64,000 nt of DNA from a virus, in IMG/VR virus record IMGVR_UViG_3300026488_000015, positions 1 through 64,000 of that record; one strand, given 5' to 3'. Positions 1 through 64,000 of this stretch are shown here, piece by piece. The notes below the pieces were generated by a model. That model did not search any database, was not told where the DNA came from, and saw only the letters and a program-made list of their open reading frames with translations. Numbering within the stretch: the first letter of the stretch is position 1; each line of letters begins with the position of its first letter. Position numbers and translations under genes: made by a program.

Positions 1-129
1 GTCTTTTATTGTTAAAAGAAGTGATTTATTGTTACCATCGATATTTTCTATCTCAATAATACTATTTTTAGGAATAAGATTTATCCCTAAGCTTGCTTTG
101 TTTGTGAAACTATATATTGTTTTTCTCAT
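1..129 (-). CDS. Hypothetical protein, N-terminal part (runs off window)
   Basis: ATG at 129 preceded by AAGGAG; frame open to window edge (MRKTIYSFTNKASLG...). Confidence 0.6.
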   Translation of the reverse strand, partial: MRKTIYSFTNKASLGINLIPKNSIIEIENIDGNNKSLLLTIKD

Positions 130-138
130 TTTATCTCC

Positions 139-1395
139 TTATTCTAAAATTAGTACATCTGAATTGATTACTAATGGTGTTTTGAGTACTAGTAATCTAC
201 CAGTAATAATATACTCTTTTGGTAACTGAATAATTCCTTCAACAAATACTAAAGCATCTTTGTCGATTTCATACGAGCATAAAAACTCTGCTTGGGCGTC
301 TTGACTAATAAATCTAGTTTTTCTTGTGCTTGACTTGGTAACTGAAGTCGTACCCGATGAAGTTTTAACTTCTTGCCAAATATCTTGTGACTTAACAAAT
401 TGCACACTTGGAACTAATTCTAAAGGTTGTACTTGTGTTTGGATTGTAATAGTTGCTGAAGAATCTGTATTGTTAAACATATTTGCTAAAGTTTCAATGA
501 AATCAGCAGAAACAATATCATAAGCGATAATATACTTATTTCCGTTTAAATATGGTTCTAATATAAGAGAAAGAGAATTATTAATTGAAATATTATACAG
601 CGGTTTACCAGTGTTTTGCTCTAAAGTGATTACAGAATTTGTAATATCAGCTCTATCAAAAACCATACCAAAAGATGTAACGAAATCATCGCCTTCTAAT
701 GTCGAAATTAAGCTATCAAATACCCAAGTATCGGCTGTATCTTGACCTAGTAAATAGTTACCAGTACCATTAATACCATAATCAAGTCCTTTTTCTGTGA
801 ACTGATTGAAAATATCCCCATTTGAGCCTATATCATTTGTAGGTTCGCTATCACCACTATATACTCTAATATCATTAAGTTTTGTCCAATTTCTTGAACC
901 TGAAACTGTACTTATAAGAGCATACCCATCTTCCATAGGTGTACCTAAATCATTCTCTAGGTTTTGAACAGCAGATTGCACTGTGTCTAATGTAGCGATG
1001 TCGTTTGAGTTTTGTGGTGTGTAGTTAGTGTCCATTGATAATGAACCATCAGGAAGTAAGAATGAAGGTAGCGTAATCCACTCTCTGACGCCATCAAGCG
1101 AAGTAGTAAGAATTTGGTCATCTTCTGTTTGTGTTGGTAGTTTTGGTTCTTTTGATGTTTGTAGTGAAGCTACTGTAAGTTCAAGCATATCTAAATCTTC
1201 TTGAACTGAAGCGACATCTCCACCAGGTTTGAATGTAGATAGAGCAACGAATGTCTTTACACCGTCACCTATTTTGATAGCATCTGCTACCCCGTTAGTA
1301 TCTATAACGATACCCATTTCTCCTGAGCGAAGAATAGGGTTTACGGCTGTCCATTGTGCTAGTGTATCTCTTCTTATTAATATTGGTACTGACAT
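139..1395 (-). CDS. Virion fibre/appendage protein with Mtd-N/hyaluronidase-type N-terminal domain
   Basis: N-terminal IRRDT..W...NPIL..GE.G...D....KIGDG motif; late promoter upstream. Confidence 0.7.
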   Translation of the reverse strand: MSVPILIRRDTLAQWTAVNPILRSGEMGIVIDTNGVADAIKIGDGVKTFVALSTFKPGGDVASVQEDLDMLELTVASLQTSKEPKLPTQTEDDQILTTSLDGVREWITLPSFLLPDGSLSMDTNYTPQNSNDIATLDTVQSAVQNLENDLGTPMEDGYALISTVSGSRNWTKLNDIRVYSGDSEPTNDIGSNGDIFNQFTEKGLDYGINGTGNYLLGQDTADTWVFDSLISTLEGDDFVTSFGMVFDRADITNSVITLEQNTGKPLYNISINNSLSLILEPYLNGNKYIIAYDIVSADFIETLANMFNNTDSSATITIQTQVQPLELVPSVQFVKSQDIWQEVKTSSGTTSVTKSSTRKTRFISQDAQAEFLCSYEIDKDALVFVEGIIQLPKEYIITGRLLVLKTPLVINSDVLILE

Positions 1396-1423
1396 TTAGC
1401 TCTCCTAAATAGTTCTTTTCAAC

Positions 1424-1431
1424 TATTTATA
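1424..1431 (-). promoter_or_regulatory. T4-type late promoter TATAAATA
   Basis: Exact TATAAATA on minus strand ~30 nt upstream of the 1395 start. Confidence 0.75.
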
Positions 1432-1440
1432 GGCTTATTT

Positions 1441-1839
1441 TTACCAAAATTTTAGTTTAGCCATCCAAGACTCTGGTCTTTCCGGTTCATTATATCTAGT
1501 TAATGCGAGAATTTCATTATCTTTAGCATCATTTACTTTAGATGCCCATTTGTCGAGTTTCTTAGAGAACATAGCTTCTGCTTCTTCAGGTGTAAAACCA
1601 AGGCTAATGATAATGTCTAGGGTGACATTTAAAACATCACAAGCCTCTTCCAGTACATCTTCCTTAGTATCTCCTGCTGAGGCAGATACATTTTTTGAAC
1701 CATTATAGTGAAGAACTGCTTGAGCTAATTCTCCACCTTCTTCAAAAAGTTTCGTAGTTTTTTCGAGCAATGAAATCTCAATATCTACATTACCTTGTGA
1801 TAAATCTGTGAGTTTTTCCCAATCTATAAAATTCTTCAA
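1441..1839 (-). CDS. MazG-like nucleotide pyrophosphohydrolase
   Basis: KLFEEGGELAQAVL...EEACDVL (EExxE...ExxD) motif; TTG start with AAGGA SD. Confidence 0.8.
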   Translation of the reverse strand: MKNFIDWEKLTDLSQGNVDIEISLLEKTTKLFEEGGELAQAVLHYNGSKNVSASAGDTKEDVLEEACDVLNVTLDIIISLGFTPEEAEAMFSKKLDKWASKVNDAKDNEILALTRYNEPERPESWMAKLKFW

Positions 1840-2000
1840 ATAATTTCCTTTATAATATCAAATATAATACTTGCTTGTACATTGTATTTTTGTTGTACAT
1901 CAGAAACTACTGAGCCAAAATAAACATTATTTACGCCGTGTAAATCTTGGTGCAATTTATATACTCGTTTGATTTCTTTTTCTATTTCTGCTTCAATCAT
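1836..2000 (-). CDS. Hypothetical protein, 54 aa (not in ORF track)
   Basis: MIEAEIEKEIKRVYKLHQ...; fills the gap and overlaps both neighbours. Confidence 0.6.
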   Translation of the reverse strand: MIEAEIEKEIKRVYKLHQDLHGVNNVYFGSVVSDVQQKYNVQASIIFDIIKEII

Positions 2001-2301
2001 CTTTATCTCCCTCAACTTTATCTTCTACTTCAACTTTACTGAAGACCTTCTCGCCTTCAAGTTTTGTTCTAATGCCAGCATTGATTAGTAGTTGATTATA
2101 AAGTTCTTCAAATTTTTCTTTATAGTCGATATTCGCATCGATACCTTCTGTATAAACTTTTATGTGTCTGAAACTTTTATCTGTTGTCTTAGAGGCAATC
2201 CAATCTTTGGCTAGCTGTTTATCTACAAAGAGCTGGGTACTATCTTTCCAACTACCACCACCATTAACATATTCAGATAGCCTAAAAGTTATAAGATACA
2301 T
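1993..2301 (-). CDS. Hypothetical protein (probable paralogue of 8249..8509)
   Basis: Shared MYL/MYI start and YKExF/YE.LYN motif. Confidence 0.7.
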   Translation of the reverse strand: MYLITFRLSEYVNGGGSWKDSTQLFVDKQLAKDWIASKTTDKSFRHIKVYTEGIDANIDYKEKFEELYNQLLINAGIRTKLEGEKVFSKVEVEDKVEGDKDD

Positions 2302-2511
2302 CTAAAATACCGATAGGCGGCCTTCATAATCACCATCAACACTAAAACCAGCATCATCACACATTTCTTCAATAGCTTCTAATACTTCATCATATAATTC
2401 ACTTGAAGGGTTTTTTAACCAAATCTCGATTGTTTCATCTTCAACCTCGTATTCAACTGTTACACCAAAATCACCTAACTCATCTTTTAATTCTTCTAGT
2501 AATTTATTCAT
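2302..2511 (-). CDS. Small acidic hypothetical protein
   Basis: ORF with AAGGA SD directly downstream of an early promoter. Confidence 0.7.
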   Translation of the reverse strand: MNKLLEELKDELGDFGVTVEYEVEDETIEIWLKNPSSELYDEVLEAIEEMCDDAGFSVDGDYEGRLSVF

Positions 2512-2540
2512 TTTCTTTCCTTCTTTTGTTTGATATGTAG

Positions 2541-2576
2541 TATTATAACATAAGGCACCTTAGAGATACCTTAAAT
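2541..2576 (-). promoter_or_regulatory. Early (host sigma70-type) promoter
   Basis: TTTAAGGTATCTCTAAGGTGCCTTATGTTATAAT; member of a repeated family. Confidence 0.8.
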
Positions 2577-2578
2577 GC

Positions 2579-3529
2579 CTAAGATTTGCCTGTAAGTGCT
2601 GAAAGGTCTACATTTTTGATAAGGTCGTTAATCATCGAATTAACATCGAATGATTGAACCATTTCTACTGCTGCTGACTGAATCATTGCTTCTGAAAGAA
2701 TCTGTGCTTTTTCATTTCCTGGTGCTACTTCTCTAAGAGCTACACCAACGATATTAGCAAGAGCGATATCAAATAGTGGATGTTTCTTCATACCACCAGC
2801 ACCAAATGGTAGTTTAATTTTTTCTTTGATTTGTTTCGTTACTACACGACCTACTTCCAGTTTTGCTGCAAGAATACCTGCTTCTTTGTTAATCTGTACC
2901 GCTTGTGATACTACTGCTTGTGTCTTCTCTGCTGCTGTCATTAGTGTGTTCATTGTTTTTCCTTGTGTTTTTGTATGTATTGATTTTGTTTTAGCCGGTC
3001 TTTTGGCAACTGCTTTAGGTTTATCTCGTAGAGTGAATACTGGTAGACCATCTGAATCTATTTCAATTTCTTCCACTTTTCCTCCTAAGTATCTTATACG
3101 AATAAGTTCCAAATATTTTCTTATGAAACCTACTGTTTCATACAAATCCATATCATATAATGTTGTAAGATTACCTTTATCAAAATTATACCTATCAAGT
3201 TTTACTGTATTATGTGATACAGCCGTACTTAAATATGTTTTTTTCACAAACCTATTGTCATTCGCTACTGTTGAATCTGTTACTGTATAATTGATATAAC
3301 AAGCACTTGCTCGCTTAAAATCATTTTCAACAACATCAGAAAATGTCTTTGAATACGGGATTACATATCTAATAGTTTCATCATCTCCGACCAAATCTAC
3401 TTCCATATAAGTTTTCATATATACCGTATTCATTCTAACAACATTTCTACTTAACTGTACGAACTCATCAGTAATCGATTTCAAATCTTCAACAATGAGT
3501 TCTTTTACATTTAGTTCGATTTCTCTCAA
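2579..3529 (-). CDS. Hypothetical phage protein with probable in-frame internal start at 2953
   Basis: 316-aa ORF, TTG start with AAGGAG; internal AAGGA-N6-ATG. Confidence 0.7.
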   Translation of the reverse strand: MREIELNVKELIVEDLKSITDEFVQLSRNVVRMNTVYMKTYMEVDLVGDDETIRYVIPYSKTFSDVVENDFKRASACYINYTVTDSTVANDNRFVKKTYLSTAVSHNTVKLDRYNFDKGNLTTLYDMDLYETVGFIRKYLELIRIRYLGGKVEEIEIDSDGLPVFTLRDKPKAVAKRPAKTKSIHTKTQGKTMNTLMTAAEKTQAVVSQAVQINKEAGILAAKLEVGRVVTKQIKEKIKLPFGAGGMKKHPLFDIALANIVGVALREVAPGNEKAQILSEAMIQSAAVEMVQSFDVNSMINDLIKNVDLSALTGKS

Positions 3530-3552
3530 TATGTCTCCTTCTTTTTATATAG

Positions 3553-3588
3553 TATTATAACATAAGGTACCTTAGAGATACCTTAAAT
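3553..3588 (-). promoter_or_regulatory. Early promoter
   Basis: Near-identical copy of the 2541..2576 motif. Confidence 0.8.
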
Positions 3589-3592
3589 AATG

Positions 3593-4993
3593 TTAATCTC
3601 TTGAATTTTCTCGAACTTCATCGAATGAAAACTCTTTAAAAAGAACACCATCTTCATAAATCACCGAAAGAACCTCATAAGCATTATCAAAAACTTCTCC
3701 TACAATATCTACGAAATAAGATTTTGATTCTTCACTAAAATATGTAGTGACTTTACCTTTTTTTGATTTCTTACCAGGGTCTGTAATAGGGTCTTTATAA
3801 ACCTCAATTTCTTCACCATTTGGTTTTGTAATAGAACTACATTTGATAGCAAATCTTTGTGTATCACGATTCACATTCTGCATAATATCGCCACCTGAAC
3901 CGAATACCATATTCTCTGCTGCATAACCTTGGTATGTAACTTCTTCAAGAATATCTTCGATTACTTCAGGAGTGATACCGTCCCCCCAAAGAATACCAAA
4001 GTTGCTAGATGCTTTTCTCATTTCTCCATCTTGACCTTTGATTTCAATATCAAAAACCCCATTAGTTTCCATAATATCAATCATTTTACCTATAACAGTT
4101 TCTGCATCACCACTATCTGGTCTTAGAACAAATTTCTGATTAGGTCTTGATTCAATAATCTTACGAATTTCTGAACCTTCTCTCGTTACTTCATCTGTAA
4201 ATTTATACACATCATACGAATCTGCTACAAATGACATAATCGGTGCATCAGGATTATCATTAAGCTGTGAGATTACAAAATCAATCTCATTTCCTTTAGT
4301 CCAAGCCGTTGTTGTCGAGTGCTCAGTAGCAAATACAGAATAACCTGCTGGTGCATCTTCTGGTTGGTTATAAAAATCTTCACAACCAAATAGAGAATTA
4401 AAATTATCAGTTCCCATAAATTGTGTAAGGTGAGCAATACCACCAATCTCAGCTGATTCTACACTTGAAGAACCTCTATCACCGAAATTATGAAAGGCAA
4501 ATTGTGCCCATTCTTTAGCACCATATTTCTCAAGCATCTTACGAACATTATAAGATTTTGTTGCTACTGTCGTTGGGTACCACACTTTCATAAGAATTGT
4601 TTCTAGCCATCCAGCAATCCAAGGTACTTTTGAATCAGTACTTTCAATAGTCATAAGAACCATTTTCACTGGAAGTATAGAACCTTCTCTTACTGCTTTG
4701 ATTCTGACTGGTAGTTTACCACCTAGTTCTTGAACGATATAATCCCACCCATCTTTATCAAATGGAACGCCGTGACCTTTTGCCATTCGTGCTGCTTGAT
4801 TCACTTCTCTTTGAGTAATCGGAGTACCAAAGAATTTCTTAAGGTAGTATTGAAGACCTACAAAAACTGTCTCGGAGTATTTACCACCGCGAGATTCCAT
4901 ATAATCGTACATTGATACCATTTCCGGGTATTGTTTAGCGTGTGAATATTTGTATGAGTCTGCTAGAGCTACTCTGTTAGTTTGGTTTATCAT
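3593..4993 (-). CDS. nadV: Nicotinamide phosphoribosyltransferase family (NadV/NAMPT)
   Basis: ADSYKYSH, HNFGDRG, ATEHS, DSYD, RPDSGD, GDGI, FGSGG, KDPITDPGKKSKKG motifs. Confidence 0.92.
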   Translation of the reverse strand: MINQTNRVALADSYKYSHAKQYPEMVSMYDYMESRGGKYSETVFVGLQYYLKKFFGTPITQREVNQAARMAKGHGVPFDKDGWDYIVQELGGKLPVRIKAVREGSILPVKMVLMTIESTDSKVPWIAGWLETILMKVWYPTTVATKSYNVRKMLEKYGAKEWAQFAFHNFGDRGSSSVESAEIGGIAHLTQFMGTDNFNSLFGCEDFYNQPEDAPAGYSVFATEHSTTTAWTKGNEIDFVISQLNDNPDAPIMSFVADSYDVYKFTDEVTREGSEIRKIIESRPNQKFVLRPDSGDAETVIGKMIDIMETNGVFDIEIKGQDGEMRKASSNFGILWGDGITPEVIEDILEEVTYQGYAAENMVFGSGGDIMQNVNRDTQRFAIKCSSITKPNGEEIEVYKDPITDPGKKSKKGKVTTYFSEESKSYFVDIVGEVFDNAYEVLSVIYEDGVLFKEFSFDEVRENSRD

Positions 4994-5073
4994 ATTATTT
5001 CCTTTTATATCTTTCTTTCGTAAAACTTTACTGTTGAGAACTAAACTTAGTTCTCACCTCTTTCTTTATATGG

Positions 5074-5109
5074 TATTATAACATACTAGGACTTAATTTC
5101 CTCTTAAAT
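5074..5109 (-). promoter_or_regulatory. Early promoter (nadV)
   Basis: TTAAG-N9-GT-TATAAT. Confidence 0.75.
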
Positions 5110-5200
5110 CTCTCAAGTATGTGAACGAATTACCAATAATAAACGAACATTCGTATATCACATATAAAACTAATACTGTAGCGATATATAATTCAATCAT
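5093..5200 (-). CDS. Small hydrophobic peptide, 35 aa (not in ORF track)
   Basis: AAGGAG SD then MIELYIATVLVLYVIYECSFIIG...; directly downstream of a promoter. Confidence 0.55.
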   Translation of the reverse strand: MIELYIATVLVLYVIYECSFIIGNSFTYLRDLRGN

Positions 5201-5223
5201 TTGTACTCCTTCTCTTTATACTG

Positions 5224-5258
5224 TATTATAACATAAAGAACCTTAGAGCTTCATTAAA
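5224..5258 (-). promoter_or_regulatory. Early promoter
   Basis: CTAAG-N9-GT-TATAAT. Confidence 0.75.
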
Positions 5259-5601
5259 TAAATAAGTGTGGTTTATCTTTCTTTAAATCGCCGTATGCAT
5301 CTATTTTATTTTTGAGTTTTTTGTACTCAGGCAATAAGTACTGAATATAAAGAAAGCCTTTAGCCTCATCTTCATCTCCATAAGCTTCTTGAAATAATTC
5401 AAAAGAAATTCTTGCACCATCATCACAAATAATTTGAGTACCAGTGACCTCTTTGATTGTATAACAATAAATGATAAGGTCATCTTTATCTACGAGGTAA
5501 TATGTTTTGCCTAAGATTATGCTATACTTGGCAATATTCTCTTCATTCCTAAAAGATTTTAGTGTTTGCTGTTGTTCTTCATTCCAAATTACAGTGCTCA
5601 T
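5254..5601 (-). CDS. Hypothetical protein (C-terminal PHLFI family)
   Basis: ORF in operon, translationally coupled. Confidence 0.7.
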   Translation of the reverse strand: MSTVIWNEEQQQTLKSFRNEENIAKYSIILGKTYYLVDKDDLIIYCYTIKEVTGTQIICDDGARISFELFQEAYGDEDEAKGFLYIQYLLPEYKKLKNKIDAYGDLKKDKPHLFI

Positions 5602-5873
5602 TATGAAATAGTAGTCTCATTCGATTCTACTCGCTCTATCATAATATAATGCCACCCTACATCAAAATGTGGTTGAATAGGCGAAATAATCCAACCTCTT
5701 TCTATATGAAAATTCAATTTTTCTACTAACCCGGTACCACTGCTTTCTGTTAGGCATTTATATTTTTCTTGTTTTATTGTCTTTTTCTTTTCCGATACAC
5801 CTGATGCCCACACTCGGTGACTAGAACCATCGTGCATTACATCTTGTAAAATATGCTTATTAATCATTACCAA
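5601..5873 (-). CDS. Hypothetical protein with DUF1737-like C-terminal domain
   Basis: Y..L.......L.EKLN..I..GW pattern. Confidence 0.55.
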   Translation of the reverse strand: MVMINKHILQDVMHDGSSHRVWASGVSEKKKTIKQEKYKCLTESSGTGLVEKLNFHIERGWIISPIQPHFDVGWHYIMIERVESNETTIS

Positions 5874-5876
5874 TCC

Positions 5877-6293
5877 TTATAGTGCTAAATGAGGTTTTTC
5901 TTCGATAATCTCTCTGTATTTTTCTGTGTATGGCTCGAGTGCTCGTAAATCCATCTGAAGTCTTTGTATTTTTCTTCTGTGATTGTTGTTATACATATCT
6001 ACAAATGCTTCTTCCTCTGAATCAAACAAAGCAATACTCCTAACATCATATACAAGAGAAATTTTATCTACAATGATTTTCTTAGAACTTAATTCATATT
6101 TGTAGTCTTCTCTCGTTAATTCTTTTTTAAATACTGAATCATCTATCCACATATAAACAATATGTAAATGCTTGAATTCTTCCCATTGCTCATCAGACAA
6201 GCTATTATTATTGAGGATTTCTAAAAGAGTTTTCTCTTTATCTAACCGCTCATCATCCCATCGCTCATTCATTTTTTCAATTCCACCACCCAT
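5877..6293 (-). CDS. Hypothetical protein (C-terminal PHLAL family)
   Basis: ORF in operon. Confidence 0.7.
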   Translation of the reverse strand: MGGGIEKMNERWDDERLDKEKTLLEILNNNSLSDEQWEEFKHLHIVYMWIDDSVFKKELTREDYKYELSSKKIIVDKISLVYDVRSIALFDSEEEAFVDMYNNNHRRKIQRLQMDLRALEPYTEKYREIIEEKPHLAL

Positions 6294-6294
6294 A

Positions 6295-6720
6295 TTAATC
6301 CTTTATAGTACTAAAGTTTTGTTCTTCTTTAGTTTTTCTCTGAATCATTAAAGTAAAAATATAACCGTTTGAACCATTGCCTACATTTGGTTGAATTAGT
6401 GATATTTCAAAATCTTGATTATTTGTCATATATCTCTGGACTTCTTGGTTGAACTCTTTAGAACTATATGCTGTAATAGTCCAATAGTCGAACTCATCAT
6501 CTATAATATACTTGTTATCCTTCTGAATCTTTAGTTGTTCTTTAAAAGATTTAGGTACAACTTCGTACTCGTTAATTTGCAACATTAGTGCTGCTTTTTC
6601 GTTCTCTAATTTTGCTATCTCATTTTTTGAGCGTTGAACAAAATCTAAACCATCATCTAATATTTTTTCTCTACTGTTTTCTCTACTGTTATAATCTAAA
6701 TCACTACCAAAACTAGGCAT
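6295..6720 (-). CDS. Hypothetical protein, coiled coil plus possible DUF1737-like domain
   Basis: ORF in operon. Confidence 0.6.
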   Translation of the reverse strand: MPSFGSDLDYNSRENSREKILDDGLDFVQRSKNEIAKLENEKAALMLQINEYEVVPKSFKEQLKIQKDNKYIIDDEFDYWTITAYSSKEFNQEVQRYMTNNQDFEISLIQPNVGNGSNGYIFTLMIQRKTKEEQNFSTIKD

Positions 6721-7106
6721 TAGAACACTTTCCTTACGACTTTTTTAGTCTTAATTTTCTTCATACTACTAGGATATGCGCCATCCATATTACTCATCCA
6801 ATCTTCGTGTTCCATTAATTGTAAAAAGTCTTGTGGTGTAGGAATGAATTTGTTTCCGTAATCTTCAAAAATGTGCTGTTCAGCAATGCTTCTCGTGTTG
6901 ATTACTGTTCCATCTGAATTCTTAAATGTAGGTCCGAAGACTCTCTCGCAAATATAGATTCCCCAGGAATTATGTAGTAATGCTCTGTGTCTATTATCAG
7001 GAAACATCATTTTAGTGTGGTCAAGAAATTCGTGGATTTCCATATAATCTTCAGGTTCTCCGCCGAATTGTCTTGCACTTGATAATGAGTGTGTGTTTGG
7101 TTTCAT
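6720..7106 (-). CDS. DUF6915-like conserved phage protein
   Basis: H..SSAR.FGG.PEDY..IH...D, RHRALLH..WGI...E.VFG, IAEQHI.ED....IPT motifs. Confidence 0.7.
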   Translation of the reverse strand: MKPNTHSLSSARQFGGEPEDYMEIHEFLDHTKMMFPDNRHRALLHNSWGIYICERVFGPTFKNSDGTVINTRSIAEQHIFEDYGNKFIPTPQDFLQLMEHEDWMSNMDGAYPSSMKKIKTKKVVRKVF

Positions 7107-7115
7107 AATATTTCC

Positions 7116-7493
7116 TTATAATAATAATGATGGGTATTCATCAGCGACCATATTTATAAAGTCTTTGGCATCTGCCTTTGAAATACTTTCTACATATTCT
7201 TTAGAGTCTTTCAATCCAGCACCAGTGAGTTTTCTATGTGTTTTAATGGCTACCATTTTCAAACCACCTACGATAGCTTGAACCATCGTAATGATTAAAT
7301 CAGCAGATATTTCGTTATCTTGTTGTAGTACAATATCTGTTCTTGCTTCAATATCTGTTCTTGCTTCAATTTCTTTTATGATTTCATTTATATCAAGTTC
7401 GTATTTTTGTACAATATACGACATTAATAATTCGTTATTAATATGAAGGTCCATTGGGGGCAAATTTGATTTCATTAAAATACTATATAACAT
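7116..7493 (-). CDS. Protein with ribosomal L7/L12 C-terminal-like domain
   Basis: KMVAIKTHRKLTGAGLKDSKEYVES matches the L7/L12 K..VIK.VR..TGLGLKEAK..VE motif. Confidence 0.7.
   Translation of the reverse strand: MLYSILMKSNLPPMDLHINNELLMSYIVQKYELDINEIIKEIEARTDIEARTDIVLQQDNEISADLIITMVQAIVGGLKMVAIKTHRKLTGAGLKDSKEYVESISKADAKDFINMVADEYPSLLL
7331..7370. repeat. 18-bp in-frame tandem duplication (IEARTD x2)
   Basis: caatatctgttcttgctt repeated twice. Confidence 0.85.
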
Positions 7494-7502
7494 TTCTATT
7501 CC

Positions 7503-7703
7503 TTATCTACTATGTAAGCTATTAAGAAGCTCTTCTTTCTTTTGTTCGATTGTTTTAGGTTCGATTGAAGAAGATTTCCACAAATCTTTAAATGTTTTAG
7601 GTATTTCTTTAGTGAATACTTTATATAAACCTCTAATGATTTCAGCTAGTACTAAAAGAGGTGAAAGAACGATGATTAATAATCTGTTTAGAAATGTTTT
7701 CAT
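7503..7703 (-). CDS. Small protein with N-terminal hydrophobic segment
   Basis: LLIIVLSPLLVLAEII; downstream of early promoter. Confidence 0.65.
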   Translation of the reverse strand: MKTFLNRLLIIVLSPLLVLAEIIRGLYKVFTKEIPKTFKDLWKSSSIEPKTIEQKKEELLNSLHSR

Positions 7704-7730
7704 AATATACCTTTGTGTCTTTATATGTAA

Positions 7731-7765
7731 TATTATAACATAAAAGACCTTAAGGCCTTCTTAAT
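7731..7765 (-). promoter_or_regulatory. Early promoter
   Basis: TTAAG-N9-GT-TATAAT. Confidence 0.78.
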
Positions 7766-8252
7766 CGTGCTCTAATTCTTCAACATAAGCACCAGTTTTC
7801 TGAATCGAGACCTTAGCGTGGTCACCAAATAACATCAAGGCAATTTCTTCATTATTCATCAGGAAACCTATGAGATATTCAAATTCTTCTTGGATTTCTT
7901 TGTATTCATTTCTTCGGTCTTCTGATTCATCGTACACTTTTTTCTGTGCTTCAAATAGCTCTTCATCTTCATCAAACAGAATACTACCATAGCATTCGTT
8001 GTATAATGTATCCTTATACTCTGTTGTACCGTTAATACTAAATTCTTCATTCACATAGAATTCGCACGAATCTCCATCGTTGAAATATGGTGTATATTGT
8101 GTCCAAGAAATTTCTTGTAACCAATCGTATTTCTCAAATAAATCAGCAGAGGCTTCTTTAAAAATACTCTGAAATTCTACCTTCATTTCTTCTTTAGTGT
8201 CTTCTAATTTCTTTACTAAGCTTTCTAGTTTTGTCTTTTGTTCTGTTTTCAT
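7761..8252 (-). CDS. Conserved phage hypothetical protein
   Basis: W.QYTPYFNDGD.C.F and FGDH..V...EE..HD motifs. Confidence 0.7.
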   Translation of the reverse strand: MKTEQKTKLESLVKKLEDTKEEMKVEFQSIFKEASADLFEKYDWLQEISWTQYTPYFNDGDSCEFYVNEEFSINGTTEYKDTLYNECYGSILFDEDEELFEAQKKVYDESEDRRNEYKEIQEEFEYLIGFLMNNEEIALMLFGDHAKVSIQKTGAYVEELEHD

Positions 8253-8509
8253 TTATTTTCTCCTATTTCTGAAAATCCAGTAAAATCTGGTTTATTTTCT
8301 TGTTTTGGTTTAACAAAATCATTATACAGTTGCTCATATAATTCCTTGTAAGGACTGATTTCTCGTTCTTCTATTACATCTGTGAGTAAACGAACATTAT
8401 TACATTGCTTTTCAGTAAGCTCTAAGATTTCTTCATTAGCTTCTTCTAGCTCAGGAAAACTTCTTGAAGAAAGATTCCCATTCGAATTACTGTATAATAC
8501 AATATACAT
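8249..8509 (-). CDS. Hypothetical protein
   Basis: Coupled ORF; resembles 1993..2301. Confidence 0.65.
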   Translation of the reverse strand: MYIVLYSNSNGNLSSRSFPELEEANEEILELTEKQCNNVRLLTDVIEEREISPYKELYEQLYNDFVKPKQENKPDFTGFSEIGENK

Positions 8510-9090
8510 TATTTAGCCTCTATAAGGTTGAACTGCATCGCTTTAGCGAATATCCAGACACTTTTCCAGCAGTTGTTATCAAGAAGCTCTGTAATATCGA
8601 ACCATTTGACCGAATTACCAACGAATTCTCCGTGTTCATCTTTATCGGGATTCATTTCGTATTCTGCTTGTTTGGTTTTGTTTATTCCCGTTACATCGAC
8701 AAAGAAACCTTCAACCATCTGTGACATTTGAGAGCTTACAAGCGATTGACCTACTGAGGTGATTCTATCAAGTGGTACGATGTACCCAGCTTCTTCGAGA
8801 ACCTCTGTTTGGCATATCTCCTGATAAGTGGTATTCTCACCCATATCGATTGAACCTCCGAAGGCTGTGGTCATTTTAACCTCTTTTCCTTCGATTTCAT
8901 CACGAGGCGGTTTACTCTCATTGATAAGACAAAATTTCTTCGTATCAGCATCAAAAAGAATAAAACAGATTGAATCCACTCCACCTCTCTCAGCGTACTG
9001 ATAATATCCACGAGCTTGTTTTACTGTCATAAAAGGGTCACCATTTGGTGTTTTGCCTTTTGATTCGTACATTATTTCTGCTTCATTCAT
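8509..9090 (-). CDS. Nudix hydrolase
   Basis: GGSID......EIC.TEVLEEAGY Nudix box. Confidence 0.8.
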   Translation of the reverse strand: MNEAEIMYESKGKTPNGDPFMTVKQARGYYQYAERGGVDSICFILFDADTKKFCLINESKPPRDEIEGKEVKMTTAFGGSIDMGENTTYQEICQTEVLEEAGYIVPLDRITSVGQSLVSSQMSQMVEGFFVDVTGINKTKQAEYEMNPDKDEHGEFVGNSVKWFDITELLDNNCWKSVWIFAKAMQFNLIEAK

Positions 9091-9112
9091 TTTCTTTCCT
9101 TTATATTTTATG

Positions 9113-9148
9113 TATTATAACACACTAGGACTTAATCCTAGTTTAAAT
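9113..9148 (-). promoter_or_regulatory. Early promoter
   Basis: TTAAG-N9-GT-TATAAT. Confidence 0.75.
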
Positions 9149-9347
9149 CTATCTCGGCTGGCATATCTGTTTTGTTATCTAAATACATTGTTGCTATATA
9201 TTTGTCGATTGAACTATAACTATTACTACCATAAGGTATGCTAGACATTTGAACTGGACCCATCAAGACCCATCCTTTATTGGCTAGCTTATTAATATCA
9301 TTTGTTAAATCTTCCAAGCTACCACCTTTTAGTGCTTCATACTTCAT
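9138..9347 (-). CDS. DUF1737-like small protein (start revised to MKYEAL)
   Basis: Y..L.G.S..DL...IN.L...GW.L.G pattern; AAGGA SD before ATG at 9347. Confidence 0.6.
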   Translation of the reverse strand: MKYEALKGGSLEDLTNDINKLANKGWVLMGPVQMSSIPYGSNSYSSIDKYIATMYLDNKTDMPAEIDLN

Positions 9348-9348
9348 A

Positions 9349-9534
9349 TTATTCCTTCTCTCTACTAATGACAGCATACCAGATATTATCACTAAAGGTT
9401 GGAAGTTTTTCTATATTCCAACCTTTAGTGAGGTACTCATTGAGTTTTTCATCAAGGTCTTGTGACCTTTCAGATTCCCATTCACTATGGCCTCTTAGTG
9501 TTCTAATTTCTATCATATATAATCTCTCCGGCAT
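9349..9534 (-). CDS. DUF1737/DUF4177-like small protein (true start probably MIEIRTL)
   Basis: LDEKLNEYL.KGW.I pattern. Confidence 0.55.
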   Translation of the reverse strand: MPERLYMIEIRTLRGHSEWESERSQDLDEKLNEYLTKGWNIEKLPTFSDNIWYAVISREKE

Positions 9535-9721
9535 CTTCCATCATACCGTAACTAATAACGGGGTCACAAGGTACACCATCGACAGCAATTATTTCATCGT
9601 GAGAATTTACAGTAAGCGTGACTGAAGTGGCTTGCATCACATAAATGAATGAGAAAAGCAATAACATTGATGCTACATATCTGTAACCTATTTTAGTTGT
9701 GATTCGTTGCGAAAGTGTCAT
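9503..9721 (-). CDS. Small membrane protein
   Basis: One hydrophobic segment; downstream of promoter. Confidence 0.6.
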   Translation of the reverse strand: MTLSQRITTKIGYRYVASMLLLFSFIYVMQATSVTLTVNSHDEIIAVDGVPCDPVISYGMMEDAGEIIYDRN

Positions 9722-9739
9722 TAAATATCCTTTATGAAG

Positions 9740-9774
9740 TATTATAACATAAAGGACCTTAAAGCTTTATTAAA
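9740..9774 (-). promoter_or_regulatory. Early promoter
   Basis: TTAAG-N9-GT-TATAAT. Confidence 0.75.
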
Positions 9775-11050
9775 GCATACCTATTTTAGTTTCTGTATTA
9801 AGAGTTTTGTACTGTGAGATACCATCTTCCAAGATATAAGGTTTCGTATCGACACCCATTAATCTTGCATTGATTAGGTCTTTAGCAAAAGCACCTAAAT
9901 CAGAAGCTGGAATTTCTGTTCTATCACCTAAACATTCATCGAAATCTTCTTCAGATAATTCGTACTCATCTTTCCAAATATTAAGTGCTTCATCAGGCGT
10001 CAAGTATCTAAGATTTAAGATGTCGAATGTTCTACCTTTTCTTAGTACTGCTGTGTCAATTTCTGAAACATCACGATTCGTAGTGATAATGAACTTTGTA
10101 TTGTTGCCATTCTCAAAAATACCATCAGTAAACGAAAGTAATTGGCTAATGAAGGCATTCTTCGAAACATCTTCGCCACTTGAAACTGCTTGCGTTCTCG
10201 GAAGTAAAGCATAATCTAAATCATCTAGGATAACTAGTTGGTATTCTGAACTTTTTAACTGATTCCAGAACTCATCTGTGCTCAGAACATTTTCATTCTT
10301 AACATAAACAACTGCAATCTCATCGTTATCAAACATATCATTAACACGGTCTTCAATACTCTCTAACCAATCTTGTAGTTCTATACCAGTAGGTTGTGAT
10401 TCTCTCTCTGAAAGTTTTTCTTTTTCTTTCTTAATTTCGAGCTTCTCTTGGACTAAATCTGAAGTCAATAGATAATTCAAGTACTCATCGATAAGTTTTG
10501 TTTTTCCTGTCCCTGGTTTACCAGTTAAGACTAACATATTATCTTCGCTTAAGATAAACTGATTAAACATTTCTTTAATGTCTAAGTAAGGATAGAAAGC
10601 AGGCTTAAGCTTCGTAAAATCTTTCGCTTGTTTAGCCATATAAGAATCTTTAAGGTCTGTACCACTTAGGTAGTAGCTATAGATACCAATGAAACTATCT
10701 GCTTTTGTATCTTCAAATTTCTTCAGGAAATTATAAAGAGTGTTTTGTTGTTCATAGCTGTTTGTATAAACATCGAAACTATATTGTTTCTTACCGTTTA
10801 AACTCTCACATAAGAACAAAAATTCCTCGTGTTCAAATACCCAAGTTTCGTGTACTTTATTCGTTTTGAATTGTACAATAGAAACACCCGGGTACATTGC
10901 TGTGATTTCCTCTTTAATATCGGGGAAAGAAATACCTTTTACATATAGGTTAGGTACACAAGTATTGTACTTATCTGCTATCTTTGAGAAAAGTAGCACA
11001 TCCGAAATATCAGTATATGCGTCTTTTACGACTGTCATTTTTGAATTCAT
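9770..11050 (-). CDS. AAA+ ATPase
   Basis: Walker A GKPGTGKT, Walker B VILDD, sensor TTN, D.A.LRKGR. Confidence 0.88.
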   Translation of the reverse strand: MNSKMTVVKDAYTDISDVLLFSKIADKYNTCVPNLYVKGISFPDIKEEITAMYPGVSIVQFKTNKVHETWVFEHEEFLFLCESLNGKKQYSFDVYTNSYEQQNTLYNFLKKFEDTKADSFIGIYSYYLSGTDLKDSYMAKQAKDFTKLKPAFYPYLDIKEMFNQFILSEDNMLVLTGKPGTGKTKLIDEYLNYLLTSDLVQEKLEIKKEKEKLSERESQPTGIELQDWLESIEDRVNDMFDNDEIAVVYVKNENVLSTDEFWNQLKSSEYQLVILDDLDYALLPRTQAVSSGEDVSKNAFISQLLSFTDGIFENGNNTKFIITTNRDVSEIDTAVLRKGRTFDILNLRYLTPDEALNIWKDEYELSEEDFDECLGDRTEIPASDLGAFAKDLINARLMGVDTKPYILEDGISQYKTLNTETKIGML

Positions 11051-11069
11051 TATTATCCTTTTGTTTTGA

Positions 11070-11092
11070 TATTATAGTATAGATTTACTTAA
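11070..11092 (-). promoter_or_regulatory. Early promoter (variant)
   Basis: TTAAG-N11-TATAAT with the family spacing. Confidence 0.6.
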
Positions 11093-11101
11093 TTTTTGGG
11101 T

Positions 11102-11398
11102 TTATAGAAAAATGTGTGGATATTCTTCAACCAAGTAAAAAAAATCTGTCTTATATTTACTGTATTCTGTTTCTTCGTTATCAAAGAACAACCCGTACAT
11201 ATAGCACGATGCTGATTCGTAATCCAAATATCCTTCTTCTGTTAGTAGAATATCATCACCGAAAGTAATAGCATCGAAATCGCCTTTTGGGGTTGAAATT
11301 GTTACATTGAAATCGTTGTCGTGGATTGTTATTGATTCTATAGGTGTAGCACTCATATGCTTAGAGGCTACAGTATAAAGTGTAGTTGGAGAAGACAT
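11102..11398 (-). CDS. Hypothetical protein (C-terminal YPHIFL family)
   Basis: ORF with AAGGA SD. Confidence 0.7.
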   Translation of the reverse strand: MSSPTTLYTVASKHMSATPIESITIHDNDFNVTISTPKGDFDAITFGDDILLTEEGYLDYESASCYMYGLFFDNEETEYSKYKTDFFYLVEEYPHIFL

Positions 11399-11416
11399 TG
11401 TAAGTCCTTTGTGTTC

Positions 11417-11779
11417 TTAGTCTAGCTTACTCATATCGTAATCATTAACTTCTTTTGGTTTTTGATTTTTTTGTTTCTCGTTAAGAGCTTCGATTTTTTT
11501 GTTGAACTCGATGAGTTTCGTGTACAATGTATTGTAATCTACCTTTGTAAGCTTAGCATCTTTTAGTATTTTAAGACCATCATCTTTCTTAGTACACAAA
11601 TACTCACCTTCACTATCTTGTTCTTGCCATATTTCGGTACTCTGTTTACCTTTGAGGCTAAATGCTTCTGTTGGAAAAGTTGGATATTCCACTGTTTGAG
11701 GAACAAGTATATATTTTGTGTCAAATATACAACCACTAAATGTGAGTGCTATTAATACAGATAAGGCTAAGTGTTTCAT
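11417..11779 (-). CDS. Lipoprotein, putative o-spanin
   Basis: Signal peptide with lipobox FSGC; follows a TM/coiled-coil gene. Confidence 0.6.
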   Translation of the reverse strand: MKHLALSVLIALTFSGCIFDTKYILVPQTVEYPTFPTEAFSLKGKQSTEIWQEQDSEGEYLCTKKDDGLKILKDAKLTKVDYNTLYTKLIEFNKKIEALNEKQKNQKPKEVNDYDMSKLD

Positions 11780-12135
11780 ACTTCAACCTTGAATGCTTTT
11801 CCTCTAGTCCTACCTTGAACTTGTACTTGCTTCTCTTTTTGTGTCTCAGCAATTTCTTTTTCAATCTCATCCATTTCGATAAGAGCTTCACCTCTATCTT
11901 TGATAAGAGTTTGTAGAACTTCGATTTCTGTCGATGTTTCTACTTCTTTAGCTTCTGCTTTAGCTTTAGCAACTTGTTTAGCAACGATAACATTTGTTTT
12001 AGCTATCTTCGTTTCAATTTGTTGTAACTTAGATTCAGCTCTTGCTGCTTTAATCTTTTGAGTAATAACATACCCACCAATAATTGCTGTAATTACAGCA
12101 ATTATGATGTTCTTCGTACTTGTAAAAAATCCCAT
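11776..12135 (-). CDS. Putative i-spanin
   Basis: N-terminal TM helix plus long Ala/Lys/Glu coiled coil; overlaps the lipoprotein gene. Confidence 0.55.
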   Translation of the reverse strand: MGFFTSTKNIIIAVITAIIGGYVITQKIKAARAESKLQQIETKIAKTNVIVAKQVAKAKAEAKEVETSTEIEVLQTLIKDRGEALIEMDEIEKEIAETQKEKQVQVQGRTRGKAFKVEV

Positions 12136-12145
12136 CTATCTTCCT

Positions 12146-12379
12146 TTATTGAACTATCGTTTGTAGTTTAGATATTGCTACCAGCACAGTCTTATCTGAT
12201 TTTGGTTTATCTGATTTTTTATTAGTAAGGTCACCCAATGTATATGATGAATCACTAATTTTTTTGATAGTGCCGTATGCTATCCCGTTTCTACCTAGAG
12301 GGTTGAAAGTGACACGCATACCCACTTCTAGTTGCTTTGCTTTTATGTTGCTTTCATTAACTAAATCTGCAAATTTCAT
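12146..12379 (-). CDS. Small late protein, possibly head-internal
   Basis: MKFADLVNES N-terminus; downstream of late promoter. Confidence 0.55.
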   Translation of the reverse strand: MKFADLVNESNIKAKQLEVGMRVTFNPLGRNGIAYGTIKKISDSSYTLGDLTNKKSDKPKSDKTVLVAISKLQTIVQ

Positions 12380-12679
12380 CTATCTTCCTTTATCTTGATT
12401 ATATTGGTCCATCTTGTCCATAAGCATATCTGCTGCTTTATCAGCAACTTCAGAAGTCTTATCAGAACTCGTACCCGTGTAGAAACCATAAACTGAAATA
12501 GTTAATCCAGTAAAAACCATATATAAAGAAACCATATTATCTTTGAGACTAAAATCAGTAAACATAGGTGCTACAAATAACGCCAATGTAATCATAATAT
12601 AAACAAATATTGTACCTAATAGTACCACTCTACGACCTCGTGAAGAATTACCTTCTAACCAATTGAAAAAACTTTTCAT
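12380..12679 (-). CDS. Putative holin (two TM helices)
   Basis: SSR.R then two hydrophobic helices and a charged tail; first gene after late promoter. Confidence 0.55.
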   Translation of the reverse strand: MKSFFNWLEGNSSRGRRVVLLGTIFVYIMITLALFVAPMFTDFSLKDNMVSLYMVFTGLTISVYGFYTGTSSDKTSEVADKAADMLMDKMDQYNQDKGR

Positions 12680-12711
12680 CTTATACTCCTTCAGGTTTGA
12701 ACCTTTGAGAG

Positions 12712-12719
12712 TATTTATA
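12712..12719 (-). promoter_or_regulatory. Late promoter TATAAATA
   Basis: Exact match upstream of the lysis-like cassette. Confidence 0.75.
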
Positions 12720-13682
12720 TTATTTAGCCGGAATCTTCATATTGATATTACCTAGCATAATCTCGACTGCCATAGCCGTACTTGGAATAACCTTATCACG
12801 AGCACCGTTAGACATTTCTTGGTATCTAGCAATAATCATAATAGCTTGAGGCATACCTTTAGGGTCAAACCAATCATCTAAATTATTGAAAATATATGTA
12901 TAGATAGATGCAGGGTCAGCTAATGCTTGAATACCTTTTCTTACCTCTGGAAACTTTTTGTTCTTCATACTCGTAAGGATTGCTTTGTGTTGGATACTCG
13001 TATTAAGAATATTCTCATCTAAGATTAGCTCACCTGATGTTGAATTTTGTTGTAAAACCATTATCATTTCACGAATCGATGGTGCAAAGTTAGTGATAAT
13101 AGGCTGTAACTGTTTGTGCTCGAACTTGATACCTTCTTGCTCTAAGATGAAAATCAATCTTTTGTATGCTGAAGTAGCAATATGTTTCTTATTCTTATTG
13201 TAAATGTCATCGAAATCGAATTGTAATAGTCTATTTCTTAGTGGTTCAATAAGTTTTTCTTTGTAGTTAGCTGTGAAAATAAATGAAACTGTCTTACTGA
13301 ATTCTTCAATAACACCTCTTAAAGCCTTTTGGCCTTTCGTTTCAATACCATCTGCTTCATCGATAACACAAATCTTAGGAGAATCATCTATACCTACACC
13401 TGAACCGAAATCAATAAGTTTTCCTCTCATCAAGTCAATACCAGCATCTTTAGAACCATTAACCCACATTACATCAGCATCTAAATCTTTGATAAGTGCA
13501 TTTACTAATGAAGTTTTACCTAATCCAGCTCCAGTACTTGAAAATAACATATTAGGTGTTCTTCTCTCTTTTACATAAGTTTTGAAGTCAGCCAACATTT
13601 TATCAGGAAGAATAACATCTTCTACTGTTTGTGGTCTGTATTTCTCTGCCCAAATATATTCATCTTTATCTACTATTTTCAT
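12720..13682 (-). CDS. 44: Sliding clamp loader large subunit (T4 gp44-like)
   Basis: WAEKYRPQTVEDVILP, GLGKTS, IDEAD, Q.ALRG..EEFS, FIFTANY. Confidence 0.92.
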   Translation of the reverse strand: MKIVDKDEYIWAEKYRPQTVEDVILPDKMLADFKTYVKERRTPNMLFSSTGAGLGKTSLVNALIKDLDADVMWVNGSKDAGIDLMRGKLIDFGSGVGIDDSPKICVIDEADGIETKGQKALRGVIEEFSKTVSFIFTANYKEKLIEPLRNRLLQFDFDDIYNKNKKHIATSAYKRLIFILEQEGIKFEHKQLQPIITNFAPSIREMIMVLQQNSTSGELILDENILNTSIQHKAILTSMKNKKFPEVRKGIQALADPASIYTYIFNNLDDWFDPKGMPQAIMIIARYQEMSNGARDKVIPSTAMAVEIMLGNINMKIPAK

Positions 13683-13698
13683 CGTTTTCCTTTATGTG

Positions 13699-14031
13699 TT
13701 ATTGTACTGTAATATTACTTAATTTATGCACACAAGCTGTTAATGCATTCTGAAAGCCTGTGTCGTAGCCGTTCTCATAACCACGGACTCTTTCTTCATC
13801 GAATTCCCACTGGTCGTATGCCTTAGCATTAGCATCAGCCTCATCGTAACCTATACCATAACCTTCATCGTGACCTTCTGTGAATGCATCCTCTCTGATT
13901 GCTTGTATCGTGTGGTTCTCGAGCTCATTTCTTAGCTCTATGAATAATTCCTCTAAATCTGCTTTATCATATTCTCCGTTGATTGCACCAATCTGTACCT
14001 CGTATCTATCGTTACCTATGTATTGTACCAT
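13699..14031 (-). CDS. Hypothetical protein with GYxxG repeats
   Basis: EGHDEGYGIGYDE and GYENGYDTGF. Confidence 0.65.
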   Translation of the reverse strand: MVQYIGNDRYEVQIGAINGEYDKADLEELFIELRNELENHTIQAIREDAFTEGHDEGYGIGYDEADANAKAYDQWEFDEERVRGYENGYDTGFQNALTACVHKLSNITVQ

Positions 14032-14040
14032 TCTCTCTCC

Positions 14041-14610
14041 TTAATTGAATCTTAAATTATCTGTGAGTATTTCTCTCACTAACAGCATACTGTCTTGACT
14101 AAATGAAACGAAAATTAATAAAGTCTTAATCTTCTTATACAAAAGCCCATTTATTCTACTCTTTTCTAGTTTCTCTAAATCGTAACCACTTACCACAAGA
14201 TAAAAGTACCAAGTGTACCATTTAATCTTATTCGTCCTATAATATTCAGTAATCTCATTGAATGCAATATTCGTACCAAAAACATCTTTGAGCAATTGAA
14301 GGTCATCTTTGAGATATTTTTTGTATTGTACTATTGAATCTTTGAATAACTGAATATCTTTTAATGATACATCACGCAAGAACTCGATAGAACCGAGTGC
14401 CGAACTAGGCATCTTTGTGAAATTCACATACAAACACGCTAGAATAAATACTGACTTGTTATAGCTCTCGTACTTTTTATACGGAAATAACATTTTCATT
14501 TCATCACGCTTCTTTTTTGAATGCCTGACTGCCATTATCTTCTTTGGACTGTGTTTGTCGAACATCATAAATATACCATTTGCTATATTATATTGCTCAT
14601 CATAAACCAT
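14041..14610 (-). CDS. 59: Probable helicase loader (T4 gp59-like)
   Basis: Y..YLKDDL and EYYRTNKIKWYTW...KKIKTLL.F resemble the gp59 C-terminal region; close to gp33 as in T4. Confidence 0.5.
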   Translation of the reverse strand: MVYDEQYNIANGIFMMFDKHSPKKIMAVRHSKKKRDEMKMLFPYKKYESYNKSVFILACLYVNFTKMPSSALGSIEFLRDVSLKDIQLFKDSIVQYKKYLKDDLQLLKDVFGTNIAFNEITEYYRTNKIKWYTWYFYLVVSGYDLEKLEKSRINGLLYKKIKTLLIFVSFSQDSMLLVREILTDNLRFN

Positions 14611-14620
14611 TTATATCCTT

Positions 14621-15007
14621 TTACCACTCATCGAGGTCTTTCTCTGTGTATAGTATTATAACACACGGTTTCTTAATCTTTTTCATTTTGGAAATCATAT
14701 CTTTTGTACCTCTCGATACACCATCCCAAAATATTACAGCCATATCAGAATATTCAGCCATCTGTCCGTTTCTGATATGCCCAGCACCTTTACCATACTG
14801 ATTCCAATCAGCTGGAAATTCTTTTACTGGAATATTATTTTCTTCGGCATATTGCTCACCCATCGTATCAGCACCTTTGGCTGTACCTGAAACGATTTCT
14901 GTGATATTATGTTCTTTTACAAGATAATCTAGCTTCTCAAATGTTATTTTTCTGTCGCTAAAATCTCTCGAACCAGCTACTATACATTTCATTCTTTTTG
15001 TTACCAC
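14621..15007 (-). CDS. SLOG family protein (DUF2493/YspA-like)
   Basis: VAGSRDF, VSGTAKGAD, ADW..YGK.AG.IRN..M, FWDG.SRGT..MI. Confidence 0.85.
   Translation of the reverse strand: MVTKRMKCIVAGSRDFSDRKITFEKLDYLVKEHNITEIVSGTAKGADTMGEQYAEENNIPVKEFPADWNQYGKGAGHIRNGQMAEYSDMAVIFWDGVSRGTKDMISKMKKIKKPCVIILYTEKDLDEW
14654..14676 (-). promoter_or_regulatory. Early promoter inside the SLOG gene, upstream of the 59-like gene
   Basis: TTAAG-N9-GT-TATAAT. Confidence 0.55.
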
Positions 15008-15297
15008 TCATCTTCTGTGAAAAAATTATCATCATTATCAGTCCGTGGTACCTGAAAATGGTTGTGCTTGATAGCTTGTTTCTCGAACATTTTTACAAAA
15101 TCTTTAGACTGCGATAGAATATCGCCGACCTCTTCTATTTTGTAGCCGTATTCTTCGCAATATGAGATTATAAGCGTGACCATATCAAAATCGACCCCTC
15201 GCTCTGCTTTGAATCTAAAAATATCATCGAGCAATTCCATTGTTTTGTTATAGTTTATAATGTCACTCGTATTATGTTGTACTTCGCTTAAATCCAT
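15001..15297 (-). CDS. 33: Late transcription coactivator (T4 gp33-like)
   Basis: IISYCEEYG..IEEV..ILS........E..A...N pattern. Confidence 0.7.
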   Translation of the reverse strand: MDLSEVQHNTSDIINYNKTMELLDDIFRFKAERGVDFDMVTLIISYCEEYGYKIEEVGDILSQSKDFVKMFEKQAIKHNHFQVPRTDNDDNFFTEDEW

Positions 15298-15316
15298 ATA
15301 TATTATCCTTATGTGA

Positions 15317-15339
15317 TATTATAACATAAAGACACTTAA
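15317..15339 (-). promoter_or_regulatory. Early promoter
   Basis: TTAAG-N9-GT-TATAAT. Confidence 0.7.
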
Positions 15340-17075
15340 ATATTCTCAATTTTATAAGAAGTAAAAGTATCCTTAGATGTTGTAACGATTCTACTGAAGA
15401 TTTCTATCTTCTCTTTGATGTCTGCATTATGAGAAACGATGATAATATCCTTCTCTTTACTGAATTCATTCTTCAGTATGTCTAGCAACTCATCACGGCC
15501 CGTAGCATCTAATGAGCTATCTAGTGCTTCATCAAGCGTTAAAATATTTAACCTTGTACCATTTCTTTCTTCAATCAACCTTAAGAAGGCAAACATAATA
15601 GCAAAACTAATTCTAGCTTTCTGTCCGTTACTAAGAAGATTAAATTCTGCTTCTTCACCACGAGATATAATATGCTCTTTGAAATCTTTATCGACTATAA
15701 AATTATATCCAAGTAAGCTGAATTTTTCTAGGTACATATTGATAAATTTATTCAGAATAGGTAACTGCTTAGAAATAATCAAGCCTTTAAGGTTATCTGA
15801 AGAAACTAATTGGCTAATCCAAGTGTAATCAATGATTTTCTCATTAAATACAGTTAAAGCATCTTTAGCTTGTACTAAATCATCTTCTTTTTTCTGTATT
15901 TCATCATAGGTAATCTCGATAGGTTTAAAAGCATTCATTTGTTCAATCTGAGCATTCTTTTGTTGTACCTGGACCTTAAAATCATCAATATTTTGTTTGA
16001 TTCTCTTACCATTAAGAAGACCTTCTTTCTGTTTATCTGAAATACCTCTTATCTCATTGATTTCTATATCCACTTTGTCTTCTAGCTCTGAAATTCTTAA
16101 AAACTCTGATTCTAGGTAATCTTTGTTTGTTACATCCACTTCTACCAAATAATTTGTGTGCTGACATTCCTCACAAACGATAGCATTATGCTCAGCTGAT
16201 TCAATATGCTGTTTCTGTACCTGAAGCGAATTTCGTAGGCTCATATGCCCGTTCTTTTCTTGAATCAATCCGTTCATTTCTGTTATATTGGCATCATATT
16301 TTGTTTTGACTGCTTTAAGCTTAAGGAGACCTTCAGTATATTTTGCTATATTAGCTTCTAAAATGATAATCTCATCTAGGATTTGCTGTTTCCTGATGTC
16401 GTGATTTTTATTAAAATCTTCATTCTGTCTTTTCATCTGCTCAATAGTGACCTTCTCTGAAGATATTGTGCTTACTAAAAGATTTACCTTGTAGTTTAAT
16501 TCTGTTACCTGAGTTTTATTCTCTTGGACTTTCTTCTTAATGATGTCTTTCATATACCCAAAAATTTGTGTATCTGTGATGGTACTAAACATTTCTTCCT
16601 TCTCTGTAGCATTAAGCTCTAAGAAAGGTTTCGAGCTGTTAGAATTCGTACCTAGAATCATTAATTGGCGAATAATCGTTTCATTCGTACAAATAACATA
16701 TTCCTCTAGGTATTTCTGATATTCTTTAATAGTAGCATTCTGTGGAATCAAATCGTTCTCGTTTGTGCCATCTTTATATATTTTGAAAATATTTGGGTTC
16801 ATTCCACGAACGATTCTGTATGGTGCTCCATCAACGGTAAAATCCAGTGTTACCTGCAGTTTTTTCTTGTTAATTTTATTCTGTAATGAACCAGTCTTAA
16901 CCTTTCTGTAAGGTTTTCCAAAGAGTGAGTAGAAAATAGCATCACTCGAAATAAGAGATTTTCCTGTCCCATTTGTACCTACGATTAAATCTATACCATT
17001 ATTGAAAGGGAATACTATTTCTTTCCCTACACTTAAAAAGTTTTGCACTCTGATTTCTTTAAAATTTATATCCAT
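15336..17075 (-). CDS. 46: Recombination ATPase subunit (T4 gp46/SbcC)
   Basis: NFLSVG, GTNGTGKS, CEEC hook, LSNGQKARI, LDE..DSSLD, SH. Confidence 0.93.
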   Translation of the reverse strand: MDINFKEIRVQNFLSVGKEIVFPFNNGIDLIVGTNGTGKSLISSDAIFYSLFGKPYRKVKTGSLQNKINKKKLQVTLDFTVDGAPYRIVRGMNPNIFKIYKDGTNENDLIPQNATIKEYQKYLEEYVICTNETIIRQLMILGTNSNSSKPFLELNATEKEEMFSTITDTQIFGYMKDIIKKKVQENKTQVTELNYKVNLLVSTISSEKVTIEQMKRQNEDFNKNHDIRKQQILDEIIILEANIAKYTEGLLKLKAVKTKYDANITEMNGLIQEKNGHMSLRNSLQVQKQHIESAEHNAIVCEECQHTNYLVEVDVTNKDYLESEFLRISELEDKVDIEINEIRGISDKQKEGLLNGKRIKQNIDDFKVQVQQKNAQIEQMNAFKPIEITYDEIQKKEDDLVQAKDALTVFNEKIIDYTWISQLVSSDNLKGLIISKQLPILNKFINMYLEKFSLLGYNFIVDKDFKEHIISRGEEAEFNLLSNGQKARISFAIMFAFLRLIEERNGTRLNILTLDEALDSSLDATGRDELLDILKNEFSKEKDIIIVSHNADIKEKIEIFSRIVTTSKDTFTSYKIENI

Positions 17076-17079
17076 TCTA

Positions 17080-17409
17080 TTATATCCTTTTAGTACAATC
17101 GGGTACCATACATTGTTTAGTTGCTAATTTTACTAATAATTCATTAGTTACCGTAGATAAATGCATCATTATTTGTTTTTTATGTTTGTCATTTACTCTT
17201 GTCATATTTCCAGTTTTACTGAAATTTTTTTTGATGTGTTCTTCTATGCAGCAATATAAATCAATTAATGATTCACAATCACTCTCCAGCAATTTAATAA
17301 TAGTATCTATTGCTGATAAATTCTCTTGTAGTGAACCACTAAATGCAAATCTTGATGAAACTTTATTGCAGTCTATCGACTCAAACATAAACTCGCTATA
17401 AGTTTTCAT
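17080..17409 (-). CDS. Hypothetical protein with capsid-targeting-like N-terminus
   Basis: MKTYSEFMFE resembles the T4 internal protein leader MKTYQEFIAE. Confidence 0.6.
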   Translation of the reverse strand: MKTYSEFMFESIDCNKVSSRFAFSGSLQENLSAIDTIIKLLESDCESLIDLYCCIEEHIKKNFSKTGNMTRVNDKHKKQIMMHLSTVTNELLVKLATKQCMVPDCTKRI

Positions 17410-17626
17410 ATTTACCGTCTTTTATTATGTTCTTGATAGCTTCTAATGATTCTTTAATCTTTCTATCTGCTATATCCTCAATTCTTTTTCTTGCTTTAGT
17501 GGACATTTGTTTTATCTTATTGAATCGTTTTGTCTTATCTTTAGGTAAATAAGATTCAATAAGTTCCTCTGAAGATTCTAAAATAAAAATTTCAATTTCT
17601 TGATTAGTACTACTTTCATTTATCAT
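17396..17626 (-). CDS. Hypothetical protein
   Basis: ORF with GGAG SD between genes 47 and 46. Confidence 0.6.
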   Translation of the reverse strand: MINESSTNQEIEIFILESSEELIESYLPKDKTKRFNKIKQMSTKARKRIEDIADRKIKESLEAIKNIIKDGKYENL

Positions 17627-17628
17627 TG

Positions 17629-18765
17629 CTATTCTCCTAGCATTACAGAATCTAGCTCTGTGAATATTTCGTTTAAAAGAACCACTAATGAGGGATTGTT
17701 CTCTTTAACGGTTCTTGTTATTAGCTGTCGTGTACTCTCGTTATCTTCAGGAATTTCTTCATCACCCACATAATCAATCTCGATGAGCTCTGTAACTAAT
17801 TGGTTGTTTATAAGAGTAAAATTGATACATTTTTCTTTAAGAAGGTATAAGTACTCATCATATTTCGTATCTTTTGCTTTATTCACAAAGAATTTAATCT
17901 CGTGCTTCTGAAGCTCTTTAAGTTTCTTAACAAATCCAGTCATATCATAAAACTTAGGTTTATCGTACAGACCTGAAATCTCTATTAGACCTTTCTCACT
18001 CTCATCGTTGTACTTAATCTTCACGAACTTTTTAGAAGATGTGTTACTAATGTACTTTAGTTTCTGCTCCTCGTCCCAAATATAGAAACCTTTTGGTTCA
18101 TCATAATCGTTCCAATTCAGTGCAAAAGGCGTACCTAAATAGTAAATTAATCCATCAGTCGATTTAATGTGATAATGCCCACTAAATACATTCTTTATAT
18201 TGAAGCCTCTCTTAAAGAAATCCGAAGTCAATTTACTTGTTTCATCTAAGTGTCCCTTTACAACTGCAAAGTTTCTAATCTCAAGGTGACCGAAAATATA
18301 ATCTTTACCTTTGAGTTCTGAAGGTTCAAGTACATCATTTTCAGTAAGCCAAGGAATTACGAAAACATTAGCGCCATTCATCGTAACTGTTTCTTTCTCT
18401 TTAAAAAGAGAGAAATTATCGGGGTACAAATCCTCGAAGTGTTCAATAAGCGAAATATCTCTATTCTCACGGTAATATATGTCGTGATTACCTATTAAAG
18501 AGTACATTATAATATCATTTTCTTTCATATAATTAAACAACCTATCTCTAAGATTCTTAATCATACGAATATCTGTGTTTGTTCTATGGTCGAAGAAATC
18601 TCCGAACTGAAAAATGTATTTAATATTATTCTTCTTCATATAAGGAAATATTTGTTCTTCAAAAATCAACATTTGGTTCTCGAAGAATTCAGCTGAGCTC
18701 TTCTTGACCCCGAAATGTAAATCACCAAGAAATACAATAGGGCCATCGATTGTAGTATGCTTCAA
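17629..18765 (-). CDS. 47: Recombination nuclease subunit (T4 gp47/SbcD)
   Basis: GDLHFG, GDFFD, GNHD, GHLE, SGHYH, YLGTP metallophosphoesterase motifs. Confidence 0.93.
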   Translation of the reverse strand: MKHTTIDGPIVFLGDLHFGVKKSSAEFFENQMLIFEEQIFPYMKKNNIKYIFQFGDFFDHRTNTDIRMIKNLRDRLFNYMKENDIIMYSLIGNHDIYYRENRDISLIEHFEDLYPDNFSLFKEKETVTMNGANVFVIPWLTENDVLEPSELKGKDYIFGHLEIRNFAVVKGHLDETSKLTSDFFKRGFNIKNVFSGHYHIKSTDGLIYYLGTPFALNWNDYDEPKGFYIWDEEQKLKYISNTSSKKFVKIKYNDESEKGLIEISGLYDKPKFYDMTGFVKKLKELQKHEIKFFVNKAKDTKYDEYLYLLKEKCINFTLINNQLVTELIEIDYVGDEEIPEDNESTRQLITRTVKENNPSLVVLLNEIFTELDSVMLGE

Positions 18766-18766
18766 A

Positions 18767-20005
18767 TTACCACTCCTCAGAAATATCTTCTAGGACTAAC
18801 GGTAATTCATCTTCAATAACAATTTTTTGTTTTACTCTACCTTTCTCTTCAATAATCAATTCCATCAATGAAGGCTTCTCATCGAACATTTTAATCCTAT
18901 TCTCTGTGCTTATGATGCAATTTTTTGGCGTAATGATTTTAACGATGTCAATATTGTAAGGATAATCTAAAGGTTCAATTTTTCTCTCTAATTCTCTGAT
19001 ATACGAAATATAATCAGGACCTTTATCTTCTGCTTTCGTTGTCTTCATAGTAATATCGATTTCAGTCTGATACATTTTATTGCTGTCTCGTTTCTCGTTT
19101 TGTTTGACAGCATATTCTAACTGCCATTCTACAAATTCTACTACATCATCCATATCTCCGCCAATCTCTGCTGAGCTAGGAATGTATTCTGCTTGATAAG
19201 TGTTTTGGTGTATTTCCATTTCTGTACCTTCTAATAAATTTTCGTTCTTATACGGAGTATAACCATCGATAGTATTGGCTTCCAATGTTATCGTGTCTTT
19301 TACTAATTTCTCTTCTTTTTTTCTCTCGTTAATGATAGCGATGAAAGCATTAAAACAAATCTGTGTGATATAAGCGAATGCCTTTGACATTTTTCCTGTC
19401 CGTTTAGATAACAGATTTTCATCAAAATTGTGAGAATATAATAATGTTTTTTCGATAGCATTACTAAAAAATTCATCTTTCCAATTATCCGTATATCCAG
19501 CGAATGAAGGCTTCACAGCGAGATTCCTGATGATGAGCATTAACATCTTACCAAAATGTTCTTTACTGTGGTTTGGTGTTAGAATGAGGTTATCTACATA
19601 ATCCAATTCTTCCTCTACACTCGTTCGCTTCAATCCTCTAAGCTCTTCATCCTTGAGGCGTTCTAAGATGCTATCTCTGTAAGATTCTTTAGATAACCTG
19701 AAATCTTCACGGACTACAGCTTCATCTAAAGGAATCACTAAGGCATTAATGTATTTGATGTTTTTCTTTAGTGAATCAACACCAATAAGACCAATGTCAT
19801 CGCCTTCCTTGATGATGGTTTTCTCGATTTTATCTGTTCTTTTTAGTCGTTCTTTGTTGAATTCCTCGATAATAATATCGTGGTCTACGGTCTGTAGCCT
19901 ATGAAGCTGTGAGGAATATTTCATAGCCATTAGTTCAAATTTTAATTCAAACTCATTGACATATTCTCTGATTGATTTTTTGGGTTCAAAATTTTGTTCT
20001 ATCAA
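18767..20005 (-). CDS. 55: Late sigma factor (T4 gp55-like), enlarged
   Basis: YVNE.EL, F.GYT..WKDE, NFD, AFAYITQICFNAF. Confidence 0.88.
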   Translation of the reverse strand: MIEQNFEPKKSIREYVNEFELKFELMAMKYSSQLHRLQTVDHDIIIEEFNKERLKRTDKIEKTIIKEGDDIGLIGVDSLKKNIKYINALVIPLDEAVVREDFRLSKESYRDSILERLKDEELRGLKRTSVEEELDYVDNLILTPNHSKEHFGKMLMLIIRNLAVKPSFAGYTDNWKDEFFSNAIEKTLLYSHNFDENLLSKRTGKMSKAFAYITQICFNAFIAIINERKKEEKLVKDTITLEANTIDGYTPYKNENLLEGTEMEIHQNTYQAEYIPSSAEIGGDMDDVVEFVEWQLEYAVKQNEKRDSNKMYQTEIDITMKTTKAEDKGPDYISYIRELERKIEPLDYPYNIDIVKIITPKNCIISTENRIKMFDEKPSLMELIIEEKGRVKQKIVIEDELPLVLEDISEEW

Positions 20006-20032
20006 ATACTATCCTTTATTAAATAATTGTAC

Positions 20033-20055
20033 TATTATAACAAAATATCACTTAA
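20033..20055 (-). promoter_or_regulatory. Early promoter for 55-47-46
   Basis: TTAAG-N9-GT-TATAAT. Confidence 0.7.
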
Positions 20056-20066
20056 CCTTTAGGTAT

Positions 20067-20074
20067 TATAAATA
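20067..20074 (+). promoter_or_regulatory. Late promoter TATAAATA (gp3)
   Basis: Exact match ~24 nt upstream of the 20098 ATG. Confidence 0.8.
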
Positions 20075-20097
20075 ATAGTAAACCCTAAGGAAATACA

Positions 20098-20559
20098 ATG
20101 AATAACATAAGAAATTTTCAAAGAGATACACAAATCGAATTCGGTACACGATTATTCGATGAGGTTATAACATATAATGTGCAGAATGTGCTGTTACCTG
20201 GAATCGATATGGATGATGCTGAAGCCCACACACGAGGTATCAAGGCGCTTATTCAAGGTGATTCAGTGGAATTTCAGGAATTGAGCTTAACGATTATCGT
20301 TGATGAAGAAATGAAAGTATGGAAAGACCTAATGAAAAAAATGTTCGAACATATAGAAATTCCTGATAATACTTTTACTCTTAATCCTGCTGACTCGTGG
20401 ATTACTATAAGAAATTCCAAAGGTGAAGATGTTATGACTGTGACATTTTATGAATCTCACATTACTACAATAGGTTCATTAAGCTACGACTCGACTGGTG
20501 AAGATGATGAACTCATTATGGACATTAGCATTCGTTATGATTACTTTTTAATCACTTAA
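20098..20559 (+). CDS. 3: Tail completion / tube terminator (T4 gp3-like)
   Basis: VQ.V.LPGI, GD..EF..L....IVDEEMK.W, F..S....IG.L.Y. Confidence 0.75.
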   Translation: MNNIRNFQRDTQIEFGTRLFDEVITYNVQNVLLPGIDMDDAEAHTRGIKALIQGDSVEFQELSLTIIVDEEMKVWKDLMKKMFEHIEIPDNTFTLNPADSWITIRNSKGEDVMTVTFYESHITTIGSLSYDSTGEDDELIMDISIRYDYFLIT

Positions 20560-21285
20560 TCGTATTCTTTCATTATACCTCATTAAGAATGAAGATAGTT
20601 CGTGTGGTACTGAATTATGTTTTGCTAATAAATCTTTAGGAAAACAAGCACCACCAAAACCCATCTTACCATCTGCCCCTACATTAGACATAATGCCGTT
20701 AGGTAATTTGCTGTATATCTGTGCCAATTTCCTCGTATCAGAATTAAATGTTTCTTGTACAAAATTCCAAAACATAACCTCATAAGCCCCGTGAATATTT
20801 CTAAGGTATTTAAACTCTATAGCCTCTTCCTGAGTACAAAATTCGACTTCATCTACAACTACATCGAAATCAGTATTAAAACACTCTAAGACTATATTAG
20901 CATAGTCTATACGACCGCCTAGAATAAGCAGTTTTTGTGTGCTGAAATCTTTGTAAGAGGATATTTGGTTCAGAAATTCAGGATTAAAAACTATATTAAA
21001 ATCTTTATTGTACATTTTGATGTTATCATATAATACTGTGCTCTTAATAACGATGATGCCATTATACCCTCTCACCTTTTCAAAAAATTCAACGAATGGT
21101 GTTATATTTTGTTTCTCGTTGTCATTCAATGAAGGAAGGCACACAAAAATTATATCCGTTTCAGATAAATCTGTTTCTTTGTGTTCTTCCATATATTTGT
21201 CAAAAATCAATACATCTTTTTTATCTATGATGCTGTTATAGACAGCCTGTCCCACGAAACCAAACCCAGCTATTCCTATTTTCAT
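20548..21285 (-). CDS. UDP-glucose/GDP-mannose dehydrogenase family (short form)
   Basis: GFGFVG, FVCLP, IKSTV, FNPEFL, GFGGACFPKD. Confidence 0.88.
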   Translation of the reverse strand: MKIGIAGFGFVGQAVYNSIIDKKDVLIFDKYMEEHKETDLSETDIIFVCLPSLNDNEKQNITPFVEFFEKVRGYNGIIVIKSTVLYDNIKMYNKDFNIVFNPEFLNQISSYKDFSTQKLLILGGRIDYANIVLECFNTDFDVVVDEVEFCTQEEAIEFKYLRNIHGAYEVMFWNFVQETFNSDTRKLAQIYSKLPNGIMSNVGADGKMGFGGACFPKDLLAKHNSVPHELSSFLMRYNERIRLSD

Positions 21286-21824
21286 TTCAAATCCTCTATT
21301 GGTATTCGTTCTTTGCCGAATAATCTGTTAATATTATATTTCTTTAATTCTGTTTTTACTAATGGTACCTCGTTGTTGTACGGGTAGCAGTAGCTATCAA
21401 CCGAGATATTATGCTCTTTGAAGGCTTCATTCATATCAGATAAATCTTTCTTTATTATATCATATATTTCCTTAATACCTTGTCGATGGTCTAAGAAAAA
21501 ATGATTATGAGAGTGCCCACCTATTTCTGCATTATCTGAATCGTGGATTTCTTTAATCTGGTCCCAATCCATATAAGCTGAGGTGTCACCATTATCGAAA
21601 AAATTCTTATGAGCCGCAGCACAAGCTATTACCTCAGGATTTTGTTCACCTTCTGAAATAATACCAGTACTCACAAAAAATATGAGAGGTATGCCTAGAC
21701 CCAAGAAAAAATCAAGGTTCAGGTACTGCGTGTACAAGCCATCATCGAAGGTAATCAAATCAAACGATGAAAAATCTACATCAAGCATCCAAGGATGGAC
21801 CTCGTGTATCATTAATGTTTTCAT
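21282..21824 (-). CDS. Polysaccharide deacetylase (CE4/NodB family)
   Basis: ITFDDG, GGHSHNH, YPY. Confidence 0.85.
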   Translation of the reverse strand: MKTLMIHEVHPWMLDVDFSSFDLITFDDGLYTQYLNLDFFLGLGIPLIFFVSTGIISEGEQNPEVIACAAAHKNFFDNGDTSAYMDWDQIKEIHDSDNAEIGGHSHNHFFLDHRQGIKEIYDIIKKDLSDMNEAFKEHNISVDSYCYPYNNEVPLVKTELKKYNINRLFGKERIPIEDLK

Positions 21825-22438
21825 CGTTTGAATACCAATGAAAATTCCTCTGCATACTGGTACCCAAAAATATTACCGATGTGCTTGTGATATTCTCTAA
21901 TGCCGTCTAGTGAGCCTATACCACCAGATTTTATTTCTGTACTGTACTCTGAACACATTTCTAGTTTTTTCTCGATGGTTTCTGTTATATCTACGCAGAC
22001 ATTAAATAACCTAGGCGTAAAATTCCACTCATTGGAACCAGTAACGGGGAAGCTGTATAGTTCTTTAACAGAACATTCTTTCCTTGGTCTACAAACGAGC
22101 TTTACACTCTCTGCTACTGTTTTATGGTCGCGGTGCATATCCGTATCAGAATTTGTATAGACAATATCAGGTCTGAAGGAATCTACCTCATTCTGGATGG
22201 TGTAGGTGACACCGTTAAAAAAATCCTCTAAAGTGAGGTCTTCGGCTTCATAAATCTTATACGAAAAACCTAACGAAAGCATATTTTTTGTGAATGCTTT
22301 CTCTCTAGCAACTCTATCTGCTTTAGCCCTACCTTTACAGAGAACGACAACCTTAATCTCACCTTTAAGTAAAGCGAGAGCTCCACCCATACCTATTTCA
22401 GCATCATCAAGATGAGCTACAACTATTAATGTTTTCAT
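21821..22438 (-). CDS. PIG-L/LmbE family deacetylase
   Basis: AHLDDAEIGMGG, D.H.DH, VDI....EKK, AEEF. Confidence 0.88.
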   Translation of the reverse strand: MKTLIVVAHLDDAEIGMGGALALLKGEIKVVVLCKGRAKADRVAREKAFTKNMLSLGFSYKIYEAEDLTLEDFFNGVTYTIQNEVDSFRPDIVYTNSDTDMHRDHKTVAESVKLVCRPRKECSVKELYSFPVTGSNEWNFTPRLFNVCVDITETIEKKLEMCSEYSTEIKSGGIGSLDGIREYHKHIGNIFGYQYAEEFSLVFKR

Positions 22439-23334
22439 TTAAGGCTCTTGATAATATCATCGACTGAATATTTAGGCTCGTAGAATGCTTTAATCTTATC
22501 GATACAAGGTTTTCTCTCGTAAATCTCGCCAAAATTAGAGCTAAAATCAACCGAATAATCCCGGTACTCGATGTCATCGGATATTTTGAGAGCTAATTCC
22601 TTGATGCTGATGGAATTTTTATCATTCCCAATATTGTAAATCTCATTATTGTGCTCATCATTCAACCCAAGAAGCGTAAGCATCTCAACGGCATCACGGA
22701 TATCACAAAATGTTCTCGTTTGTTCGCCATCACCGTATACCACTAACGGTTGCTGTTCTTTTTCATTTTTGATAAAATTGGGAAGCACCATACCGTAATC
22801 AGGTAGCTGTCCTGGTCCCACCACATTGAAAAATCTTACGATGACGCTTGGGAAAGAATAAGATTTTAATAAAAATTCCGACATAAGCTTAGCACAAGCA
22901 TACGACCATCGTGCTGTATCAGGAGAGCCTATTTTTAGCGTGTCCGTTTCTTTAGCATTATTCGTTTCGCCGTACACCTCTGAGGTACTAGCGAATACCA
23001 CTTTCTTCTGATACTTTTCAAAGAGAGGAAAGAGGTTATTATTGATACCGAAAGAATTCCTTAAGGTGCTTGATGGATTTTCATCGATGTATTTCACACC
23101 GACTGAGCCTGCTAAATGGTATATCAGGTCGGCTTCTTTGATGGCTGACTCGACATCAGTAGCAATATCCCCACCAAGGTCGCCTTGTATCATAATAATA
23201 TCAGAATCGATATTATTTTCAGTTCTTGAAGTGCTCATATTATCGATTACTGTGATAGTATGTTTATCCTCTTGTAATCTGGTTGTTAGGTTTCTACCTA
23301 TGAAACCTTGTCCGCCTGTTATTAAAATATTCAT
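22435..23334 (-). CDS. NAD-dependent nucleotide-sugar epimerase/decarboxylase (extended SDR, UXS/ArnA-like)
   Basis: GGQGFIG, ASTSEVYG, RWSYACAK, RFFNVVGP, GDG.QTR.F. Confidence 0.88.
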   Translation of the reverse strand: MNILITGGQGFIGRNLTTRLQEDKHTITVIDNMSTSRTENNIDSDIIMIQGDLGGDIATDVESAIKEADLIYHLAGSVGVKYIDENPSSTLRNSFGINNNLFPLFEKYQKKVVFASTSEVYGETNNAKETDTLKIGSPDTARWSYACAKLMSEFLLKSYSFPSVIVRFFNVVGPGQLPDYGMVLPNFIKNEKEQQPLVVYGDGEQTRTFCDIRDAVEMLTLLGLNDEHNNEIYNIGNDKNSISIKELALKISDDIEYRDYSVDFSSNFGEIYERKPCIDKIKAFYEPKYSVDDIIKSLK

Positions 23335-23368
23335 TTATTTCCTTTTGTTTATTATATCTAATTTCCTC

Positions 23369-24379
23369 TTAATAATAACTATCACGATAAAATATCGGGT
23401 CTGTAATTTTTTCGCCTTCTTCGGGTATTACTTTTATATCCATCTTGTTTTCTATCCCATCGCATAAGAAGAAATGCTTACATTCTTTGCACTCTTTTGG
23501 CTTTGTGTACGAATTATTTCTATTCATTTTAGCAGCATCGAATAGAGCCTTAATCGGGTCTTCTCTGTATTCTTCAGCTGTAAGATTGTAGTTATAGACT
23601 GCCATATTCCAATCGTACACATCATAGATGTGCTGATAATAATCGCACACATATTTTTCATACCCTTTCATATAGCAATAAGGAGTATAACGGACATTCA
23701 CTATACAGAAATCTTTCAATAAATCGATAGCTTCGTGGATTTTTGGTGTGACCTCGTTATAATCTATTGGAATCTGTTTACCGGCATCAGACCAGTAATT
23801 TAAGGTCAAAAAATTCACCTCAAAAACATTGAACTGCTTTACAATATCCACAAACCGTTTAAGATACATATAATTTTCGTGAGTAACGGTGCAGTTTATT
23901 CTTACAACAATACCTACATCATTAGCATTCTGAATAGCTTCGAGCATCCGTCTGAAACCACCTTTCTTTTGTACTAATGAATCGTGAAGCTCTTCACTCG
24001 AACCGTGTAAGCTAAATAATATTTCTTTGAGGCCGTGGTCTTTGGATTCCAGTGCGAATTCTTTGTCGGCAAATTTATATCCGTTGGATAATGTTGTAAC
24101 GCTTCGGAATCTCCCGTTACAGTAATCTAAAATTTTAAACCAGTCTTTGTGTATAGAGCTTTCTCCACCACTCAAATCAACCTCTTGGATACCACAATCG
24201 TAGAAATAATCTATTCTCTCTTTGATTATGTTAAATTCTGTTACATCGTTGAGGTGGTCGATATAATAGCAGAATTTACACTCGTAATTGCAGTGAGTGC
24301 CTGTATCTAGCTTAGCTCTTGTGCATATATTATTTTCTGTGTTGTGTTCTAATCTATTTGATACTAGATTGTAATTCAT
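23369..24379 (-). CDS. Radical SAM enzyme with C-terminal Cys cluster
   Basis: CNYECKFC, SGGE, FSLHG; C-terminal CKECKHFFLCDG. Confidence 0.9.
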   Translation of the reverse strand: MNYNLVSNRLEHNTENNICTRAKLDTGTHCNYECKFCYYIDHLNDVTEFNIIKERIDYFYDCGIQEVDLSGGESSIHKDWFKILDYCNGRFRSVTTLSNGYKFADKEFALESKDHGLKEILFSLHGSSEELHDSLVQKKGGFRRMLEAIQNANDVGIVVRINCTVTHENYMYLKRFVDIVKQFNVFEVNFLTLNYWSDAGKQIPIDYNEVTPKIHEAIDLLKDFCIVNVRYTPYCYMKGYEKYVCDYYQHIYDVYDWNMAVYNYNLTAEEYREDPIKALFDAAKMNRNNSYTKPKECKECKHFFLCDGIENKMDIKVIPEEGEKITDPIFYRDSYY

Positions 24380-24403
24380 TTATACCCTTTATTGCAAAAT
24401 ATA

Positions 24404-25000
24404 CTAATCATTGCTCCATACCCTCATATTATGAATATCTACATAACTACTGTAAGATAACAAAAAATCATCTTGTCGTTTTTTTGTGAGTTGGTTTAGC
24501 AATAACAGCCCTCTTGCTGCATCATCAGGTATCATATTGAAATGATACCCTAGAATAGTTTCTCTAATACCACTCATATCTCTACCGTCCCAAGCCATCT
24601 GCTTAAGCACCTCATAATCTTTTTTGTTATTTAGTAATATTGCTCCACCTTTTCCTATATTAATACATTTCTTCTGTTGGAAACTCAAACATTGTATTTC
24701 GTTGTTGTACATATTTTTTTTGAACCCAACAGCACAATCCCATATATTTGTGTTTGCTAGTTTATAAGTTTCATACCATTGAATATGTTCGAACGACGGA
24801 GTATAACCTGCGTGCATGATAGACATAGGTACACTAAGGTAAGTATTTTGGGGTATAGATATTATTTTAGTATCTGGTTTAAAATATTTTAAACATAATA
24901 ATATAGCATTAGTACAGCTATCAGTGAGCACAACAAATGGTGCTCCAGTAAACTCTGATAGTTCTCTCTCAAACATATCAATAAATTCATTATTATTCAT
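24404..25000 (-). CDS. DegT/DnrJ/EryC1/StrS PLP aminotransferase, short form (start revised to MNNNEF)
   Basis: FERELS...G, SCTNA, LSFQQKK...GKGGAIL; AAGGA SD before ATG at 25000. Confidence 0.82.
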   Translation of the reverse strand: MNNNEFIDMFERELSEFTGAPFVVLTDSCTNAILLCLKYFKPDTKIISIPQNTYLSVPMSIMHAGYTPSFEHIQWYETYKLANTNIWDCAVGFKKNMYNNEIQCLSFQQKKCINIGKGGAILLNNKKDYEVLKQMAWDGRDMSGIRETILGYHFNMIPDDAARGLLLLNQLTKKRQDDFLLSYSSYVDIHNMRVWSND

Positions 25001-25913
25001 TAGTATCCTTCGGGTAACGCTTAGTGAACTCACATTCAGTACAGTAATCAAGATGGCAAGTAATAGTTCGGTTCACATTATATAGAGTTTCATTAGAATC
25101 GTTTATATTTACTGGTGTTTTACTCCCAATACAATTATGTGTTTCTACTCTACCATCTAAATAAAAGAATAGAGTATCTGTTTCACACTGGAGGCCTTTT
25201 GTTTTGTATTTTGTTTTGTATATTTCATTGCAATCAAATTCTTCACCATTTATGATTATTATACCATCGCTCTTAAAGCCAAAACCATCATTTGTAAATT
25301 TTTTGACTTCTACTGCATCTATAAATGGTGCAAAGTTTATAGGGAAACCTTCTCTTGTTAGCATAGTACTAACAAGAGATAATTTAGGGGATAATTTAGG
25401 GGTATTATAATCCAGTAAAAGCCTAATATAGTCAATATTATCTTTAAATCTTATTATATTTCTTAATGTTACTGTCATCTGTTTTTTATCAATAACAGTA
25501 TAATGGAAGCTGGGTGTAATAACTATTTTTAGATGTTTATATTTCTCTAAAATATAAGCTATATTTTCGGTTTTTAACATATTAGATAAAATCATAATCT
25601 TATTGTATTTTACATCAAGTTTGCTAAACTCCCCTAAGAAAAAATCTAAAGTATCCACTGTCATAAACGGTTCGCCACCTTCTACTGAAATGAGATTATC
25701 AAATTCGCTTCTTCTGTTAAAACTATATTCAATAAAATTAACTAATCTCACCAAAACTTCTTTGGAAGCGGTTAAACCATTATACATATTCTTATTTTGG
25801 TAGCAGTAGGGGCATTTCAAATTGCAAATATCATTTATCATAAAACCTATTATATTATTAGGTCTAAGGTCTTTTAGAATGTAAGTGTTATTATTTATAT
25901 CACTTGTTACCAT
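24993..25913 (-). CDS. Radical SAM enzyme (Twitch-like C-terminus)
   Basis: CNLKCPYC, GGEP, SFH, KGLQC...C...CHLDYCTEC. Confidence 0.88.
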   Translation of the reverse strand: MVTSDINNNTYILKDLRPNNIIGFMINDICNLKCPYCYQNKNMYNGLTASKEVLVRLVNFIEYSFNRRSEFDNLISVEGGEPFMTVDTLDFFLGEFSKLDVKYNKIMILSNMLKTENIAYILEKYKHLKIVITPSFHYTVIDKKQMTVTLRNIIRFKDNIDYIRLLLDYNTPKLSPKLSLVSTMLTREGFPINFAPFIDAVEVKKFTNDGFGFKSDGIIIINGEEFDCNEIYKTKYKTKGLQCETDTLFFYLDGRVETHNCIGSKTPVNINDSNETLYNVNRTITCHLDYCTECEFTKRYPKDTNE

Positions 25914-25925
25914 TTTTGGCTCCTG

Positions 25926-26855
25926 TTATTCTGTGTAATTGTAATTTCTAGCTGTACCAGTAATACATATAGTTTCATCAAGTACTGGTACTATTTCGTG
26001 TTCGATTAAATCATCTATTTCTTTCTTGACTTTGCTTACGCTTTCTATTGGTATGTGTATGCTTTTTTCTATAGCAATATCAGTCCCGTATAGGTTGAAC
26101 AATATTTTATACTTTTTGGGTATATCCATTCTTTCTAATACTGAATAATAGTCATAATGGTAAAATGAGTAATCTACAAAGGTTATATCTTTATTTATAT
26201 ATGCATTAGTATAGTTTAGTTCTCTAGCATCAACTATAAATCTGAACTTCTTCTCTAAAAGGTATATAGCTATTTCTTCGCAGAAATTCTGAAGTCTATA
26301 ATTTATGACTATATTTTTATGAGCGATACCTTTTTTAGCTATATTTATGCTTTCTTCCAACCATAATCTAGCAAAATCTTGATTCTTTGTGTAAATAAAA
26401 AAAGTGTCATAATGTTCTTTGTAAGATTCATCTAAAAATTTAGTAAAACAGTATGTGAGCATCGATTCTTCTACACTTTCGGGTGTTTTGAAAACATAAA
26501 CATCTTCATTATTGATTTTAGGTAACGATGACACGCAGTAAACATCGGGGTCTAAAAATACATAACCATCTAAGTCTGGATACTCATTAACTACAAAATT
26601 AAATACTTCAGGCATCAGCAAGAAAAAACACTCTGTTTTGTAGTAAAATTTGTTGTTTGTAAGCTCTATATTAAGTAGAGTTACATTATCGTATTTTTCA
26701 ATAAATCTCACAAAAATATCTGGTAGGACTGAATTATTGTGATTGACTACAATAATTCTATGTTCTTTATCAAAATTATTTTTTATAGACTCTAAAGCTA
26801 CTACAAGTTGAGGTATAGTATTTGGGTGGGCCTCTATCGGGAATATGAAGGTCAT
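25926..26855 (-). CDS. Putative GT-A glycosyltransferase
   Basis: LESI, YVFLDPDVY (DxD), EE.A, HY motifs. Confidence 0.55.
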   Translation of the reverse strand: MTFIFPIEAHPNTIPQLVVALESIKNNFDKEHRIIVVNHNNSVLPDIFVRFIEKYDNVTLLNIELTNNKFYYKTECFFLLMPEVFNFVVNEYPDLDGYVFLDPDVYCVSSLPKINNEDVYVFKTPESVEESMLTYCFTKFLDESYKEHYDTFFIYTKNQDFARLWLEESINIAKKGIAHKNIVINYRLQNFCEEIAIYLLEKKFRFIVDARELNYTNAYINKDITFVDYSFYHYDYYSVLERMDIPKKYKILFNLYGTDIAIEKSIHIPIESVSKVKKEIDDLIEHEIVPVLDETICITGTARNYNYTE

Positions 26856-26857
26856 TG

Positions 26858-27769
26858 CTAATCCTTTGTTTTATAATGGTCAAGTGAACTTGCCCATAAA
26901 CAGGAGTTCTCAAATGGGCAAATAATAGGTTTAGTCATATCATATGCTTTGAAAAAATCTAAGTGCGTAAAAATATTCATTGGTTCAAATAAAGTACACA
27001 TCTGTTTTACTCTACCTGAACGGCACTCGATTGTGAAGAATATATAGTAGCATTTCCACCCATAAGTGTCCATAGGTAGCATATCGTGAGTGTATAAATC
27101 ATAATCATTCCATTCTACGCCAAAGTTATCTATGTATTCTTTGGTATTATTTAATTTCATTGTATTTAGTATATAATTGTTAGACTTGAACTTAGAGTTG
27201 ATATAAACAGGCTTAATATTATAATTTTTGTTGTGTTCTTCGGCAAAGTTTTGCATATCAATAATATCATTGTAATATTTCTTGTTTGGGTGTATCATTA
27301 TGTTTAGTTCTACATTCTTTATGGTTAAAAGTTTTTCTTTGAACTCTAAATCTTTTAGTGTATCTGCGTGCCAAGAAATATGATAAACTATATCAGGATT
27401 GATATAGTTTATTTTGTGTAGTTTCTCTGGACTTAATTGTAAATTAGTGTTAATATGCAAATCTTTAATTTTTCCTTCATCTATGTATTTTTGAATGTAT
27501 TCTACAATATAAACGATTTTGTAGTGTAATGTGCATTCCCCACCACTCAAACAGATAGATACTGGATGAGGTATCTTCGCTAGTTCATCGATTACAGCTA
27601 GAACTTCTTTAGTAGAACTAAATTTACCCCAAGTTTCTGAATCATTTCTCATATAACAATAACTACAATGCATATTACATATTTCTGTGATTAACAATTC
27701 AAAAATAAGAAAGTCGTGGTCCTTAATTGCACCTTTACTAGAAAACGATGTTATGTCTTTGTTATTCAT
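26858..27769 (-). CDS. Radical SAM enzyme (start revised to MNNKDI)
   Basis: CNMHCSYC, SGGE, SWH, GWKC...C...CPFENSC; GAGGA SD. Confidence 0.88.
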   Translation of the reverse strand: MNNKDITSFSSKGAIKDHDFLIFELLITEICNMHCSYCYMRNDSETWGKFSSTKEVLAVIDELAKIPHPVSICLSGGECTLHYKIVYIVEYIQKYIDEGKIKDLHINTNLQLSPEKLHKINYINPDIVYHISWHADTLKDLEFKEKLLTIKNVELNIMIHPNKKYYNDIIDMQNFAEEHNKNYNIKPVYINSKFKSNNYILNTMKLNNTKEYIDNFGVEWNDYDLYTHDMLPMDTYGWKCYYIFFTIECRSGRVKQMCTLFEPMNIFTHLDFFKAYDMTKPIICPFENSCLWASSLDHYKTKD

Positions 27770-28565
27770 TTGGTATCCTCTTTTTGGGTAATAAGAAAGC
27801 ACAATCTAACTTACAAGACTCTCTGCTACATATTGTTTTATTATATTCTTTTATGATATTTAGATTTTCTTCGTTCATTTCCATATCAATATTATGGTTG
27901 CAGTCATTGGAACGCATATAGTTATTCACTACATCTATTTCGTTATAATCACACTCGTAGTCTTTGAAGTGGACTTGTACATCATTGTATCTAGCCATAT
28001 TTTTAAGATGGGGTAGTTTAATATCGTATACCCAATCTTCTATGATGTCTTTATCGTTGTCGCCATTTGTTACATCGTGAATAAATGTTATAACTGTATT
28101 AACTTTCAGTCTAGTTATCAATTTCAGCAAAGGTTTAGTCATATTTTGGGCAGGTACCGTTAATTCTACTGTAATACCATTAGAAACAAATTTCTCTATA
28201 TTTCTAAAGAATAGTTCATCATCTGTTTCTTGTAAGTGATACGAAAATGTCCAAGTAAAATTTGAGGCGAGTTCTAAATCGGCCGTGTCAAAAAAATTAG
28301 TGGTACCATTAGTGTATATGTGGCCTTCGTGGTCTAAATCTCTAACTACTACTAATACTCGCGAAAATCTAGGGTATAATGTAGGTTCACCACCTATAAG
28401 ACTTATGATACTTCTCGGAAAGTCTTTTAATAATGAAAGACCTTCTTTAATTTTATCGAAACTTAATAAAGTATTCCATTTCATATCAGCACGAGCATAA
28501 CAATACGAGCAGTTCTGGTTGCACATAGTATTGATATAATAATTGAACTGATATTTTAAATTAAT
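27762..28565 (-). CDS. Radical SAM enzyme (possible ATT start at 28565; first ATG at 28526)
   Basis: CNQNCSYC, GGEPTL, SYH, CSRESCKLDC; AAAGGA 6 nt before an in-frame ATT. Confidence 0.8.
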   Translation of the reverse strand: MNLKYQFNYYINTMCNQNCSYCYARADMKWNTLLSFDKIKEGLSLLKDFPRSIISLIGGEPTLYPRFSRVLVVVRDLDHEGHIYTNGTTNFFDTADLELASNFTWTFSYHLQETDDELFFRNIEKFVSNGITVELTVPAQNMTKPLLKLITRLKVNTVITFIHDVTNGDNDKDIIEDWVYDIKLPHLKNMARYNDVQVHFKDYECDYNEIDVVNNYMRSNDCNHNIDMEMNEENLNIIKEYNKTICSRESCKLDCAFLLPKKRIPNE

Positions 28566-29389
28566 GTCATATCCTTTGTTGTTCTAATTGTACCAGTACA
28601 ATCAGTGCATTCACTTCTTTGGCAATCAAATTTATTATTATAACTCTTAAAGAACATAGGGTTCGTAAATATGTTATCCATAACATTATTACAATCGTTA
28701 GAAATACTTCCGTCTATTGCTATATTTAGCTCTTGTATAGTACATAGACCAATATCTTTAGGTATTATTTTTTTGTGTATTTTAAAATAATCACGATAGT
28801 TATATAGGATTCCATCATATAAGTATTCCTTATCACCCATATTCAAAAAGAGCATATCACTCAAATCTTCATTTACAATCGTATCATCATCATAAACCAT
28901 AGAATGTTCAATTTTATAACCCAAGGTATCTAATTCTATATAACGCATCTTGAATAATTCTGTCTGCGTCAAAACTACATTAACGATTGCATCACCAGGT
29001 ATTTTTAAATTATCCTTAAAAGCGTTGTATTCTGTAATATTTATATCGTGGAGAGTAAATACATAAATAGCATCTAAGCCGTACTTGCCTTTAATACAAC
29101 CATTAGTCAAAATAACGGTGTTCAATACTTTAGTATTGCTGTTGCATTCATTCACTATTTCTTCGATATTGGGGTGGGCTAATGCCTCTCCACCAAATAA
29201 TAAGATATTAAAGTCAAACCTAGAAAATTTAGTGCATTTTAGAATATACTTAATTCTATCTAGCGTTTGTACTTCATCCCACTTCTTATCTTTTCTAGCA
29301 AAACAGTAAGGGCAATTCAAATTACAAACTGTGGTAATATCTATGAAAAGATTTATTGTGTTATCTTCAGTTTCGGTATATTTGAACAT
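28556..29389 (-). CDS. Radical SAM enzyme
   Basis: CNLNCPYC, GGE, TNG, C-terminal CQRSECTDC. Confidence 0.88.
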   Translation of the reverse strand: MFKYTETEDNTINLFIDITTVCNLNCPYCFARKDKKWDEVQTLDRIKYILKCTKFSRFDFNILLFGGEALAHPNIEEIVNECNSNTKVLNTVILTNGCIKGKYGLDAIYVFTLHDINITEYNAFKDNLKIPGDAIVNVVLTQTELFKMRYIELDTLGYKIEHSMVYDDDTIVNEDLSDMLFLNMGDKEYLYDGILYNYRDYFKIHKKIIPKDIGLCTIQELNIAIDGSISNDCNNVMDNIFTNPMFFKSYNNKFDCQRSECTDCTGTIRTTKDMTLI

Positions 29390-29994
29390 ATTATCTCCTT
29401 TAGTGATAAATTTTTGTTATCTATTCCTTGTTCAAAGAACATATCTTTATACAATTTATAATCATAAATATTTAATAGTTCTTGTAATAATTTTTCATCA
29501 TTTTCGTTGTGATATTTAGTAGGGAATTGTATTTCTGTTTTTTTGAATATAATTTGAGATAACTGGAATAAGGCAAAGTCTCTCGATGTCAATTTATATT
29601 TAGTTTTATTCAAAATATACTCTTTAAACATAAAAACTGTTTTGTTATCATCGTATGCTTTATATAAACCTATATGCAAACTAGACTGGTTTATATTATA
29701 TAATACATTTGCCAAATTCATTATTATATCATCATCTTCTAAGTACATAATATATTCACCAGTACTTAAATCGTATAAGTATTCGTACAAATCATTAACA
29801 TTTGCTGTCGAGTAATAGTAGCGCACTTTGCTATGAGGTATTTCGGTAATATCGTTGCTATCATTATTTACGATTATCTCAAAATCTTCAAAGCTGTTTA
29901 TACTTAATTCCTTTAGTAAGCTGTTTATACACTCTTCAAATAACTTTGGTCTATTATGTGTTAGAATCAGCACACTTAATTTTAGGGCTCTCAT
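29353..29994 (-). CDS. Glycosyltransferase family 2
   Basis: LSVLILTHNRP, EIIVNND, GEYIMYLEDDD. Confidence 0.85.
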   Translation of the reverse strand: MRALKLSVLILTHNRPKLFEECINSLLKELSINSFEDFEIIVNNDSNDITEIPHSKVRYYYSTANVNDLYEYLYDLSTGEYIMYLEDDDIIMNLANVLYNINQSSLHIGLYKAYDDNKTVFMFKEYILNKTKYKLTSRDFALFQLSQIIFKKTEIQFPTKYHNENDEKLLQELLNIYDYKLYKDMFFEQGIDNKNLSLKEIICSNIPKLKITQ

Positions 29995-29996
29995 AC

Positions 29997-30863
29997 TTAT
30001 TTCTTTTTGTTGAATTTATAATAATCAGAACACCTGCAGCAATCAACTATACAAGTATTATATTGTAATAATTTTTCTGTTGTTATCATAAGCCCCATAT
30101 TTGCACTCGTACAACTATCATAGAAATTGCCGTTAGGCGATATTCTATAAGTAGTTTGCCTACATTGATAGCCTTTGAACTTATGTAGATTCTGTGAGTG
30201 TATTTCAAATTTCTTGAATGTTTTTGTTGTGCCGTCAGAAAAAGCATAAGGTATATCTACTTCATCAGCACCCTCTACAAAATATCTGTTAAAACTCTCT
30301 GGTATTCTATTTTCGTTTTTCCAACCAGTCGTATCTGATAAGAAAGCTGGGCTACTAGGGAACTTAGTATTTTCCAAAACAATTTTACATTTATCAAGGT
30401 AATCATCCAACAAAGAGACTGATATTTTAAGACCGAAAGTTGGAGTAAAATCATATAATTTCTCCATAAATACAGTATCGTATTCAGGATGGTAGGATAT
30501 CATCATATCAAATTTGTCATTTAGCTTATTAAATTGCTCGTAATATTTGTTTGGTTTAGCAAAATTAGTTATTAACTCGGTATTAGTGCAATTAGGTATA
30601 TTTGTTAGTGCCTCTAATATCTCATATAAATCTTCGTGTAGTGTAGGTTCACCACCAAGCACCAAAATAGTAAAAGGCATATCTATTTTTTTGAGTTTAG
30701 CTATTACAAATTTCCACATCTTGTTTTTTTGAATATATGCATCTGGAACTTTATTGCTAGCAAATACATTACAATATGAACATTGGAACTGGCAATAATC
30801 AGTAATAACCCAATTAAATTCTAACACTTTGGGGTCTTTATACCCGGCCTCAATCACTTCCAT
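29997..30863 (-). CDS. Radical SAM enzyme
   Basis: CQFQCSYC, GGEPTLH, SYHPE, FKGYQC...C...CIVDCCRC. Confidence 0.88.
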   Translation of the reverse strand: MEVIEAGYKDPKVLEFNWVITDYCQFQCSYCNVFASNKVPDAYIQKNKMWKFVIAKLKKIDMPFTILVLGGEPTLHEDLYEILEALTNIPNCTNTELITNFAKPNKYYEQFNKLNDKFDMMISYHPEYDTVFMEKLYDFTPTFGLKISVSLLDDYLDKCKIVLENTKFPSSPAFLSDTTGWKNENRIPESFNRYFVEGADEVDIPYAFSDGTTKTFKKFEIHSQNLHKFKGYQCRQTTYRISPNGNFYDSCTSANMGLMITTEKLLQYNTCIVDCCRCSDYYKFNKKK

Positions 30864-30872
30864 TATATATCC

Positions 30873-31466
30873 TTATACTAGTATTGTAAGTTTCGGTGTC
30901 TTACTATGATTAAATAAGTTCACTAAATCTGATTTATCTACATTCATTTTATCTTTCACTATGCTATAAATTTTAAACATATTCTTTTTTGATAAGCCAA
31001 CTACATTGTCACCTATATCAGCACCAGTTACTCGTATGATTTTATCATTGTTGGTATCCAAGAACTGACCTAAGTTATGTATGTTATTATCAGTAACTAC
31101 AACCATATAATCTATATTTTTGAAATCAATAATAGGTACATACGCATCAAGATGCTCAGAGCAATGATAATATATATCGTTTATTTCAGTTAAGTAGTCT
31201 TGGTAGTTCTTCATAAACAAACCATTAGTATTTACAGCTATTATACATTCTTTCTTCTTCAGTTCCCTTAGAGTATAAATTAGTATATCTTCAGATACAA
31301 GGCCTGGTTCACCACCACTTAAAGAAACCATAGAACCTTTTTCTATGCTATTAAGGTGTTCTTTTATTGAATCAAAAGTAATCGTAGGTTTATTGTGAGT
31401 ATCCACCACACAAAAGTCACAAAACCAATTACATCTGTGTGTTAGCATTATACAATATTCTTTCAT
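30873..31466 (-). CDS. Radical SAM enzyme (short, core only)
   Basis: CNWFCDFC, SGGEP, NTNG. Confidence 0.85.
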   Translation of the reverse strand: MKEYCIMLTHRCNWFCDFCVVDTHNKPTITFDSIKEHLNSIEKGSMVSLSGGEPGLVSEDILIYTLRELKKKECIIAVNTNGLFMKNYQDYLTEINDIYYHCSEHLDAYVPIIDFKNIDYMVVVTDNNIHNLGQFLDTNNDKIIRVTGADIGDNVVGLSKKNMFKIYSIVKDKMNVDKSDLVNLFNHSKTPKLTILV

Positions 31467-32359
31467 ATAATACTCTTTATAATCTCTATGATACTATCAT
31501 CTTTTTTGAGTTCTATTTTGCTCATTGTTTCTAAATCCTTTATCCGCGCTTCTAATCCTTTATCTATGTAATCAACATCGTATTGGACTCCCAACCCGTA
31601 GTGTTTGCATTCTGCAATAAATCTTGGTGAGCAATCGAACTGCCTTTCTATTGGCGTATAGATGTATTTATTGAATTCAGAAAAAATGTCTTTGACTGGC
31701 ATTTCTATTTGTGTGATTCTATCATCTGTAAATGTTAATTTATTTTCTGAATTTGTTAGTACAAGGAAATTATCGTTGTTTTTCTCTAGTAGTGCTTTAT
31801 AATAATCGTTATTTAATGCCCTACAATTTTTTGTGGCGTATATTAATGTTCTATTTTTGTGTGTCGGGACTTCTTTGAATCTACTAAACAATATTTTTTT
31901 GATGTATTCGATAGAATTTACTTTAGCTCTCTCATAGATTCTGTGGTCTTGTAGAACATAGACATTTTCTTTAGTGTTTTCTTTAATGGGTAGATGACCA
32001 CAGCTGAATAAGAACATATTATCGTATATTATTTTTGTTTCATTTATCTTGTTTACGGCACCATCAGTAAATAGAATATTGTTACAAAGCACCACGAGGG
32101 GTTGCCTACTGAAAACAATTTTATCTGTTATTTGTTTAATTTCGTTATCAGTAAAATTGTATTTGCTTTTGATAGCTACTACATATTCTTCTAATGTTAT
32201 TTTCTCTGCATTTAATATGCAAACATTGAAGTGGTCTTTCAGTAGCCAAAAGTACTCGATGACTTCAAAAGTGTGACCACATATACCTTGGTCGTTGTTT
32301 TTGTGCCAAGAATATGTCAATACTAAATCGTATTGTTTCAGATTTATTATCTTGCTCAT
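31463..32359 (-). CDS. Hypothetical protein, possible GT-B glycosyltransferase (paralogue 1)
   Basis: G..GHTFEVIEYF and DCSPRFIAECKHYG shared with the next two ORFs. Confidence 0.5.
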   Translation of the reverse strand: MSKIINLKQYDLVLTYSWHKNNDQGICGHTFEVIEYFWLLKDHFNVCILNAEKITLEEYVVAIKSKYNFTDNEIKQITDKIVFSRQPLVVLCNNILFTDGAVNKINETKIIYDNMFLFSCGHLPIKENTKENVYVLQDHRIYERAKVNSIEYIKKILFSRFKEVPTHKNRTLIYATKNCRALNNDYYKALLEKNNDNFLVLTNSENKLTFTDDRITQIEMPVKDIFSEFNKYIYTPIERQFDCSPRFIAECKHYGLGVQYDVDYIDKGLEARIKDLETMSKIELKKDDSIIEIIKSII

Positions 32360-32367
32360 CTAGTTCC

Positions 32368-33147
32368 TTAATACGCTATAAAATCTTTTGTCACCTTGTA
32401 CTCAGCATCTATTTGGAAGATACTAGCACCCATTTCCATACAAGCTGTATACCGTTCATTGACTGAATCGTTTGTGTCTTCAGCATTGAGGACAACGAGG
32501 CTATTACCAAAATAGAATGCTTCAGGAATTATTCTGTTATTTCGTTCAAGATGCCTAGTGTGGTAGTAGATTATTTCTTTAAAATTGAAAATATCCAAAT
32601 CTTTATTGAAATCTTTGTACACGACATCATATTTTGCTACTTCTTCTATTGTGCTTTTATCGATAGAACCAATACCAAGAGCTAGATGAGAACAAAAGGT
32701 CTTATCTAGGTGTGGTGTCTTAGGTTTCATAAATTGAAAACCTATTTTAAATCGTTCTTTAATATTAAACTTTTGATAATCGTAAAAACCATATACAGAA
32801 TCTTGCTCTCTAGCATTATGGTCACCATCATTAGAATACAGAAAAATTTTATCTATCTTCTGTGTAAAGTTTTGTATTTTATTATAAGTAAAGGTATCGA
32901 GTACTAATGCCTTTTTTGTTACACTCTTAAGCAAATCGATAGGCTTTATCTTTACTACATTATCAAGATTTATTATATCATACTTTTCCTTAATAATACC
33001 TTTAATGACATCTATATCACCATCAAAAATGACGCATAACTGTACATCTTCGTACTTGGAAATATATAAGAAATGTTCTATACAGTAAAATAATATACCA
33101 GTCATAATGAGGTTTGGGTTTACATAGATTATAATTTTTGAATTCAT
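32368..33147 (-). CDS. Hypothetical protein, possible GT-B glycosyltransferase (paralogue 2)
   Basis: TGILFYCIEHF and ERNNRIIPEAFYFG. Confidence 0.5.
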   Translation of the reverse strand: MNSKIIIYVNPNLIMTGILFYCIEHFLYISKYEDVQLCVIFDGDIDVIKGIIKEKYDIINLDNVVKIKPIDLLKSVTKKALVLDTFTYNKIQNFTQKIDKIFLYSNDGDHNAREQDSVYGFYDYQKFNIKERFKIGFQFMKPKTPHLDKTFCSHLALGIGSIDKSTIEEVAKYDVVYKDFNKDLDIFNFKEIIYYHTRHLERNNRIIPEAFYFGNSLVVLNAEDTNDSVNERYTACMEMGASIFQIDAEYKVTKDFIAY

Positions 33148-33148
33148 A

Positions 33149-33868
33149 CTAATCCTTAAGGAAATCTTGTATCATTGAATCGCTAGCATCTAAGATGAAT
33201 TCTTCTATCGGGGATTGTAACCTATCTTGAATGCTATCATCAAAATCTAGTTTATTGTCTATTATTAGTTCTTTGTTGAAATATCTTGCTTCAATAACAA
33301 ATCTATTATTAGTATCAAAACCATTATGTACATACTTCCAAGTTTTGTATTCCATCAAATTCATAAAGGTATTAGGTTTTTTTGCGTCCTCTCCATTTAT
33401 TTTATGCATATCTAAAGATGAACGAAAAACCTCATATTTTTCTTCATATTTCTTATGGTATTTTAGCCCTAATTTTAGTCGCTCTCTTCTGTTGAATTTT
33501 TGATAATTATAATACCCGTAAGTGTTTGTAGATACCTCATTATTACCGTTTTCAGAATACAAGAAAATACTATATCTGATTAATGGTTTACATTTAATAT
33601 AGGTATTGGTATCTAATATCAAAACTTTGTCGTTTATTATTTTAAGTAGGTTTGTGTAATTTGAAAATATTATGAATTCGTTTAGTTTTTTATCGTAGTT
33701 ATACTTGGCACTAAACACTTCCATAATTTTACTGAAAGTGGCTTCATCAGTTCTCAATATAAGTTGAGTAGGTTCTATCTCGTTAAGAACCAAAAAGTAC
33801 TCCATAGCATAGAAAAGTGTACCGTTAATGATTTTTTTAGGCATTACATAATATAGTACACTTTTCAC
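33149..33868 (-). CDS. Hypothetical protein, possible GT-B glycosyltransferase (paralogue 3)
   Basis: NGTLFYAMEYF and DTNNRFVIEARYFN. Confidence 0.5.
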   Translation of the reverse strand: MKSVLYYVMPKKIINGTLFYAMEYFLVLNEIEPTQLILRTDEATFSKIMEVFSAKYNYDKKLNEFIIFSNYTNLLKIINDKVLILDTNTYIKCKPLIRYSIFLYSENGNNEVSTNTYGYYNYQKFNRRERLKLGLKYHKKYEEKYEVFRSSLDMHKINGEDAKKPNTFMNLMEYKTWKYVHNGFDTNNRFVIEARYFNKELIIDNKLDFDDSIQDRLQSPIEEFILDASDSMIQDFLKD

Positions 33869-33876
33869 AAAAACTC

Positions 33877-34485
33877 TTATCTATTCATTTTATCGTAAGC
33901 AATATAAAAATCACCGAGAATTTTATCAACCTCTTCTGTATCTTTTGCATTAATGATTTTCTTCACAAAATCAGCACACATATTCCCAAAGTCAATAGAT
34001 GTAGTTACTTTATCTAAGAGTATTAAGTAGCTTTCTAGTTTTTCTATGATTGCTTCATCATCTTTTTCAATAATTTCAATATATTTTTCTTCACGATTAC
34101 TATTAGTGATTACAAACCCTTCGGCAGTAAGTTCATTGTTTAAAACAGTAAAAGAAACAATATCTAAAGATGTCATATTTGCCATATTATATGACATCTT
34201 CTTATTTACTCTCATCATATTAATTTTCTTATATACTTCAAATTCATCTACTGCTTCATCAGAAATATTAATATCCCCTGGAAGTGCTTCATCAGTTATC
34301 ATTTCTTTATTAATAGTGATGGTCTTCCCTTCTGAAAGACCATCACTAATCAACTGATAACTATTATAAGAAAGCTTAATAACTTTATCCTCTCTATTTG
34401 CTAAACCGTCAAACGAACTTTTAGTAGTACCAGTCACTAAATAATGAGTACCTCTATCTTCTACTATTGCTAATTCAAATATCAT
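33877..34485 (-). CDS. Hypothetical protein downstream of the Cys-rich gene
   Basis: AAGGAG SD; C-terminus IINAKDTEEVDKI loosely resembles fibre-chaperone/DUF4376 endings. Confidence 0.65.
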   Translation of the reverse strand: MIFELAIVEDRGTHYLVTGTTKSSFDGLANREDKVIKLSYNSYQLISDGLSEGKTITINKEMITDEALPGDINISDEAVDEFEVYKKINMMRVNKKMSYNMANMTSLDIVSFTVLNNELTAEGFVITNSNREEKYIEIIEKDDEAIIEKLESYLILLDKVTTSIDFGNMCADFVKKIINAKDTEEVDKILGDFYIAYDKMNR

Positions 34486-34509
34486 TTTAAATCTCCTTTA
34501 ATTTTATTT

Positions 34510-35010
34510 TTATGCATAGTTACAACCACAATTACCGTGACAAGTACACACGCTGTGGCCGCCGCAGTCACTATTACATATACAATCAGTTCTAAGCGAA
34601 TTGTATAATGCTAACATATCTGATGCTAATTTACTTGCATAAACAATGCTACCAGCAGAGACGGCACCAGTCGAACCGTGCCCTGTGCCGTTTAAATCAA
34701 CAATCAATTTATTAAAATCGTTTGCATAAACAGTATCACCTACAGCGATTCCCGCTGTAGCAGTTGTACTAAAATTATAGTTACCATTCTGATTCCATCT
34801 AGCAATTTCATTAATTGTGTTTGCTCTTAATAATTCTAAATCTGATGCGTTAATTATATTCCCAGCAGTTGCATTTGATAATGCAACTACTCTATTAGAA
34901 GCACAAGATGCTCTATTATACGAGCAACTATCAGTAGTACAATTACTAGTACAATGCGAAGGAGTACACCACCCCGTAGATGTTGCCGCCGTCCCTGAAC
35001 CTACTGCCAT
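34510..35010 (-). CDS. Cys-rich protein, candidate radical-SAM substrate or virion appendage
   Basis: 12 Cys in terminal clusters; three G..(I/V).A...L repeats; AGGAGG SD; directly after rSAM/SPASM gene. Confidence 0.75.
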   Translation of the reverse strand: MAVGSGTAATSTGWCTPSHCTSNCTTDSCSYNRASCASNRVVALSNATAGNIINASDLELLRANTINEIARWNQNGNYNFSTTATAGIAVGDTVYANDFNKLIVDLNGTGHGSTGAVSAGSIVYASKLASDMLALYNSLRTDCICNSDCGGHSVCTCHGNCGCNYA

Positions 35011-35011
35011 A

Positions 35012-36130
35012 TTATTTTCCTCCTAAAAGTTGCGAGAGAGCTCTATCTACTTTTCCAAACGCTTGATAGTAACCACATAAACCGTGAACTTGGTTATCTA
35101 ACCATTTATCTTCGTAAGAATCCTTTTGTGAAGCAGCATAAGATGAAGTAGGACAAACAAAACAAGTAGTTGCTACACAACTTTTGCATTGCTCGTTTGT
35201 CTTAGCTATCATCTTACTAAACTTCTCTCTATCTAACTTATTTATATCACCGTCAAGCGATAAAAGTTTGTGGTTCTCTTTATCATCAAGATATAAAGCA
35301 CCGTGGCACGGGTAGAAATTACCATCTGTGTCAAGTATAGTCATATTCTTACCAGAAGAACAAGTAAATCTAGTATCATCTCCTCTGTACCAACTGAATA
35401 GCATATGACCAAATTCTGAATAAAAGTCTAATTCTAGTGCACTTATTTCTCTAATTGCTTGTTCAAAATAAGGCAAATAAGTATTAGGGTCTTGAAGTTT
35501 TGTATGGTAATCAAGAGTAGGTGAATATCTAACATAGGTCGTTTCGCTATCATATTTTCTTTTTAAATCTCTAAATTCTTTCCATACAGTAACCATATTA
35601 TGCACCTCAGATAAAGGGAGTGTGCTTTTTAGGCTTAATGATTTTAGTCCTGCTTTACTCAACCAATCGAAAGTTTTAAGTACTTTATCGGCTGTTGATT
35701 CGCCTTTATGGTCTATACGGAATTTATCGTTAATTATTCTACCATCATACGATACTTGTACTCGTAGCTTAGAAGCATCAACACTATTAATGAATTTTTC
35801 CATAGTGCTTTGGTTAAAAGCATTAGTATATAAGTGATAATCAATATTATCATAATCGTGGAAATAGTTCATAAGCTCAGTCATAACATAGTTATTAAGA
35901 GTAGGTTCTCCACCCCAAAAATCTACACCAAGAGTATCATATTCTGCTTTAAACCAATCAGACGCTAAGGTTTCTTTAATTTTTTCTATATATTGAGGTA
36001 TATTTTGGTTTACTTGTTTATTATCAACAGCTTTTTCACCTTCAAAACAATATGTACAAGCCATATCGCAAGTCGTTACTGTGGTAATTTCAAAATTGAA
36101 CCCTCCTTTTGTCTGTATTCTATCACTCAT
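35012..36130 (-). CDS. Radical SAM/SPASM maturase
   Basis: CDMACTYC, WGGEPTL, SYDG; SPASM C.SG...DG.FYPC...CKSC....C..CP...C. Confidence 0.9.
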   Translation of the reverse strand: MSDRIQTKGGFNFEITTVTTCDMACTYCFEGEKAVDNKQVNQNIPQYIEKIKETLASDWFKAEYDTLGVDFWGGEPTLNNYVMTELMNYFHDYDNIDYHLYTNAFNQSTMEKFINSVDASKLRVQVSYDGRIINDKFRIDHKGESTADKVLKTFDWLSKAGLKSLSLKSTLPLSEVHNMVTVWKEFRDLKRKYDSETTYVRYSPTLDYHTKLQDPNTYLPYFEQAIREISALELDFYSEFGHMLFSWYRGDDTRFTCSSGKNMTILDTDGNFYPCHGALYLDDKENHKLLSLDGDINKLDREKFSKMIAKTNEQCKSCVATTCFVCPTSSYAASQKDSYEDKWLDNQVHGLCGYYQAFGKVDRALSQLLGGK

Positions 36131-36402
36131 TACATTTTCCCTTTCATTGATAGAATATCATCTATTATGGTTTGTAATTCAGCTTCTTCCATTTTATCTG
36201 CTTCAAGTTTTATCTCTTCTAGCATTTTATTACCCATATCCGCCAATATTGCACTCATTTCAGTAGATACTGGTAGCAACTCTACTGATGCCTCCATCAG
36301 TTTTGTAGAAGCCGCAAATAGATGAGCGTTTCTATCATTCTTAGATAAGATAATTTTCTCTACTCTATTAGCAGAATTCTCGTTTAGTGTTTTATTAATC
36401 AT
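36130..36402 (-). CDS. Small helical hypothetical protein between two SPASM enzymes
   Basis: AAGGA SD; coupled to the next gene. Confidence 0.7.
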   Translation of the reverse strand: MINKTLNENSANRVEKIILSKNDRNAHLFAASTKLMEASVELLPVSTEMSAILADMGNKMLEEIKLEADKMEEAELQTIIDDILSMKGKM

Positions 36403-36411
36403 TATGTTCCT

Positions 36412-37368
36412 TTAAACCCAGCTAACTAAATCAGCAATGAGGTCTTTATTTAATTTATTTATATTGCCTACAAGTATACCGTAGATAAACACATACATTT
36501 CGCATAGATATTCTATCGGTTTTTGGTTTTCTAGCTGTTGTATCAGACAACCTTTCTCGCAATATTGGTTTACGCTACAACTCTTACAGAAATCTTGTAT
36601 TGTTTCTGAATTTACTTGCGAATTAAAAATATCTTCTTTATCAAAATATCTGTAACAACTAAAAAATTTATTATCGTGAAATGCTAGAACAGTATCCCCA
36701 GCACCACAATCTTTTGGTGAGTATCCTTTTTTATGGTATCTAAGTATATGAGTTAAAAAATGAATGAAAAATGCTGGTATAGTATTTGTTGATGTAGCAT
36801 AATCCATTAATCCAGAAATATCTTCTTTGGCTTGCTCTATATTATCTTTATGCCATATACCGATATCCCTGACAATAGTAATCCCAGGATTAACTCCAAA
36901 CATATTGTACAATAATTTATGATTATCTTTCAACCCAAACATTGTACCATTCCACATAGCGTGTATTTTCAAATCATCGATAGTTCTAATAAGCTCTATT
37001 AAAGCCGGATGGAAGTCTTTTCCTCGCTCTGATTGCCAAATACCATCGTGAGATACAGAAACAGTCACTTTATTGTCGTTGAATATTTTGATTATGCCCG
37101 GTGCTAGTAGCAACCCATTAGTCATAATATTAGTTTTGAACCCATTACTATTACTGTACTCTATGAATTGTATGACTAAAGGCATTTGCATTAAAGGTTC
37201 TCCGCCCATAATATCAAAAATGTAATTTTCGTTTTCCTCGTATATATCTTCAAATTCTTTCTTAAATGTATCGAATGATATTTTTTCCGTTGATTTTTTG
37301 TCTATTATATAACAGTAAGAGCAGTCTAAATTGCACCCTTCTGATAATATCAGCGATATATGCTTCAT
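36412..37368 (-). CDS. Radical SAM/SPASM maturase
   Basis: CNLDCSYC, GGEPL, TNG, SHDG; CGAG...C...CKSC....YC.KGC...C. Confidence 0.9.
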   Translation of the reverse strand: MKHISLILSEGCNLDCSYCYIIDKKSTEKISFDTFKKEFEDIYEENENYIFDIMGGEPLMQMPLVIQFIEYSNSNGFKTNIMTNGLLLAPGIIKIFNDNKVTVSVSHDGIWQSERGKDFHPALIELIRTIDDLKIHAMWNGTMFGLKDNHKLLYNMFGVNPGITIVRDIGIWHKDNIEQAKEDISGLMDYATSTNTIPAFFIHFLTHILRYHKKGYSPKDCGAGDTVLAFHDNKFFSCYRYFDKEDIFNSQVNSETIQDFCKSCSVNQYCEKGCLIQQLENQKPIEYLCEMYVFIYGILVGNINKLNKDLIADLVSWV

Positions 37369-37426
37369 AAAATTCCTTTCCTCTTCATCAGAGCCGTTGA
37401 GTGGTTTATCTATCCTTTATTTACAG

Positions 37427-37462
37427 TATTATAACATAAGAGCACTTAAAATACTCTTAAAT
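37427..37462 (-). promoter_or_regulatory. Early promoter heading the radical-SAM island
   Basis: TTTAAG-N-TTAAG-N9-GT-TATAAT. Confidence 0.75.
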
Positions 37463-37464
37463 TT

Positions 37465-40400
37465 CTAAACTTTTACTGTTACTGTTCCATCGATTGAATC
37501 TTCTAAACAAATTCCGATTAATCTTTTTGATTCGTTGAAGTCGTAATCATCAACACCATAACCTTTACCATCTTTTCCAGCTAGCAAATATTGACCTTTC
37601 TTGGCTTCTGTTACAAAACAAGGAATCTTTCCTTTAAGTGCTATTGCTAAGTAAAGTTCATTTTCTGCTATCTCATCAGTATTATTCATTAGTAACGCAG
37701 GGTCAGTAGAAACAACTCCTGCTAGTTTCATACCTTCTTCGTACATAGTGATTTCATTATCCCCGCCGATACCCATTACAGTACCTGGAACCTGAACTTC
37801 ATCACTAAAGTAGTTTTCTGCTACATCGGCATATCTAGCAGATGTAGCAGTTAAGTAAGCTTTACCGTTTGAACCGTTTAAGAATATTCTTGCATCACCA
37901 TCAGAAGCAACATACATACCCCAACCCGCACCAGTTTGAGAACCGATGAACGAAGCAGATGCATCAGTAAAACCTATACCGTACATATTACCTAATGATG
38001 CATCTGAAGGGTTATAACTAGAACCGATAGTATAAATTGGGTTAGATTTAAGACTATTACCACCAACATTATTATAAGAACCTTCTAAGTGACCAGTGTG
38101 GTGATTATGTCTAGCATAAGTAACAGCTTTTACTCTATTTGAGAATGTAGCATACTCATCAACTTGTAAAGTACCTTCGATTTTGGTATTTTTACCATTG
38201 TCGCTTAATGTTACAACACCTCTAATTCTTGTAGTATCAGTCGTAGCGTTACCAAGAGTTGTATTACCTGAAACAGAAAGATTCGATTGTACATATAATG
38301 AACCACTATTAAGTGACATTCTAGTTATATCTGCTGAACTACCTGATTTAGTTACCCAAGCAAAGTTTTCGTTCCCGTTATCTCCAGTTCTAAATTCTAG
38401 TCTATTATTCGATGCAGAATCAGTAGTCGTAATGAACTTGATACTAGCTGTATCAGTTACAGAACTCCAATAAATACCTTCACCTGATGAGTTGAATTGG
38501 ACTGTACCTTCTACTGTTACACCAGAACTATTAGTAGCTAGTTTTTCTACGCCATTATTGTATAAATGAACACCAGCATTTTGGTCACACCAAATAGCGT
38601 TTTCTGAAGAACTATTTCTAAGTATTAAATCTCCACCAGTACTTTGGATATATAAGTTACCAGTACCTTGTTCTTCAATATAAGAGTGGCTACCTGAGTG
38701 GTAAATATCTAAATCAGAACTGTTACCTAAGTATAAGTGCTTATTATCATCGAATCTCATATCAGCTTGTACAGTTGTAGTGGCTTTAATTGTTAAAGCA
38801 TCACCCGTTGAGTCACCTAGTGTAGTATCGTTATATACTAATAAAGAAGTTAAATTAATATGATTCATTCTTGAAGTACCAGCAAAGTTACCGTAGTAAC
38901 CCGTAATATCTGAATCATAATAAATTGGTGCATAAACTGAAGTACCAACATATAATTTCTTAGCTATAGCAACACCACCTCTGAATCTTGCTCCTGCAAC
39001 AGTAGTACTACTTGCATCTAAAATACTTAAAAAGTCTGTATTATTATTTGTGTAAAATATTCTCATTGCTTCATAAGCAGGTATTCCAGTCGTTGTACTA
39101 AGTGAACCCATACCGATGTGACCGTAACCATCGCCAGTATAAGTCATACTTATAGAAGCACCAGCACTTTCACCTAATGTGATACCTGCTGATTGCTCGA
39201 TTGTACCTTCACTTGAAGAATCTAATGTAATCCAAGGTCTATTTTTTGTAATATTAATATCACCTTTAGTATCAAGTGCACCATCTCCATATACTCTGAA
39301 TCTAGTATTAGCTGATGTAGTTAGAGAAGCTGATGTATTAGCTCTTAAATCCATAAGAACATCTGAACCAGATACCCCCTTACCTTCTCCATCCATTTCT
39401 AGTACGATTCCGTAAGAATCGCTAACATCTACTTTATGTGAGATATAAAGTGAAGGACTTGCAGATGCACTAACATCGCTAATTGTCATTTTACCATTAA
39501 CAGTAGCACCAGTACTAGTAGTTTCAAATCTTTGAGAACCGTTGTAGTATAAATGAACACCTTCGTTTTGGTCACACCAGATTGCATTCTCTGTCGTTGA
39601 TGTTCTAAGATATAAATCACCTGAAGTACTTCTAATGTACATACTTCCAGTACCTTGGTCTTCAATGAAAGAATTTGAACCATCGTGGTAGATGTCTAAA
39701 TCTTTACCTGAACCGAAGTATAAGTGGTCGTTATCAGTAAATCTCATATCAGCTGTAACAGTTGTAGTAGCATTAATCGTTAATGTATCACTTGTACTAT
39801 TTCCAAGAATATTATTACCATTAAATGTTCCATTACCCGTTACTGTAAGATTACTACCAAATGATACTGATTGAGCAACATCTAATGAACCATTAATAAC
39901 AGTAGCTCTACCAGTGTCACTTAAAGTAACAGTACCTCTGATTCTTGTAATGTCTGCTGAACTATCACCTAGTGTAGTTGTTCCTAGAACATATAAAGAA
40001 CTTTTTAACTTAGTTGCTTCATCTACATCTAATGTACCTTCAACTCTCGTTAATTTACCATTATCAGATAATGTAACAGTACCTCTAATTCTTGTAGTAT
40101 CAGTCACAGCATTACCAAGAGTCGTGTTACCTAGAACATATAGTGTGTTGTTGAGCGTTGTCGCGCCTGTCACTGCTAGAGTACTTAAAAGTCTTGTCGC
40201 GCCCGTTACATCTAATGTCTTAGCGAAATCTACATCACCACCAACATTTAGTCTTCTAGCGATTCCTACTCCACCCTTAATAGCTAATGAACCACTATTA
40301 TAATTTGAACTATCCAAAGTACTTCTGAATTCTAAAGTTCCTTCAGTTGAACCATCTTGGACATCGATATAGCTAGTATTATTACCATCGATACCTTGTT

Positions 40401-43400
40401 TGAAGTAAACTAACCCACCATCTTGCGACATTTCGATAGCAACATTATCGCTCTCATCTACATTATCTGTGTCGCTTTGTAATCTGATAACCAAATCACC
40501 TTTTGCTTTCACATCATATAAGAAATTATCTGTAATGATTGTTTCTGTGTAATTACCACTTGAAGTGATTGTACTTACAATATCATTAACTGTTGTAGTG
40601 CTAACAATATCACCTGATACTGCAGTAGCTCTAGTAATATTTGTAGCATTAATAGTTTCACTAATATTAACAGCATCTAATAGGTATCGGAAATCATCGT
40701 GTGCATCGTATGTTACTTCGATGTCATCATCAGGTGATGTCATACTCCAAATAAAGTTACCGTGACTATCTTCAGCAACTAATTCATTGCTTTTGTTATC
40801 TCTAAGAGTTTTCGTCCAAACTCTCCATACACCAGCAATCTTTTGTCTTACCCAAATATTGTTAGAAGCATCATTCATTGCATAAGCAACTTGTGTACCA
40901 TAAGTATCACTATTTGTGTGCATCATCGTTACAACGAATGCCCAAGCACCTAAATCATCTGGTTCATTTGTAACTGAACCTTTATCGATATTGTAAACAC
41001 TATTTCTAACGATAGCATCTAAATTACCAGTATATGTTTCGTGTCTTTTGTTCTCTTTGTAACCATCTAAATTCCACTTACTAAGAAGCTCTTCTTGTGT
41101 ACCAGAAATTGTTCTAATAGGTGTTTCATCGTTAAATTCTTTAAGACCAGAGATTAATTCGTGCTCATCAGTCGTAACCATATGAGAATCAATCTCAATA
41201 AGACCATCAACTAAATTCTGTGCTACAAATCTTTCACTAAAATCATCACCTGAATCTGTTGTTTCTTGTAATTTTGAGATTCTACCAATTTCTGCATCGT
41301 GAATATTATGTGCTCTAACTAAATCTTCAGCAGGCGTATTATCATCGTAATATGTCGTAGTCATTGTAGCTAAATCACCGATTTCAAAATCGTGTTCATT
41401 AATACTAGAAACAACATCGATACCCGTTGTTGTTAGTTCATAAATGTTACCAATCTCTAAATCGTGTACATTTAGTGCAGTGATAATATCTTTAGCAATC
41501 TCACCCTGATTAGGGTCAATATCTTCTGTATGCTGTACTGTTAATTCTCTGTAATCACCCTTTTCAACTTCATTGATATTAATTGATTTAACTAAAGAAT
41601 CACCATTAACACCTTCTTGGAAGGCTGGAGAATACATAATAATATCTTCTTTGTCGCCAACATCGATTTCAAGATTGTGTAATCTTAATGAGTTTTCAGC
41701 AGAAACATCTACATATCCGTAATACTCACGGAATTCAATAATCCAACCTTCTTCCATTGTATCAACAAAACGAACACGACGCTCATCTACTTCAATATAA
41801 TCATCATTTTCTCTAAGAATAAGACCGTTTAAGTAAACATCTAATGATTTTCTATCATTTGTATATTTTCTTTGATTGGGTACAGTAATAATCTCACCTT
41901 TCTCTACATCTTCAGGAACCTCGTAATACTCTCTCATACGACCAGTGCTCATTCCAGAGATACCATCTTCATCATATAAGATGCCGTAAGAATAAAGGTA
42001 TGCTGCATCGTGCTCAGGTCTTAATGCTGTATCATTTCTAACAAATCTGAACCACATATTATCTTGTGCAGGGTCTGTTATGATATGCTGTTGATGCTTA
42101 CCATCGTACCAAATACCGTCTGTTCCATCGCTAGAATCGAATGAGTATTGAACATCATAATAAGCACCGTTATTGTTATCATTGATATAAGGGTAAACCA
42201 TATCGTAAAGGTCTGTGTTATCAGGACCAAAGATACTTTCGTTAGTACCAATAATATCACCTTCATTTTGAGCTAAGTATGCAGTTTCTCTTGCAACATA
42301 AACAACTGAACCAGTCGTAAGTGCTGTATAAGGTCTTTCAAAAGTTTCTACATAACATTTACTGAAAGGTGATTGCTGTAAGAAAAACTCATATTCAAGA
42401 GCTTCAGGAATAACACCATCACTTGCTGGATTATCAATATCTATTGCGAATAAAGTATCTGTAACTGCGATACCTGCTTTAACTGCTCCTGGGAATTTAT
42501 CTAATGTGATTCCACCTTTAACAGTAGCATCGATGTAGTAAATGCTACCTACTTCAAATCTTTCACCGACACCAAACATTGAATCAAGTCTAGCAGGAGT
42601 GAATTCTAGTGCTCCAGCAAAAATAATGTAATGCTGTAGTCCCATATTCATATAGAATCCTACTGCGTTTCCAGTTTCTGAACCATCACTAAGTGCTTTT
42701 TCATATAAACCAGTATCTAATTCTTTGTAAACAATATCAAAGTTCACAATATCACCGATTTCAGAACTAACAACTGGAAGACTGAAGAATGTAGCAGAAG
42801 CTTTATTTCTATCTACTGAAACGATTAAGTGTTGAGCATCAACAGCAATACCAACAGAAACAGAAACTTCTGTGTATTCTAGTTGTACTTTACCTTTGTC
42901 TAATTCATCTGTGCTTAAATAGTATTGTTTACCTGGAACTAAAGTCGTATTTGTAACACGAACATAACCATCATAAACGATATAATGTCTTGAATCGTAA
43001 ATCTTGTACATACCAGCAATAACTTCTTCATTAACACCAGAGTTAAAACCTTTCTCGTATTTTCCAGTATCTACATCAAAGAAAACGAAATCAGAATCAG
43101 AAATTGTTCCCACTTTACTTGAAGCGAACTCATAAACACCATTTTCGTGATATTCGTGTCTTTGAATGTCTAAAAGAAGTACACCTGCATCGATACCTCT
43201 ACCAATTTTCATACTTTGTGGTGGAGTTAAATCATCGTATGTTTTATATACGCCTTCTACTGTATCAGAAAGATAATAATCTTGTCCTGCTACGATACCT
43301 GATAATTCGACTAAACCAGCATAAACAATGTAATGTTTACCTTCATATAATTTGTATATACCAACAACTTCAGAAGCATCATCTGTATCAGATATAGCTT

Positions 43401-44355
43401 TTGAATAGATAGCTCCGTTTTTGTAAACGATGTCACCATCAGCTAATGTTGCTACTTCTGTACTATGTACTTGAAATAATGATTTTTCAGGAATAACTCT
43501 TTCGCTAATATTAACAACGATGTAATCTGTGCTTACTGCTCTACCAATTTTGATAGCGTTAGGTGCTTCATAACCATTGTAGTCGAATTTCTTGTAATCA
43601 CCTGAAACTGAATCAGATAAAAAGTAATCTTTTCCTACTTCTAAATCGTTATTAACAACTTTAACAAGACCATCATAAACGATGTAATGCTTAGTACCGT
43701 AAGATTTATAGAAACCTACAAGTCTATTTTCATCATCTTCAGAATTCTTTGCTTTCTCGTACTTTGTACCAGTGAAGTAAACTAAATCAGAATCATCGAT
43801 GTCGCCTTTTTGATTATCAGGGAATTCATAAGAACCTTGTTCAATAACTCTGTCTTCATCAACTTCTACTAAAATATGTGTAGGTGTTAGTGCTTTACCT
43901 ATTCTGATAGCACCTGGAAAAGGTTTATCATCAGAAAAACTCATAACTCCACCTAAAGTAGTGTCGCTTAAGTATTGGAATTGACCAACATTAAAGTTTG
44001 AACCTTCAATTTCTACTGCACCAGCAAAGATTAAGTACCAAGAACCTTCGTAGTTCTTAACTACACCAAAAGGTTTGTCTTTTCTGTAAGTATTGTTTGT
44101 TTCTGTATTGAAGATTGCTTTACCGTAGATGTATTCTCCGGCAACAAGTGGATTTTCGTAACGATATACTACATCTCCATCTTCTACTGAATTAATACCA
44201 CCTTCAAGGTCGATGTCAGCTAATGGAATTGTACTATTTGTGTACTCATAGTTATCAAGTTTAGTTACTAGTTGTTTAAGTGGACGATTAGCTACTTCAG
44301 GAGTTCCTCTTTCGCTTTCGTGTATCCAGTCTATTTCATTATATAAAGTTCCCAT
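37465..44355 (-). CDS. Long tail fibre protein with C-terminal intramolecular chaperone-like domain
   Basis: 2296 aa; N-terminal W...E....NRPL; internal repeats; knob-like domain; C-terminal SARYADVAE...GVVSTDPALLMN...IALKGKIP. Confidence 0.85.
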   Translation of the reverse strand: MGTLYNEIDWIHESERGTPEVANRPLKQLVTKLDNYEYTNSTIPLADIDLEGGINSVEDGDVVYRYENPLVAGEYIYGKAIFNTETNNTYRKDKPFGVVKNYEGSWYLIFAGAVEIEGSNFNVGQFQYLSDTTLGGVMSFSDDKPFPGAIRIGKALTPTHILVEVDEDRVIEQGSYEFPDNQKGDIDDSDLVYFTGTKYEKAKNSEDDENRLVGFYKSYGTKHYIVYDGLVKVVNNDLEVGKDYFLSDSVSGDYKKFDYNGYEAPNAIKIGRAVSTDYIVVNISERVIPEKSLFQVHSTEVATLADGDIVYKNGAIYSKAISDTDDASEVVGIYKLYEGKHYIVYAGLVELSGIVAGQDYYLSDTVEGVYKTYDDLTPPQSMKIGRGIDAGVLLLDIQRHEYHENGVYEFASSKVGTISDSDFVFFDVDTGKYEKGFNSGVNEEVIAGMYKIYDSRHYIVYDGYVRVTNTTLVPGKQYYLSTDELDKGKVQLEYTEVSVSVGIAVDAQHLIVSVDRNKASATFFSLPVVSSEIGDIVNFDIVYKELDTGLYEKALSDGSETGNAVGFYMNMGLQHYIIFAGALEFTPARLDSMFGVGERFEVGSIYYIDATVKGGITLDKFPGAVKAGIAVTDTLFAIDIDNPASDGVIPEALEYEFFLQQSPFSKCYVETFERPYTALTTGSVVYVARETAYLAQNEGDIIGTNESIFGPDNTDLYDMVYPYINDNNNGAYYDVQYSFDSSDGTDGIWYDGKHQQHIITDPAQDNMWFRFVRNDTALRPEHDAAYLYSYGILYDEDGISGMSTGRMREYYEVPEDVEKGEIITVPNQRKYTNDRKSLDVYLNGLILRENDDYIEVDERRVRFVDTMEEGWIIEFREYYGYVDVSAENSLRLHNLEIDVGDKEDIIMYSPAFQEGVNGDSLVKSININEVEKGDYRELTVQHTEDIDPNQGEIAKDIITALNVHDLEIGNIYELTTTGIDVVSSINEHDFEIGDLATMTTTYYDDNTPAEDLVRAHNIHDAEIGRISKLQETTDSGDDFSERFVAQNLVDGLIEIDSHMVTTDEHELISGLKEFNDETPIRTISGTQEELLSKWNLDGYKENKRHETYTGNLDAIVRNSVYNIDKGSVTNEPDDLGAWAFVVTMMHTNSDTYGTQVAYAMNDASNNIWVRQKIAGVWRVWTKTLRDNKSNELVAEDSHGNFIWSMTSPDDDIEVTYDAHDDFRYLLDAVNISETINATNITRATAVSGDIVSTTTVNDIVSTITSSGNYTETIITDNFLYDVKAKGDLVIRLQSDTDNVDESDNVAIEMSQDGGLVYFKQGIDGNNTSYIDVQDGSTEGTLEFRSTLDSSNYNSGSLAIKGGVGIARRLNVGGDVDFAKTLDVTGATRLLSTLAVTGATTLNNTLYVLGNTTLGNAVTDTTRIRGTVTLSDNGKLTRVEGTLDVDEATKLKSSLYVLGTTTLGDSSADITRIRGTVTLSDTGRATVINGSLDVAQSVSFGSNLTVTGNGTFNGNNILGNSTSDTLTINATTTVTADMRFTDNDHLYFGSGKDLDIYHDGSNSFIEDQGTGSMYIRSTSGDLYLRTSTTENAIWCDQNEGVHLYYNGSQRFETTSTGATVNGKMTISDVSASASPSLYISHKVDVSDSYGIVLEMDGEGKGVSGSDVLMDLRANTSASLTTSANTRFRVYGDGALDTKGDINITKNRPWITLDSSSEGTIEQSAGITLGESAGASISMTYTGDGYGHIGMGSLSTTTGIPAYEAMRIFYTNNNTDFLSILDASSTTVAGARFRGGVAIAKKLYVGTSVYAPIYYDSDITGYYGNFAGTSRMNHINLTSLLVYNDTTLGDSTGDALTIKATTTVQADMRFDDNKHLYLGNSSDLDIYHSGSHSYIEEQGTGNLYIQSTGGDLILRNSSSENAIWCDQNAGVHLYNNGVEKLATNSSGVTVEGTVQFNSSGEGIYWSSVTDTASIKFITTTDSASNNRLEFRTGDNGNENFAWVTKSGSSADITRMSLNSGSLYVQSNLSVSGNTTLGNATTDTTRIRGVVTLSDNGKNTKIEGTLQVDEYATFSNRVKAVTYARHNHHTGHLEGSYNNVGGNSLKSNPIYTIGSSYNPSDASLGNMYGIGFTDASASFIGSQTGAGWGMYVASDGDARIFLNGSNGKAYLTATSARYADVAENYFSDEVQVPGTVMGIGGDNEITMYEEGMKLAGVVSTDPALLMNNTDEIAENELYLAIALKGKIPCFVTEAKKGQYLLAGKDGKGYGVDDYDFNESKRLIGICLEDSIDGTVTVKV

Positions 44356-44382
44356 ATTAGTCCTACATTGTGAATTTATATG

Positions 44383-44390
44383 TATTTATA
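44383..44390 (-). promoter_or_regulatory. Late promoter TATAAATA
   Basis: Exact match upstream of the tail fibre gene. Confidence 0.8.
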
Positions 44391-44412
44391 TAATGAATAC
44401 CTCTCTGTAATA

Positions 44413-47400
44413 TTATACAGTAAAGTGTCTTAAATCTAACTGAATGGCTCCAGTTCTTTTTAAGAAAGATTGCCCTATTTGAACGATGTTATCAAATTTA
44501 TCAGTCTCCCTAACAAAAACGATTTCATCTGTGAAAGCAACATCATTGTGGTAAGTATATAAATCTGTATCAATTTTATTAGGTTGGTAGTAAATACATT
44601 TAGTTTCTCCACCAGTAACAGTAAAACTGTTTGGAAGTACTGGTTCAGCACCATAATATCCGATTGTGATAACATCATCTTCATTTATATAAACTGAATT
44701 TACGCTAATCATTTCTGCAGGTACTATATCTGTATTTCTTGTGTACAAATCAAAAACTCTGAACTCATTTTTTCTGAATTGCTTAATGTGTAAATCTCTA
44801 CCATTAGCATAGATGAAATATTCACCTGATTCTGAAATAGTAATAGCTGTATAATCTACAATTCTATCAGTCGAAAGCACATCGTTAGATAACTTCCCTA
44901 GAGAATCAATAGTTGTATCAGTTATATTGTCTAAATCACTCACATCGTAAGCTTTGACCTCTGCGTTGATACTTCCTACATATAAAGTACCATTATAAGC
45001 TAATGTAGTACCAAAATCTTTACTAACTTCTACACCATCAATATATCTTAATGTATTCAAACCTGAAGTGCTCTCATTCCATTGTTCATTTTCTCTTTGA
45101 AAAATTACAACTCTACCTATATTATTAAGAATAGTTCCATTATCATCACCGTTATATCCTGGGATACCAACTGCTACTTTGTCGTTTCCAAGAATTTTAA
45201 CACTCATACCAATACCATCCCAAGGTAGAATACTTTCATCAGCATTACCAAATAGGTATTTGTCTGTAAGTTGAGATTTAACTTCCTTATCTAGTATTTC
45301 TGCCCATAAAACAAATTCAGTACCATCGAACTCGAATGTACTGATGCTGTTATAGTTTGGTGTATAAGTACCACCTTGTCCTACTACAATTAGTTGCCCA
45401 TTGTCTGAAATTGTAACACTTGTACCAAATTTCTCATAAGCAGAATCCGATTTAGGTGAAACTAGTGTATCAATAAGAGTCCAAGTTTTCTTTGTCTCAT
45501 CAAAATCAAATACGAAAGCAACACCACGACCTATACCGAATGATGTATCTGCTCCGTTTGGTGCTGTGATAACGATTCTCTTAATATCTTTTGCTCTAGC
45601 AATACTATACCCGAACCAGTTACCTTGTGCTCCCGGGTTTTGAATCTCTTTGTCTAATATATAGAATGGTGCTTCTTCAAAATCAATACTTGCAAGTACT
45701 TTGTCTTCTGGATTAGCATATACAGAACCTACAGTTTTTACGATAGGCGAACGATAATCGAAATCATTTGAATCAACAGCAAAATGTTTTAAGTAATTTA
45801 CCGAATTGTGGTCACGCTTGATTTTAAGATTCAAGTGCTCAGTATCTTCATCTTGTACTTGTGGAAATTTAGCTAATGAACTCATAAACATATTACTATA
45901 TTTCTTAGCATTTGTAGCAGTAACATCTGAATAGCTAAACATTTTTCTGTCTTGTACTAGTGTACTACCTTGTTTATAATCTAAGATTCCATTATACATA
46001 ATATCATAAATGTAACCTTTTTCTGTGTCTAAAATGAAACCGTTTCTATTTTCTTGTACTGTAAGACCAGTAACTTCAGTCCAAGTAAAACCATAATCAT
46101 TACTCTTAATAACCTTAAGGCCTGCTGAATAAATGTAGTTAAAAACAATAAATTGTTTATGTCCTTCTACGGTATGAGAAGCATTTTCTTTTCTGTTGAT
46201 ATTGTTTACTTCGATTGTAACACTATCTTTGTACCAATTATGTACTGGTTTCTTTGTTTCATTTGTAGAATTAACAAAAACCCAAAAACCACCACCAGGT
46301 ACGATTACTGTGTTATCTGTATCTCTATAAGTACCATCATATAAATTTGTACTGTTGTCAAGTGTATCAGCACCTAAGAAAGTTCTATGAATACCCATAA
46401 ATTCTAGCACACTTAATTCTGTATTACTTAAAAGCACATCGTAATTTGAATTGTTAGTAATTATATATTTTTGATTATCACTTGATAATTCTACTGTGCA
46501 TTCTTTAGATAAGTTAGTACCCGTTGGGAATAATGTAACATCTCCAAATACTTCATTAACGAATAGTGTTCCGTTAGCAGGTCTGATACTATTAGTTATT
46601 ACTAAGAAATTATAAACTCTAGGAGGTAAAGAAAAACTAGGGACATCATTAGTGCTTGTTGGTACTGTATAGATTTTATTGAAAGTACCAGTATCAACGA
46701 TGCTATAAATTTCAAAATTTACTCCATTATCATCTGTTAAATAAGCTTTCTGGTTACCTTGTAATTTTCCAGGTAAATCTAGTAAAGATAATCTACCACT
46801 AATATTGAATGAGAATGATGGTGCACCAAGATAAAATTCGTGACCTTCTGCAATTGGGTCGAATCTCGATACTGTAACATCATAAATCGTACAATCTTTA
46901 TTTGCACTATATCCTCTAAGGTCATTGTCTTCGATTTTCTTAGCTAAGTATTCTGTTGGATTGCTTAATTTTGGAGAATACATTCTAAAATCTGTAATAT
47001 CTCTATCATCGATAGTCCTAGATTTCTGAACTAAATCAGAATAATCGTGATATCCTAATGGTTGATTTTTTTTATCTGCTTCGTTATTGAAAGCAGTAAC
47101 TGTACCACCCCATAATCCCCAAGCGTCTAAAGGTGTTTCTGAACCACTTCTTTGGTACCATTCACCTGAAACTGATTTTTTAGAACCTTTGTTATTGAAA
47201 TTAACATCATAAAGTGCATTATTTCTTCTTTGTACTTCAAAAAGAGTTATGTAATTTTCATTTGCTTTTTGTACGAGTCCTTTATCTGTAGCGTGTGGAG
47301 TGTATCCAAACTCAGCTACAAAATCTGAACCTGAAGCGAATCTTGTTTCAACGATAAATTTGTATTGCGTTTGAATCACTTCATCTTGCTCAACACGGAT

Positions 47401-48102
47401 ATTATTTGTACCAGTATAGAATGCAACTCTATCTTCATCGCTCATATCAGCATATACGATAGCAGGAGTATTCATATCCCCATTCATATATACATTACCA
47501 TCACCTTTAGTAATATTAACATCATTTACCTTAATAAGAACTAAATCTTGAAAAGTAGCTTCAGGTAATTCAATAATATCTCCAGCGGCAACGATATTTT
47601 CTAATAAATCACCAATCTGTACATCACGCATAATAGTATAGATTTTACCCGATTCAGGTGCTGTGTCATTTGTTTTTAGGACTAAATAGTTACCTGCAGT
47701 GTGAGGACCATCAAGGTTATCAAGTCTTGATACTATATCGATTTCAATATCGCTAACCATTTCTAAAGGACGACTCAATTCGATTTTATCTCCAGCGGCA
47801 CAAAAACATTGTACACCATTGTAGTTGAAACTGAAATCTTTTTTGATTCCAATAGTGTCTTTTACTGTAAAATCTAGTAAATCTGCGATAAGAATTTCAT
47901 CGATAAAACCAGTATGAGTCATTTTCTCTTTGAAAAGCTCTCTACGAAAATTGAACTCGTTAGAATCTATGAAAGAATGTTTTAGGTTGATGTCGTATAA
48001 AGGTCTATTTGTAATATACTCTTCTGAATTTTCGCCATTTGCTATCCATCGTGGTTCTGCATTGTTTGTATTAATATCTGTTGCGTTTTCTTTAGTGAAC
48101 AT
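44413..48102 (-). CDS. Baseplate/tail-associated protein with FG-GAP beta-propeller
   Basis: N-terminal WIANGE...NRPL; FGYSI...ITAP, FGTSVTIS...VVG, VAVGIPG repeats; Asp-box SNDYGFTW. Confidence 0.7.
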   Translation of the reverse strand: MFTKENATDINTNNAEPRWIANGENSEEYITNRPLYDINLKHSFIDSNEFNFRRELFKEKMTHTGFIDEILIADLLDFTVKDTIGIKKDFSFNYNGVQCFCAAGDKIELSRPLEMVSDIEIDIVSRLDNLDGPHTAGNYLVLKTNDTAPESGKIYTIMRDVQIGDLLENIVAAGDIIELPEATFQDLVLIKVNDVNITKGDGNVYMNGDMNTPAIVYADMSDEDRVAFYTGTNNIRVEQDEVIQTQYKFIVETRFASGSDFVAEFGYTPHATDKGLVQKANENYITLFEVQRRNNALYDVNFNNKGSKKSVSGEWYQRSGSETPLDAWGLWGGTVTAFNNEADKKNQPLGYHDYSDLVQKSRTIDDRDITDFRMYSPKLSNPTEYLAKKIEDNDLRGYSANKDCTIYDVTVSRFDPIAEGHEFYLGAPSFSFNISGRLSLLDLPGKLQGNQKAYLTDDNGVNFEIYSIVDTGTFNKIYTVPTSTNDVPSFSLPPRVYNFLVITNSIRPANGTLFVNEVFGDVTLFPTGTNLSKECTVELSSDNQKYIITNNSNYDVLLSNTELSVLEFMGIHRTFLGADTLDNSTNLYDGTYRDTDNTVIVPGGGFWVFVNSTNETKKPVHNWYKDSVTIEVNNINRKENASHTVEGHKQFIVFNYIYSAGLKVIKSNDYGFTWTEVTGLTVQENRNGFILDTEKGYIYDIMYNGILDYKQGSTLVQDRKMFSYSDVTATNAKKYSNMFMSSLAKFPQVQDEDTEHLNLKIKRDHNSVNYLKHFAVDSNDFDYRSPIVKTVGSVYANPEDKVLASIDFEEAPFYILDKEIQNPGAQGNWFGYSIARAKDIKRIVITAPNGADTSFGIGRGVAFVFDFDETKKTWTLIDTLVSPKSDSAYEKFGTSVTISDNGQLIVVGQGGTYTPNYNSISTFEFDGTEFVLWAEILDKEVKSQLTDKYLFGNADESILPWDGIGMSVKILGNDKVAVGIPGYNGDDNGTILNNIGRVVIFQRENEQWNESTSGLNTLRYIDGVEVSKDFGTTLAYNGTLYVGSINAEVKAYDVSDLDNITDTTIDSLGKLSNDVLSTDRIVDYTAITISESGEYFIYANGRDLHIKQFRKNEFRVFDLYTRNTDIVPAEMISVNSVYINEDDVITIGYYGAEPVLPNSFTVTGGETKCIYYQPNKIDTDLYTYHNDVAFTDEIVFVRETDKFDNIVQIGQSFLKRTGAIQLDLRHFTV

Positions 48103-48131
48103 TTATGATATCCTCTTTATGAATTTACTAT

Positions 48132-48139
48132 TATTTATA
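48132..48139 (-). promoter_or_regulatory. Late promoter TATAAATA
   Basis: Exact match upstream of 48102. Confidence 0.78.
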
Positions 48140-48150
48140 AAGAGAATGAG

Positions 48151-48181
48151 GTTAGAAAGGAGTTAGAAAGGAGTTAGAAAG
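48151..48181. repeat. 11-bp tandem repeat GTTAGAAAGGA (~2.7 copies)
   Basis: gttagaaagga gttagaaagga gttagaaag, overlapping the 48174 stop. Confidence 0.8.
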
Positions 48182-49274
48182 TTATTACCCAAGTGATAAC
48201 ATATTCAAGTGAGTTATCTTTTGTTCTAGCGGGAAAAGTTTTCATACTAAATATTTGGTCATCACAATAAAGTGCTGCTTCTGTGTATGCAACAACACCA
48301 CCACCTTCATCGTTACCTTGAGTCTGTGGTATAGTAACTTTATAAGTCACTTTATTATTTTCAGCAATAACATTGATATTTACACCTGAAGATATAGGTG
48401 CTACCGGTAAACCGATAAATGATTGGATACCTTCAATTTTATGCGATTTAGTCGTACCGTCTGCTGCTAGTATAATCGTTTCGTGTATTGTAGGGTGTGT
48501 CATAAGCGTATTATCAGTACTATCAAAATCTACTACGAAAGTATGCCCCAATGTAACATCTGTATAAGGCTCTAAAGTATTATACTGAATATCGTATAAT
48601 CCACCATCTTTAGGTATAATTGTATTACCTAATTTAGTAAACTCTTTTATATCACCTGAAGCCAAAGTAACGACATATACCACATTATTTTCTAATGTTA
48701 CTGGATAATTGTTGGCATTTGTTAAAATACTCACGCCATCAAATAAGAAACCTAAATCTCTGATAACATCGACAAACTTTTTACTTTGTTCTATTGTTTC
48801 GTACCCATTTGAGTTGATAACATAAGTCCCACCTGCTACTATCTCAGCACTTTCAATTTTCTTGAATTCCTTAACCTTACCATCTAGCATAATGAGACTA
48901 TAAGAAATAGTATGCTTAAGAACTACTGAAGCAGCAGTAGGATTTGTTAGGGTATCAGTACCATCAAAAGTAAGACCTAAATCTGTTACATTTTTAATAT
49001 CTTGGTGCGATTCAGAAAAAAGATTTGTTCTTGTATTTTCAAAATCTTTAGGGTCAAGGATAGAGCTCTTCCAACCCATATCACCTAAGATGAATCTGTT
49101 AATAGGTGAAGTAGTATTCACTTTACCTGACATATTTCTAGCCATTGCTGTTCTAGCACTAACCATAATCTTATTTTTCTCTTCATAGGTATCTATGATG
49201 ACACCATCTTTAAGAGTATCTACCTTAAATAGACCTTCTATCACTTTTCCATATTCTTCAATTGCTGTTTTCAT
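48174..49274 (-). CDS. Baseplate/tail-fibre attachment protein with two inserted modules
   Basis: N.I...AR, F.LG, GN....YTEAALY....FSMKTFP..TKD....I.W.I.F; position in baseplate cluster. Confidence 0.65.
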   Translation of the reverse strand: MKTAIEEYGKVIEGLFKVDTLKDGVIIDTYEEKNKIMVSARTAMARNMSGKVNTTSPINRFILGDMGWKSSILDPKDFENTRTNLFSESHQDIKNVTDLGLTFDGTDTLTNPTAASVVLKHTISYSLIMLDGKVKEFKKIESAEIVAGGTYVINSNGYETIEQSKKFVDVIRDLGFLFDGVSILTNANNYPVTLENNVVYVVTLASGDIKEFTKLGNTIIPKDGGLYDIQYNTLEPYTDVTLGHTFVVDFDSTDNTLMTHPTIHETIILAADGTTKSHKIEGIQSFIGLPVAPISSGVNINVIAENNKVTYKVTIPQTQGNDEGGGVVAYTEAALYCDDQIFSMKTFPARTKDNSLEYVITWVITF

Positions 49275-49308
49275 TGATTAATCCCTTATAGTATTTCTTA
49301 TTATTTAT

Positions 49309-51228
49309 CTAATCTTGCCAATTAACGACAAAATCTTTTAGCGTAACCATATCTAGGCTAAGTAGATTGGTTCCTTTCATTTCTATCACATAGTTACCAT
49401 CTACCAAACCAGGTACTGTATGCGTGTATTGCCCGTTCGTGACACTCGAAGCAGTGGTGCTGAATATAAGGTCTTGTTCATTCTCGAATGAGTGTTCTAT
49501 ACTCGTTACCTTGATGCTAAGAGGTGTACCGTCTGCGAAGTGAAAAAGTGTACCACTAAAAGTAGTATTACCATTAGCTACATCGACTGAAATATCAATA
49601 TCAAAAATTAAATCTGAATCAATATCTGAATCTGTTTCCATATGATATTCTCTCTCAAGGTATGATGTACCTACACTAGAAGCTCCACCACCATCGATTA
49701 CTACACCATCATCATCTGAATCTAATGCGTGCCCACCATTAGCAAATCTTCTTTTTGTTATAAGCGTACTGTTAATTCCACCATAAACCCAAGAACCATC
49801 GAAATTAAATAAATCGTGTTTATTATCGCCCGTAAATGTAACCAAACCTACTAGACCATCATTAAGATTTTCTTCAATATCTTTAACGACTATTACTCTA
49901 GCAATATGATTACCATATTGTGCACTAACATAATCTTCAGGTGAGATACTTACATCTTTATATTTCTCTAATAAAACAAGCTTAGAAGTATCTTCTATAC
50001 CACTCAAATGATAATAATCAGCATTATCTTCGTATTTGTACACGAAAAAATTATAGTTGTACGAATCTTCTTCACCAAATTTGAATGTATTGAAAAGTCT
50101 CCAATCAGTTTCAAGATTATTATAGTGGATATGTTTATCCCAAAAATCAATGTTGAAATGGTCTTGGTAGTCTGTTACTTCATCAGCTAGTAGAAATTCA
50201 TAATCGTACTCGATTTTTGAATACATTAAACAAGATGAACCACTGAAAGTAGTTACTGGAATTTCGTGGTCATCACCAACATATATGTTAATGTCGCCCG
50301 AATCTACTAATTCTATATAACTAGCTAGTACAATACCATCGATAGTTTGAATTGGAGCATCATCTAACCAAGCTCTGATTGTCGTTACTGTCGTGGCATT
50401 ATAAATTCTAACATCTTCTTCATAACGATAGTTTCCTTCTGCATCTTTAGCTATATCTGTGATAATCTGTTCAGGATTACCTCTACAAGCAATAACAAGT
50501 TCCATATAACGAACTGTTGCTTTTTCAGAATAATTATCTTCAAAGAATGAAGAAATAATAGCCTTATAGATTACTTCAAAACCAACCGGGTGAAGAATTT
50601 TTCTTAGTACTCTATCGAAAATAATACTTGATACACTCGATTCGATACTATATACAAAAGGCTCTTTATCGTATTCTTTAGTATGTTCATTGAATTTACC
50701 TTCGTGCGTTCTAAGGAAGTATTCATTGAATGAAGATAGAATCTTAACAATATTAAGCTCTTTCATAATCCTAAAAGTATAATCATAAGACTTAAATGAA
50801 CCTTTTGTTTGAGAAAGTTCTTTACCAGTCATTACAGTTTCTTCGGTAATGGCTACATCTGTATTGATAAGAGAATCATTTGTTTGGAATTCATCGATTC
50901 CATACATCGCCAATATGTTTGATATTTTTGATGTGATTGTATAATCGTTTATTGATTCCTTAATACCGTCAAAAATATGTCTTAGATATATGCTAGTAAA
51001 ATCGTTTCTTAGAGCTTCAGCATCAACTCCTGCATCTTTTGCTGTTTCTGATTCATTCATTGTCAAGAAATCTAAAATATCATTTGGTCTTGATACTAAT
51101 TCTCGTTTTGAATCCATCGAATCCAAGAACATATTGAACGATTCATATAAGATTGGCGTATCGTGTTTTATGTTATCTGGTATAATCTTATCAAAATACT
51201 CTTTCATCGAATTATGTTTATTTGCCAT
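49309..51228 (-). CDS. Baseplate wedge subunit (gp7-like)
   Basis: TKG..KSY, PF.Y.IES, LHPVGF; follows gp6. Confidence 0.55.
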   Translation of the reverse strand: MANKHNSMKEYFDKIIPDNIKHDTPILYESFNMFLDSMDSKRELVSRPNDILDFLTMNESETAKDAGVDAEALRNDFTSIYLRHIFDGIKESINDYTITSKISNILAMYGIDEFQTNDSLINTDVAITEETVMTGKELSQTKGSFKSYDYTFRIMKELNIVKILSSFNEYFLRTHEGKFNEHTKEYDKEPFVYSIESSVSSIIFDRVLRKILHPVGFEVIYKAIISSFFEDNYSEKATVRYMELVIACRGNPEQIITDIAKDAEGNYRYEEDVRIYNATTVTTIRAWLDDAPIQTIDGIVLASYIELVDSGDINIYVGDDHEIPVTTFSGSSCLMYSKIEYDYEFLLADEVTDYQDHFNIDFWDKHIHYNNLETDWRLFNTFKFGEEDSYNYNFFVYKYEDNADYYHLSGIEDTSKLVLLEKYKDVSISPEDYVSAQYGNHIARVIVVKDIEENLNDGLVGLVTFTGDNKHDLFNFDGSWVYGGINSTLITKRRFANGGHALDSDDDGVVIDGGGASSVGTSYLEREYHMETDSDIDSDLIFDIDISVDVANGNTTFSGTLFHFADGTPLSIKVTSIEHSFENEQDLIFSTTASSVTNGQYTHTVPGLVDGNYVIEMKGTNLLSLDMVTLKDFVVNWQD

Positions 51229-51238
51229 CTAATTCTCC

Positions 51239-53293
51239 TTATATGAATTTAACACCAGCAAGTCTAGGTACTGTGTTTTTAACGAAACCGAAATTTTTAG
51301 ATTTAAAATCTACATCAGCAGTTTTAGGTATATTAAAGTCACTCTCTCTTAGAGTAACACCATCAATATCAATATCGATTCTGACTGATTTATCTCTAAT
51401 GGTATTTACAAAATTGTATATTCCTACTGGTATTAAACCCAAATAAATCTTGAAAGATATTAATTGGTTTGTTTTGTCAAGGTTACTTAAAGGTGTATCG
51501 AAATCTACATATAAATCCTTATACTCATCTGATTCTATATCAAAGTTAAAATCTTTACCAAAAATACTAGGAAGAACATCTACATTAATATCAGAAACAC
51601 CATAAATCTTTTGTTCGTTTACAGCTAAGTTCATAACAATCTTCTTACTTATTGAACCATCAACAGCTAACTCATCTTTAATTTGTGCTCTGAAGAAATT
51701 TATTTTTGTCTTAAATGTGTAGTCAAAACCAGAACTATCTCCTGCTGAAACATCCATCTTTTTAATAAGAGTTGAATTATAGTAATCAACATCATACTGC
51801 TCTAGCTCTTCAAAGAAATACTTTTTCATAATATCAAATAGAGTATTATGCACATAAGCTTTATTGATACTACTATATTTTGCCATTTCAATTTCATAGA
51901 AGAAATCGATAAAAACCGGGTGTCTATCGTTTAGTTCTATGGTAATAACTTTAAGATTAGATACTTCTTTCTTGATATTATTAATGTCAGCATCTAGTAG
52001 ATACATTTTCTCTGCATCAAGTAAATCGTTTCTTTTGAACTCGAATGAAACATCGTTTACATTTGTAAATGTTCTAGGAATATTTGCCGATAGAAGAGAG
52101 AACCAAACATTACCTAGTTGTTTAACGAGCTCATCTTCTCCACCCCAAATAAAGGCATTCTTAACTAAAGAATTACTTTCAATAAAAGTCTTGTAATCTA
52201 AAGTTGTTACAAGTCTGTTTCCTGAGTTGAAGAACATCGGAGCATTTGTCTTAATATCCTCATCTACTTCCTCATCTGTACCAGTAATAAAAGGAATGTC
52301 TGATTGCAATTCTGTAATAATTTCGTAGTTTGTCTCGACAAGAGCATCTTTCAGCGTAATCTTTTCAGAAGCAATACCTTCTGTACCAGAACTAACAATA
52401 ATATCTACATCTATTTTCGTATCTACAAGCAATGGGTTACCCATACCAGCAAATGTGAAATAAACTCTTACAGTTTCTTTTTCTATATTTCTAAGCTGTA
52501 AGTATTCGTTTGAGTATTTGAAGTCTTCATTTTGCTCTACAATAAGACTATCTCTCTTTTTCCACTCTTGCGATAACTCATTACCTTGGTCATTCACTGG
52601 AGTAACATAAACAAACACACCGTCATTTTCGATATTTTTATAAGGGATATCAATAAAGTTTTCTTCTACAATCGTACCTGCGTTATTTGTTGTTACACCG
52701 ATAGTGTATGAAAGTATAGCATTGTCTTGGTAACGAATTAATGTACCTTCTTTAACAATTAGTTCAAACTTCTTAATAATCTGCACACCGTGTTCATCAG
52801 TGCCATCGATTGGAGACCAAACTCCTGGTGCTAGTTCTTCTTTGGGTATGTATTCACCATTTTCAAAATCCCTAGGATGCGGTTCAATACTAATATCTTC
52901 ACCCAAATAGTAATAAGATTTTTCTCCTGCCGAGAAATTACTATATCTAAGTATATCCATAGGTGGATATAGTCCAGTAAAAGGCGAAACGGGTACAGTC
53001 GGTTCTTTTACTCTAAGATAAACTTTATATTGAAATGATTTCTTTAATGTGGCTTCGTAACCTATCTGTCTAGCAAGTGCCAAGATATTTTTTCGTTGTT
53101 CTGAGCTATTAAGCGTAATATCAGAAAGACCAAAACTCATATTCGTATTAACTATATTGATGGCATATGCCATTAAGTCTGTGAGAATAGCTGTATTAGA
53201 TGCATTTGAATCTACATCGTAACCTTTATTTCTCCATTGCTTCTTTAGGTCTTCGGCAATGTCTTCATATTCATAAGGTATAATTTTTGTCAT
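51239..53293 (-). CDS. 6: Baseplate wedge subunit (T4 gp6-like)
   Basis: L.D..AY, R.NI...A...GY, G.D.E....IK.NAP......NRLVT..DY, WGGE. Confidence 0.88.
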   Translation of the reverse strand: MTKIIPYEYEDIAEDLKKQWRNKGYDVDSNASNTAILTDLMAYAINIVNTNMSFGLSDITLNSSEQRKNILALARQIGYEATLKKSFQYKVYLRVKEPTVPVSPFTGLYPPMDILRYSNFSAGEKSYYYLGEDISIEPHPRDFENGEYIPKEELAPGVWSPIDGTDEHGVQIIKKFELIVKEGTLIRYQDNAILSYTIGVTTNNAGTIVEENFIDIPYKNIENDGVFVYVTPVNDQGNELSQEWKKRDSLIVEQNEDFKYSNEYLQLRNIEKETVRVYFTFAGMGNPLLVDTKIDVDIIVSSGTEGIASEKITLKDALVETNYEIITELQSDIPFITGTDEEVDEDIKTNAPMFFNSGNRLVTTLDYKTFIESNSLVKNAFIWGGEDELVKQLGNVWFSLLSANIPRTFTNVNDVSFEFKRNDLLDAEKMYLLDADINNIKKEVSNLKVITIELNDRHPVFIDFFYEIEMAKYSSINKAYVHNTLFDIMKKYFFEELEQYDVDYYNSTLIKKMDVSAGDSSGFDYTFKTKINFFRAQIKDELAVDGSISKKIVMNLAVNEQKIYGVSDINVDVLPSIFGKDFNFDIESDEYKDLYVDFDTPLSNLDKTNQLISFKIYLGLIPVGIYNFVNTIRDKSVRIDIDIDGVTLRESDFNIPKTADVDFKSKNFGFVKNTVPRLAGVKFI

Positions 53294-53314
53294 AAGTTGT
53301 ATCCCGTTTCTTAT

Positions 53315-53322
53315 TATTTATA
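53315..53322 (-). promoter_or_regulatory. Late promoter TATAAATA inside a 10-bp inverted repeat (53305-53329)
   Basis: cgtttcttat-tattt-ataagaaacg. Confidence 0.72.
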
Positions 53323-53330
53323 AGAAACGA

Positions 53331-53867
53331 TTACCAATTGTAACTAAGTACCTCTTCTACATCTACTGCTGTCGAAATAGCATTAAAAAGTGTTTGTTTC
53401 TTAGCGAAATCTGTCTGATATTTTACACCTATCGTTAAAATAACTGTCTCTGCTTCTGTCAATGTCAATGTATGAGGTACATTATCTACATCGAAAAATG
53501 TTACTGTTGTAGCACCACCCATTTCTGATAGTCTTTTAGCACCATCCAATTTTGTTACTGAAATATCTCCGCCGAACCAAGAAATATCATCTACAACGAC
53601 TTGCGTAAGTACCTCTGCGTCAAAACCTACACGGATAATTGATTTTTGTTCTTCTTTAATTCTCTCTAAATCAGATAAAATAGTTTCTTCAGACTTTCCA
53701 ACCCAAGTAATCTTCTTATCTTCAGTGCTTACTGTGTACTCATTTAGTGGTTTATCTACAACAACAGCTAAAATGTCGATTGTTGGTGCAGTAAATTCTG
53801 TACCCGCTTTGTTAAAAGTTGTTATACCAGTGACTCTTAGTGTAGTTTCATCATAATGTACAAACAT
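53331..53867 (-). CDS. DUF4376-like tail fibre assembly/chaperone protein
   Basis: F.DVDN....LT, C-terminal I..A...EEV....W. Confidence 0.65.
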   Translation of the reverse strand: MFVHYDETTLRVTGITTFNKAGTEFTAPTIDILAVVVDKPLNEYTVSTEDKKITWVGKSEETILSDLERIKEEQKSIIRVGFDAEVLTQVVVDDISWFGGDISVTKLDGAKRLSEMGGATTVTFFDVDNVPHTLTLTEAETVILTIGVKYQTDFAKKQTLFNAISTAVDVEEVLSYNW

Positions 53868-53868
53868 A

Positions 53869-55209
53869 TTATTCTCCTTTCCATATTTCGCTGAAATCTA
53901 ATGCTGTTGGCACTGTCCCATTTTTAAGTAAATATCCTTTGATTCTCCAACCTTCAGATATTACATATATTCTATCTCCATTTTCAGGTAAGATAGATTC
54001 TGTTCCCTCTGGATTACTCATTGGGTTATAATCACTTGCAAACTGACTAACAGCTAAGTGACCTTGTGTATGAATTTCTAATAAAACAGAAATCTTATGT
54101 ATAGGTTGTGGTGAACCTGGAACACCGTAAAAAATATCGGGACTATGGTCGAATGTTTCAAAAATTACTTTGTATAATCCTGGAACTAATGTGAGTTCTA
54201 AATCAGAACTTACTCCACCCCATTGTTGTTGCCACCAGATACCAGGCACAAGATTACCTGCATCCCACACATCGTTCCCATTTACTGTTGGTCTTGTAGT
54301 AAAATCTTTAAGTGCTGAAATCGTTTGTACTGTATTAGTCGTAACAGCATTTGAAGCATTTTGTTTCAGGTTAAGTGCTGCTTGTGTAGCATTACTAATA
54401 GGTTTATCAAGGTCAAAAACATTATCCACATTTGTTAATCTTGAATTAATATCATCAAGCTTACCTTGAGTAATAGTATTTGTAGGTTTCTCTAAATCGT
54501 TTGTATTATCTACACGCTCTAATTCAAGGTTTGTTTTTGATACAGTAATATCATCGAATGTATTATCACATCTTCTACTATCAGCTAATCTAGGGTCGTT
54601 ACCTACTGTCACTTCTGAAGCAGTTACACCAAAATTCTTATTGAAAGCTGTGTTTTTAGTGAAAGCATCTTCTTTAGTGTCAATTTCAGTCTGTGTAGCT
54701 GTACTAATAGGTTTTTCTAAATCGTTTGTGTTATCTACACGCTCTAATTCAAGGTTTGTTTTTGAAATAACTATATCATCGAATTCATTATTACATTTAC
54801 GAGAATCCGAAAGCCTAGCATCATCACCTCTTGTTACAGTACTCGAAGTTGCTCCAAAGTTTCTATTGAAAGCTGAGTTCTTAGAGAAAGCATCTTCTTT
54901 AGTGTCGCTCTCAGTTTGTTGTGCTGTACTAACTGGTTTATCCATATCAGAAGTGTTATCCACATTATCCAGGCTTAAGTTTACTTTAGAAATATCAGCA
55001 TCATCGAATGTATTATTACATCTTCTCGAATCGACCAATCTAGGGTCTGAATCGTGAACACCTTCAAGTCTAGTAATTTCATCATAGAAAAAATCAATCG
55101 CTGCTTGTGTAGCTGTACTGATTGGTTTCTCTAAATCATTCGTGTTTTCTACTCTATCAAATTTCTTCTCTATCGCCTTTATTTTAGTATAATCAAAAAT
55201 ATCCATCAT
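53869..55209 (-). CDS. Repeat-rich tail fibre-like protein
   Basis: Repeats (N/R)VDNT.D..KP.S.ATQ and D.RL.DSR.C.N.FDD. Confidence 0.7.
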   Translation of the reverse strand: MMDIFDYTKIKAIEKKFDRVENTNDLEKPISTATQAAIDFFYDEITRLEGVHDSDPRLVDSRRCNNTFDDADISKVNLSLDNVDNTSDMDKPVSTAQQTESDTKEDAFSKNSAFNRNFGATSSTVTRGDDARLSDSRKCNNEFDDIVISKTNLELERVDNTNDLEKPISTATQTEIDTKEDAFTKNTAFNKNFGVTASEVTVGNDPRLADSRRCDNTFDDITVSKTNLELERVDNTNDLEKPTNTITQGKLDDINSRLTNVDNVFDLDKPISNATQAALNLKQNASNAVTTNTVQTISALKDFTTRPTVNGNDVWDAGNLVPGIWWQQQWGGVSSDLELTLVPGLYKVIFETFDHSPDIFYGVPGSPQPIHKISVLLEIHTQGHLAVSQFASDYNPMSNPEGTESILPENGDRIYVISEGWRIKGYLLKNGTVPTALDFSEIWKGE

Positions 55210-56033
55210 TAAACCCCGTTCTTGAATTGTGAAGTTATCATTCTATTTTTTGAATCATAACCCATATAGTGAGTTGCTCTTCTCTCACCTTGTGTTTTCT
55301 TAACTTTACTAATAGTAATATCAATACTAGCACCTGATGGTATAACAACACCATCTTCAGGTACTATATAAGCATAGTTTTCTTCGTATGGTCTAGGTGC
55401 AATAGTTGTACTTCTGGCAATAACAAAGTCAGCTGGAATTACAACTGTACCACTGTGCCCAATATTATATGTACCTGCTTTGATTGTAATATCATCATCT
55501 AAGCTAATATTTCTGAATTTGAATTTTAAATAACTAGAAATTACAATATCAATATCATCAGGTAGAATACCAAATACAGTTAAATCAGACAAATCTAAGT
55601 CGATATAAGTATCACCAGTTAGTGTAACTGAAACTGCACTACTATTAGTTATTTCATTATCTAATGGTTCATAAGTTACACCATTAGGTAAACGGCGAAG
55701 AACTAAATCTGACTCGTGGTATCTGATTTCATTAACAATTCTTAATGTATCATTCCAATACATAGTTTTTCTTATGTAACGCTTTAAATAATATTCTGTG
55801 ATTTCATCTTCAGGGACTTCATACCAAATATCTAAGCTATCATTAAGGTCATTGTATTCAATCCATACAATATCATAATCTTCTAATTTATTGTCGTATC
55901 TATATATAATTCTTGCTTTACTCGTAAGTGCAGCGATGTCATTTGAAACAGATAGTAGCGAACTCCTACTAATATCCATTTCAGGTGAATAGATTTTATA
56001 AATCTGATTACCTTCTTTTTTGATGAGAGCCAT
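55209..56033 (-). CDS. Virion structural protein (hypothetical)
   Basis: Late promoter upstream; partial shared baseplate module. Confidence 0.6.
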   Translation of the reverse strand: MALIKKEGNQIYKIYSPEMDISRSSLLSVSNDIAALTSKARIIYRYDNKLEDYDIVWIEYNDLNDSLDIWYEVPEDEITEYYLKRYIRKTMYWNDTLRIVNEIRYHESDLVLRRLPNGVTYEPLDNEITNSSAVSVTLTGDTYIDLDLSDLTVFGILPDDIDIVISSYLKFKFRNISLDDDITIKAGTYNIGHSGTVVIPADFVIARSTTIAPRPYEENYAYIVPEDGVVIPSGASIDITISKVKKTQGERRATHYMGYDSKNRMITSQFKNGV

Positions 56034-56057
56034 TTAATCACCTTCCATATTTCTAAG

Positions 56058-56065
56058 TATTTATA
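56058..56065 (-). promoter_or_regulatory. Late promoter TATAAATA
   Basis: Exact match. Confidence 0.72.
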
Positions 56066-56405
56066 TTACTATACTAATTGAAGTAAAATCTGTTTCTTCT
56101 TCAGTTCGTATTCTGTATTGTACATTTATCGTTAAACGATTATATTCGGGAGCGAATGTCACTTTTGTATTAACTTTATCGACCCTAGGTTCATTTGCCG
56201 TAACTAGAGTATTTACATAAGATTCTAAGTCAATAATATCAAGTTCATCTAAATCACTAAAAATATAATCCATTATCTTCGAACCCTTTGTTGGTTGAGC
56301 AGGGATAGTACCTTTTGGTGTACTAATGATATTCTTTATGCTTCTACGGATGACATCACGATTTTCTATATCATCGCCTTCTATATCTTTATATTTTAAA
56401 GCCAT
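56061..56405 (-). CDS. 25: Baseplate wedge subunit (gp25-like; start revised to MALKYKD)
   Basis: I.RSIKNII.T.KG..P..P..GS, EPRV; AAGGAG SD. Confidence 0.85.
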   Translation of the reverse strand: MALKYKDIEGDDIENRDVIRRSIKNIISTPKGTIPAQPTKGSKIMDYIFSDLDELDIIDLESYVNTLVTANEPRVDKVNTKVTFAPEYNRLTINVQYRIRTEEETDFTSISIVI

Positions 56406-56406
56406 T

Positions 56407-56838
56407 CTACTCTCCTTGTTCTTCTTTAAGTTTATCTTCAGCAATCTGTGCTTTCGTTCTTCGTTTCTTCTTAGTGGGTTTCACTTCTACAATTTTTTCA
56501 ACGATTACTTCTACAATTTTTTCTATTTCTACAATTTTCTCAACTTCAACGATTTTAATCTTATCAGGATTCTCATCTAAGTGTTTTCCTATGTAGTCTT
56601 CAAGGACTTTAGGTTGTCGTTTGAAATAATCTTCAATTGCTTCATCATCGAAAAGGTCTTCATTTTCTTTTTTATAAATAGTAGTAGATTTATCGTAACT
56701 GTTCCCGAATGGTTCAAAATTAAGAAGATTTGCTTGTACAATAGGCGTGTAAGGGACTATTTGACCCATTCTGTAATTGTAAAACTGTCCTTCGTGTCGG
56801 TAGTGAACTAAATCTCTGGTACATCTGTAATATTTCAA
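56407..56838 (-). CDS. Hypothetical protein with VEKIVE repeats
   Basis: AAGGAG SD, TTG start, late promoter upstream. Confidence 0.65.
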   Translation of the reverse strand: MKYYRCTRDLVHYRHEGQFYNYRMGQIVPYTPIVQANLLNFEPFGNSYDKSTTIYKKENEDLFDDEAIEDYFKRQPKVLEDYIGKHLDENPDKIKIVEVEKIVEIEKIVEVIVEKIVEVKPTKKKRRTKAQIAEDKLKEEQGE

Positions 56839-56863
56839 GAATACTCCTTATTTTAATATACTT

Positions 56864-56885
56864 TTAAGTATTTATATGTTATAAT
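56864..56885 (+). promoter_or_regulatory. Orphan early-type promoter on + strand
   Basis: TTAAG-TATTTATAT-GT-TATAAT with the family spacing. Confidence 0.55.
56869..56876 (-). promoter_or_regulatory. Late promoter TATAAATA
   Basis: Exact match upstream of 56838. Confidence 0.72.
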
Positions 56886-56969
56886 CTCTTGGATAGAAAA
56901 TTTATTGTCTTTGTGTAGAAGCAAAAACAAAAAAAGTTTTTTTTACTTTATCGTGTGATAACCCTGCCT

Positions 56970-58838
56970 TTAAGGTAAGTAAGTATAATAAGTCCTCTTA
57001 TCTATAATAGATTGAGTAAGATAACCTAGAGATTCTTTAGCTCTCAATACTTCAAAAAAGAACCCATAAGTTTTATTGATACATAAATTAACTGCACCAT
57101 AAACATCTTTAACATATCCTGAATCTATATCCCCAATATAACTTTCCAACTCGATAGTTCTATCGCTAATATTCATATCGATAATTCTAGTCACAAATAA
57201 CTCCCAAATGCTTGTACTATCTGAAGGTTGCACATATGCTGTTGTATCTGTTAGCGTAAAAATATCAATAACTTGATTCATACTCTCTTGCACTAATAAC
57301 ACTTTAGAGAAGAATTCGTTATCGCTATTATTCTGGTCGTTATTGATAGAATTAGTACGATTACCCAAATTAATGATTCTATCAATAATGTTTTTTATCT
57401 TAGCAATCTTATCTGAATCAAATAAAGCCCTAATATTATTATATCCACAATTAACCAAAACATCTGTACTTGCCCACTTATCTGATTCATTAATTCCAGT
57501 CTTCACTTCTTCTGTAATAATGTATTCATCATCAACTAGTAGTGAGAGGCTCCCAATCTTTGAAAATATTGTTTGTCCATCAAGCTCGTATGTAGTTCCC
57601 CCAACTAATGTTATTGTAGAAAATCCAGTATTAGTAATTGTATTATTATCATAAGTAAGACCACTAGGTAATGCCTCAGAAGAATAAGACCAAGTGCTAT
57701 TATAAATCTTATTATCGATTACTTGTGAACTATAAATGTCACCAGGTACATTTGCTGGACCAAAAGAAGCTGGAAAAAATATTGGTTCTATTATAAGAGA
57801 TATAAATTCTAAAAAATATTCAATATCTATTTCTTGTATTTCTGCACTAGGATAATTTAATAAGTCCGGGCTTCTCATTTTGTAATTCCATTTTTGTTTT
57901 GGGTTTACTGACCACAGTTTTTCTCCTAGTATTTCCATCGTCCAATTCATATAAGACGGATAAGTTGCATCTAATATTTCAAAAACTTCAAGACTCATTG
58001 CTGGAAACATAGGGCTTAAATTTATCTTATCGTATGGTGCACTAGCATTAGATATAGATGATAAGGCTTTCATTAAATCATCACTTACTACATTAGTAAA
58101 AAAATCACCCAATAAATCTTCAAAAATCTCATCAGGGACTTCACTAATGCTAGAGATAAATTCACCATCAGTAAGATTATTGATGCTTGTAAAATTCTTA
58201 TGTTGTAATGAGCCTTCTACAATCACTGCAAGAAAACCAACTACTCTTTTTGAGGTAGGGTGTACAAGTATTAATTTTTCTGAAATACTCGGCTCAATAT
58301 CCACTTCAGAAAAATTAATGCTATCCAATTCAAAAGAACCTCCGTATGATGTAGTGCTTATTACGAAATCTGTACTTTTTTCTCCTAACCCATCAAAAAG
58401 AAGGCCCATTACATCACCTAAATCTTTATCTGTAGCTATCTTAGTACCATCAGGCGTATCAAGAGTAACTATTTTATAATCTCCAGGTAGGATTAAATCT
58501 GTAGGTTCGAATTTATCATTAAGTGTAGTAAAACCTGCTGATGTTTTAGTGGGGAAAGTAAACTTACTATCAAATAAGTTTTTATAATAAGAAGAATTAT
58601 TTATGTCAAAATGTAATACATCTGATGCATTACGCCCTTTAAGTATAGCTCTCTGTTTTGCATAGTATAAGGCTTGTTGATGGTATTCTCCCGTGTGTAC
58701 GAGAGCAGGTAATAATGCCAGCATTTCTTTCGTAAAAGTAAGTTTTTCAACAATTTTTATGCGTTTCTTTGATTTACCTGAAGCGCCACTTTCAATTCCA
58801 TCGATAGTTTCTTGTTTAACTCGGTCAATAGCTGTCAT
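56970..58838 (-). CDS. Virion structural protein (hypothetical, baseplate cluster)
   Basis: 622 aa; late promoter; carries one shared baseplate module. Confidence 0.6.
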   Translation of the reverse strand: MTAIDRVKQETIDGIESGASGKSKKRIKIVEKLTFTKEMLALLPALVHTGEYHQQALYYAKQRAILKGRNASDVLHFDINNSSYYKNLFDSKFTFPTKTSAGFTTLNDKFEPTDLILPGDYKIVTLDTPDGTKIATDKDLGDVMGLLFDGLGEKSTDFVISTTSYGGSFELDSINFSEVDIEPSISEKLILVHPTSKRVVGFLAVIVEGSLQHKNFTSINNLTDGEFISSISEVPDEIFEDLLGDFFTNVVSDDLMKALSSISNASAPYDKINLSPMFPAMSLEVFEILDATYPSYMNWTMEILGEKLWSVNPKQKWNYKMRSPDLLNYPSAEIQEIDIEYFLEFISLIIEPIFFPASFGPANVPGDIYSSQVIDNKIYNSTWSYSSEALPSGLTYDNNTITNTGFSTITLVGGTTYELDGQTIFSKIGSLSLLVDDEYIITEEVKTGINESDKWASTDVLVNCGYNNIRALFDSDKIAKIKNIIDRIINLGNRTNSINNDQNNSDNEFFSKVLLVQESMNQVIDIFTLTDTTAYVQPSDSTSIWELFVTRIIDMNISDRTIELESYIGDIDSGYVKDVYGAVNLCINKTYGFFFEVLRAKESLGYLTQSIIDKRTYYTYLP

Positions 58839-58855
58839 AAATATACCTTTTCAAG

Positions 58856-58863
58856 TATTTATA
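58856..58863 (-). promoter_or_regulatory. Late promoter TATAAATA
   Basis: Exact match upstream of 58838. Confidence 0.72.
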
Positions 58864-59344
58864 AAATAGGGCCTGATACTGGAACTGGTGGTACACTAGG
58901 GATAATTCCAGTGACTAAACTGTTAATTGTATAATTCATAATAGCCATAGCTTCTTTCATCGCCGCTACTGGTGCTGTATTTTCGCCGCTATAAATACCC
59001 TTTAGTTCTTGTTCGAGTGAAGATTTACCAAAACCAGATAAAGATAATTGAATTGCTGGGCCTGCAGTCATTAATGTTAAAAAAGCAGAATCGATAGTCG
59101 CTGCTACTTTTTTAGCCTGAGAAGCAGCATCTTCAGTCTTATCCATATACATACTCTCTATATCTGGTTTAATTATACTCACTACACCTGCAGCATTGAC
59201 TACTGCATTACCAAAAGGGCACATTCCAGTCGCCCAAAATGATGAAATAGCTGTAGCATATTGTAATGCTGCTGCACCCTCATCGTTTTCAGCTGAGTAC
59301 ATCGCCGTTAAAGAACCTGATAGACCTGAGAGTGCTAAAGGCAT
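58859..59344 (-). CDS. Ala-rich hypothetical protein downstream of the spike gene
   Basis: Coupled to gp5; three A...A.AI..(F/Y) helical repeats. Confidence 0.6.
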   Translation of the reverse strand: MPLALSGLSGSLTAMYSAENDEGAAALQYATAISSFWATGMCPFGNAVVNAAGVVSIIKPDIESMYMDKTEDAASQAKKVAATIDSAFLTLMTAGPAIQLSLSGFGKSSLEQELKGIYSGENTAPVAAMKEAMAIMNYTINSLVTGIIPSVPPVPVSGPIL

Positions 59345-60471
59345 TATTCAACCTTCGATTTAGCACTCAAATCTGATACTGCTAAAGGAGGATTAGCTGG
59401 TCCAGATGGTCCGACACCGGTTGGATGAATATGAGTATTACACCAAGTGAGTAGTTTATTACCTAGAGGTATTGGTTCAGAAGAAGCACCAATACCGATT
59501 TTTATATCAGAACCCTCGAATGTTGCTGTAGCGCCAGACTTAATCACTATCTCTCCACTAGCATCCATTTCAAACATAGCATCTATTTTTTGTAGTACAT
59601 TACCAGTTATATTTTCTGTCAATGTACCTTTAAGCGTTCTTAATACATCACCAGCGATTTTCTCTGTAAGTTTTGCTTCGAGCGTACTAAGAACATCTCC
59701 AGTGATTTTCTCTGTGTGCGTACCGACAATTTTTAAATCGTTATTTCCTGTTACATTCTCATTCTTATTCATTTCAACAACTTCATTGCTGTTACCTTGA
59801 ACAATCTGATAATTATCTTTAACAGTCTTTACAGTAATAGAACCTTCTTTGTCAATCTCAATATAAGTGCCGAGTTTGTGCATTATATGAATTCTCTCAT
59901 TTCCTTCGGTATCATCAATTTCAATCGTATGACCACCGTGAGTTTCGATAACATTATTATTAGGATATACAGCTTTAGAACTACCTTCTTCTAATTCAGA
60001 CCACTTTTCTCCAGCAGCATTTTCAACATCTTTTGTAATACCATCTACTTTGATTTTGTGGTTATGGCAAGTCTTATCAATTAAACCAGTCGAATCGCTT
60101 CTATTGAAAGGATGTAAATCCGATTCAGTCAATCTTTCTGCTATGTAAACACCTTCTTTGGTACCAACAAACCCATCTGCTGGTGCTTCAGCCATTTGAC
60201 CAATCATCGTACCGAATATAATAGGTTTAGTCCAATCATCATTTTCAAAGAACAGCCATACCCAAGTACCTTGTACTAAAATACTTGATACACCTACTCC
60301 TGATGTCATTCCACCAAAAGATGTTCCTTGTACTACTTCTGCCCAAGGTAGAGAATCAGTAGGTGCATCAGTTTTTGAATCCGAGTGCACTCCCATTATT
60401 CTTACTTGAACTCTTCCAAGAAATTTTAAATCTTCGTTGTTTTCTACAACACCTCTATAAAAACTAGTCAT
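59344..60471 (-). CDS. 5: Baseplate central spike (gp5-like, no lysozyme domain)
   Basis: GVVE...D...LGRV.VR..G.H, LPWA, YP.N.V.ET..GH..E.DDT.G.ERI...H..GT, beta-helix repeats, HIH tip. Confidence 0.88.
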   Translation of the reverse strand: MTSFYRGVVENNEDLKFLGRVQVRIMGVHSDSKTDAPTDSLPWAEVVQGTSFGGMTSGVGVSSILVQGTWVWLFFENDDWTKPIIFGTMIGQMAEAPADGFVGTKEGVYIAERLTESDLHPFNRSDSTGLIDKTCHNHKIKVDGITKDVENAAGEKWSELEEGSSKAVYPNNNVIETHGGHTIEIDDTEGNERIHIMHKLGTYIEIDKEGSITVKTVKDNYQIVQGNSNEVVEMNKNENVTGNNDLKIVGTHTEKITGDVLSTLEAKLTEKIAGDVLRTLKGTLTENITGNVLQKIDAMFEMDASGEIVIKSGATATFEGSDIKIGIGASSEPIPLGNKLLTWCNTHIHPTGVGPSGPANPPLAVSDLSAKSKVE

Positions 60472-60473
60472 AG

Positions 60474-61598
60474 TTACTCCTTCTCATCTGCTCTAATCAA
60501 AGTTAGAGTTTGTGTAAAATGTCCCATTGTAATCTTATCGATACAAGTATGGATTAAATATTTTCCTGCTAGAGGCTTGAATTCATCATTTGGTTTGTCG
60601 GGGTCTGTATTTATTGATTCAATCGAACACATTTTCCCCGCATCTGCTTCCCAAGTACCATTTACTGTGATTAACATTTCTACATTATCAAGTAAATCGT
60701 TACCATAAGATGCCTTTAAGCCTCTTTCGTCCCTATGAACATTGTAAAAGAATTTCTCTTGGTCTGATTTCTCATTCACAATCATATTAAGCTTACTTTC
60801 AATTTTGTAATCAGCGTGTATATCTTCTTTCTTAATGTCTTCGGGGATAGTTGTTTTTGTTTCTATTTCGTATTTGAATGATTTTCCTTCAGGCAAGTTT
60901 ACTAGGTTATTTATTAGGCTGTTATTCTTTGAGTTTTTCTTAATAATTCTTTGAAAATCTCTCATTAAGGTTGTATCTTTGTACTCTAGCATAGCATCTA
61001 CTGGTTCAGCAGTCAATTCTGTAATGTCTTTAAGTGCGTATTTAAGTTTGCTTCTGAATACCAATAAACCTCTATCTCTAGCTAGTTTTTTAACTGTGTC
61101 GATGACATTTATTGCCTTTGAAGTAGTGATGGTATCCCAAGTATAATCATCTTTTGAACCCAAATCCAATTCATATAAACCTATATCAATATCTCCCATC
61201 AATGCTTTAACTACATCATAGATACCTTTCTCTTTGAAACCTTTTGAAATATAAGCTTGTGATGCATTGTAATATAATTTATCGACAAAATATAGATTCA
61301 CGGCTGTACCGTTTTCGTATTCTGTTTTATTCTGTGTTATCTCGATAATTTTGTATTCGGAATTATTAAAATTTATTTTGTTATGGTCTGTTAGATATAA
61401 TGAAATTCCAGTATCAAGATTAATAGGTAGAGTACTATAAAGACCTAGTGGGTCTAAGAATGTTATAGTACCATACGAAATACTTGAATCGATACTTCTT
61501 TCTAAAGTTAAATCTAAAACTTGTGCTGCAGGCACTGTTGTGTCCCCTATTTGTACTAGGAATTCAATTAAGGTATTTGAACTATTTAATGTTGTCAT
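60474..61598 (-). CDS. Baseplate hub protein (gp27-like)
   Basis: G.ITF.D..G N-terminus; V.G......G and GKYLI....D C-terminus; between 53 and 5. Confidence 0.6.
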   Translation of the reverse strand: MTTLNSSNTLIEFLVQIGDTTVPAAQVLDLTLERSIDSSISYGTITFLDPLGLYSTLPINLDTGISLYLTDHNKINFNNSEYKIIEITQNKTEYENGTAVNLYFVDKLYYNASQAYISKGFKEKGIYDVVKALMGDIDIGLYELDLGSKDDYTWDTITTSKAINVIDTVKKLARDRGLLVFRSKLKYALKDITELTAEPVDAMLEYKDTTLMRDFQRIIKKNSKNNSLINNLVNLPEGKSFKYEIETKTTIPEDIKKEDIHADYKIESKLNMIVNEKSDQEKFFYNVHRDERGLKASYGNDLLDNVEMLITVNGTWEADAGKMCSIESINTDPDKPNDEFKPLAGKYLIHTCIDKITMGHFTQTLTLIRADEKE

Positions 61599-62526
61599 TT
61601 TCTATCCTCAATGCAACTACATAATCATCAAGAAGCTTAAGAAATTCTGTAATCTTCTCACCTTTAACTATCCTAAAAGTTCTGTATTTTTCATTTTCGT
61701 TTTCTAGTTCTAATTGTAGTTCTGCTTTCTTTGCTATAATATAATCATCAACTGCAGATTCAGGTTGAACTCTCGTGTTTATTTTGTATTCTGTACCAGG
61801 TAAAATATCTGTATTTACTGTAATCTTAGTTTTGTATTTATTATTATCTGAATCAGTAAATGAATAGTACCAACCACCTATTAATGATATTATATCTTGT
61901 GTTTCATTAATAAGAGAGACATTTGTTTTGCTTATGAAATTTATTGTGAGCCCTATTTTTGTAACTGGCACTCTTTTCTCTACTAGCTCTAATGGTTCTG
62001 TTAAATCATAATAAGTCCCATCTAAAATTTTGTGTGATTGATTCTTAGTAAATTTTGATATTTTGTCTTCATCTGTGTTGTGCACTGTATAAATCTGTGC
62101 ATTCTCTAATATTACATCATCGCCATTAGCGTTTAATGGATTTCTAATCTTTAAATAGAGAGGGTCTGAATAATCATATTCTAGTCCTAATGAACCAACT
62201 GAAGGGTATTCTGCTATACTAAAATATCTTAGATGTTCTTCAAGGTCGGCATCAACCTTTTGTAATACTGTATCCATATCTTTAGGTAGTTTATTAATAT
62301 CAATCATATTGTTTAACATCATTAAAATATCCCAATAGTCAAGTGTATTGTAGTACTGGAGAGAAATATATTCTAATTTTACATTATCTTCTAGTTCTAT
62401 TGTTACAAAAAGGTCTTCCATAGAAGATATACTTTCGGGTATGGTTCTTCCTTTAGTAAAATTCTTAAATGTTTGCCCACTTTCGGAATTTATTATATCA
62501 TCAAAAGTGTAAAATCTTTTCTTCAT
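61582..62526 (-). CDS. 53: Baseplate wedge subunit (gp53-like) with inserted modules
   Basis: LE.IS..YY....YWDIL..LN...D...LP and ENE..R.F.I.. Confidence 0.7.
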   Translation of the reverse strand: MKKRFYTFDDIINSESGQTFKNFTKGRTIPESISSMEDLFVTIELEDNVKLEYISLQYYNTLDYWDILMMLNNMIDINKLPKDMDTVLQKVDADLEEHLRYFSIAEYPSVGSLGLEYDYSDPLYLKIRNPLNANGDDVILENAQIYTVHNTDEDKISKFTKNQSHKILDGTYYDLTEPLELVEKRVPVTKIGLTINFISKTNVSLINETQDIISLIGGWYYSFTDSDNNKYKTKITVNTDILPGTEYKINTRVQPESAVDDYIIAKKAELQLELENENEKYRTFRIVKGEKITEFLKLLDDYVVALRIENDNIK

Positions 62527-62535
62527 TAGTATCTC

Positions 62536-63297
62536 CTATTTTTCAAATACCCAATCTTCTTTCTCTTTAGGTTCAAACTCTAAGAAAGTCATATTAACTG
62601 CTATAGATTTTGGTTTTGCACCATCACTTAAACCCATCGTACCATCAGCACCGTAGTTTATATCCATAGATGCCAAGGCACATAAATCAAACTGTATAAC
62701 TCTATTTATATGCGATTTTTCTCTACCAAATCGTAAACTAAATAATCTAGGTGGGGCTTGAAAAACTTCATTTGCTGCAGTAGAAGCAGTACCTTGTGTT
62801 GCATTAGCTGATTCTGATTTCCCTCCCTCTGAAGAACCAATAGGTCCTCCTGGTAGCATATCAGCTTTAAGGTTTCTCAAAGCTGATTCTATATTATCAA
62901 AAATTGTTTCTGTTTCAGCATTCAATAAAAAAGAAACAGAAACGCTTCTAGGCACTTGTCCTTTGTATGTCTGAGCATAAAATGGTTTGATACCAAAACC
63001 CGTGATACCTTGTAACCCTCTTGCTGCTTCTGATAAACCACTCATTACTGAAGAGGTTAGTGAATTCTTGCTCCAATTTTGGCTGTAATCATCATCGATT
63101 GTTAGAGGCATAGGAAAATTATATGTTTTAACGCTATCTCCTGCAGCATCTTTGAGAGCTGTTATAACGCTCGATGATTTATCAGTTGTAAAAAAGTTCT
63201 CGATTAATGTGGATAAGTTTATGTTATAGCTACTAATCGTAAGGACTCTATCTGGTACTAAATCTTTACCTACTTTGAATATTGCTTTTCCTGCCAT
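62536..63297 (-). CDS. Baseplate tail-tube cap (gp48-like)
   Basis: PMP..I.D..S..W, Y.G..PRS...SF, PP..F, CAL....INYG.DG, P....V.MTF.E. Confidence 0.65.
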   Translation of the reverse strand: MAGKAIFKVGKDLVPDRVLTISSYNINLSTLIENFFTTDKSSSVITALKDAAGDSVKTYNFPMPLTIDDDYSQNWSKNSLTSSVMSGLSEAARGLQGITGFGIKPFYAQTYKGQVPRSVSVSFLLNAETETIFDNIESALRNLKADMLPGGPIGSSEGGKSESANATQGTASTAANEVFQAPPRLFSLRFGREKSHINRVIQFDLCALASMDINYGADGTMGLSDGAKPKSIAVNMTFLEFEPKEKEDWVFEK

Positions 63298-64000
63298 TAT
63301 TTATCTCCCCAATCAGATTTATCTTTTGGTGCATATTCAGAAAAAGTTAAGGAAAGCGTACTCATTTTAGGAGTTAATCCATCTTCTGTTATGAACATAG
63401 CCATACTCCCATCTACACCGTATGATACTTTTGCAGATGTTAGTACACAAGCACTAAAGTTTATATTGTTATTTAGAAAAGAACTATCTTCACCAAAAGT
63501 TAAACTAAAAATATCAGGAGAAGATAAAAATATTCTACCAAATCCAGGTGACATAGCATTTTTGATGGCTATGATTCCTTCTGTAATAATGTTTGCTTCT
63601 TCCTCATTCTTAGGCATAAATGAAAACATCAAAGAAATACTTCTTGGTTCGTTCTCTCTAAATGTTAAATATGAGTTCGGGTTCACTGCTTCACCTTGTA
63701 CTGAAGCAATCTTAGTTGCAACACCAGACATTCCTTTGACTAAGGCTGCTATTTTTCCAGTTGCTTTGGCTACACCAGTCGAATTTCCATTTTTATCTGT
63801 CATACCAGCACCTGCTGCTCCAGCTTTATCGGCCATCCCTTGTGCTGCTCCAGTCAAACCAAAACCTTCCCAACCTACTGAAGAATTATCATTGATTACA
63901 TTAGGTAAAGGTAAATGCCAAGTCTGTGTGGCAGTACCTAATTCCCCTTTAATACCGTCTTTCTTCGATGGGGTACCTTTAAGTAGCTCCTTGTATAAAC
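63297..64000 (-). CDS. 48: Baseplate tail-tube cap (gp48-like), 5' end outside window
   Basis: Frame open to window edge; LPLP, NP....F....R...F.F.PKN..EA..I, CVL...V.Y, L.LTF.E. Confidence 0.7.
   Translation of the reverse strand, partial: LYKELLKGTPSKKDGIKGELGTATQTWHLPLPNVINDNSSVGWEGFGLTGAAQGMADKAGAAGAGMTDKNGNSTGVAKATGKIAALVKGMSGVATKIASVQGEAVNPNSYLTFRENEPRSISLMFSFMPKNEEEANIITEGIIAIKNAMSPGFGRIFLSSPDIFSLTFGEDSSFLNNNINFSACVLTSAKVSYGVDGSMAMFITEDGLTPKMSTLSLTFSEYAPKDKSDWGDK

Follow-up and report, generated by a model that had tools for sequence, protein, structure and literature searches.

We tentatively propose that the 17-kb radical-SAM island described here is a cytoplasmic maturation system for a self-encoded virion protein of the fibre type, ORF19, which would receive cross-links and a glycan. 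In this island, radical-SAM, sugar and glycosyltransferase genes are built around the gene of a Cys-rich fibre-type protein, which suggests that one of the phage's own particle proteins is likely to be cross-linked and glycosylated. As judged from sequence, ORF19, and not the neighbouring 2296-aa tail fibre, would be the likeliest target. If true, this maturation of a virion protein could explain the radical-SAM genes of Campylobacter phages, whose function has had no explanation.

A packed island of soluble enzymes

The window, a stretch of 64,000 nucleotides (positions 1 to 64,000 of IMG/VR record IMGVR_UViG_3300026488_000015), was analysed together with the remainder of the record, which measures 146.5 kb and is ~68% complete. 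The source is a T4-like phage from a hydrothermal vent. The island consists of 22 ORFs of 90-372 aa, all on the minus strand, filling 20548-37368 with spacings of -59 to +34 nt (Table 1); the ends and the contiguity given in the initial annotation are thus correct, no gap exceeding 34 nt. The genes are tightly packed, without an intergenic terminator, directly behind a fibre gene driven by a T4-type late promoter box (TATAAATA, 44383-44390, 27 nt before the ATG), and the island would presumably be expressed late. All 22 proteins are soluble, with no membrane-like or hydrophobic segment in any of them, and no flippase, GT-C enzyme or transporter was found among them by profile searches, in agreement with the earlier claim that transporters and membrane proteins are absent.

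Table 1. Genes of the island and the adjoining tail-fibre gene, in window coordinates
Feature	Coordinates	Strand	Family or basis
ORF1, 'mini-Ugd', nucleotide-sugar dehydrogenase, 245 aa	20548..21285	-	PF03721, PF00984, TIGR03026
ORF2, CE4 polysaccharide deacetylase/deformylase-type enzyme	21282..21824	-	PF01522
ORF3, PIG-L/LmbE-type de-N-acetylase	21821..22438	-	PF02585
ORF4, SDR, UDP-glucuronate decarboxylase (UXS / ArnA C-terminal) type	22435..23334	-	PF01370
ORF5 (rSAM5), radical-SAM enzyme, six-Cys auxiliary tail	23369..24379	-	PF04055
ORF6, short DegT/DnrJ/EryC1-type PLP aminotransferase	24404..25051	-	PF01041
ORF7, radical-SAM enzyme, five-Cys twitch-like tail	24993..25913	-	CNLKCPYC motif
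ORF8, 309 aa, without family match	25926..26855	-	
ORF9, radical-SAM enzyme, auxiliary Cys tail	26858..27802	-	PF04055
ORF10, radical-SAM enzyme, five-Cys tail	27762..28526	-	PF04055
ORF11, radical-SAM enzyme, five-Cys tail	28556..29389	-	PF04055
ORF12, soluble GT2 (GT-A) glycosyltransferase	29353..29994	-	PF00535
ORF13, radical-SAM enzyme, five-Cys tail	29997..30863	-	PF04055
ORF14, minimal radical-SAM enzyme, 197 aa, without auxiliary Cys tail	30873..31466	-	PF04055
ORF15, GT-B (GT4-like) fold protein, probable glycosyltransferase	31463..32359	-	structure search
ORF16, GT-B-like, paralog of ORF15 family	32368..33147	-	profile-profile comparison
ORF17, second copy of ORF16 type	33149..33868	-	33% identity to ORF16
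ORF18, conserved acidic partner; candidate chaperone or adaptor	33877..34485	-	
ORF19, Cys-rich fibre-type protein, proposed substrate	34510..35010	-	
ORF20, radical SAM/SPASM enzyme, peptide/protein-modifying clade	35012..36130	-	
ORF21, small helical acidic protein; candidate recognition or chaperone partner	36130..36402	-	
ORF22, second radical SAM/SPASM enzyme	36412..37368	-	PF04055
Tail-fibre protein, 2296 aa, directly upstream of island	37465..44355	-	tail-fibre PHROGs

Nine island proteins carry CxxxCxxC near the N-terminus, and motif, PF04055 and Cys-tail reading agree on the nine radical-SAM enzymes, two with a full SPASM domain, of the initial annotation. Eight of the nine exceed the PF04055 gathering score, ORF7 reaching 25-26 bits against a cut-off of 29.5 with its cluster motif at residue 30, and all nine PF04055 matches in the record fall inside the island. 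The seven-Cys SPASM pattern is found in ORF20 and ORF22; among the other seven enzymes, the tail is five-Cys and twitch-like in five, six-Cys in one and missing in one. No other radical-SAM enzyme of the island is as conserved as ORF5 (61.1 bits), which shares 51-61% identity with its counterparts in nine of ten relatives, 44% with that of the most divergent relative (L010) and 46% with its Firehammervirus homolog; the ORF5 family counts 644 clusters at E<=1e-10, and SkfB (1.4e-10) and BlsE (5e-7) are the nearest solved structures. ORF5 probably acts on a small invariant substrate, since such strong conservation points to a small molecule, and a metabolite pathway would fit equally. The remaining paralogs score lower: ORF9 (52.7 bits; cluster motif at residue 42), ORF10 (51.4 bits; the ATG start places the motif at residue 2, and the frame stays open 19 codons further upstream, for an open frame of 273 aa), ORF11 (40.6 bits; a paralog of ORF10 with 40% identity over 60 aa), ORF13 (32.9 bits; homologs in L005, L010 and L011) and ORF14 (31.7 bits), of which eight of the ten relatives carry one to three paralogs, with none found in L010 or L011 and a 35% identical homolog in Firehammervirus.

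The two SPASM enzymes resemble thioether-forming maturases over their full length. ORF20 is matched end to end by the NCBIfam models of PapB (the best, 5.9e-24), QhpD (55.6 against a cut-off of 453), the SCIFF maturase and anSME, none of them anywhere near its cut-off; it scores 26.4 bits for TIGR04085 (cut-off 27) and aligns with residues 106-413 of CteB (5wgg, 4.6e-9). ORF22 (49 bits for PF04055; CteB match 3.1e-8) has the canonical CX2CX5CX3C SPASM pattern. Both are devoid of the N-terminal RRE domain, the ORF20-CteB alignment starting at CteB residue 106. As all radical-SAM matches fall well short of their family cut-offs, thioether formation is one candidate chemistry among others.

For the sugar genes, Pfam or NCBIfam support was obtained for the nucleotide-sugar dehydrogenase, CE4, PIG-L, SDR, DegT and GT2 assignments. 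The SDR, CE4 and PIG-L claims are thereby upheld, whereas two others need amendment. The Ugd belongs to the dehydrogenase family (PF03721 27.7 bits, PF00984 23.1 bits, TIGR03026 aligned over positions 71-274 of 413), with an N-terminal GxGxxG and a catalytic GGxCFPKD motif, but its C-terminal UDP-binding domain is missing; the DegT aminotransferase (PF01041 65.2 bits, SFxxxK-like Lys motif) is a short gene of 215 aa, whose true start is probably an internal ATG at residue 18. The short lengths are kept in relatives (243-248 aa in ten relatives and 256 aa in Firehammervirus for ORF1; a 49% identical, 204-aa homolog in L003 for ORF6), so that neither is a pseudogene. ORF2 exceeds its cut-off (32.7 bits) and has a 40% identical homolog in Firehammervirus CJLB-13; ORF3 reaches 49 bits for PF02585 and 38 bits, below cut-off, for the BshB1 model; ORF4 reaches 161.9 bits, with T-S-E (STSEVYG) and YxxxK (YACAK) motifs, its best NCBIfam models being UDP-4-keto-pentose/UDP-xylose synthase (1.6e-31) and ArnA (4.8e-28), both below cut-offs.

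One of the two announced GT-A proteins, ORF12, was verified (31 bits, above cut-off); the other, ORF8, was dropped, with no match in Pfam, NCBIfam or PHROG and no homolog in the ten relatives L002-L011. The three possible GT-B proteins are backed by structure search and profile-profile comparison. An Atlas search with ORF15 gave TM scores of 0.70 and 0.69 to GT4 clusters; it belongs to phrog_24441 (1.6e-33), and its 35% identical homolog occurs in Firehammervirus only. The ORF15 and ORF16 families (alignments A3 and A4) match with a probability of 93.4% (E 2.5e-7, 228 columns), and a single gene takes the place of the ORF16/ORF17 pair in relatives.

The Cys-rich protein and its proposed maturation

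ORF19 comprises a helical core (38-143), preceded by an N-terminal Cys tail without regular CxC spacing and followed by hexad repeats of the form CxC[N/H] at the C-terminus. In its family, at least 200 metagenomic clusters, four invariant CxC[N/H] hexads run straight into an S-D-x-R-L-K cleavage motif, and the acceptor-type residues (Asn, Asp, His) match the cysteines in conservation. A C-terminal Peptidase_S74 domain (PF13884; 31.5, 25.6 and 40.9 bits in ORF19 homologs, gathering score 22) is present in most of the best 120 of these clusters; this self-cleaving chaperone is characteristic of the trimeric fibres and spikes of phages. The S74 domain is absent from the window's own ORF19, whose C-terminus stops exactly at the S74 cleavage site (alignments A1, A2). 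On this sequence evidence ORF19 belongs to a fibre family of the S74 type. The earlier statement that no peptidase is present is valid within the window and fails for most ORF19 relatives. In the structure model the core is confident and both Cys tails have pLDDT <50; they are therefore taken as accessible, flexible tails. The ORF18 gene directly follows the Cys-rich gene in all ten loci; its model combines a small beta domain with a helical bundle (pLDDT 86.7), for which structure searches gave no clear fold match. An ORF21-type ORF of 65-90 aa lies between the two SPASM genes in nine relatives and three further contigs, and a 113-aa ORF similar to ORF21, as compared by eye, follows mini-Ugd in Firehammervirus.

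We propose that ORF20 and ORF22 would connect the tail cysteines with nearby Asn, Asp or His residues through thioether-type (ranthionine/sactionine-like) cross-links, a process in which ORF21 and/or ORF18 may assist. Such cross-links would withstand reduction, which would suit a sulfidic, anoxic habitat. The GT-B paralogs (ORF15-17) and the GT2 enzyme may act directly in the cytoplasm to glycosylate ORF19 or the large fibre next to it, with an amino-pentose or amino-sugar that could be supplied and tailored by mini-Ugd, the UXS/ArnA-type decarboxylase, DegT, rSAM5, PIG-L and CE4; five or six twitch-type radical-SAM paralogs might add further variable tailoring. That the seven other radical-SAM enzymes and the sugar genes share the fibre target is what we infer from operon structure and co-retention only.

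Conservation and known systems

The initial annotation proposed to check the co-occurrence of the radical-SAM and glycosyltransferase genes with Cys-rich and fibre genes in other phages. A ten-gene core in identical order was found in all 13 other contigs examined (L002-L011 and three more), and linkage in other phages is therefore conserved. The core runs from mini-Ugd through a SPASM enzyme, the small helical protein and the second SPASM enzyme to the Cys-rich protein, followed by the partner, GT-B paralogs, the highly conserved radical-SAM enzyme and the short one. Fibre-like genes are ahead of the cassette in relatives too, and one relative has a gene for an IscA-type Fe-S carrier inside it. 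The expectation of an intracellular macromolecular target, most plausibly a virion appendage, gains support from the ORF19 fibre family, the flanking SPASM pair and this conserved order. Our literature search returned no paper on a pairing of SPASM enzymes with Cys-tailed fibres in phages.

Campylobacter group II phages are T4-like myoviruses with 11-12 radical-SAM genes and carbohydrate genes of unexplained function (PMC2853527, PMC3322345), as the initial annotation had partly stated. The cultured Firehammerviruses of this group (CP220, CPt10, CP21, IBB_35, CJLB-13) have a comparable gene set, with homologs of ORF1, 2, 3, 4, 5, 14, 15, 18, 20 and 22 and twitch paralogs, at an overall identity of only 24-46%. 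The order rSAM5, SDR, PIG-L, CE4 is retained. Next to tail and baseplate genes, an ORF18-like gene, mini-Ugd, a gene for a small helical protein and a SPASM gene likewise still form a run, the ORF18 homolog (same family, phrog_25260) coming after the tail-assembly and baseplate-hub genes. Their genes are spread over five or six loci, some of them within the tail and baseplate gene regions, in contrast to the single block seen here and in the 13 metagenomic contigs; this scattering of the corresponding genes speaks against the sugar and twitch half acting on the fibre. No ORF19 homolog was detectable in Firehammervirus. Instead, a 534-aa protein with (CDCNYCT) repeats has motifs alone in common with ORF19, homology being without statistical support (hhalign probability 17%). 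Two motifs common to both proteins are, within the window's genome, unique to ORF19; within the Firehammervirus genome, C[AS][STA]NR is confined to the 534-aa protein, and CxC[ND] occurs 18 times in it and once each in three other ORFs. The product of IBB_35 gene 3-9, which we take to encode the 534-aa protein because length (1605 bp) and position agree, was detected in virions by MS, at only 2.6% coverage (PMC3322345 Table S2), and the enzyme homologs were not found in virions.

Biochemical precedent comes from Methanococcus voltae, in which the SPASM enzyme CrpC was demonstrated to form a thioether (ranthionine) from Cys to a nearby acceptor residue on the 29-kDa Cys-repeat protein CrpA (PMC13692751), a paper that does not mention phages. 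As in the island, the enzyme gene lies beside that of a Cys-repeat protein whose N-terminal part is folded. In the QhpD/QhpC system, too, a SPASM enzyme puts thioethers on a whole protein, and the QhpD model spans the whole of ORF20, with a score far below cut-off. The island departs from both in that its candidate substrate is a fibre-type protein of a phage, with S74 as follower. CrpC, like CteB, has the N-terminal RRE domain that is missing from ORF20 and ORF22. The nearest matches of the SPASM pair belong to ranthipeptide/SCIFF systems (PapB/PapA freyrasin, CteB/CteA, NxxcB/NxxcA), whose substrates, like ORF19, have Cys-rich tails with Asn or Asp spaced at short, fixed intervals from the cysteines. 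Unlike these, the island has no short leader-core peptide and no exporter, equivalog cut-offs are unmet, the product would stay on a ~17 kDa protein, and the sole 'protease' of most ORF19 relatives is the intramolecular S74 domain. In mycobacteriophages, phage-encoded cytoplasmic glycosyltransferases beside structural genes are reported to decorate virion proteins (Freeman et al. 2023, cited in PMC12801897); these phages are not known to have radical-SAM enzymes, a sugar-tailoring pathway or a Cys-rich substrate, and the glycosylation proposed for the island is deduced from genes. The Arn (4-amino-4-deoxy-L-arabinose) pathway likewise has Ugd, an ArnA-C-type decarboxylase, DegT, GT2 and a CE4 deformylase-type enzyme, whereas the island has no ArnT, flippase, formyltransferase domain or membrane anchor, its Ugd is without the UDP-binding domain, and all scores fall below equivalog cut-offs.

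Alternative readings

It can also be hypothesised that the Cys tails are not radical-SAM substrates and serve a trimeric fibre as structural metal or iron-sulfur sites, each layer contributing three CxC motifs, the SPASM enzymes and the remaining island acting only on sugars or another target. The tip of the T4 fibre gp37 contains periodic HxH iron sites, and a trimer could likewise hold metal through CxC repeats; the four hexads stand directly ahead of a trimerising chaperone, and tails unstructured in a monomer model are expected for oligomer- or metal-dependent folding. Metal binding is also considered for CrpA by its authors (PMC13692751). We nevertheless regard this as unlikely, as two SPASM enzymes from the peptide/protein-modifying clade and a small partner flank the ORF19 gene in 13 of 13 contigs, the acceptor-type residues are conserved as strongly as the cysteines and regular CxC spacing is missing from the N-terminal tail. 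An improbable alternative is that the island yields a free small molecule that would manipulate host or competitors, an amino-sugar resembling aminoglycoside or nucleoside antibiotics or a cofactor, with ORF19 and the SPASM enzymes as a separate module. The 2-deoxystreptamine aminoglycoside pathways combine GT-B, PIG-L deacetylase, DegT aminotransferase and twitch-type radical-SAM enzymes, which is the palette of the island, and the highly conserved rSAM5 counts BlsE of blasticidin biosynthesis among its solved relatives. A cyanophage trio of DegT-like, SkfB-like radical-SAM and amidinotransferase genes has been called 'antibiotic genes' (PMC12801897), and each radical-SAM cluster of CP220 has an amidinotransferase (PMC2853527), which would be in line with such a product. 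However, the island has no scaffold-forming enzyme (cyclase, NRPS/PKS), exporter or self-resistance gene, its proteins are all soluble, its genes and the fibre cassette are packed together as a single unit in all contigs examined, mini-Ugd is without a nucleotide-binding domain, and the deacetylase families act on already-transferred sugars.

Hypermodification of phage DNA, raised in the initial annotation as the alternative target, would have the GT-B enzymes glycosylate a modified base that radical-SAM and PLP enzymes tailor. The T4 DNA glucosyltransferases are indeed GT-B enzymes, thymidine hypermodification in phages uses radical-SAM and PLP enzymes, and the DNA of Campylobacter phages is heavily modified. 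We consider it highly unlikely here: neither a thymidylate-synthase-type hydroxymethylase (PF00303) nor TGT/DpdA (PF01702) was found in the 146.5 kb of the ~68% complete record, profile searches of the island revealed neither a DNA-binding component nor a kinase, what is conserved at the centre of the cassette is a fibre-type protein, and the island lies among late structural genes. It is barely plausible that the island remodels a host surface or flagellar glycan, for instance in superinfection exclusion or on a phage-encoded flagellin, as could be suggested by the resemblance of the SDR and DegT genes to LegB and LegC of flagellin-sugar pathways (NCBIfam) and by a putative flagellin gene of the phage and a putative FliS-like one in the same genome. 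Nonulosonate synthase, CMP-transferase, lipid-carrier enzymes and membrane proteins are absent from the island, the putative flagellin lies 36,246 bases past the end of the window, at ~100 kb of the record, and the conserved linkage is to fibre genes.

Layout and conservation of the island

The island is filled by 22 minus-strand ORFs, with -59 to +34 nt between neighbours and no terminator-like site in the intergenic gaps. Membrane-like segments are absent from all 22 proteins; a hydrophobic stretch of the CE4 deacetylase (ORF2) was considered as a membrane anchor and rejected, since it falls inside the catalytic domain match. T4-type TATAAATA boxes lie 20-30 nt ahead of most structural genes of the phage; the gap before ORF22 lacks an exact copy and contains only TGTAAATA. 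The phage is a T4-like myovirus that also encodes nucleases of the gp46/47 type, a late sigma factor of the gp55 type, a baseplate wedge protein and a tail fibre of 2296 aa. The closest cultured relatives are the Campylobacter Eucampyvirinae and some Vibrio phages, the baseplate wedge protein being only ~28% identical.

The IMG/VR virus record, of which the window is the first 64 kb, measures 146.5 kb, with a completeness estimate of 68% (CheckV). The rSAM5 sequence (P0131) also occurs on a contig of 331,651 bases in the protein collection, and the full genome could far exceed both the record and the CheckV estimate. A near-identical search of the island DNA gave zero matches among 50,697 phage records, and a hydrothermal-vent metagenome run with identical DNA may be the source of the phage.

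Coordinates of the island, its surroundings and features in related phages
Sequence	Coordinates	Strand	Feature
Window	15336-17075		SbcC-like gene
Window	17629-20005		gp55-type late sigma factor (412 aa, far longer than T4 gp55) and calcineurin-like phosphoesterase, directly downstream of island
Window	20067-20074		TATAAATA box of tail-tube-like ORF
Window	20098-20559	+	Tail-tube-like ORF, 153 aa (phrog_45, 5.7e-18)
Window	20548-37368	-	Island, ORF1 to ORF22
Window	23369-24379	-	rSAM5 (ORF5)
Window	24000-34000		Variable island middle (twitch-type radical-SAM and GT genes), GC 29-31%
Window	28527-28583	-	Open frame upstream of ORF10, 19 codons
Window	37465-38000		C-terminus of 2296-aa fibre
L019	3233-3965		Cys-rich body (175 aa) and S74 chaperone (86 aa) as two overlapping ORFs
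P0102 contig	6451-6783		Fe-S_biosyn gene, 110 aa (PF01521, IscA/HesB-type), directly before mini-Ugd
CJLB-13, L014	30490-31005		171-aa protein consisting nearly entirely of CxxC repeats, 46 Cys
CJLB-13, L016	140938-141363 (record)		141-aa CxxC-repeat protein, 26 Cys

A common gene order is shared by ten IMG/VR loci and three further contigs, with exceptions in the most divergent locus, L010, in which mini-Ugd, ORF22-type and ORF16/17-type genes were undetected. It begins with a fibre-like gene, mini-Ugd, and two SPASM enzymes flanking a 65-90-aa helical protein, continues with the Cys-rich protein, the ORF18 family, one ORF16/17-type gene and the ORF15 family, and ends with rSAM5, followed by ORF14-type and other radical-SAM paralogs. 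The window differs in that mini-Ugd is relocated to the far end, beside other sugar genes. Judging by the gene that precedes mini-Ugd, the relative on the P0102 contig apparently equips its radical-SAM enzymes with an iron-sulfur cluster carrier of its own.

Several features were observed around the island. The tail-tube-like ORF, on the minority strand with its own promoter-type box, is convergent with the island and overlaps its last gene by 12 nt; extra tail-tube paralogs are reported for Campylobacter phages, and this ORF fits that pattern. The phosphoesterase encoded beside the late sigma factor pairs with the SbcC-like gene as its SbcD/gp47 partner. The large fibre ends in an A-R-Y-A-D-V-A-E-N-Y stretch, and one relative's fibre gives a weak match to the Peptidase_G2 autoproteolytic domain (16.6 bits, under the cut-off); the large fibre may carry its own, different self-cleaving chaperone.

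Radical-SAM and sugar enzymes

Nine island proteins carry the CxxxCxxC motif near the N-terminus, which together with an HMM score above 29.5 bits defines PF04055; eight of the nine exceed that cut-off, and ORF7 lies just under it at 25.4-26.5 bits. Throughout the 146.5-kb record, PF04055 matches occur only within the island. Complete seven-Cys SPASM tails are found in ORF20 and ORF22; ORF5 has a Cys tail of six cysteines, ORF7, 9, 10, 11 and 13 have shorter ones of five, and ORF14 has no such tail. The SPASM criterion (TIGR04085) is a C-terminal seven- or eight-Cys arrangement, CX9-17GX4C ... CX2CX5CX3C ... C, with an HMM score above 27 bits, a value that ORF20 narrowly misses (26.4).

Both members of the SPASM pair match PapB, QhpD, the SCIFF maturase and anSME over the full protein length, and their nearest solved structure is the thioether-forming CteB, whose N-terminal RRE domain is missing from them. 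All their family scores are far under the cut-offs: ORF20 and ORF22 reach 84.9 and 62 bits against the PapB-family ranthipeptide maturase (NF047865, at least 340 bits), and the likeness to that family is one of fold and clade only. Against QhpD (TIGR03906, at least 453 bits) they reach 55.6 and 59.2 bits, and the quinohemoprotein amine dehydrogenase subunits are absent from the island, QhpD membership also requiring a QhpC/QhpA/QhpB gene context.

The twitch-type paralogs, with their short Cys tails, gave only generic core matches to solved structures (MoaA, PqqE, SkfB) and none to BtrN, and therefore no chemistry can be assigned to them. A homolog search with rSAM5 returned 644 clusters, all generically named. 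This protein is 51-61% identical in nine of the ten IMG/VR loci, against 25-48% for neighbouring genes, a conservation that fits an enzyme acting on one unvarying small molecule, for example a sugar nucleotide. In ORF10, the sole ATG places CxxxCxxC at residue 2; the frame remains open for 19 codons before it, and these specify a credible first beta strand (…FNYYINT-M-C…); none of them is ATG, GTG or TTG, which may reflect a non-canonical start or a truncated N-terminus.

The sugar genes are genuine, if unusual. Among their products, ORF1, a dehydrogenase of 245 aa, has kept its NAD motif as well as the catalytic Cys. UDP-glucose 6-dehydrogenase is defined by three domains (NAD-binding, central and UDP-binding) plus that cysteine; ORF1 lacks the C-terminal UDP-binding domain and scores 66 against 189.8 for TIGR03026. 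ORF4 is a UXS/ArnA-type decarboxylase with a T-S-E motif, and it is accompanied by a 215-aa DegT enzyme, CE4 and PIG-L deacetylases and a soluble GT2. A pseudogene reading of the short Ugd and DegT genes was rejected, as their lengths are conserved in relatives. Membership of the Arn (Ara4N) pathway comprises Ugd, both domains of ArnA, ArnB, ArnC, ArnD, ArnT and ArnE/F; the island has family-level counterparts of Ugd, ArnA-C, ArnB, ArnC and ArnD only, but no ArnT, ArnE/F, formyltransferase or membrane proteins. The resemblance of the sugar genes to an amino-pentose (Ara4N-like) set is at family level only.

A GT4-like GT-B protein is recognised by a pair of Rossmann-like domains, a motif for nucleotide-sugar binding at the C-terminus and PF00534 or PF13692. 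ORF15 has zero Pfam matches, and its Atlas model matches GT4 clusters with a GT4-like GT-B fold (TM 0.69-0.70). ORF16 and ORF17 are distant ORF15 paralogs (hhalign 93%), and the motif R-[FI]-I-x-E-[AC] stands out as conserved in these GT-B-like proteins. ORF8 matched no Pfam, NCBIfam or PHROG family.

The cysteine-rich fibre-type protein and cultured phages

ORF19 is a protein of 166 aa with 12 Cys, and it has ten relatives in IMG/VR and at least 200 metagenomic clusters. Most relatives extend beyond its last residues into a Peptidase_S74 chaperone, a self-cleaving domain characteristic of endosialidases, tail spikes and tail fibres that form trimers. The family PF13884 is defined by this chaperone, which is C-terminal and intramolecular, and by a conserved cleavage motif of the form Ser...Lys; three homologs tested score 31.5, 25.6 and 40.9 bits (cut-off 22), and it is also found in most metagenomic clusters among those listed. 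Four CxC[N/H]xx hexads lead directly into the S-D-x-R-L-K cleavage motif and form the family's invariant C-terminal motif. ORF19 and a few other copies end exactly at this motif, without the S74 domain; the assignment to Peptidase_S74 thus holds for the body of the family and not for the C-terminus of this copy. The mature products of copies that end at the cleavage site are accordingly predicted to be equivalent to those of S74-bearing relatives. In one relative (L019) the body and the chaperone are split at the predicted cleavage site, possibly by a frameshift, possibly as a naturally divided gene.

In the monomer model of ORF19 a helical core (residues 38-143) is confident (pLDDT ~90) and both Cys-rich tails are disordered; the core resembles no solved fold, comparison with PDB and BFVD having yielded only weak rudivirus proteins (E at least 0.03) and Z scores of at most 6.8. 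For its acidic neighbour ORF18, an Atlas search yielded no usable match (TM 0.40 or lower), and the AlphaFold model (pLDDT 86.7) gave no convincing fold in the PDB (Foldseek E above 0.02) and, by VIA, a Z of 9.7 on generic helical bundles only.

Among the 50,697 phage records, ORF15 homologs occur in Firehammervirus, the cultured Campylobacter group II phages, alone; ORF5 and ORF20 match the same genus plus, respectively, two and one weak partial matches in fecal-metagenome records. By local tblastn, CJLB-13 encodes in five or six loci twitch paralogs and homologs of ORF1 (32% identity), ORF2 (40%), ORF3 (24%), ORF4 (29%), ORF5 (46%), ORF14 (35%), ORF15 (35%), ORF18 (43% over 49 aa), ORF20 (26%) and ORF22 (24%). 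The island therefore belongs to a Firehammervirus-type radical-SAM/sugar gene set, defined as orthologs of rSAM5, ORF15, ORF18, mini-Ugd and the SPASM families in a T4-like myovirus. CJLB-13 retains the order rSAM5, SDR, PIG-L, CE4, and its ORF18 homolog (same PHROG) lies downstream of tail-assembly and baseplate-hub genes and is followed by a QueE-like radical-SAM gene, mini-Ugd, a small helical ORF and an ORF22-like SPASM gene. Two CxxC-repeat proteins were also observed in CJLB-13, the shorter ~0.9 kb upstream of the rSAM5 homolog (142232); the 146.5-kb record to which the window belongs contains no counterpart of either.

No ORF19 homolog was found by tblastn against phages or by a family-profile search of CP220. 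Four genes upstream of the ORF20 homolog, however, is a 534-aa protein, CP220 gp140, in which CDCNYCT is repeated six or seven times, C[AS][STA]NR occurs twice and additional CxC[ND] motifs are present. C[AS][STA]NR is shared by ORF19 and the 534-aa protein and, among the six-frame ORFs of both genomes, is seen nowhere else. CxC[ND] is confined to ORF19 in the window's genome; in CJLB-13 the 534-aa protein has 18 copies and three further ORFs have one each. The profile comparison of the ORF19 family with gp140 was not significant (hhalign probability 17%), and the 534-aa protein is therefore treated as a motif-level analogue that shares motifs only. Its counterpart in IBB_35, gene 3-9 (60.3 kDa), equated by position and length and not by sequence, was detected by MS/MS in purified virions with only 2.6% coverage, while the ORF18, mini-Ugd and SPASM homologs were not among the virion proteins so found (PMC3322345 supplements).

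Proposed modification of a virion fibre protein

We tentatively propose, with somewhat less than even confidence, that in tailed phages of anaerobic and microaerobic hosts a virion fibre protein serves as a RiPP-like substrate, receiving SPASM thioether rings and an amino-sugar glycan, and that this explains the orphan radical-SAM genes of Campylobacter phages. Dedicated SPASM enzymes would weld the protein's cysteine tails into thioether rings: ORF20 and ORF22 would cross-link the tails of ORF19, helped by the small helical protein ORF21 and/or ORF18. This step is suggested by the maturase and CteB matches, together with the precedent of a SPASM enzyme (CrpC) that puts ranthionine links on a 29-kDa Cys-repeat protein (CrpA, studied by Ni-boride desulfurisation), described in a 2026 paper in which phages are unmentioned (PMC13692751). 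The fibre protein would also be given an unusual amino-sugar glycan by a further set of radical-SAM, PLP and sugar enzymes. Direct cytoplasmic glycosylation and on-substrate tailoring of a soluble macromolecule are suggested by the cytoplasmic GT-A and GT-B-like proteins, the deacetylases, the dehydrogenase without its nucleotide-binding domain and the lack of lipid-carrier or export machinery. The CE4 and PIG-L deacetylase families act on sugars that have already been transferred.

There are several rival readings. The CxC layers of the hexads could bind metal rather than accept thioether links. The island could make a free amino-sugar metabolite, but a scaffold enzyme and an exporter are absent. 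It could also remodel host glycans. DNA could be the target of the soluble transferases, yet the known entry enzymes are absent from the 146.5 kb (a record ~68% complete). SPASM protein maturation and virion glycosylation are of kinds already known, and we found no literature description of a SPASM and Cys-tailed-fibre system in phages.

If modification of the fibre protein is true, it would constitute a new class of virion post-translational chemistry, extend RiPP-style radical chemistry and sugar tailoring to virus particles, and suggest how fibres remain cross-linked under conditions that destroy disulfides. It would account, too, for the 11-12 radical-SAM genes of the Campylobacter group II phages, which the original genome papers left unexplained along with carbohydrate genes (PMC2853527, PMC3322345) and which have been an oddity since 2010, a boost to host metabolism being the authors' sole suggestion. 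The island gathers the Firehammervirus radical-SAM gene families into a single operon around a fibre-type protein, and it yields a concrete hypothesis for CP220 and IBB_35, namely that virion protein 3-9/gp140 and its relatives would be cross-linked and perhaps glycosylated. Interest is high because this can be tested in cultured Firehammerviruses. The system would amount to a cassette, both variable and exchangeable, with a possible influence on how phages under consideration for Campylobacter biocontrol fare in host range, stability and immune recognition, and the island is a predicted source of compact radical-SAM, mini-Ugd and mini-DegT enzymes.

As to base composition, GC is 33-37% in the flanks and conserved ends of the island. 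Its low-GC middle recalls the 'interchangeable five-radical-SAM module' reportedly described for CP220 and CPt10.

Follow-up and report, generated by a model that had tools for sequence, protein, structure and literature searches.

What is the role of two radical SAM (rSAM) enzymes that an uncultured T4-like phage encodes next to a gene for a small Cys-rich protein? The window analyzed here is a 64,000-nucleotide stretch (positions 1 to 64,000 of IMG/VR record IMGVR_UViG_3300026488_000015), and the genome is 68% complete. An earlier note, made from the letters alone, had described a core of five open reading frames, with the order enzyme A, small protein, enzyme B, Cys protein and partner. The coordinates and the minus strand of all five were found as it had given them (Table 1), as was the AGGAGG SD sequence of the Cys gene. 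The 166-residue protein indeed has Cys clusters at both ends, with five of its 12 Cys between residues 15 and 36 and seven between residues 143 and 163. From sequence comparison, we propose that in this five-gene set the two rSAM/SPASM enzymes probably staple the Cys residues of a small fibre-type protein of the particle. The complete model is a phage-encoded RiPP-like maturation that forms Cys-S-Cβ rings at the +3 position of a late, fibre-type substrate, and we put its probability at slightly above one half. It is based on the anatomy of the cassette, its linkage across relatives, the register of the Cys residues and the S74 domain of the homologues.

Table 1. Features of the cassette and its surroundings, in window coordinates.
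Feature	Length (aa)	Coordinates	Strand	Remarks
Late promoter motif of the fibre gene		44383-44390
Long tail-fibre gene	2296	37465..44355	-	PHROG tail-fibre matches
Early/host-type extended -10 motif		37427..37439	-	71 nt upstream of enzyme A, in the gap behind the fibre gene
Enzyme A	318	36412..37368	-	Pfam PF04055; Cys 12/16/19 plus seven C-terminal
Small conserved Cys-free protein	90	36130..36402	-	Family of 27 sequences
Enzyme B	372	35012..36130	-	PF04055; 10 invariant Cys
T4-late-type motif		35239..35246	-	Within the enzyme B gene, 236 nt upstream of the Cys gene
AGGAGG SD of the Cys gene		35019-35024
Cys-rich putative substrate	166	34510..35010	-
Conserved partner	202	33877..34485	-
Three related GT-B (GT4-like) glycosyltransferase-fold genes	239/259/298	31463..33868	-	Usually right behind the core, separable
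Accessory array		20548..31466	-	Seven further rSAM genes, GT2, DegT aminotransferase, epimerase-like, PIG-L, UDP-sugar dehydrogenase-like

Both enzymes are of the SPASM type, as first supposed. They score above the Pfam cut-off for the Radical_SAM domain with its CxxxCxxC motif, and each ends in a seven-Cys motif with SPASM spacing, which by sequence would hold two auxiliary clusters (in enzyme A, residues 221, 238, 261, 264, 270, 274 and 289). The Cys positions that were checked in family alignments are conserved, those of enzyme B invariantly. Enzyme B scores 26.4 against TIGR04085, just below the cut-off of 27. PapB is the top NCBIfam match of both enzymes (62 bits for A; 85 bits for B, with an E value of 6e-24), far below its cut-off of 340, and neither enzyme comes close to the cut-off of any other named maturase family. 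No RRE was found in A or B, and the rSAM motif begins within 25 residues of the N-terminus. SPASM enzymes carry out other chemistries too, and the domain by itself does not settle the chemistry as thioether formation.

The gene order is repeated in approximately 55 relatives. Upstream DNA was available for 53 loci, and in all of them enzyme B is the gene immediately preceding the Cys gene; in 40 of 44 loci the 90-residue protein is flanked by A and B. The partner, with 279 relatives when clustered at 50%, is no more than two genes away from the Cys gene at 47 of 48 loci. The linkage was also counted in 72 dereplicated viral loci that were fetched through the enzyme or a neighbour and not through the Cys gene. 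In this set, a protein with the Cys register is present in 45 of the 55 loci with enzyme B (four more were found by HMM only) and in none of the 17 loci without it. All 45 Cys proteins that passed the strict filter occur together with enzyme B, which is the enzyme most tightly tied to the Cys protein. Linkage and register point to this protein as the probable substrate of the two SPASM enzymes, as the earlier note had it, although by comparison and not by experiment.

The Cys protein consists of N-terminal Cys-x-x-N/D motifs, a core of approximately residues 49–141 and the C-terminal Cys cluster. Asn, Asp or His occupies the +3 position of 10 of the 12 Cys; shuffled sequences gave a mean of 2.95, and none of 20,000 shuffles reached 10. 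Chance clustering was rejected. Among 65 representatives, +3 is one of these three residues in 80% of cases against a background of 20%. The remaining register sites mostly carry Tyr or Phe, with Glu and Gln absent. Two conserved Cys are out of register (Cys 15 and column 151). The register residues fit thioethers from Cys to a β-carbon. The register could also be structural because Asn and Asp are favoured in turns. Three repeats, beginning at residues 49, 90 and 119, had been read as fibre-like. The predicted structure is a three-helix bundle, and a β-type fibre shaft built from the repeats was rejected on this model. The pLDDT of the Cys regions is below 50, and none of its fold-search matches was convincing (the best had Z 7.3 and 6.8).

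The linkage data are also compatible with another chemistry or geometry on the same protein, such as α-carbon sactionines, inter-chain links within a trimer, oxidation of Cys to formylglycine or, in heptad-type relatives, links to the aromatic residue at +2. Two enzymes suggest two reactions, and there are further weak matches to sulfatase-maturase and other SPASM families; every third Cys of the heptad-type substrates is followed by a Cys at +3 and an aromatic residue at +2. We nevertheless regard this as unlikely, since +3 is limited to side chains with an activated β-carbon and the top family matches are of the ranthipeptide type. Rather improbable is an unmodified, metal-binding fibre part in which CxC pairs from three chains coordinate Zn, Fe or Fe-S, with the rSAM enzymes acting on sugars or another product of the array. 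HxH pairs are known to bind metal in T4 gp37 and gp12. CxC motifs are repeated just before an S74 chaperone in homologues, His and Asp near Cys can be ligands, and GT and sugar genes lie downstream of the core. However, Asn dominates at +3 with Phe and Tyr as substitutes, all of them poor ligands or none, and enzymes A and B keep company with the Cys gene whereas the GT/rSAM array is often apart from it.

The homologues suggest a link between the Cys protein and the particle. A full Peptidase_S74 domain (PF13884) with conserved Ser and Lys(+5) follows the Cys cluster directly in 111 of 131 homologues. The window protein lacks the domain, a search of the genome (68% complete) found no copy, and the Cys gene product ends where homologues begin the S74 chaperone, which is the site of chaperone cleavage. 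Several lineages have lost or split the domain. When long fibres with a fused Cys module were sought, the only matches were to the S74 domain and had no Cys clusters, which is weak evidence of absence. Gene 3-9 of phage IBB_35 is listed in the virion MS table with 2.6% coverage, or about one peptide; the orthologue of the partner, 2-36, is not in that table. The product of 3-9 is 94% identical to CP220 CPT_0180 and has 35 Cys, of which 27 are in register. The direct match of CPT_0180 is weak (hhalign probability 43), and the tie was made through intermediates. The fibre-type assignment of the earlier note is likely to hold for the Cys protein here, with the S74 domain of homologues, a late-promoter motif and the IBB_35 listing pointing to the virion by comparison only. 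The adhesin function that the note had also offered gained no support.

The earlier note had seen no obvious terminator between the long tail-fibre gene and the cassette. No terminator-like site was found in the 96-bp gap, but the gap holds a copy of an early-type promoter motif. The genome has 41 copies of this motif (≤1 mismatch), all intergenic and typically approximately 40 nt before non-structural genes, and the copy in the gap would serve as a separate promoter of the cassette. Dependence on read-through from the fibre gene is therefore not supported; moreover, only 15 of 32 loci have a fibre-type gene close to the cassette. The T4-late-type motif, which also precedes structural genes, occurs at −234 to −266 relative to the Cys gene in 12 of the 33 divergent loci compared; shuffling of synonymous codons gave a mean of 2.0, and none of 2000 shuffles reached 12. 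This embedded motif would drive the Cys gene late. A further late-like motif at 36463 may reflect coding sequence. The 90-residue gene is translationally coupled to enzyme B.

A modified protein that is not a component of the particle, that is, an intracellular or cell-surface product for which S74 only frees the C-terminus, would agree with the early-type promoter of the cassette, with the lineages in which S74 is lost or split, and with the cellular copies. The complete operon lies beside aroC in Halobacteriovorax chromosomes and was present in seven of 401 Bdellovibrionota genomes sampled; no phage structural genes were seen beside these chromosomal copies. In an unrooted tree the cellular copies need at least two origins, and we claim no direction of transfer. 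This possibility has little to recommend it, given that phages have the late motif ahead of the Cys gene and the one Halobacteriovorax copy that was tested does not, that the IBB_35 homologue is listed in virions and that the cassette often adjoins fibre genes.

In the stapling model, A and B would be made from the early promoter, with B certainly and A usually part of the system. The enzymes would abstract a hydrogen atom from the β-carbon of Asn, Asp or His (sometimes Tyr or Phe) at Cys+3, and Cys-S-Cβ thioether rings would close, up to approximately 10 in the 166-residue protein and interleaved within the C-terminal cluster. The substrate would be a tail-fibre-type particle protein made late. 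In most relatives, a self-cleaving S74 chaperone would fold it and leave the stapled cluster as the mature C-terminus; the present lineage would have lost this chaperone from the gene. The 90- and 202-residue proteins would assist. We infer the catalysis, the bond type, the virion location here and the role at the fibre tip.

The 90-residue protein is possibly a subunit or an adaptor. For the partner, a role as chaperone or adaptor is a proposal that the searches did not support. It has no Pfam match, its Foldseek matches are weakly DUF4376-like (E 0.01 or worse), it does not match the phage's own DUF4376 protein by profile (hhalign probability 0.2), and a fold search gave generic helical matches, none convincing. 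Its structure model (pLDDT 93) predicts a small β-rich N-domain and a helical C-domain, in an order of secondary structure that differs from RRE. The three GT genes match one another by HMM, and the 298-residue one resembles GT4 proteins (Atlas TM 0.69–0.70). In 34 of 35 loci such a gene is found within six genes; approximately 16 loci with a GT lack both enzyme B and a Cys protein in the surrounding 8 kb. The accessory gene types recur in relatives in variable number. The C-terminal domain of the long fibre is common to genes upstream of many related cassettes and matches CP220 CPT_0036c and the virion protein CPT_0103 by HMM. We take it to resemble an autocleaving chaperone; Pfam and PDB searches gave no confirmation of this.

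Cultured Campylobacter phages share the genes. CP220 has homologues of every cassette gene: CPT_0023 (enzyme A), CPT_0184 (enzyme B), CPT_0180 (a distant counterpart of the Cys protein), CPT_0015 (partner, E 7e-37) and CPT_0020, a weak match to the 90-residue protein. Profiles were needed for these homologues; tblastn of the Cys protein and the partner against cultured phages gave no match. Phages CP220, CPt10 and IBB_35 belong to Firehammervirus, and their cassette homologues are dispersed in the genome. CP220-type phages carry 11–12 radical-SAM genes, to which a metabolic but otherwise unknown role was ascribed; the repeat of CPT_0180 was described only as a DNA repeat (PMC2853527). Why these phages carry so many has been a puzzle since 2010, for which stapling is a candidate explanation. 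If the model is true, enzymes of the phage build a part of its particle, and many overlapping rings are the work of just two short enzymes that have no RRE. A candidate substrate is already listed in a virion proteome, and CP220-type phages are in culture. More tentatively, a widespread group of T4-like and jumbo phages, the cultured Campylobacter ones among them, may use dedicated radical-SAM enzymes to turn a particle protein into a densely thioether-stapled, possibly also glycosylated fibre tip, with the β-carbons of His, Tyr and Phe among the acceptors. The predatory Halobacteriovorax may employ this pathway too, perhaps in making surface fibres.

Very few whole proteins (QhpC and CrpA) have been shown to be stapled with thioethers by radical-SAM enzymes. 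Literature searches returned no description of the present system in viruses, and the closest systems were CrpC/CrpA and QhpD/QhpC. In the latter, a SPASM enzyme forms several Cys-to-Asp/Glu thioethers in a protein subunit, the gamma subunit of quinohemoprotein amine dehydrogenase (PMC13692751). Unlike the cassette, it pairs an RRE-containing enzyme with a leader-bearing subunit of an enzyme as substrate; our enzymes score 56–59 against TIGR03906 (cut-off 453). The likeness to PapB and NxxcB lies in the top NCBIfam match and in the link from Cys to the Asn β-carbon that NxxcB makes (PMC9389541), at three-residue spacing. These systems act on short leader-core peptides with export genes, NxxC runs in the opposite direction, and the scores are far below cut-off; here a short leader-core precursor is not present, the substrate having 166 residues. 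The CXXX-repeat system (TIGR04114/PF27846, TIGR04115) likewise comprises predicted rSAM-modified Cys-repeat proteins, but with Cys at every fourth residue instead of CxC with N/D/H at +3. TIGR04114 did not match the window protein or four homologues, the enzymes score 44–50 against TIGR04115 (cut-off 350), and a mostly viral Atlas cluster, 40% of it PF27846, resembles it at low score. S74 tailspikes and fibres end in PF13884 with Ser/Lys(+5), as the homologues do, whereas the window protein lacks the domain and its body is predicted to be a small helical bundle with Cys clusters and not a β-helix. CrpC/CrpA of Methanococcus voltae (TIGR04463, for which our enzymes reach 29 bits against a cut-off of 525) resembles the cassette in that the gene of a SPASM rSAM enzyme adjoins one for a Cys-rich protein, rather than a short peptide, whose repeats have the form C-X-X-acceptor. 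There, CrpC was shown to introduce ranthionines into a 29-kDa protein whose repeats read C-X-X-Q/D (PMC13692751). That system is archaeal, with one RRE-containing enzyme and a leader-like N-terminus, whereas the system described here belongs to a phage and combines two RRE-less enzymes with an S74-linked, fibre-type candidate substrate and a register rich in Asn and His.

The viral contig (G000) is 146.5 kb long, 68% complete and carries T4-like structural genes; the window is its first 64 kb. To judge from its promoter style and closest cultured relatives, the host is probably of Campylobacterota type. All five cassette genes of the earlier note were found as described (Table). An identical copy of the Cys protein is recorded on a contig of 331,651 bases, and therefore the complete genome may greatly exceed G000. 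By eye, ORF starts elsewhere in G000 resemble SmpB, ClpP and FliM.

In the 55 distinct loci with a Cys protein, the gene directly upstream of the Cys gene encodes enzyme B in 53/53, the order enzyme A, small protein, enzyme B is kept in 40/44, and the partner follows the Cys gene in 47/48. To control for circularity, viral loci were retrieved by enzyme B and the downstream glycosyltransferase-like gene, giving 72 after dereplication. Enzyme B was present in 55 of these. A Cys-register protein (Asn, Asp or His three residues after Cys) accompanied it in 45 of the 55 under a strict filter and in four more by profile; the 17 loci lacking enzyme B had no such protein. The linkage counts thus make the proposed five genes the true core. 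Many Cys-register substrates of these loci contain a seven-residue repeat, and the window-family profile still matches them. Genes of the glycosyltransferase GT-B fold and an rSAM/sugar array usually lie behind the core and are sometimes separate from it. The array possibly makes a variable glycan; its CP220 and Halobacteriovorax versions include an amidinotransferase-like gene. In long partner homologues (P0095, P0058, P0130, P0161), a small N-terminal beta domain occurs in two or three copies.

Table. Coordinates of the cassette and other features (window and contig share numbering)
Feature	Position	Strand	Remarks
Enzyme A	36412-37368	-	
Small protein	36130-36402	-	90 aa
Enzyme B	35012-36130	-	
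Cys protein	34510-35010	-	166 aa
Partner	33877-34485	-	202 aa
Long tail-fibre gene	37465-44355	-	
rSAM/sugar array	20548-31466		seven more rSAM genes and sugar-pathway genes; number and type differ among relatives
DUF4376 protein	53331-53867	-	tail region; no detectable relationship to the partner
Extended -10 (early-type) motif	2553, 3565, 5086, 5236, 7743, 9752, 15329, 20045, 37439 in the window	one strand	41 copies in G000; periodic AT-rich upstream repeats
Tail-tube-like genes	G000 72886-76292		several, related, in tandem (by eye); reminiscent of CP220, which has more than one gp19 copy
ORF with flagellin-like ends	G000 100285-101109, outside the window	+	by eye
Second fibre-like gene	G000 115551-118589	+	1012 aa; opposite strand, among early genes; end closely resembles that of the long fibre
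Split Peptidase_S74	L045, L052, L058, L062, L066, L068 (gene after Cys gene); L087:81-365		Ser/Lys stub on Cys protein, rest a separate overlapping gene
Chromosomal rSAM/GT/sugar operon	L029, L030, L098-L104		Halobacteriovorax, other Bdellovibrionota; beside aroC in those inspected

Enzymes A and B are both radical SAM proteins, each with seven additional Cys in SPASM spacing, conserved throughout each family. PapB is the best named family, with scores far under all curated cut-offs, and neither enzyme has space for an N-terminal RRE; they are thus SPASM enzymes of unnamed families. Their reaction is not deducible from the SPASM domain alone.

Of the 12 Cys in the window Cys protein, 10 are followed at +3 by Asn, Asp or His; shuffled sequences average 2.95, and 0/20,000 reach 10. 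In a set of 65 representatives these three residues fill 80% of the +3 positions vs a background of 20%. Where another residue stands at a register site it is mostly Tyr or Phe, and never Glu or Gln. The side chains of Asn, Asp, His, Tyr and Phe have in common a beta-CH2 beside an unsaturated carbon. This fits radical beta-thioether chemistry, which NxxcB has been shown to perform on Asn (PMC9389541) and CrpC on an entire protein containing C-X-X-Q/D repeats (PMC13692751). We give a probability of roughly one half to the most likely reading, in which the SPASM pair would link Cys to the beta-carbon of residue i+3 by thioethers within one chain of a fibre-type particle protein. The register falls short of proof because turns also often contain Asn and Asp. 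The register residues agree less well with metal binding, and we regard an unmodified, metal-binding fibre part as quite unlikely. A different rSAM chemistry acting on the Cys protein is unlikely.

The Peptidase_S74 motif is present as a short stub at the C-terminus of close homologues. The whole domain occurs in one more distant homologue; overall, 111 of 131 homologues carry it whole and 15 have a stub. A conserved Ser directly follows the last Cys motif, with a Lys five residues further; this pair is the cleavage dyad of the chaperones by which tail fibres and spikes fold as trimers. In the window protein, only one residue follows the cleavage position. Where the domain is split, in six further loci, the remainder may act in trans or via a frameshift. 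The three repeats, read earlier as fibre-like, are real but do not form a shaft: AlphaFold2 confidently models residues 55-141 as a three-helix bundle, one helix per repeat, with both Cys regions unresolved. Fold searches gave no convincing match among solved folds.

As had been noted, no terminator-like site lies between the fibre gene and the cassette, but this gap does contain one of the 41 copies of the early-type promoter motif. Structural genes carry a T4-late-type motif instead. One such motif lies within enzyme B, 236 nt upstream of the Cys gene, and recurs at the same place in different codons in 12 of 33 divergent, not fully independent loci (synonymous shuffles, 2.0). This suggests that the enzymes would be made early and the substrate additionally late, as expected for a particle protein.

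In the cultured Campylobacter phage CP220, enzymes A and B, the partner, three GT-B proteins and the remaining conserved genes all have homologues, and the small protein has a weak one; they are dispersed across the genome. Its sole protein passing the register filter is CPT_0180 (35 Cys, 27 in register), which matches the window family weakly; intermediates bridge the two. The CP220 paper describes the 11-12 rSAM genes as highly unusual and handles the CPT_0180 repeat solely as a DNA repeat (PMC2853527). The orthologue in phage IBB_35, gene 3-9, is in the virion protein table at 2.6% coverage, about one peptide (calculated mass 60,317 vs 60,318 in the table), from which the partner's orthologue is absent (PMC3322345 supplement).

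The whole operon adjoins aroC on chromosomes of the predatory bacterium Halobacteriovorax and was found in 7 of 401 sampled Bdellovibrionota genomes. A short gene takes the place of the fibre gene, and S74 was not seen in the inspected copies. The unrooted tree requires at least two origins for the cellular copies. In one genome (G349) the copy is rearranged and includes two partner genes. Thus the system is not limited to virions. That the Cys protein is a modified product outside the virion is very unlikely. A cross-linked particle protein might serve in host binding.

Our literature search, with most subscription journals outside its coverage, turned up no description of a viral system of this kind. 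The cassette would work like CrpC/CrpA and QhpD/QhpC, yet it belongs to neither the CrpC/CrpA nor the QhpD/QhpC family.

Follow-up and report, generated by a model that had tools for sequence, protein, structure and literature searches.

Thioether cross-linking by radical SAM enzymes is known chiefly for small antimicrobial peptides, and to our knowledge the only protein substrates of such cross-linking that have been described are QhpC and CrpA (2026). PapB makes repeated short-register thioethers from Cys to the beta-carbon of Asp, yielding the ranthipeptide freyrasin, with CX3D as the natural register in PapA, and in the NxxcA/NxxcB system an Asn and a Cys at three-residue spacing are joined by a beta-thioether to Asn. 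S74 proteins, for example, endosialidases and tail fibers, cleave themselves before a Ser and fold trimeric fibers. In vitro, PapB accepts Cys-Xn-Asp with n = 0-6, and so CxxD, and makes both in-line and nested links (PMC9413430). The SPASM enzyme CrpC of Methanococcus voltae makes ranthionine cross-links in the 28.8-kDa Cys-rich protein CrpA (PMC13692751, September 2026). The CrpA repeats carry a C-x-x-Q/D motif, with the links narrowed to CAGM, CAVD, and CPLV and the Cys placed before the acceptor, and a beta-helix has been proposed for these repeats at low confidence (PMC13692751). According to a passage of the same paper, the SPASM enzyme QhpD makes Cys-Asp and Cys-Glu thioethers in the protein subunit QhpC (PMC13692751). 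Given the CrpA/CrpC and PapB precedents, a three-residue register from Cys to acceptor, made on a protein by a SPASM enzyme, is therefore already known.

Here we analyze a Cys-rich protein encoded by a virus, IMG/VR record IMGVR_UViG_3300026488_000015, of which positions 1 to 64,000 (64,000 nucleotides, the whole stretch of DNA that was analyzed) are referred to as the window. The gene and its neighbors are:

33877..34485, (-) strand, downstream partner, 202 aa, matches phrog_25260
34510..35010, (-) strand, Cys-rich protein gene, an ORF of 166 aa with 12 Cys
35012..36130, (-) strand, radical SAM/SPASM enzyme, 372 aa, PF04055, presumed maturase
35019..35024, (-) strand, Shine-Dalgarno AGGAGG, read from the sequence, 8 nt ahead of the ATG
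36130..36402, (-) strand, small protein, 90 aa, between the two radical SAM genes, helical by sequence pattern
36412..37368, (-) strand, second radical SAM enzyme, 318 aa, Cys-rich C-terminal region, PF04055 at 49 bits

Similar to CrpA/CrpC, a SPASM gene here adjoins the gene for a protein-sized, repeat-bearing Cys-rich protein with a CxxX register. In contrast to CrpC, which belongs to TIGR04463 and has an RRE, the 372-aa enzyme falls far below that model (29.3 bits, N-terminal half only, against a cut-off of 525), and because its radical SAM motif begins at residue 21, an N-terminal RRE would not fit. The repeats of CrpA span 17 residues and its N-terminus resembles a leader, whereas the window protein has a six-residue repeat (hexad) and two tails around a core, and unlike CrpA, its family has S74-bearing relatives and a phage tail-fiber setting. 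PapB is the best NCBIfam match of the 372-aa enzyme over nearly the full profile (NF047865, 84.9 bits, profile positions 9-311 of 330, below the cut-off of 340), but PapA is a short peptide with an Asp acceptor, whereas the window protein is 166 aa long and has Asn as the dominant +3 residue. As with QhpC/QhpD, the putative substrate is a protein rather than a peptide, and QhpD is the enzyme’s third-best family match (about 56 bits, cut-off 453); QhpC, however, is a periplasmic enzyme subunit with a leader and without a fixed short register or tandem repeat. The hexads of the window protein hold NxxC as regularly as CxxN, as in NxxcA, whereas its N-terminal motifs show CxxH/N only, and the NxxcB family model was absent from the enzyme’s NCBIfam matches. 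Long relatives of the window protein carry Peptidase_S74, like the S74 fibers and spikes (endosialidase, the GA-1 neck appendage 3gud, T5 pb1); unlike these, the window protein is without S74 and ends in NYA, and most relatives keep a 12-aa stub alone.

The literature searched yielded no S74 protein with Cys hexads or a radical SAM partner, and no prior description of a phage radical SAM enzyme with fibers, S74, or thioethers. New features here are a double-Cys repeat six residues long, the preponderance of Asn and His, a folded core flanked by two tails, the link to S74, and the phage tail-fiber setting. The model of the CXXX-repeat target family, TIGR04114 (18 positions, cut-off 20 bits), had no match in the phage record at E up to 10. 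The ESM Atlas returned mostly viral clusters, one of which, with 295 members, has PF27846 (tSAM_targ_Cxxx_rpt) in 40%; this Atlas lead to PF27846 has a score of 0.83 only. We treat these clusters as a hint that phages commonly carry further radical SAM target families.

The explanation we favor, at a rough probability of 0.5, is that the Cys-rich protein is a substrate of the SPASM enzyme, that its tails are stapled by thioethers, and that it is of the fiber type.

The cysteine register of the 166-aa protein

The earlier note had claimed that 10 of the 12 Cys have N, D, or H three residues downstream, and the ORF translation agrees exactly: the +3 residues are, in order, S, N, D, N, N, N, D, H, H, N, N, and A. 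The 12 Cys form two groups, five within residues 15-36 and seven within 143-163, and at any other offset from -6 to +6, N/D/H is found for at most 5 of the 12. When the Cys were kept fixed and the non-Cys residues were permuted within the two Cys-rich segments, so that local composition was kept, none of 200,000 shuffles reached 10 of 12 at +3 (the maximum, 9, was reached 33 times), and when the best of 8 offsets was taken, 1 shuffle in 20,000 reached 10. Because the N/D/H set was picked after looking, conservation is a stronger test than shuffling.

About 10-11 close relatives (50-73% identity) were found by word-index search, and a profile search of 1.84 billion representatives retrieved 171 clusters at E up to 0.001, the members of which are mostly viral. 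Across 158 homologs with 1,753 Cys, N/D/H occupies +3 in 67.6% of cases versus a background of 18%, with -3 (46%), +1 (37%), and -1 (33%) as the next-best offsets. By column, in 145 aligned homologs, the share of N/D/H at +3 is 73% for C20, 75% for C29, 98% for C36, 95% for C143, 92% for C145, 91% for C149, 80% for C155, 94% for C157, and 91% for C161. These are nine of the ten positions named in the earlier note, in homologs down to about 25% identity, and C15 and C163, which depart from the register in the window protein, do so throughout the family as well (24% and 1% in the 145 sequences). The note had set +3 conservation among homologs as the check on its proposal and its absence as grounds for abandoning it; at 68% overall against 18%, and 73-98% in nine columns, the +3 residues are conserved, and the proposal thus survives. 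Correlating the presence and absence of Cys in the N-terminal tail with that in the C-terminal tail gave no clear pairing.

The possibility that an Asn-rich, Cys-rich segment yields CxxN by accident draws on the richness of these segments in N, S, and T and on the post hoc choice of the residue set. Set against the shuffles, none of which matched the observed 10 of 12, and against columns that are 73-98% N/D/H in 145 homologs, a chance origin is negligibly probable, and we reject it.

The 166-aa protein has no Pfam, PHROG, or NCBIfam family match, and none of the 171 clusters has a Pfam, PHROG, or NCBIfam family for the Cys-rich module; eight Cys-rich family members searched against NCBIfam at E up to 10 likewise gave no match. 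A tblastn search of 50,697 cultured-phage records with the window protein and the family member P0018 as queries found no match, nor did megablast with 15 kb of the window.

Hexads and N-terminal motif behind the register

The Cys-rich protein is divided as follows:

34894..34968, (-) strand, N-terminal Cys tail, residues 15-39, with C20, C24, C29, and C36 each having N/D at +3
34588..34893, (-) strand, folded core, residues 40-141, three repeats of an extended segment then a helix, from AlphaFold2
34513..34584, (-) strand, C-terminal tail, residues 143-166, with hexads CICNSD / CGGHSV / CTCHGN / CGCNYA

Judging from the aligned family, the source of the register is four tandem C-x-C-(N/H)-x-(D/N) hexads together with an N-terminal CxxHR/CxxNR pair. 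The latter is a duplicated motif, C-x-x-(H/N)-R-x-x-C-x-x-N-R, that contains C29 and C36: C29 is Cys in 94% of the 145 homologs, with H/N at its +3 in 75%, and where C36 is present, its +3 residue is N in 98% of sequences. For the hexads, the logos of 132 members read

hexad 1: C100 x C100 (N73 H15 D9) S (D83 N9)
hexad 2: C100 x C64 (N79 H9) x V66
hexad 3: C100 x C100 (H50 N28 Y14) x (D53 N41)
hexad 4: C100 G C90 (N73 H15) Y95

Position 4 of a hexad is the +3 residue of its first Cys, and position 6 is the +3 residue of its second Cys. Since the period is six, a +3 residue is also the -3 residue of the matching Cys in the next hexad, which makes CxxN and NxxC indistinguishable, and any putative link could run in either direction. 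The second Cys of hexads 2 and 4 have Val and Ser at +3 in the family, which counts against stapling, although a Val at +3 would be unremarkable given CrpA links such as CPLV. Where hexad 2 lacks its second Cys (47 members), positions +1 and +3 from that site vary much more, as a functional link would predict, but a lineage effect would explain this equally well.

The register had been called strict in the earlier note. It is genuine and conserved, with the qualifications that two hexad positions have Val and Ser in the family and that the C-terminal tail holds CxxN and NxxC alike. A similar qualification applies to the suggestion that CxxN/D is a new recognition motif: its conservation and the SPASM gene upstream speak for a recognition motif, while the C-x-x-Q/D motif of CrpA/CrpC makes it less new. 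That the N/D/H residues at +3 are the acceptors is one of several readings, and we hold it to be doubtful.

The upstream radical SAM/SPASM enzyme

The AGGAGG of the 166-aa gene sits within the 3' end of the radical SAM gene 35012..36130, the TAA stop of which lies 1 nt ahead of the 166-aa gene’s ATG. In this arrangement, the two genes are translationally coupled, with a strong Shine-Dalgarno.

The 372-aa enzyme belongs to the radical SAM superfamily by PF04055 (36.3 bits, cut-off 29.5), and the CxxxCxxC cysteines C21, C25, and C28 as well as the GGE are invariant in 17 orthologs (29-78% identity). Its assignment as a SPASM enzyme follows from C257, C275, C315, C318, C323, C326, and C352, which are invariant in the same 17 orthologs; the SPASM domain model TIGR04085 is slightly under its cut-off (26.4 versus 27 bits). 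After PapB, the next NCBIfam matches are the nif11 maturase (57 bits), QhpD (55.6 bits), and the SCIFF maturase (53.8 bits), all under their cut-offs, and the best PDB match is CteB (5wgg). By these comparisons, the enzyme is closest to the thioether-forming maturases PapB, QhpD, and SCIFF/CteB, but all of these family scores are far below the curated cut-offs, which counts against stapling. The published proximity profile of the ranthisynthase catalytic site comprises CteB F112, F152, T186, S210, H363, and Q364 (PMC10288494). In a phmmer alignment to 5wgg, with CteB alone compared, the counterparts are F29, W72, Y101, S127, H276, and G277; three match CteB exactly, one more is a conservative change, and five of the six do not vary among the orthologs, which we take as no more than suggestive.

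Full-length homologs of the enzyme with 26% identity were also found in 15 records of T4-like Campylobacter phages (CP220, CPt10, CP21). These homologs, such as that of CP220 (L030, 164742-165911 of the record), precede a 1,159-aa protein annotated as an endolysin. No Cys-hexad protein lies beside these Campylobacter phage homologs, which are thus uninformative on the substrate.

Synteny and neighboring genes

An ortholog of the 372-aa enzyme lies immediately upstream of the Cys-rich gene in about 22 of the 23 loci examined, the assignment being ambiguous for the short contig L025 only. These comprise the window, L002 (54% identity), all 15 full IMG/VR loci at 30-70% substrate identity, the contigs of P0020 and of the 832-aa P0126, and L023; in L021, L022, and L024, truncated upstream ORFs match the enzyme (E 1e-5 to 7e-33). 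In two chromosomes of Halobacteriovorax, a predatory bacterium, the enzyme ortholog is also upstream of the Cys-rich gene (L026/L027). This synteny is the strongest evidence, drawn from gene order, for the enzyme acting on the Cys-rich protein, and we consider it probable that the 166-aa protein is its substrate. That the chemistry on this protein would be thioether formation is suggested by analogy, and we place it a little short of even odds.

The other neighbors recur as well. An ortholog of the second radical SAM enzyme is upstream in Halobacteriovorax and in 14 of the 15 IMG/VR loci, whereas L017 and L023 lack it, and this 318-aa enzyme may act on the 166-aa protein too. A counterpart of the small protein, about 79 aa in length (range 62-92 aa), occupies the same place in about 14-15 of the 15 IMG/VR loci; the 90-aa protein itself has no Pfam, PHROG, or NCBIfam family match, and by sequence pattern it is unlike a PqqD-type RRE. 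Directly downstream, a counterpart of about 205 aa to the 202-aa protein is found in 14 of the 15 listed loci, and the 202-aa protein is 31% identical to its Halobacteriovorax counterpart (E 2e-31). The island also holds at least seven other radical SAM genes, sugar-nucleotide enzymes, and transferase-like genes, and with so many other radical SAM and sugar enzymes, the true substrates of the enzymes may be others, which counts against stapling.

The whole island recurs in two Halobacteriovorax genomes, L027 (1-12543) and L028 (7286-17847), beside an aroB/aroA-like gene. It has both radical SAM genes, the small protein, the 202-aa partner, GT-like paralogs, and more radical SAM genes, along with DegT, PIG-L, epimerase, and Ugd, and its Cys-rich protein is 183 aa long and ends in CGCHY. 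No homolog of the window’s gp6-like baseplate protein was found with that protein as the query. The island may point to phage host range or gene exchange.

With eight radical SAM genes in the window and 12 Cys in a protein encoded beside them, one could also suppose that the Cys tails hold iron-sulfur clusters and that the protein is an electron carrier, reducing or supplying the island’s radical SAM enzymes. However, the searches gave no match to a ferredoxin-like family or fold, the S74 and Ig-like fusions of relatives (below) point to an exposed structural protein, and a strong Shine-Dalgarno with coupling better fits a stoichiometric product; we consider such a carrier very improbable.

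Predicted fold and S74 chaperone link

With the 145-sequence alignment, AlphaFold2 gave a mean pLDDT of 79 and a pTM of 0.74, with values above 90 over about residues 41-140 and core helices at 55-72, 96-107, and 125-141; an earlier AlphaFold run with 11 sequences had a pLDDT of 57, and Foldseek with that model was empty. Both Cys tails are below 50 in the AlphaFold2 model, which counts against stapling. A RiPP precursor peptide is a short leader-core without an independent fold; at 166 aa and with a core pLDDT above 90, the window protein is, as modeled, not a RiPP-like leader-core peptide. Foldseek against the PDB with the 145-sequence model found no match, and BFVD gave weak matches to unnamed rudivirus and phage proteins. 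VIA-align returned the designed filament DpHF19 and Beclin/Vps30 BARA domains at Z 5.9-6.5; we rejected homology to either, given the middling Z and the common three-repeat arrangement.

In the family, the sequence after ...CGCNY takes three forms: 0-2 residues, the form found in the window protein; most commonly, a stub of 12 residues, SDxRLKxxIxY(C/I/L); or a domain of 66-190 residues. In the long relatives, this domain is Peptidase_S74, above cut-off, beginning at the Ser directly after the Tyr of ...CGCNY (PF13884 in P0013, P0026, P0047, P0066, P0072, P0126, and P0138), and the full domain is present in most IMG/VR relatives. The window protein, which ends ...CGCNYA, has no PF13884 match. 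A PDB profile search matched the S74 part alone, weakly (3gud, 8jov, 6f45), and the cleaved chaperone chain of 3gud starts with SDERHK. With S74 directly after the last hexad and self-cleavage before Ser, the mature chain would end ...CGCNY. The stub form (members P0002-P0075) keeps the S74 Ser/Lys dyad and none of the remaining domain; at L025:520-1337, the stub form is followed by a distinct 101-aa ORF that matches S74 weakly.

By analogy with S74 proteins, the 166-aa protein is probably a trimeric fiber- or spike-type component, trimerization being part of that analogy, and its hexads probably sit in the trimeric stalk or tip. In some relatives, which reach 832 aa (P0126), the module stands behind Ig-like or cadherin-like domains or 600-residue fiber-like N-terminal regions, and in the window, the 166-aa gene follows shortly after a 2,296-aa fiber gene and T4-like baseplate genes. 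We infer a fiber-type role, in the virion for the phage or at the cell surface for Halobacteriovorax.

The 2,296-aa fiber protein (37465-44355 of the window, (-) strand) has no Pfam match, and its last ~200 residues are, by eye only, like self-cleaving C-terminal fiber domains. In the Halobacteriovorax island, a 526-aa protein (L028:8487-10067, (-) strand) has the PF07963 pilin methylation motif, short N-rich repeats, and Peptidase_S74 at its C-terminus; to find a type IV pilin N-terminal motif joined to Peptidase_S74 is unusual.

The same structural evidence feeds the main rival to stapling, a structural Cys ladder that could coexist with cross-links. Here, the S74 chaperone would nucleate a short trimeric stalk in which the hexads resemble a beta-solenoid, with the i, i+2 Cys facing inward to bind metal or form interchain disulfides after release and with N/H/D/Y at positions 4 and 6 as corner residues or as an Asn or aromatic ladder, and the radical SAM enzymes would act on a sugar or another protein. 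S74 directly after the hexads in relatives agrees with this, as do the C-x-C geometry, which puts both Cys on one strand face, and the tolerance of position 4 for N/H/D/Y/F, as seen at ladder positions. Another S74 protein in the Halobacteriovorax island has short N-rich repeats before S74, and T4 gp37, a trimeric fiber lined with HxH iron sites, is a precedent. Nevertheless, a ladder leaves unexplained why the enzyme ortholog is directly upstream in nearly every locus, in phages and a bacterium alike; Asn, which is dominant at position 4, is a poor metal ligand, and no metal-binding family or fold was matched. On balance, we judge this account unlikely.

The C-terminus invites a further alternative, in which ...CGCNY serves as a mycofactocin/PQQ-like small-molecule scaffold: the radical SAM enzymes would process it, and it would be excised and glycosylated, with the S74 domain or stub as the processing site. 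The Tyr is 95% conserved and is the penultimate or last residue of the mature chain, and the island has two SPASM-type enzymes, a small accessory protein, sugar-nucleotide enzymes, and transferase-like genes. These points must be weighed against a conserved, confidently folded 100-aa core, relatives that fuse the module to Ig-like domains or 600-aa fiber-like N-terminal regions, and the fact that S74 is known from trimeric fibers and spikes rather than cofactor pathways; moreover, the short forms end in NY, NYA, NYG, or the 12-aa stub, with no uniform free C-terminal Tyr. We regard such a scaffold as quite improbable.

Proposed cross-linking and its meaning

Returning to stapling, the enzyme would act before folding and trimerization, abstracting a hydrogen from a carbon in a side chain near each Cys; the Cys sulfur would then be bonded to that carbon, giving short ranthionine (non-alpha thioether) rings that would staple both Cys tails. 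The most specific form of this proposal, overlapping three-residue-spaced rings from Cys to the beta-carbon of Asn, Asp, or His along the hexads of a trimeric virion fiber tip, we consider unlikely.

The locus nevertheless brings to light an uncatalogued, mostly viral family of 171 representative clusters that is tied to a thioether-type radical SAM enzyme, with its genes in the tail-fiber region of large T4-like phages and with relatives joined to the trimer-folding S74 chaperone. The cassette is small, consisting of the enzyme and its putative substrate. If the Cys bind metal instead, the hexads would be a Cys analog of the T4 gp37 His-iron needle and still a new fiber motif. If the cross-links are real, the hexad array would be a compact natural scaffold for nested thioether rings, a densely nested new ranthionine topology common to the phages and a chromosomal island of Halobacteriovorax. 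Such covalent cross-links would also be the first of RiPP style in a structural protein of a virus, and they would mean that phages harden or shape a receptor-facing structure by RiPP chemistry.
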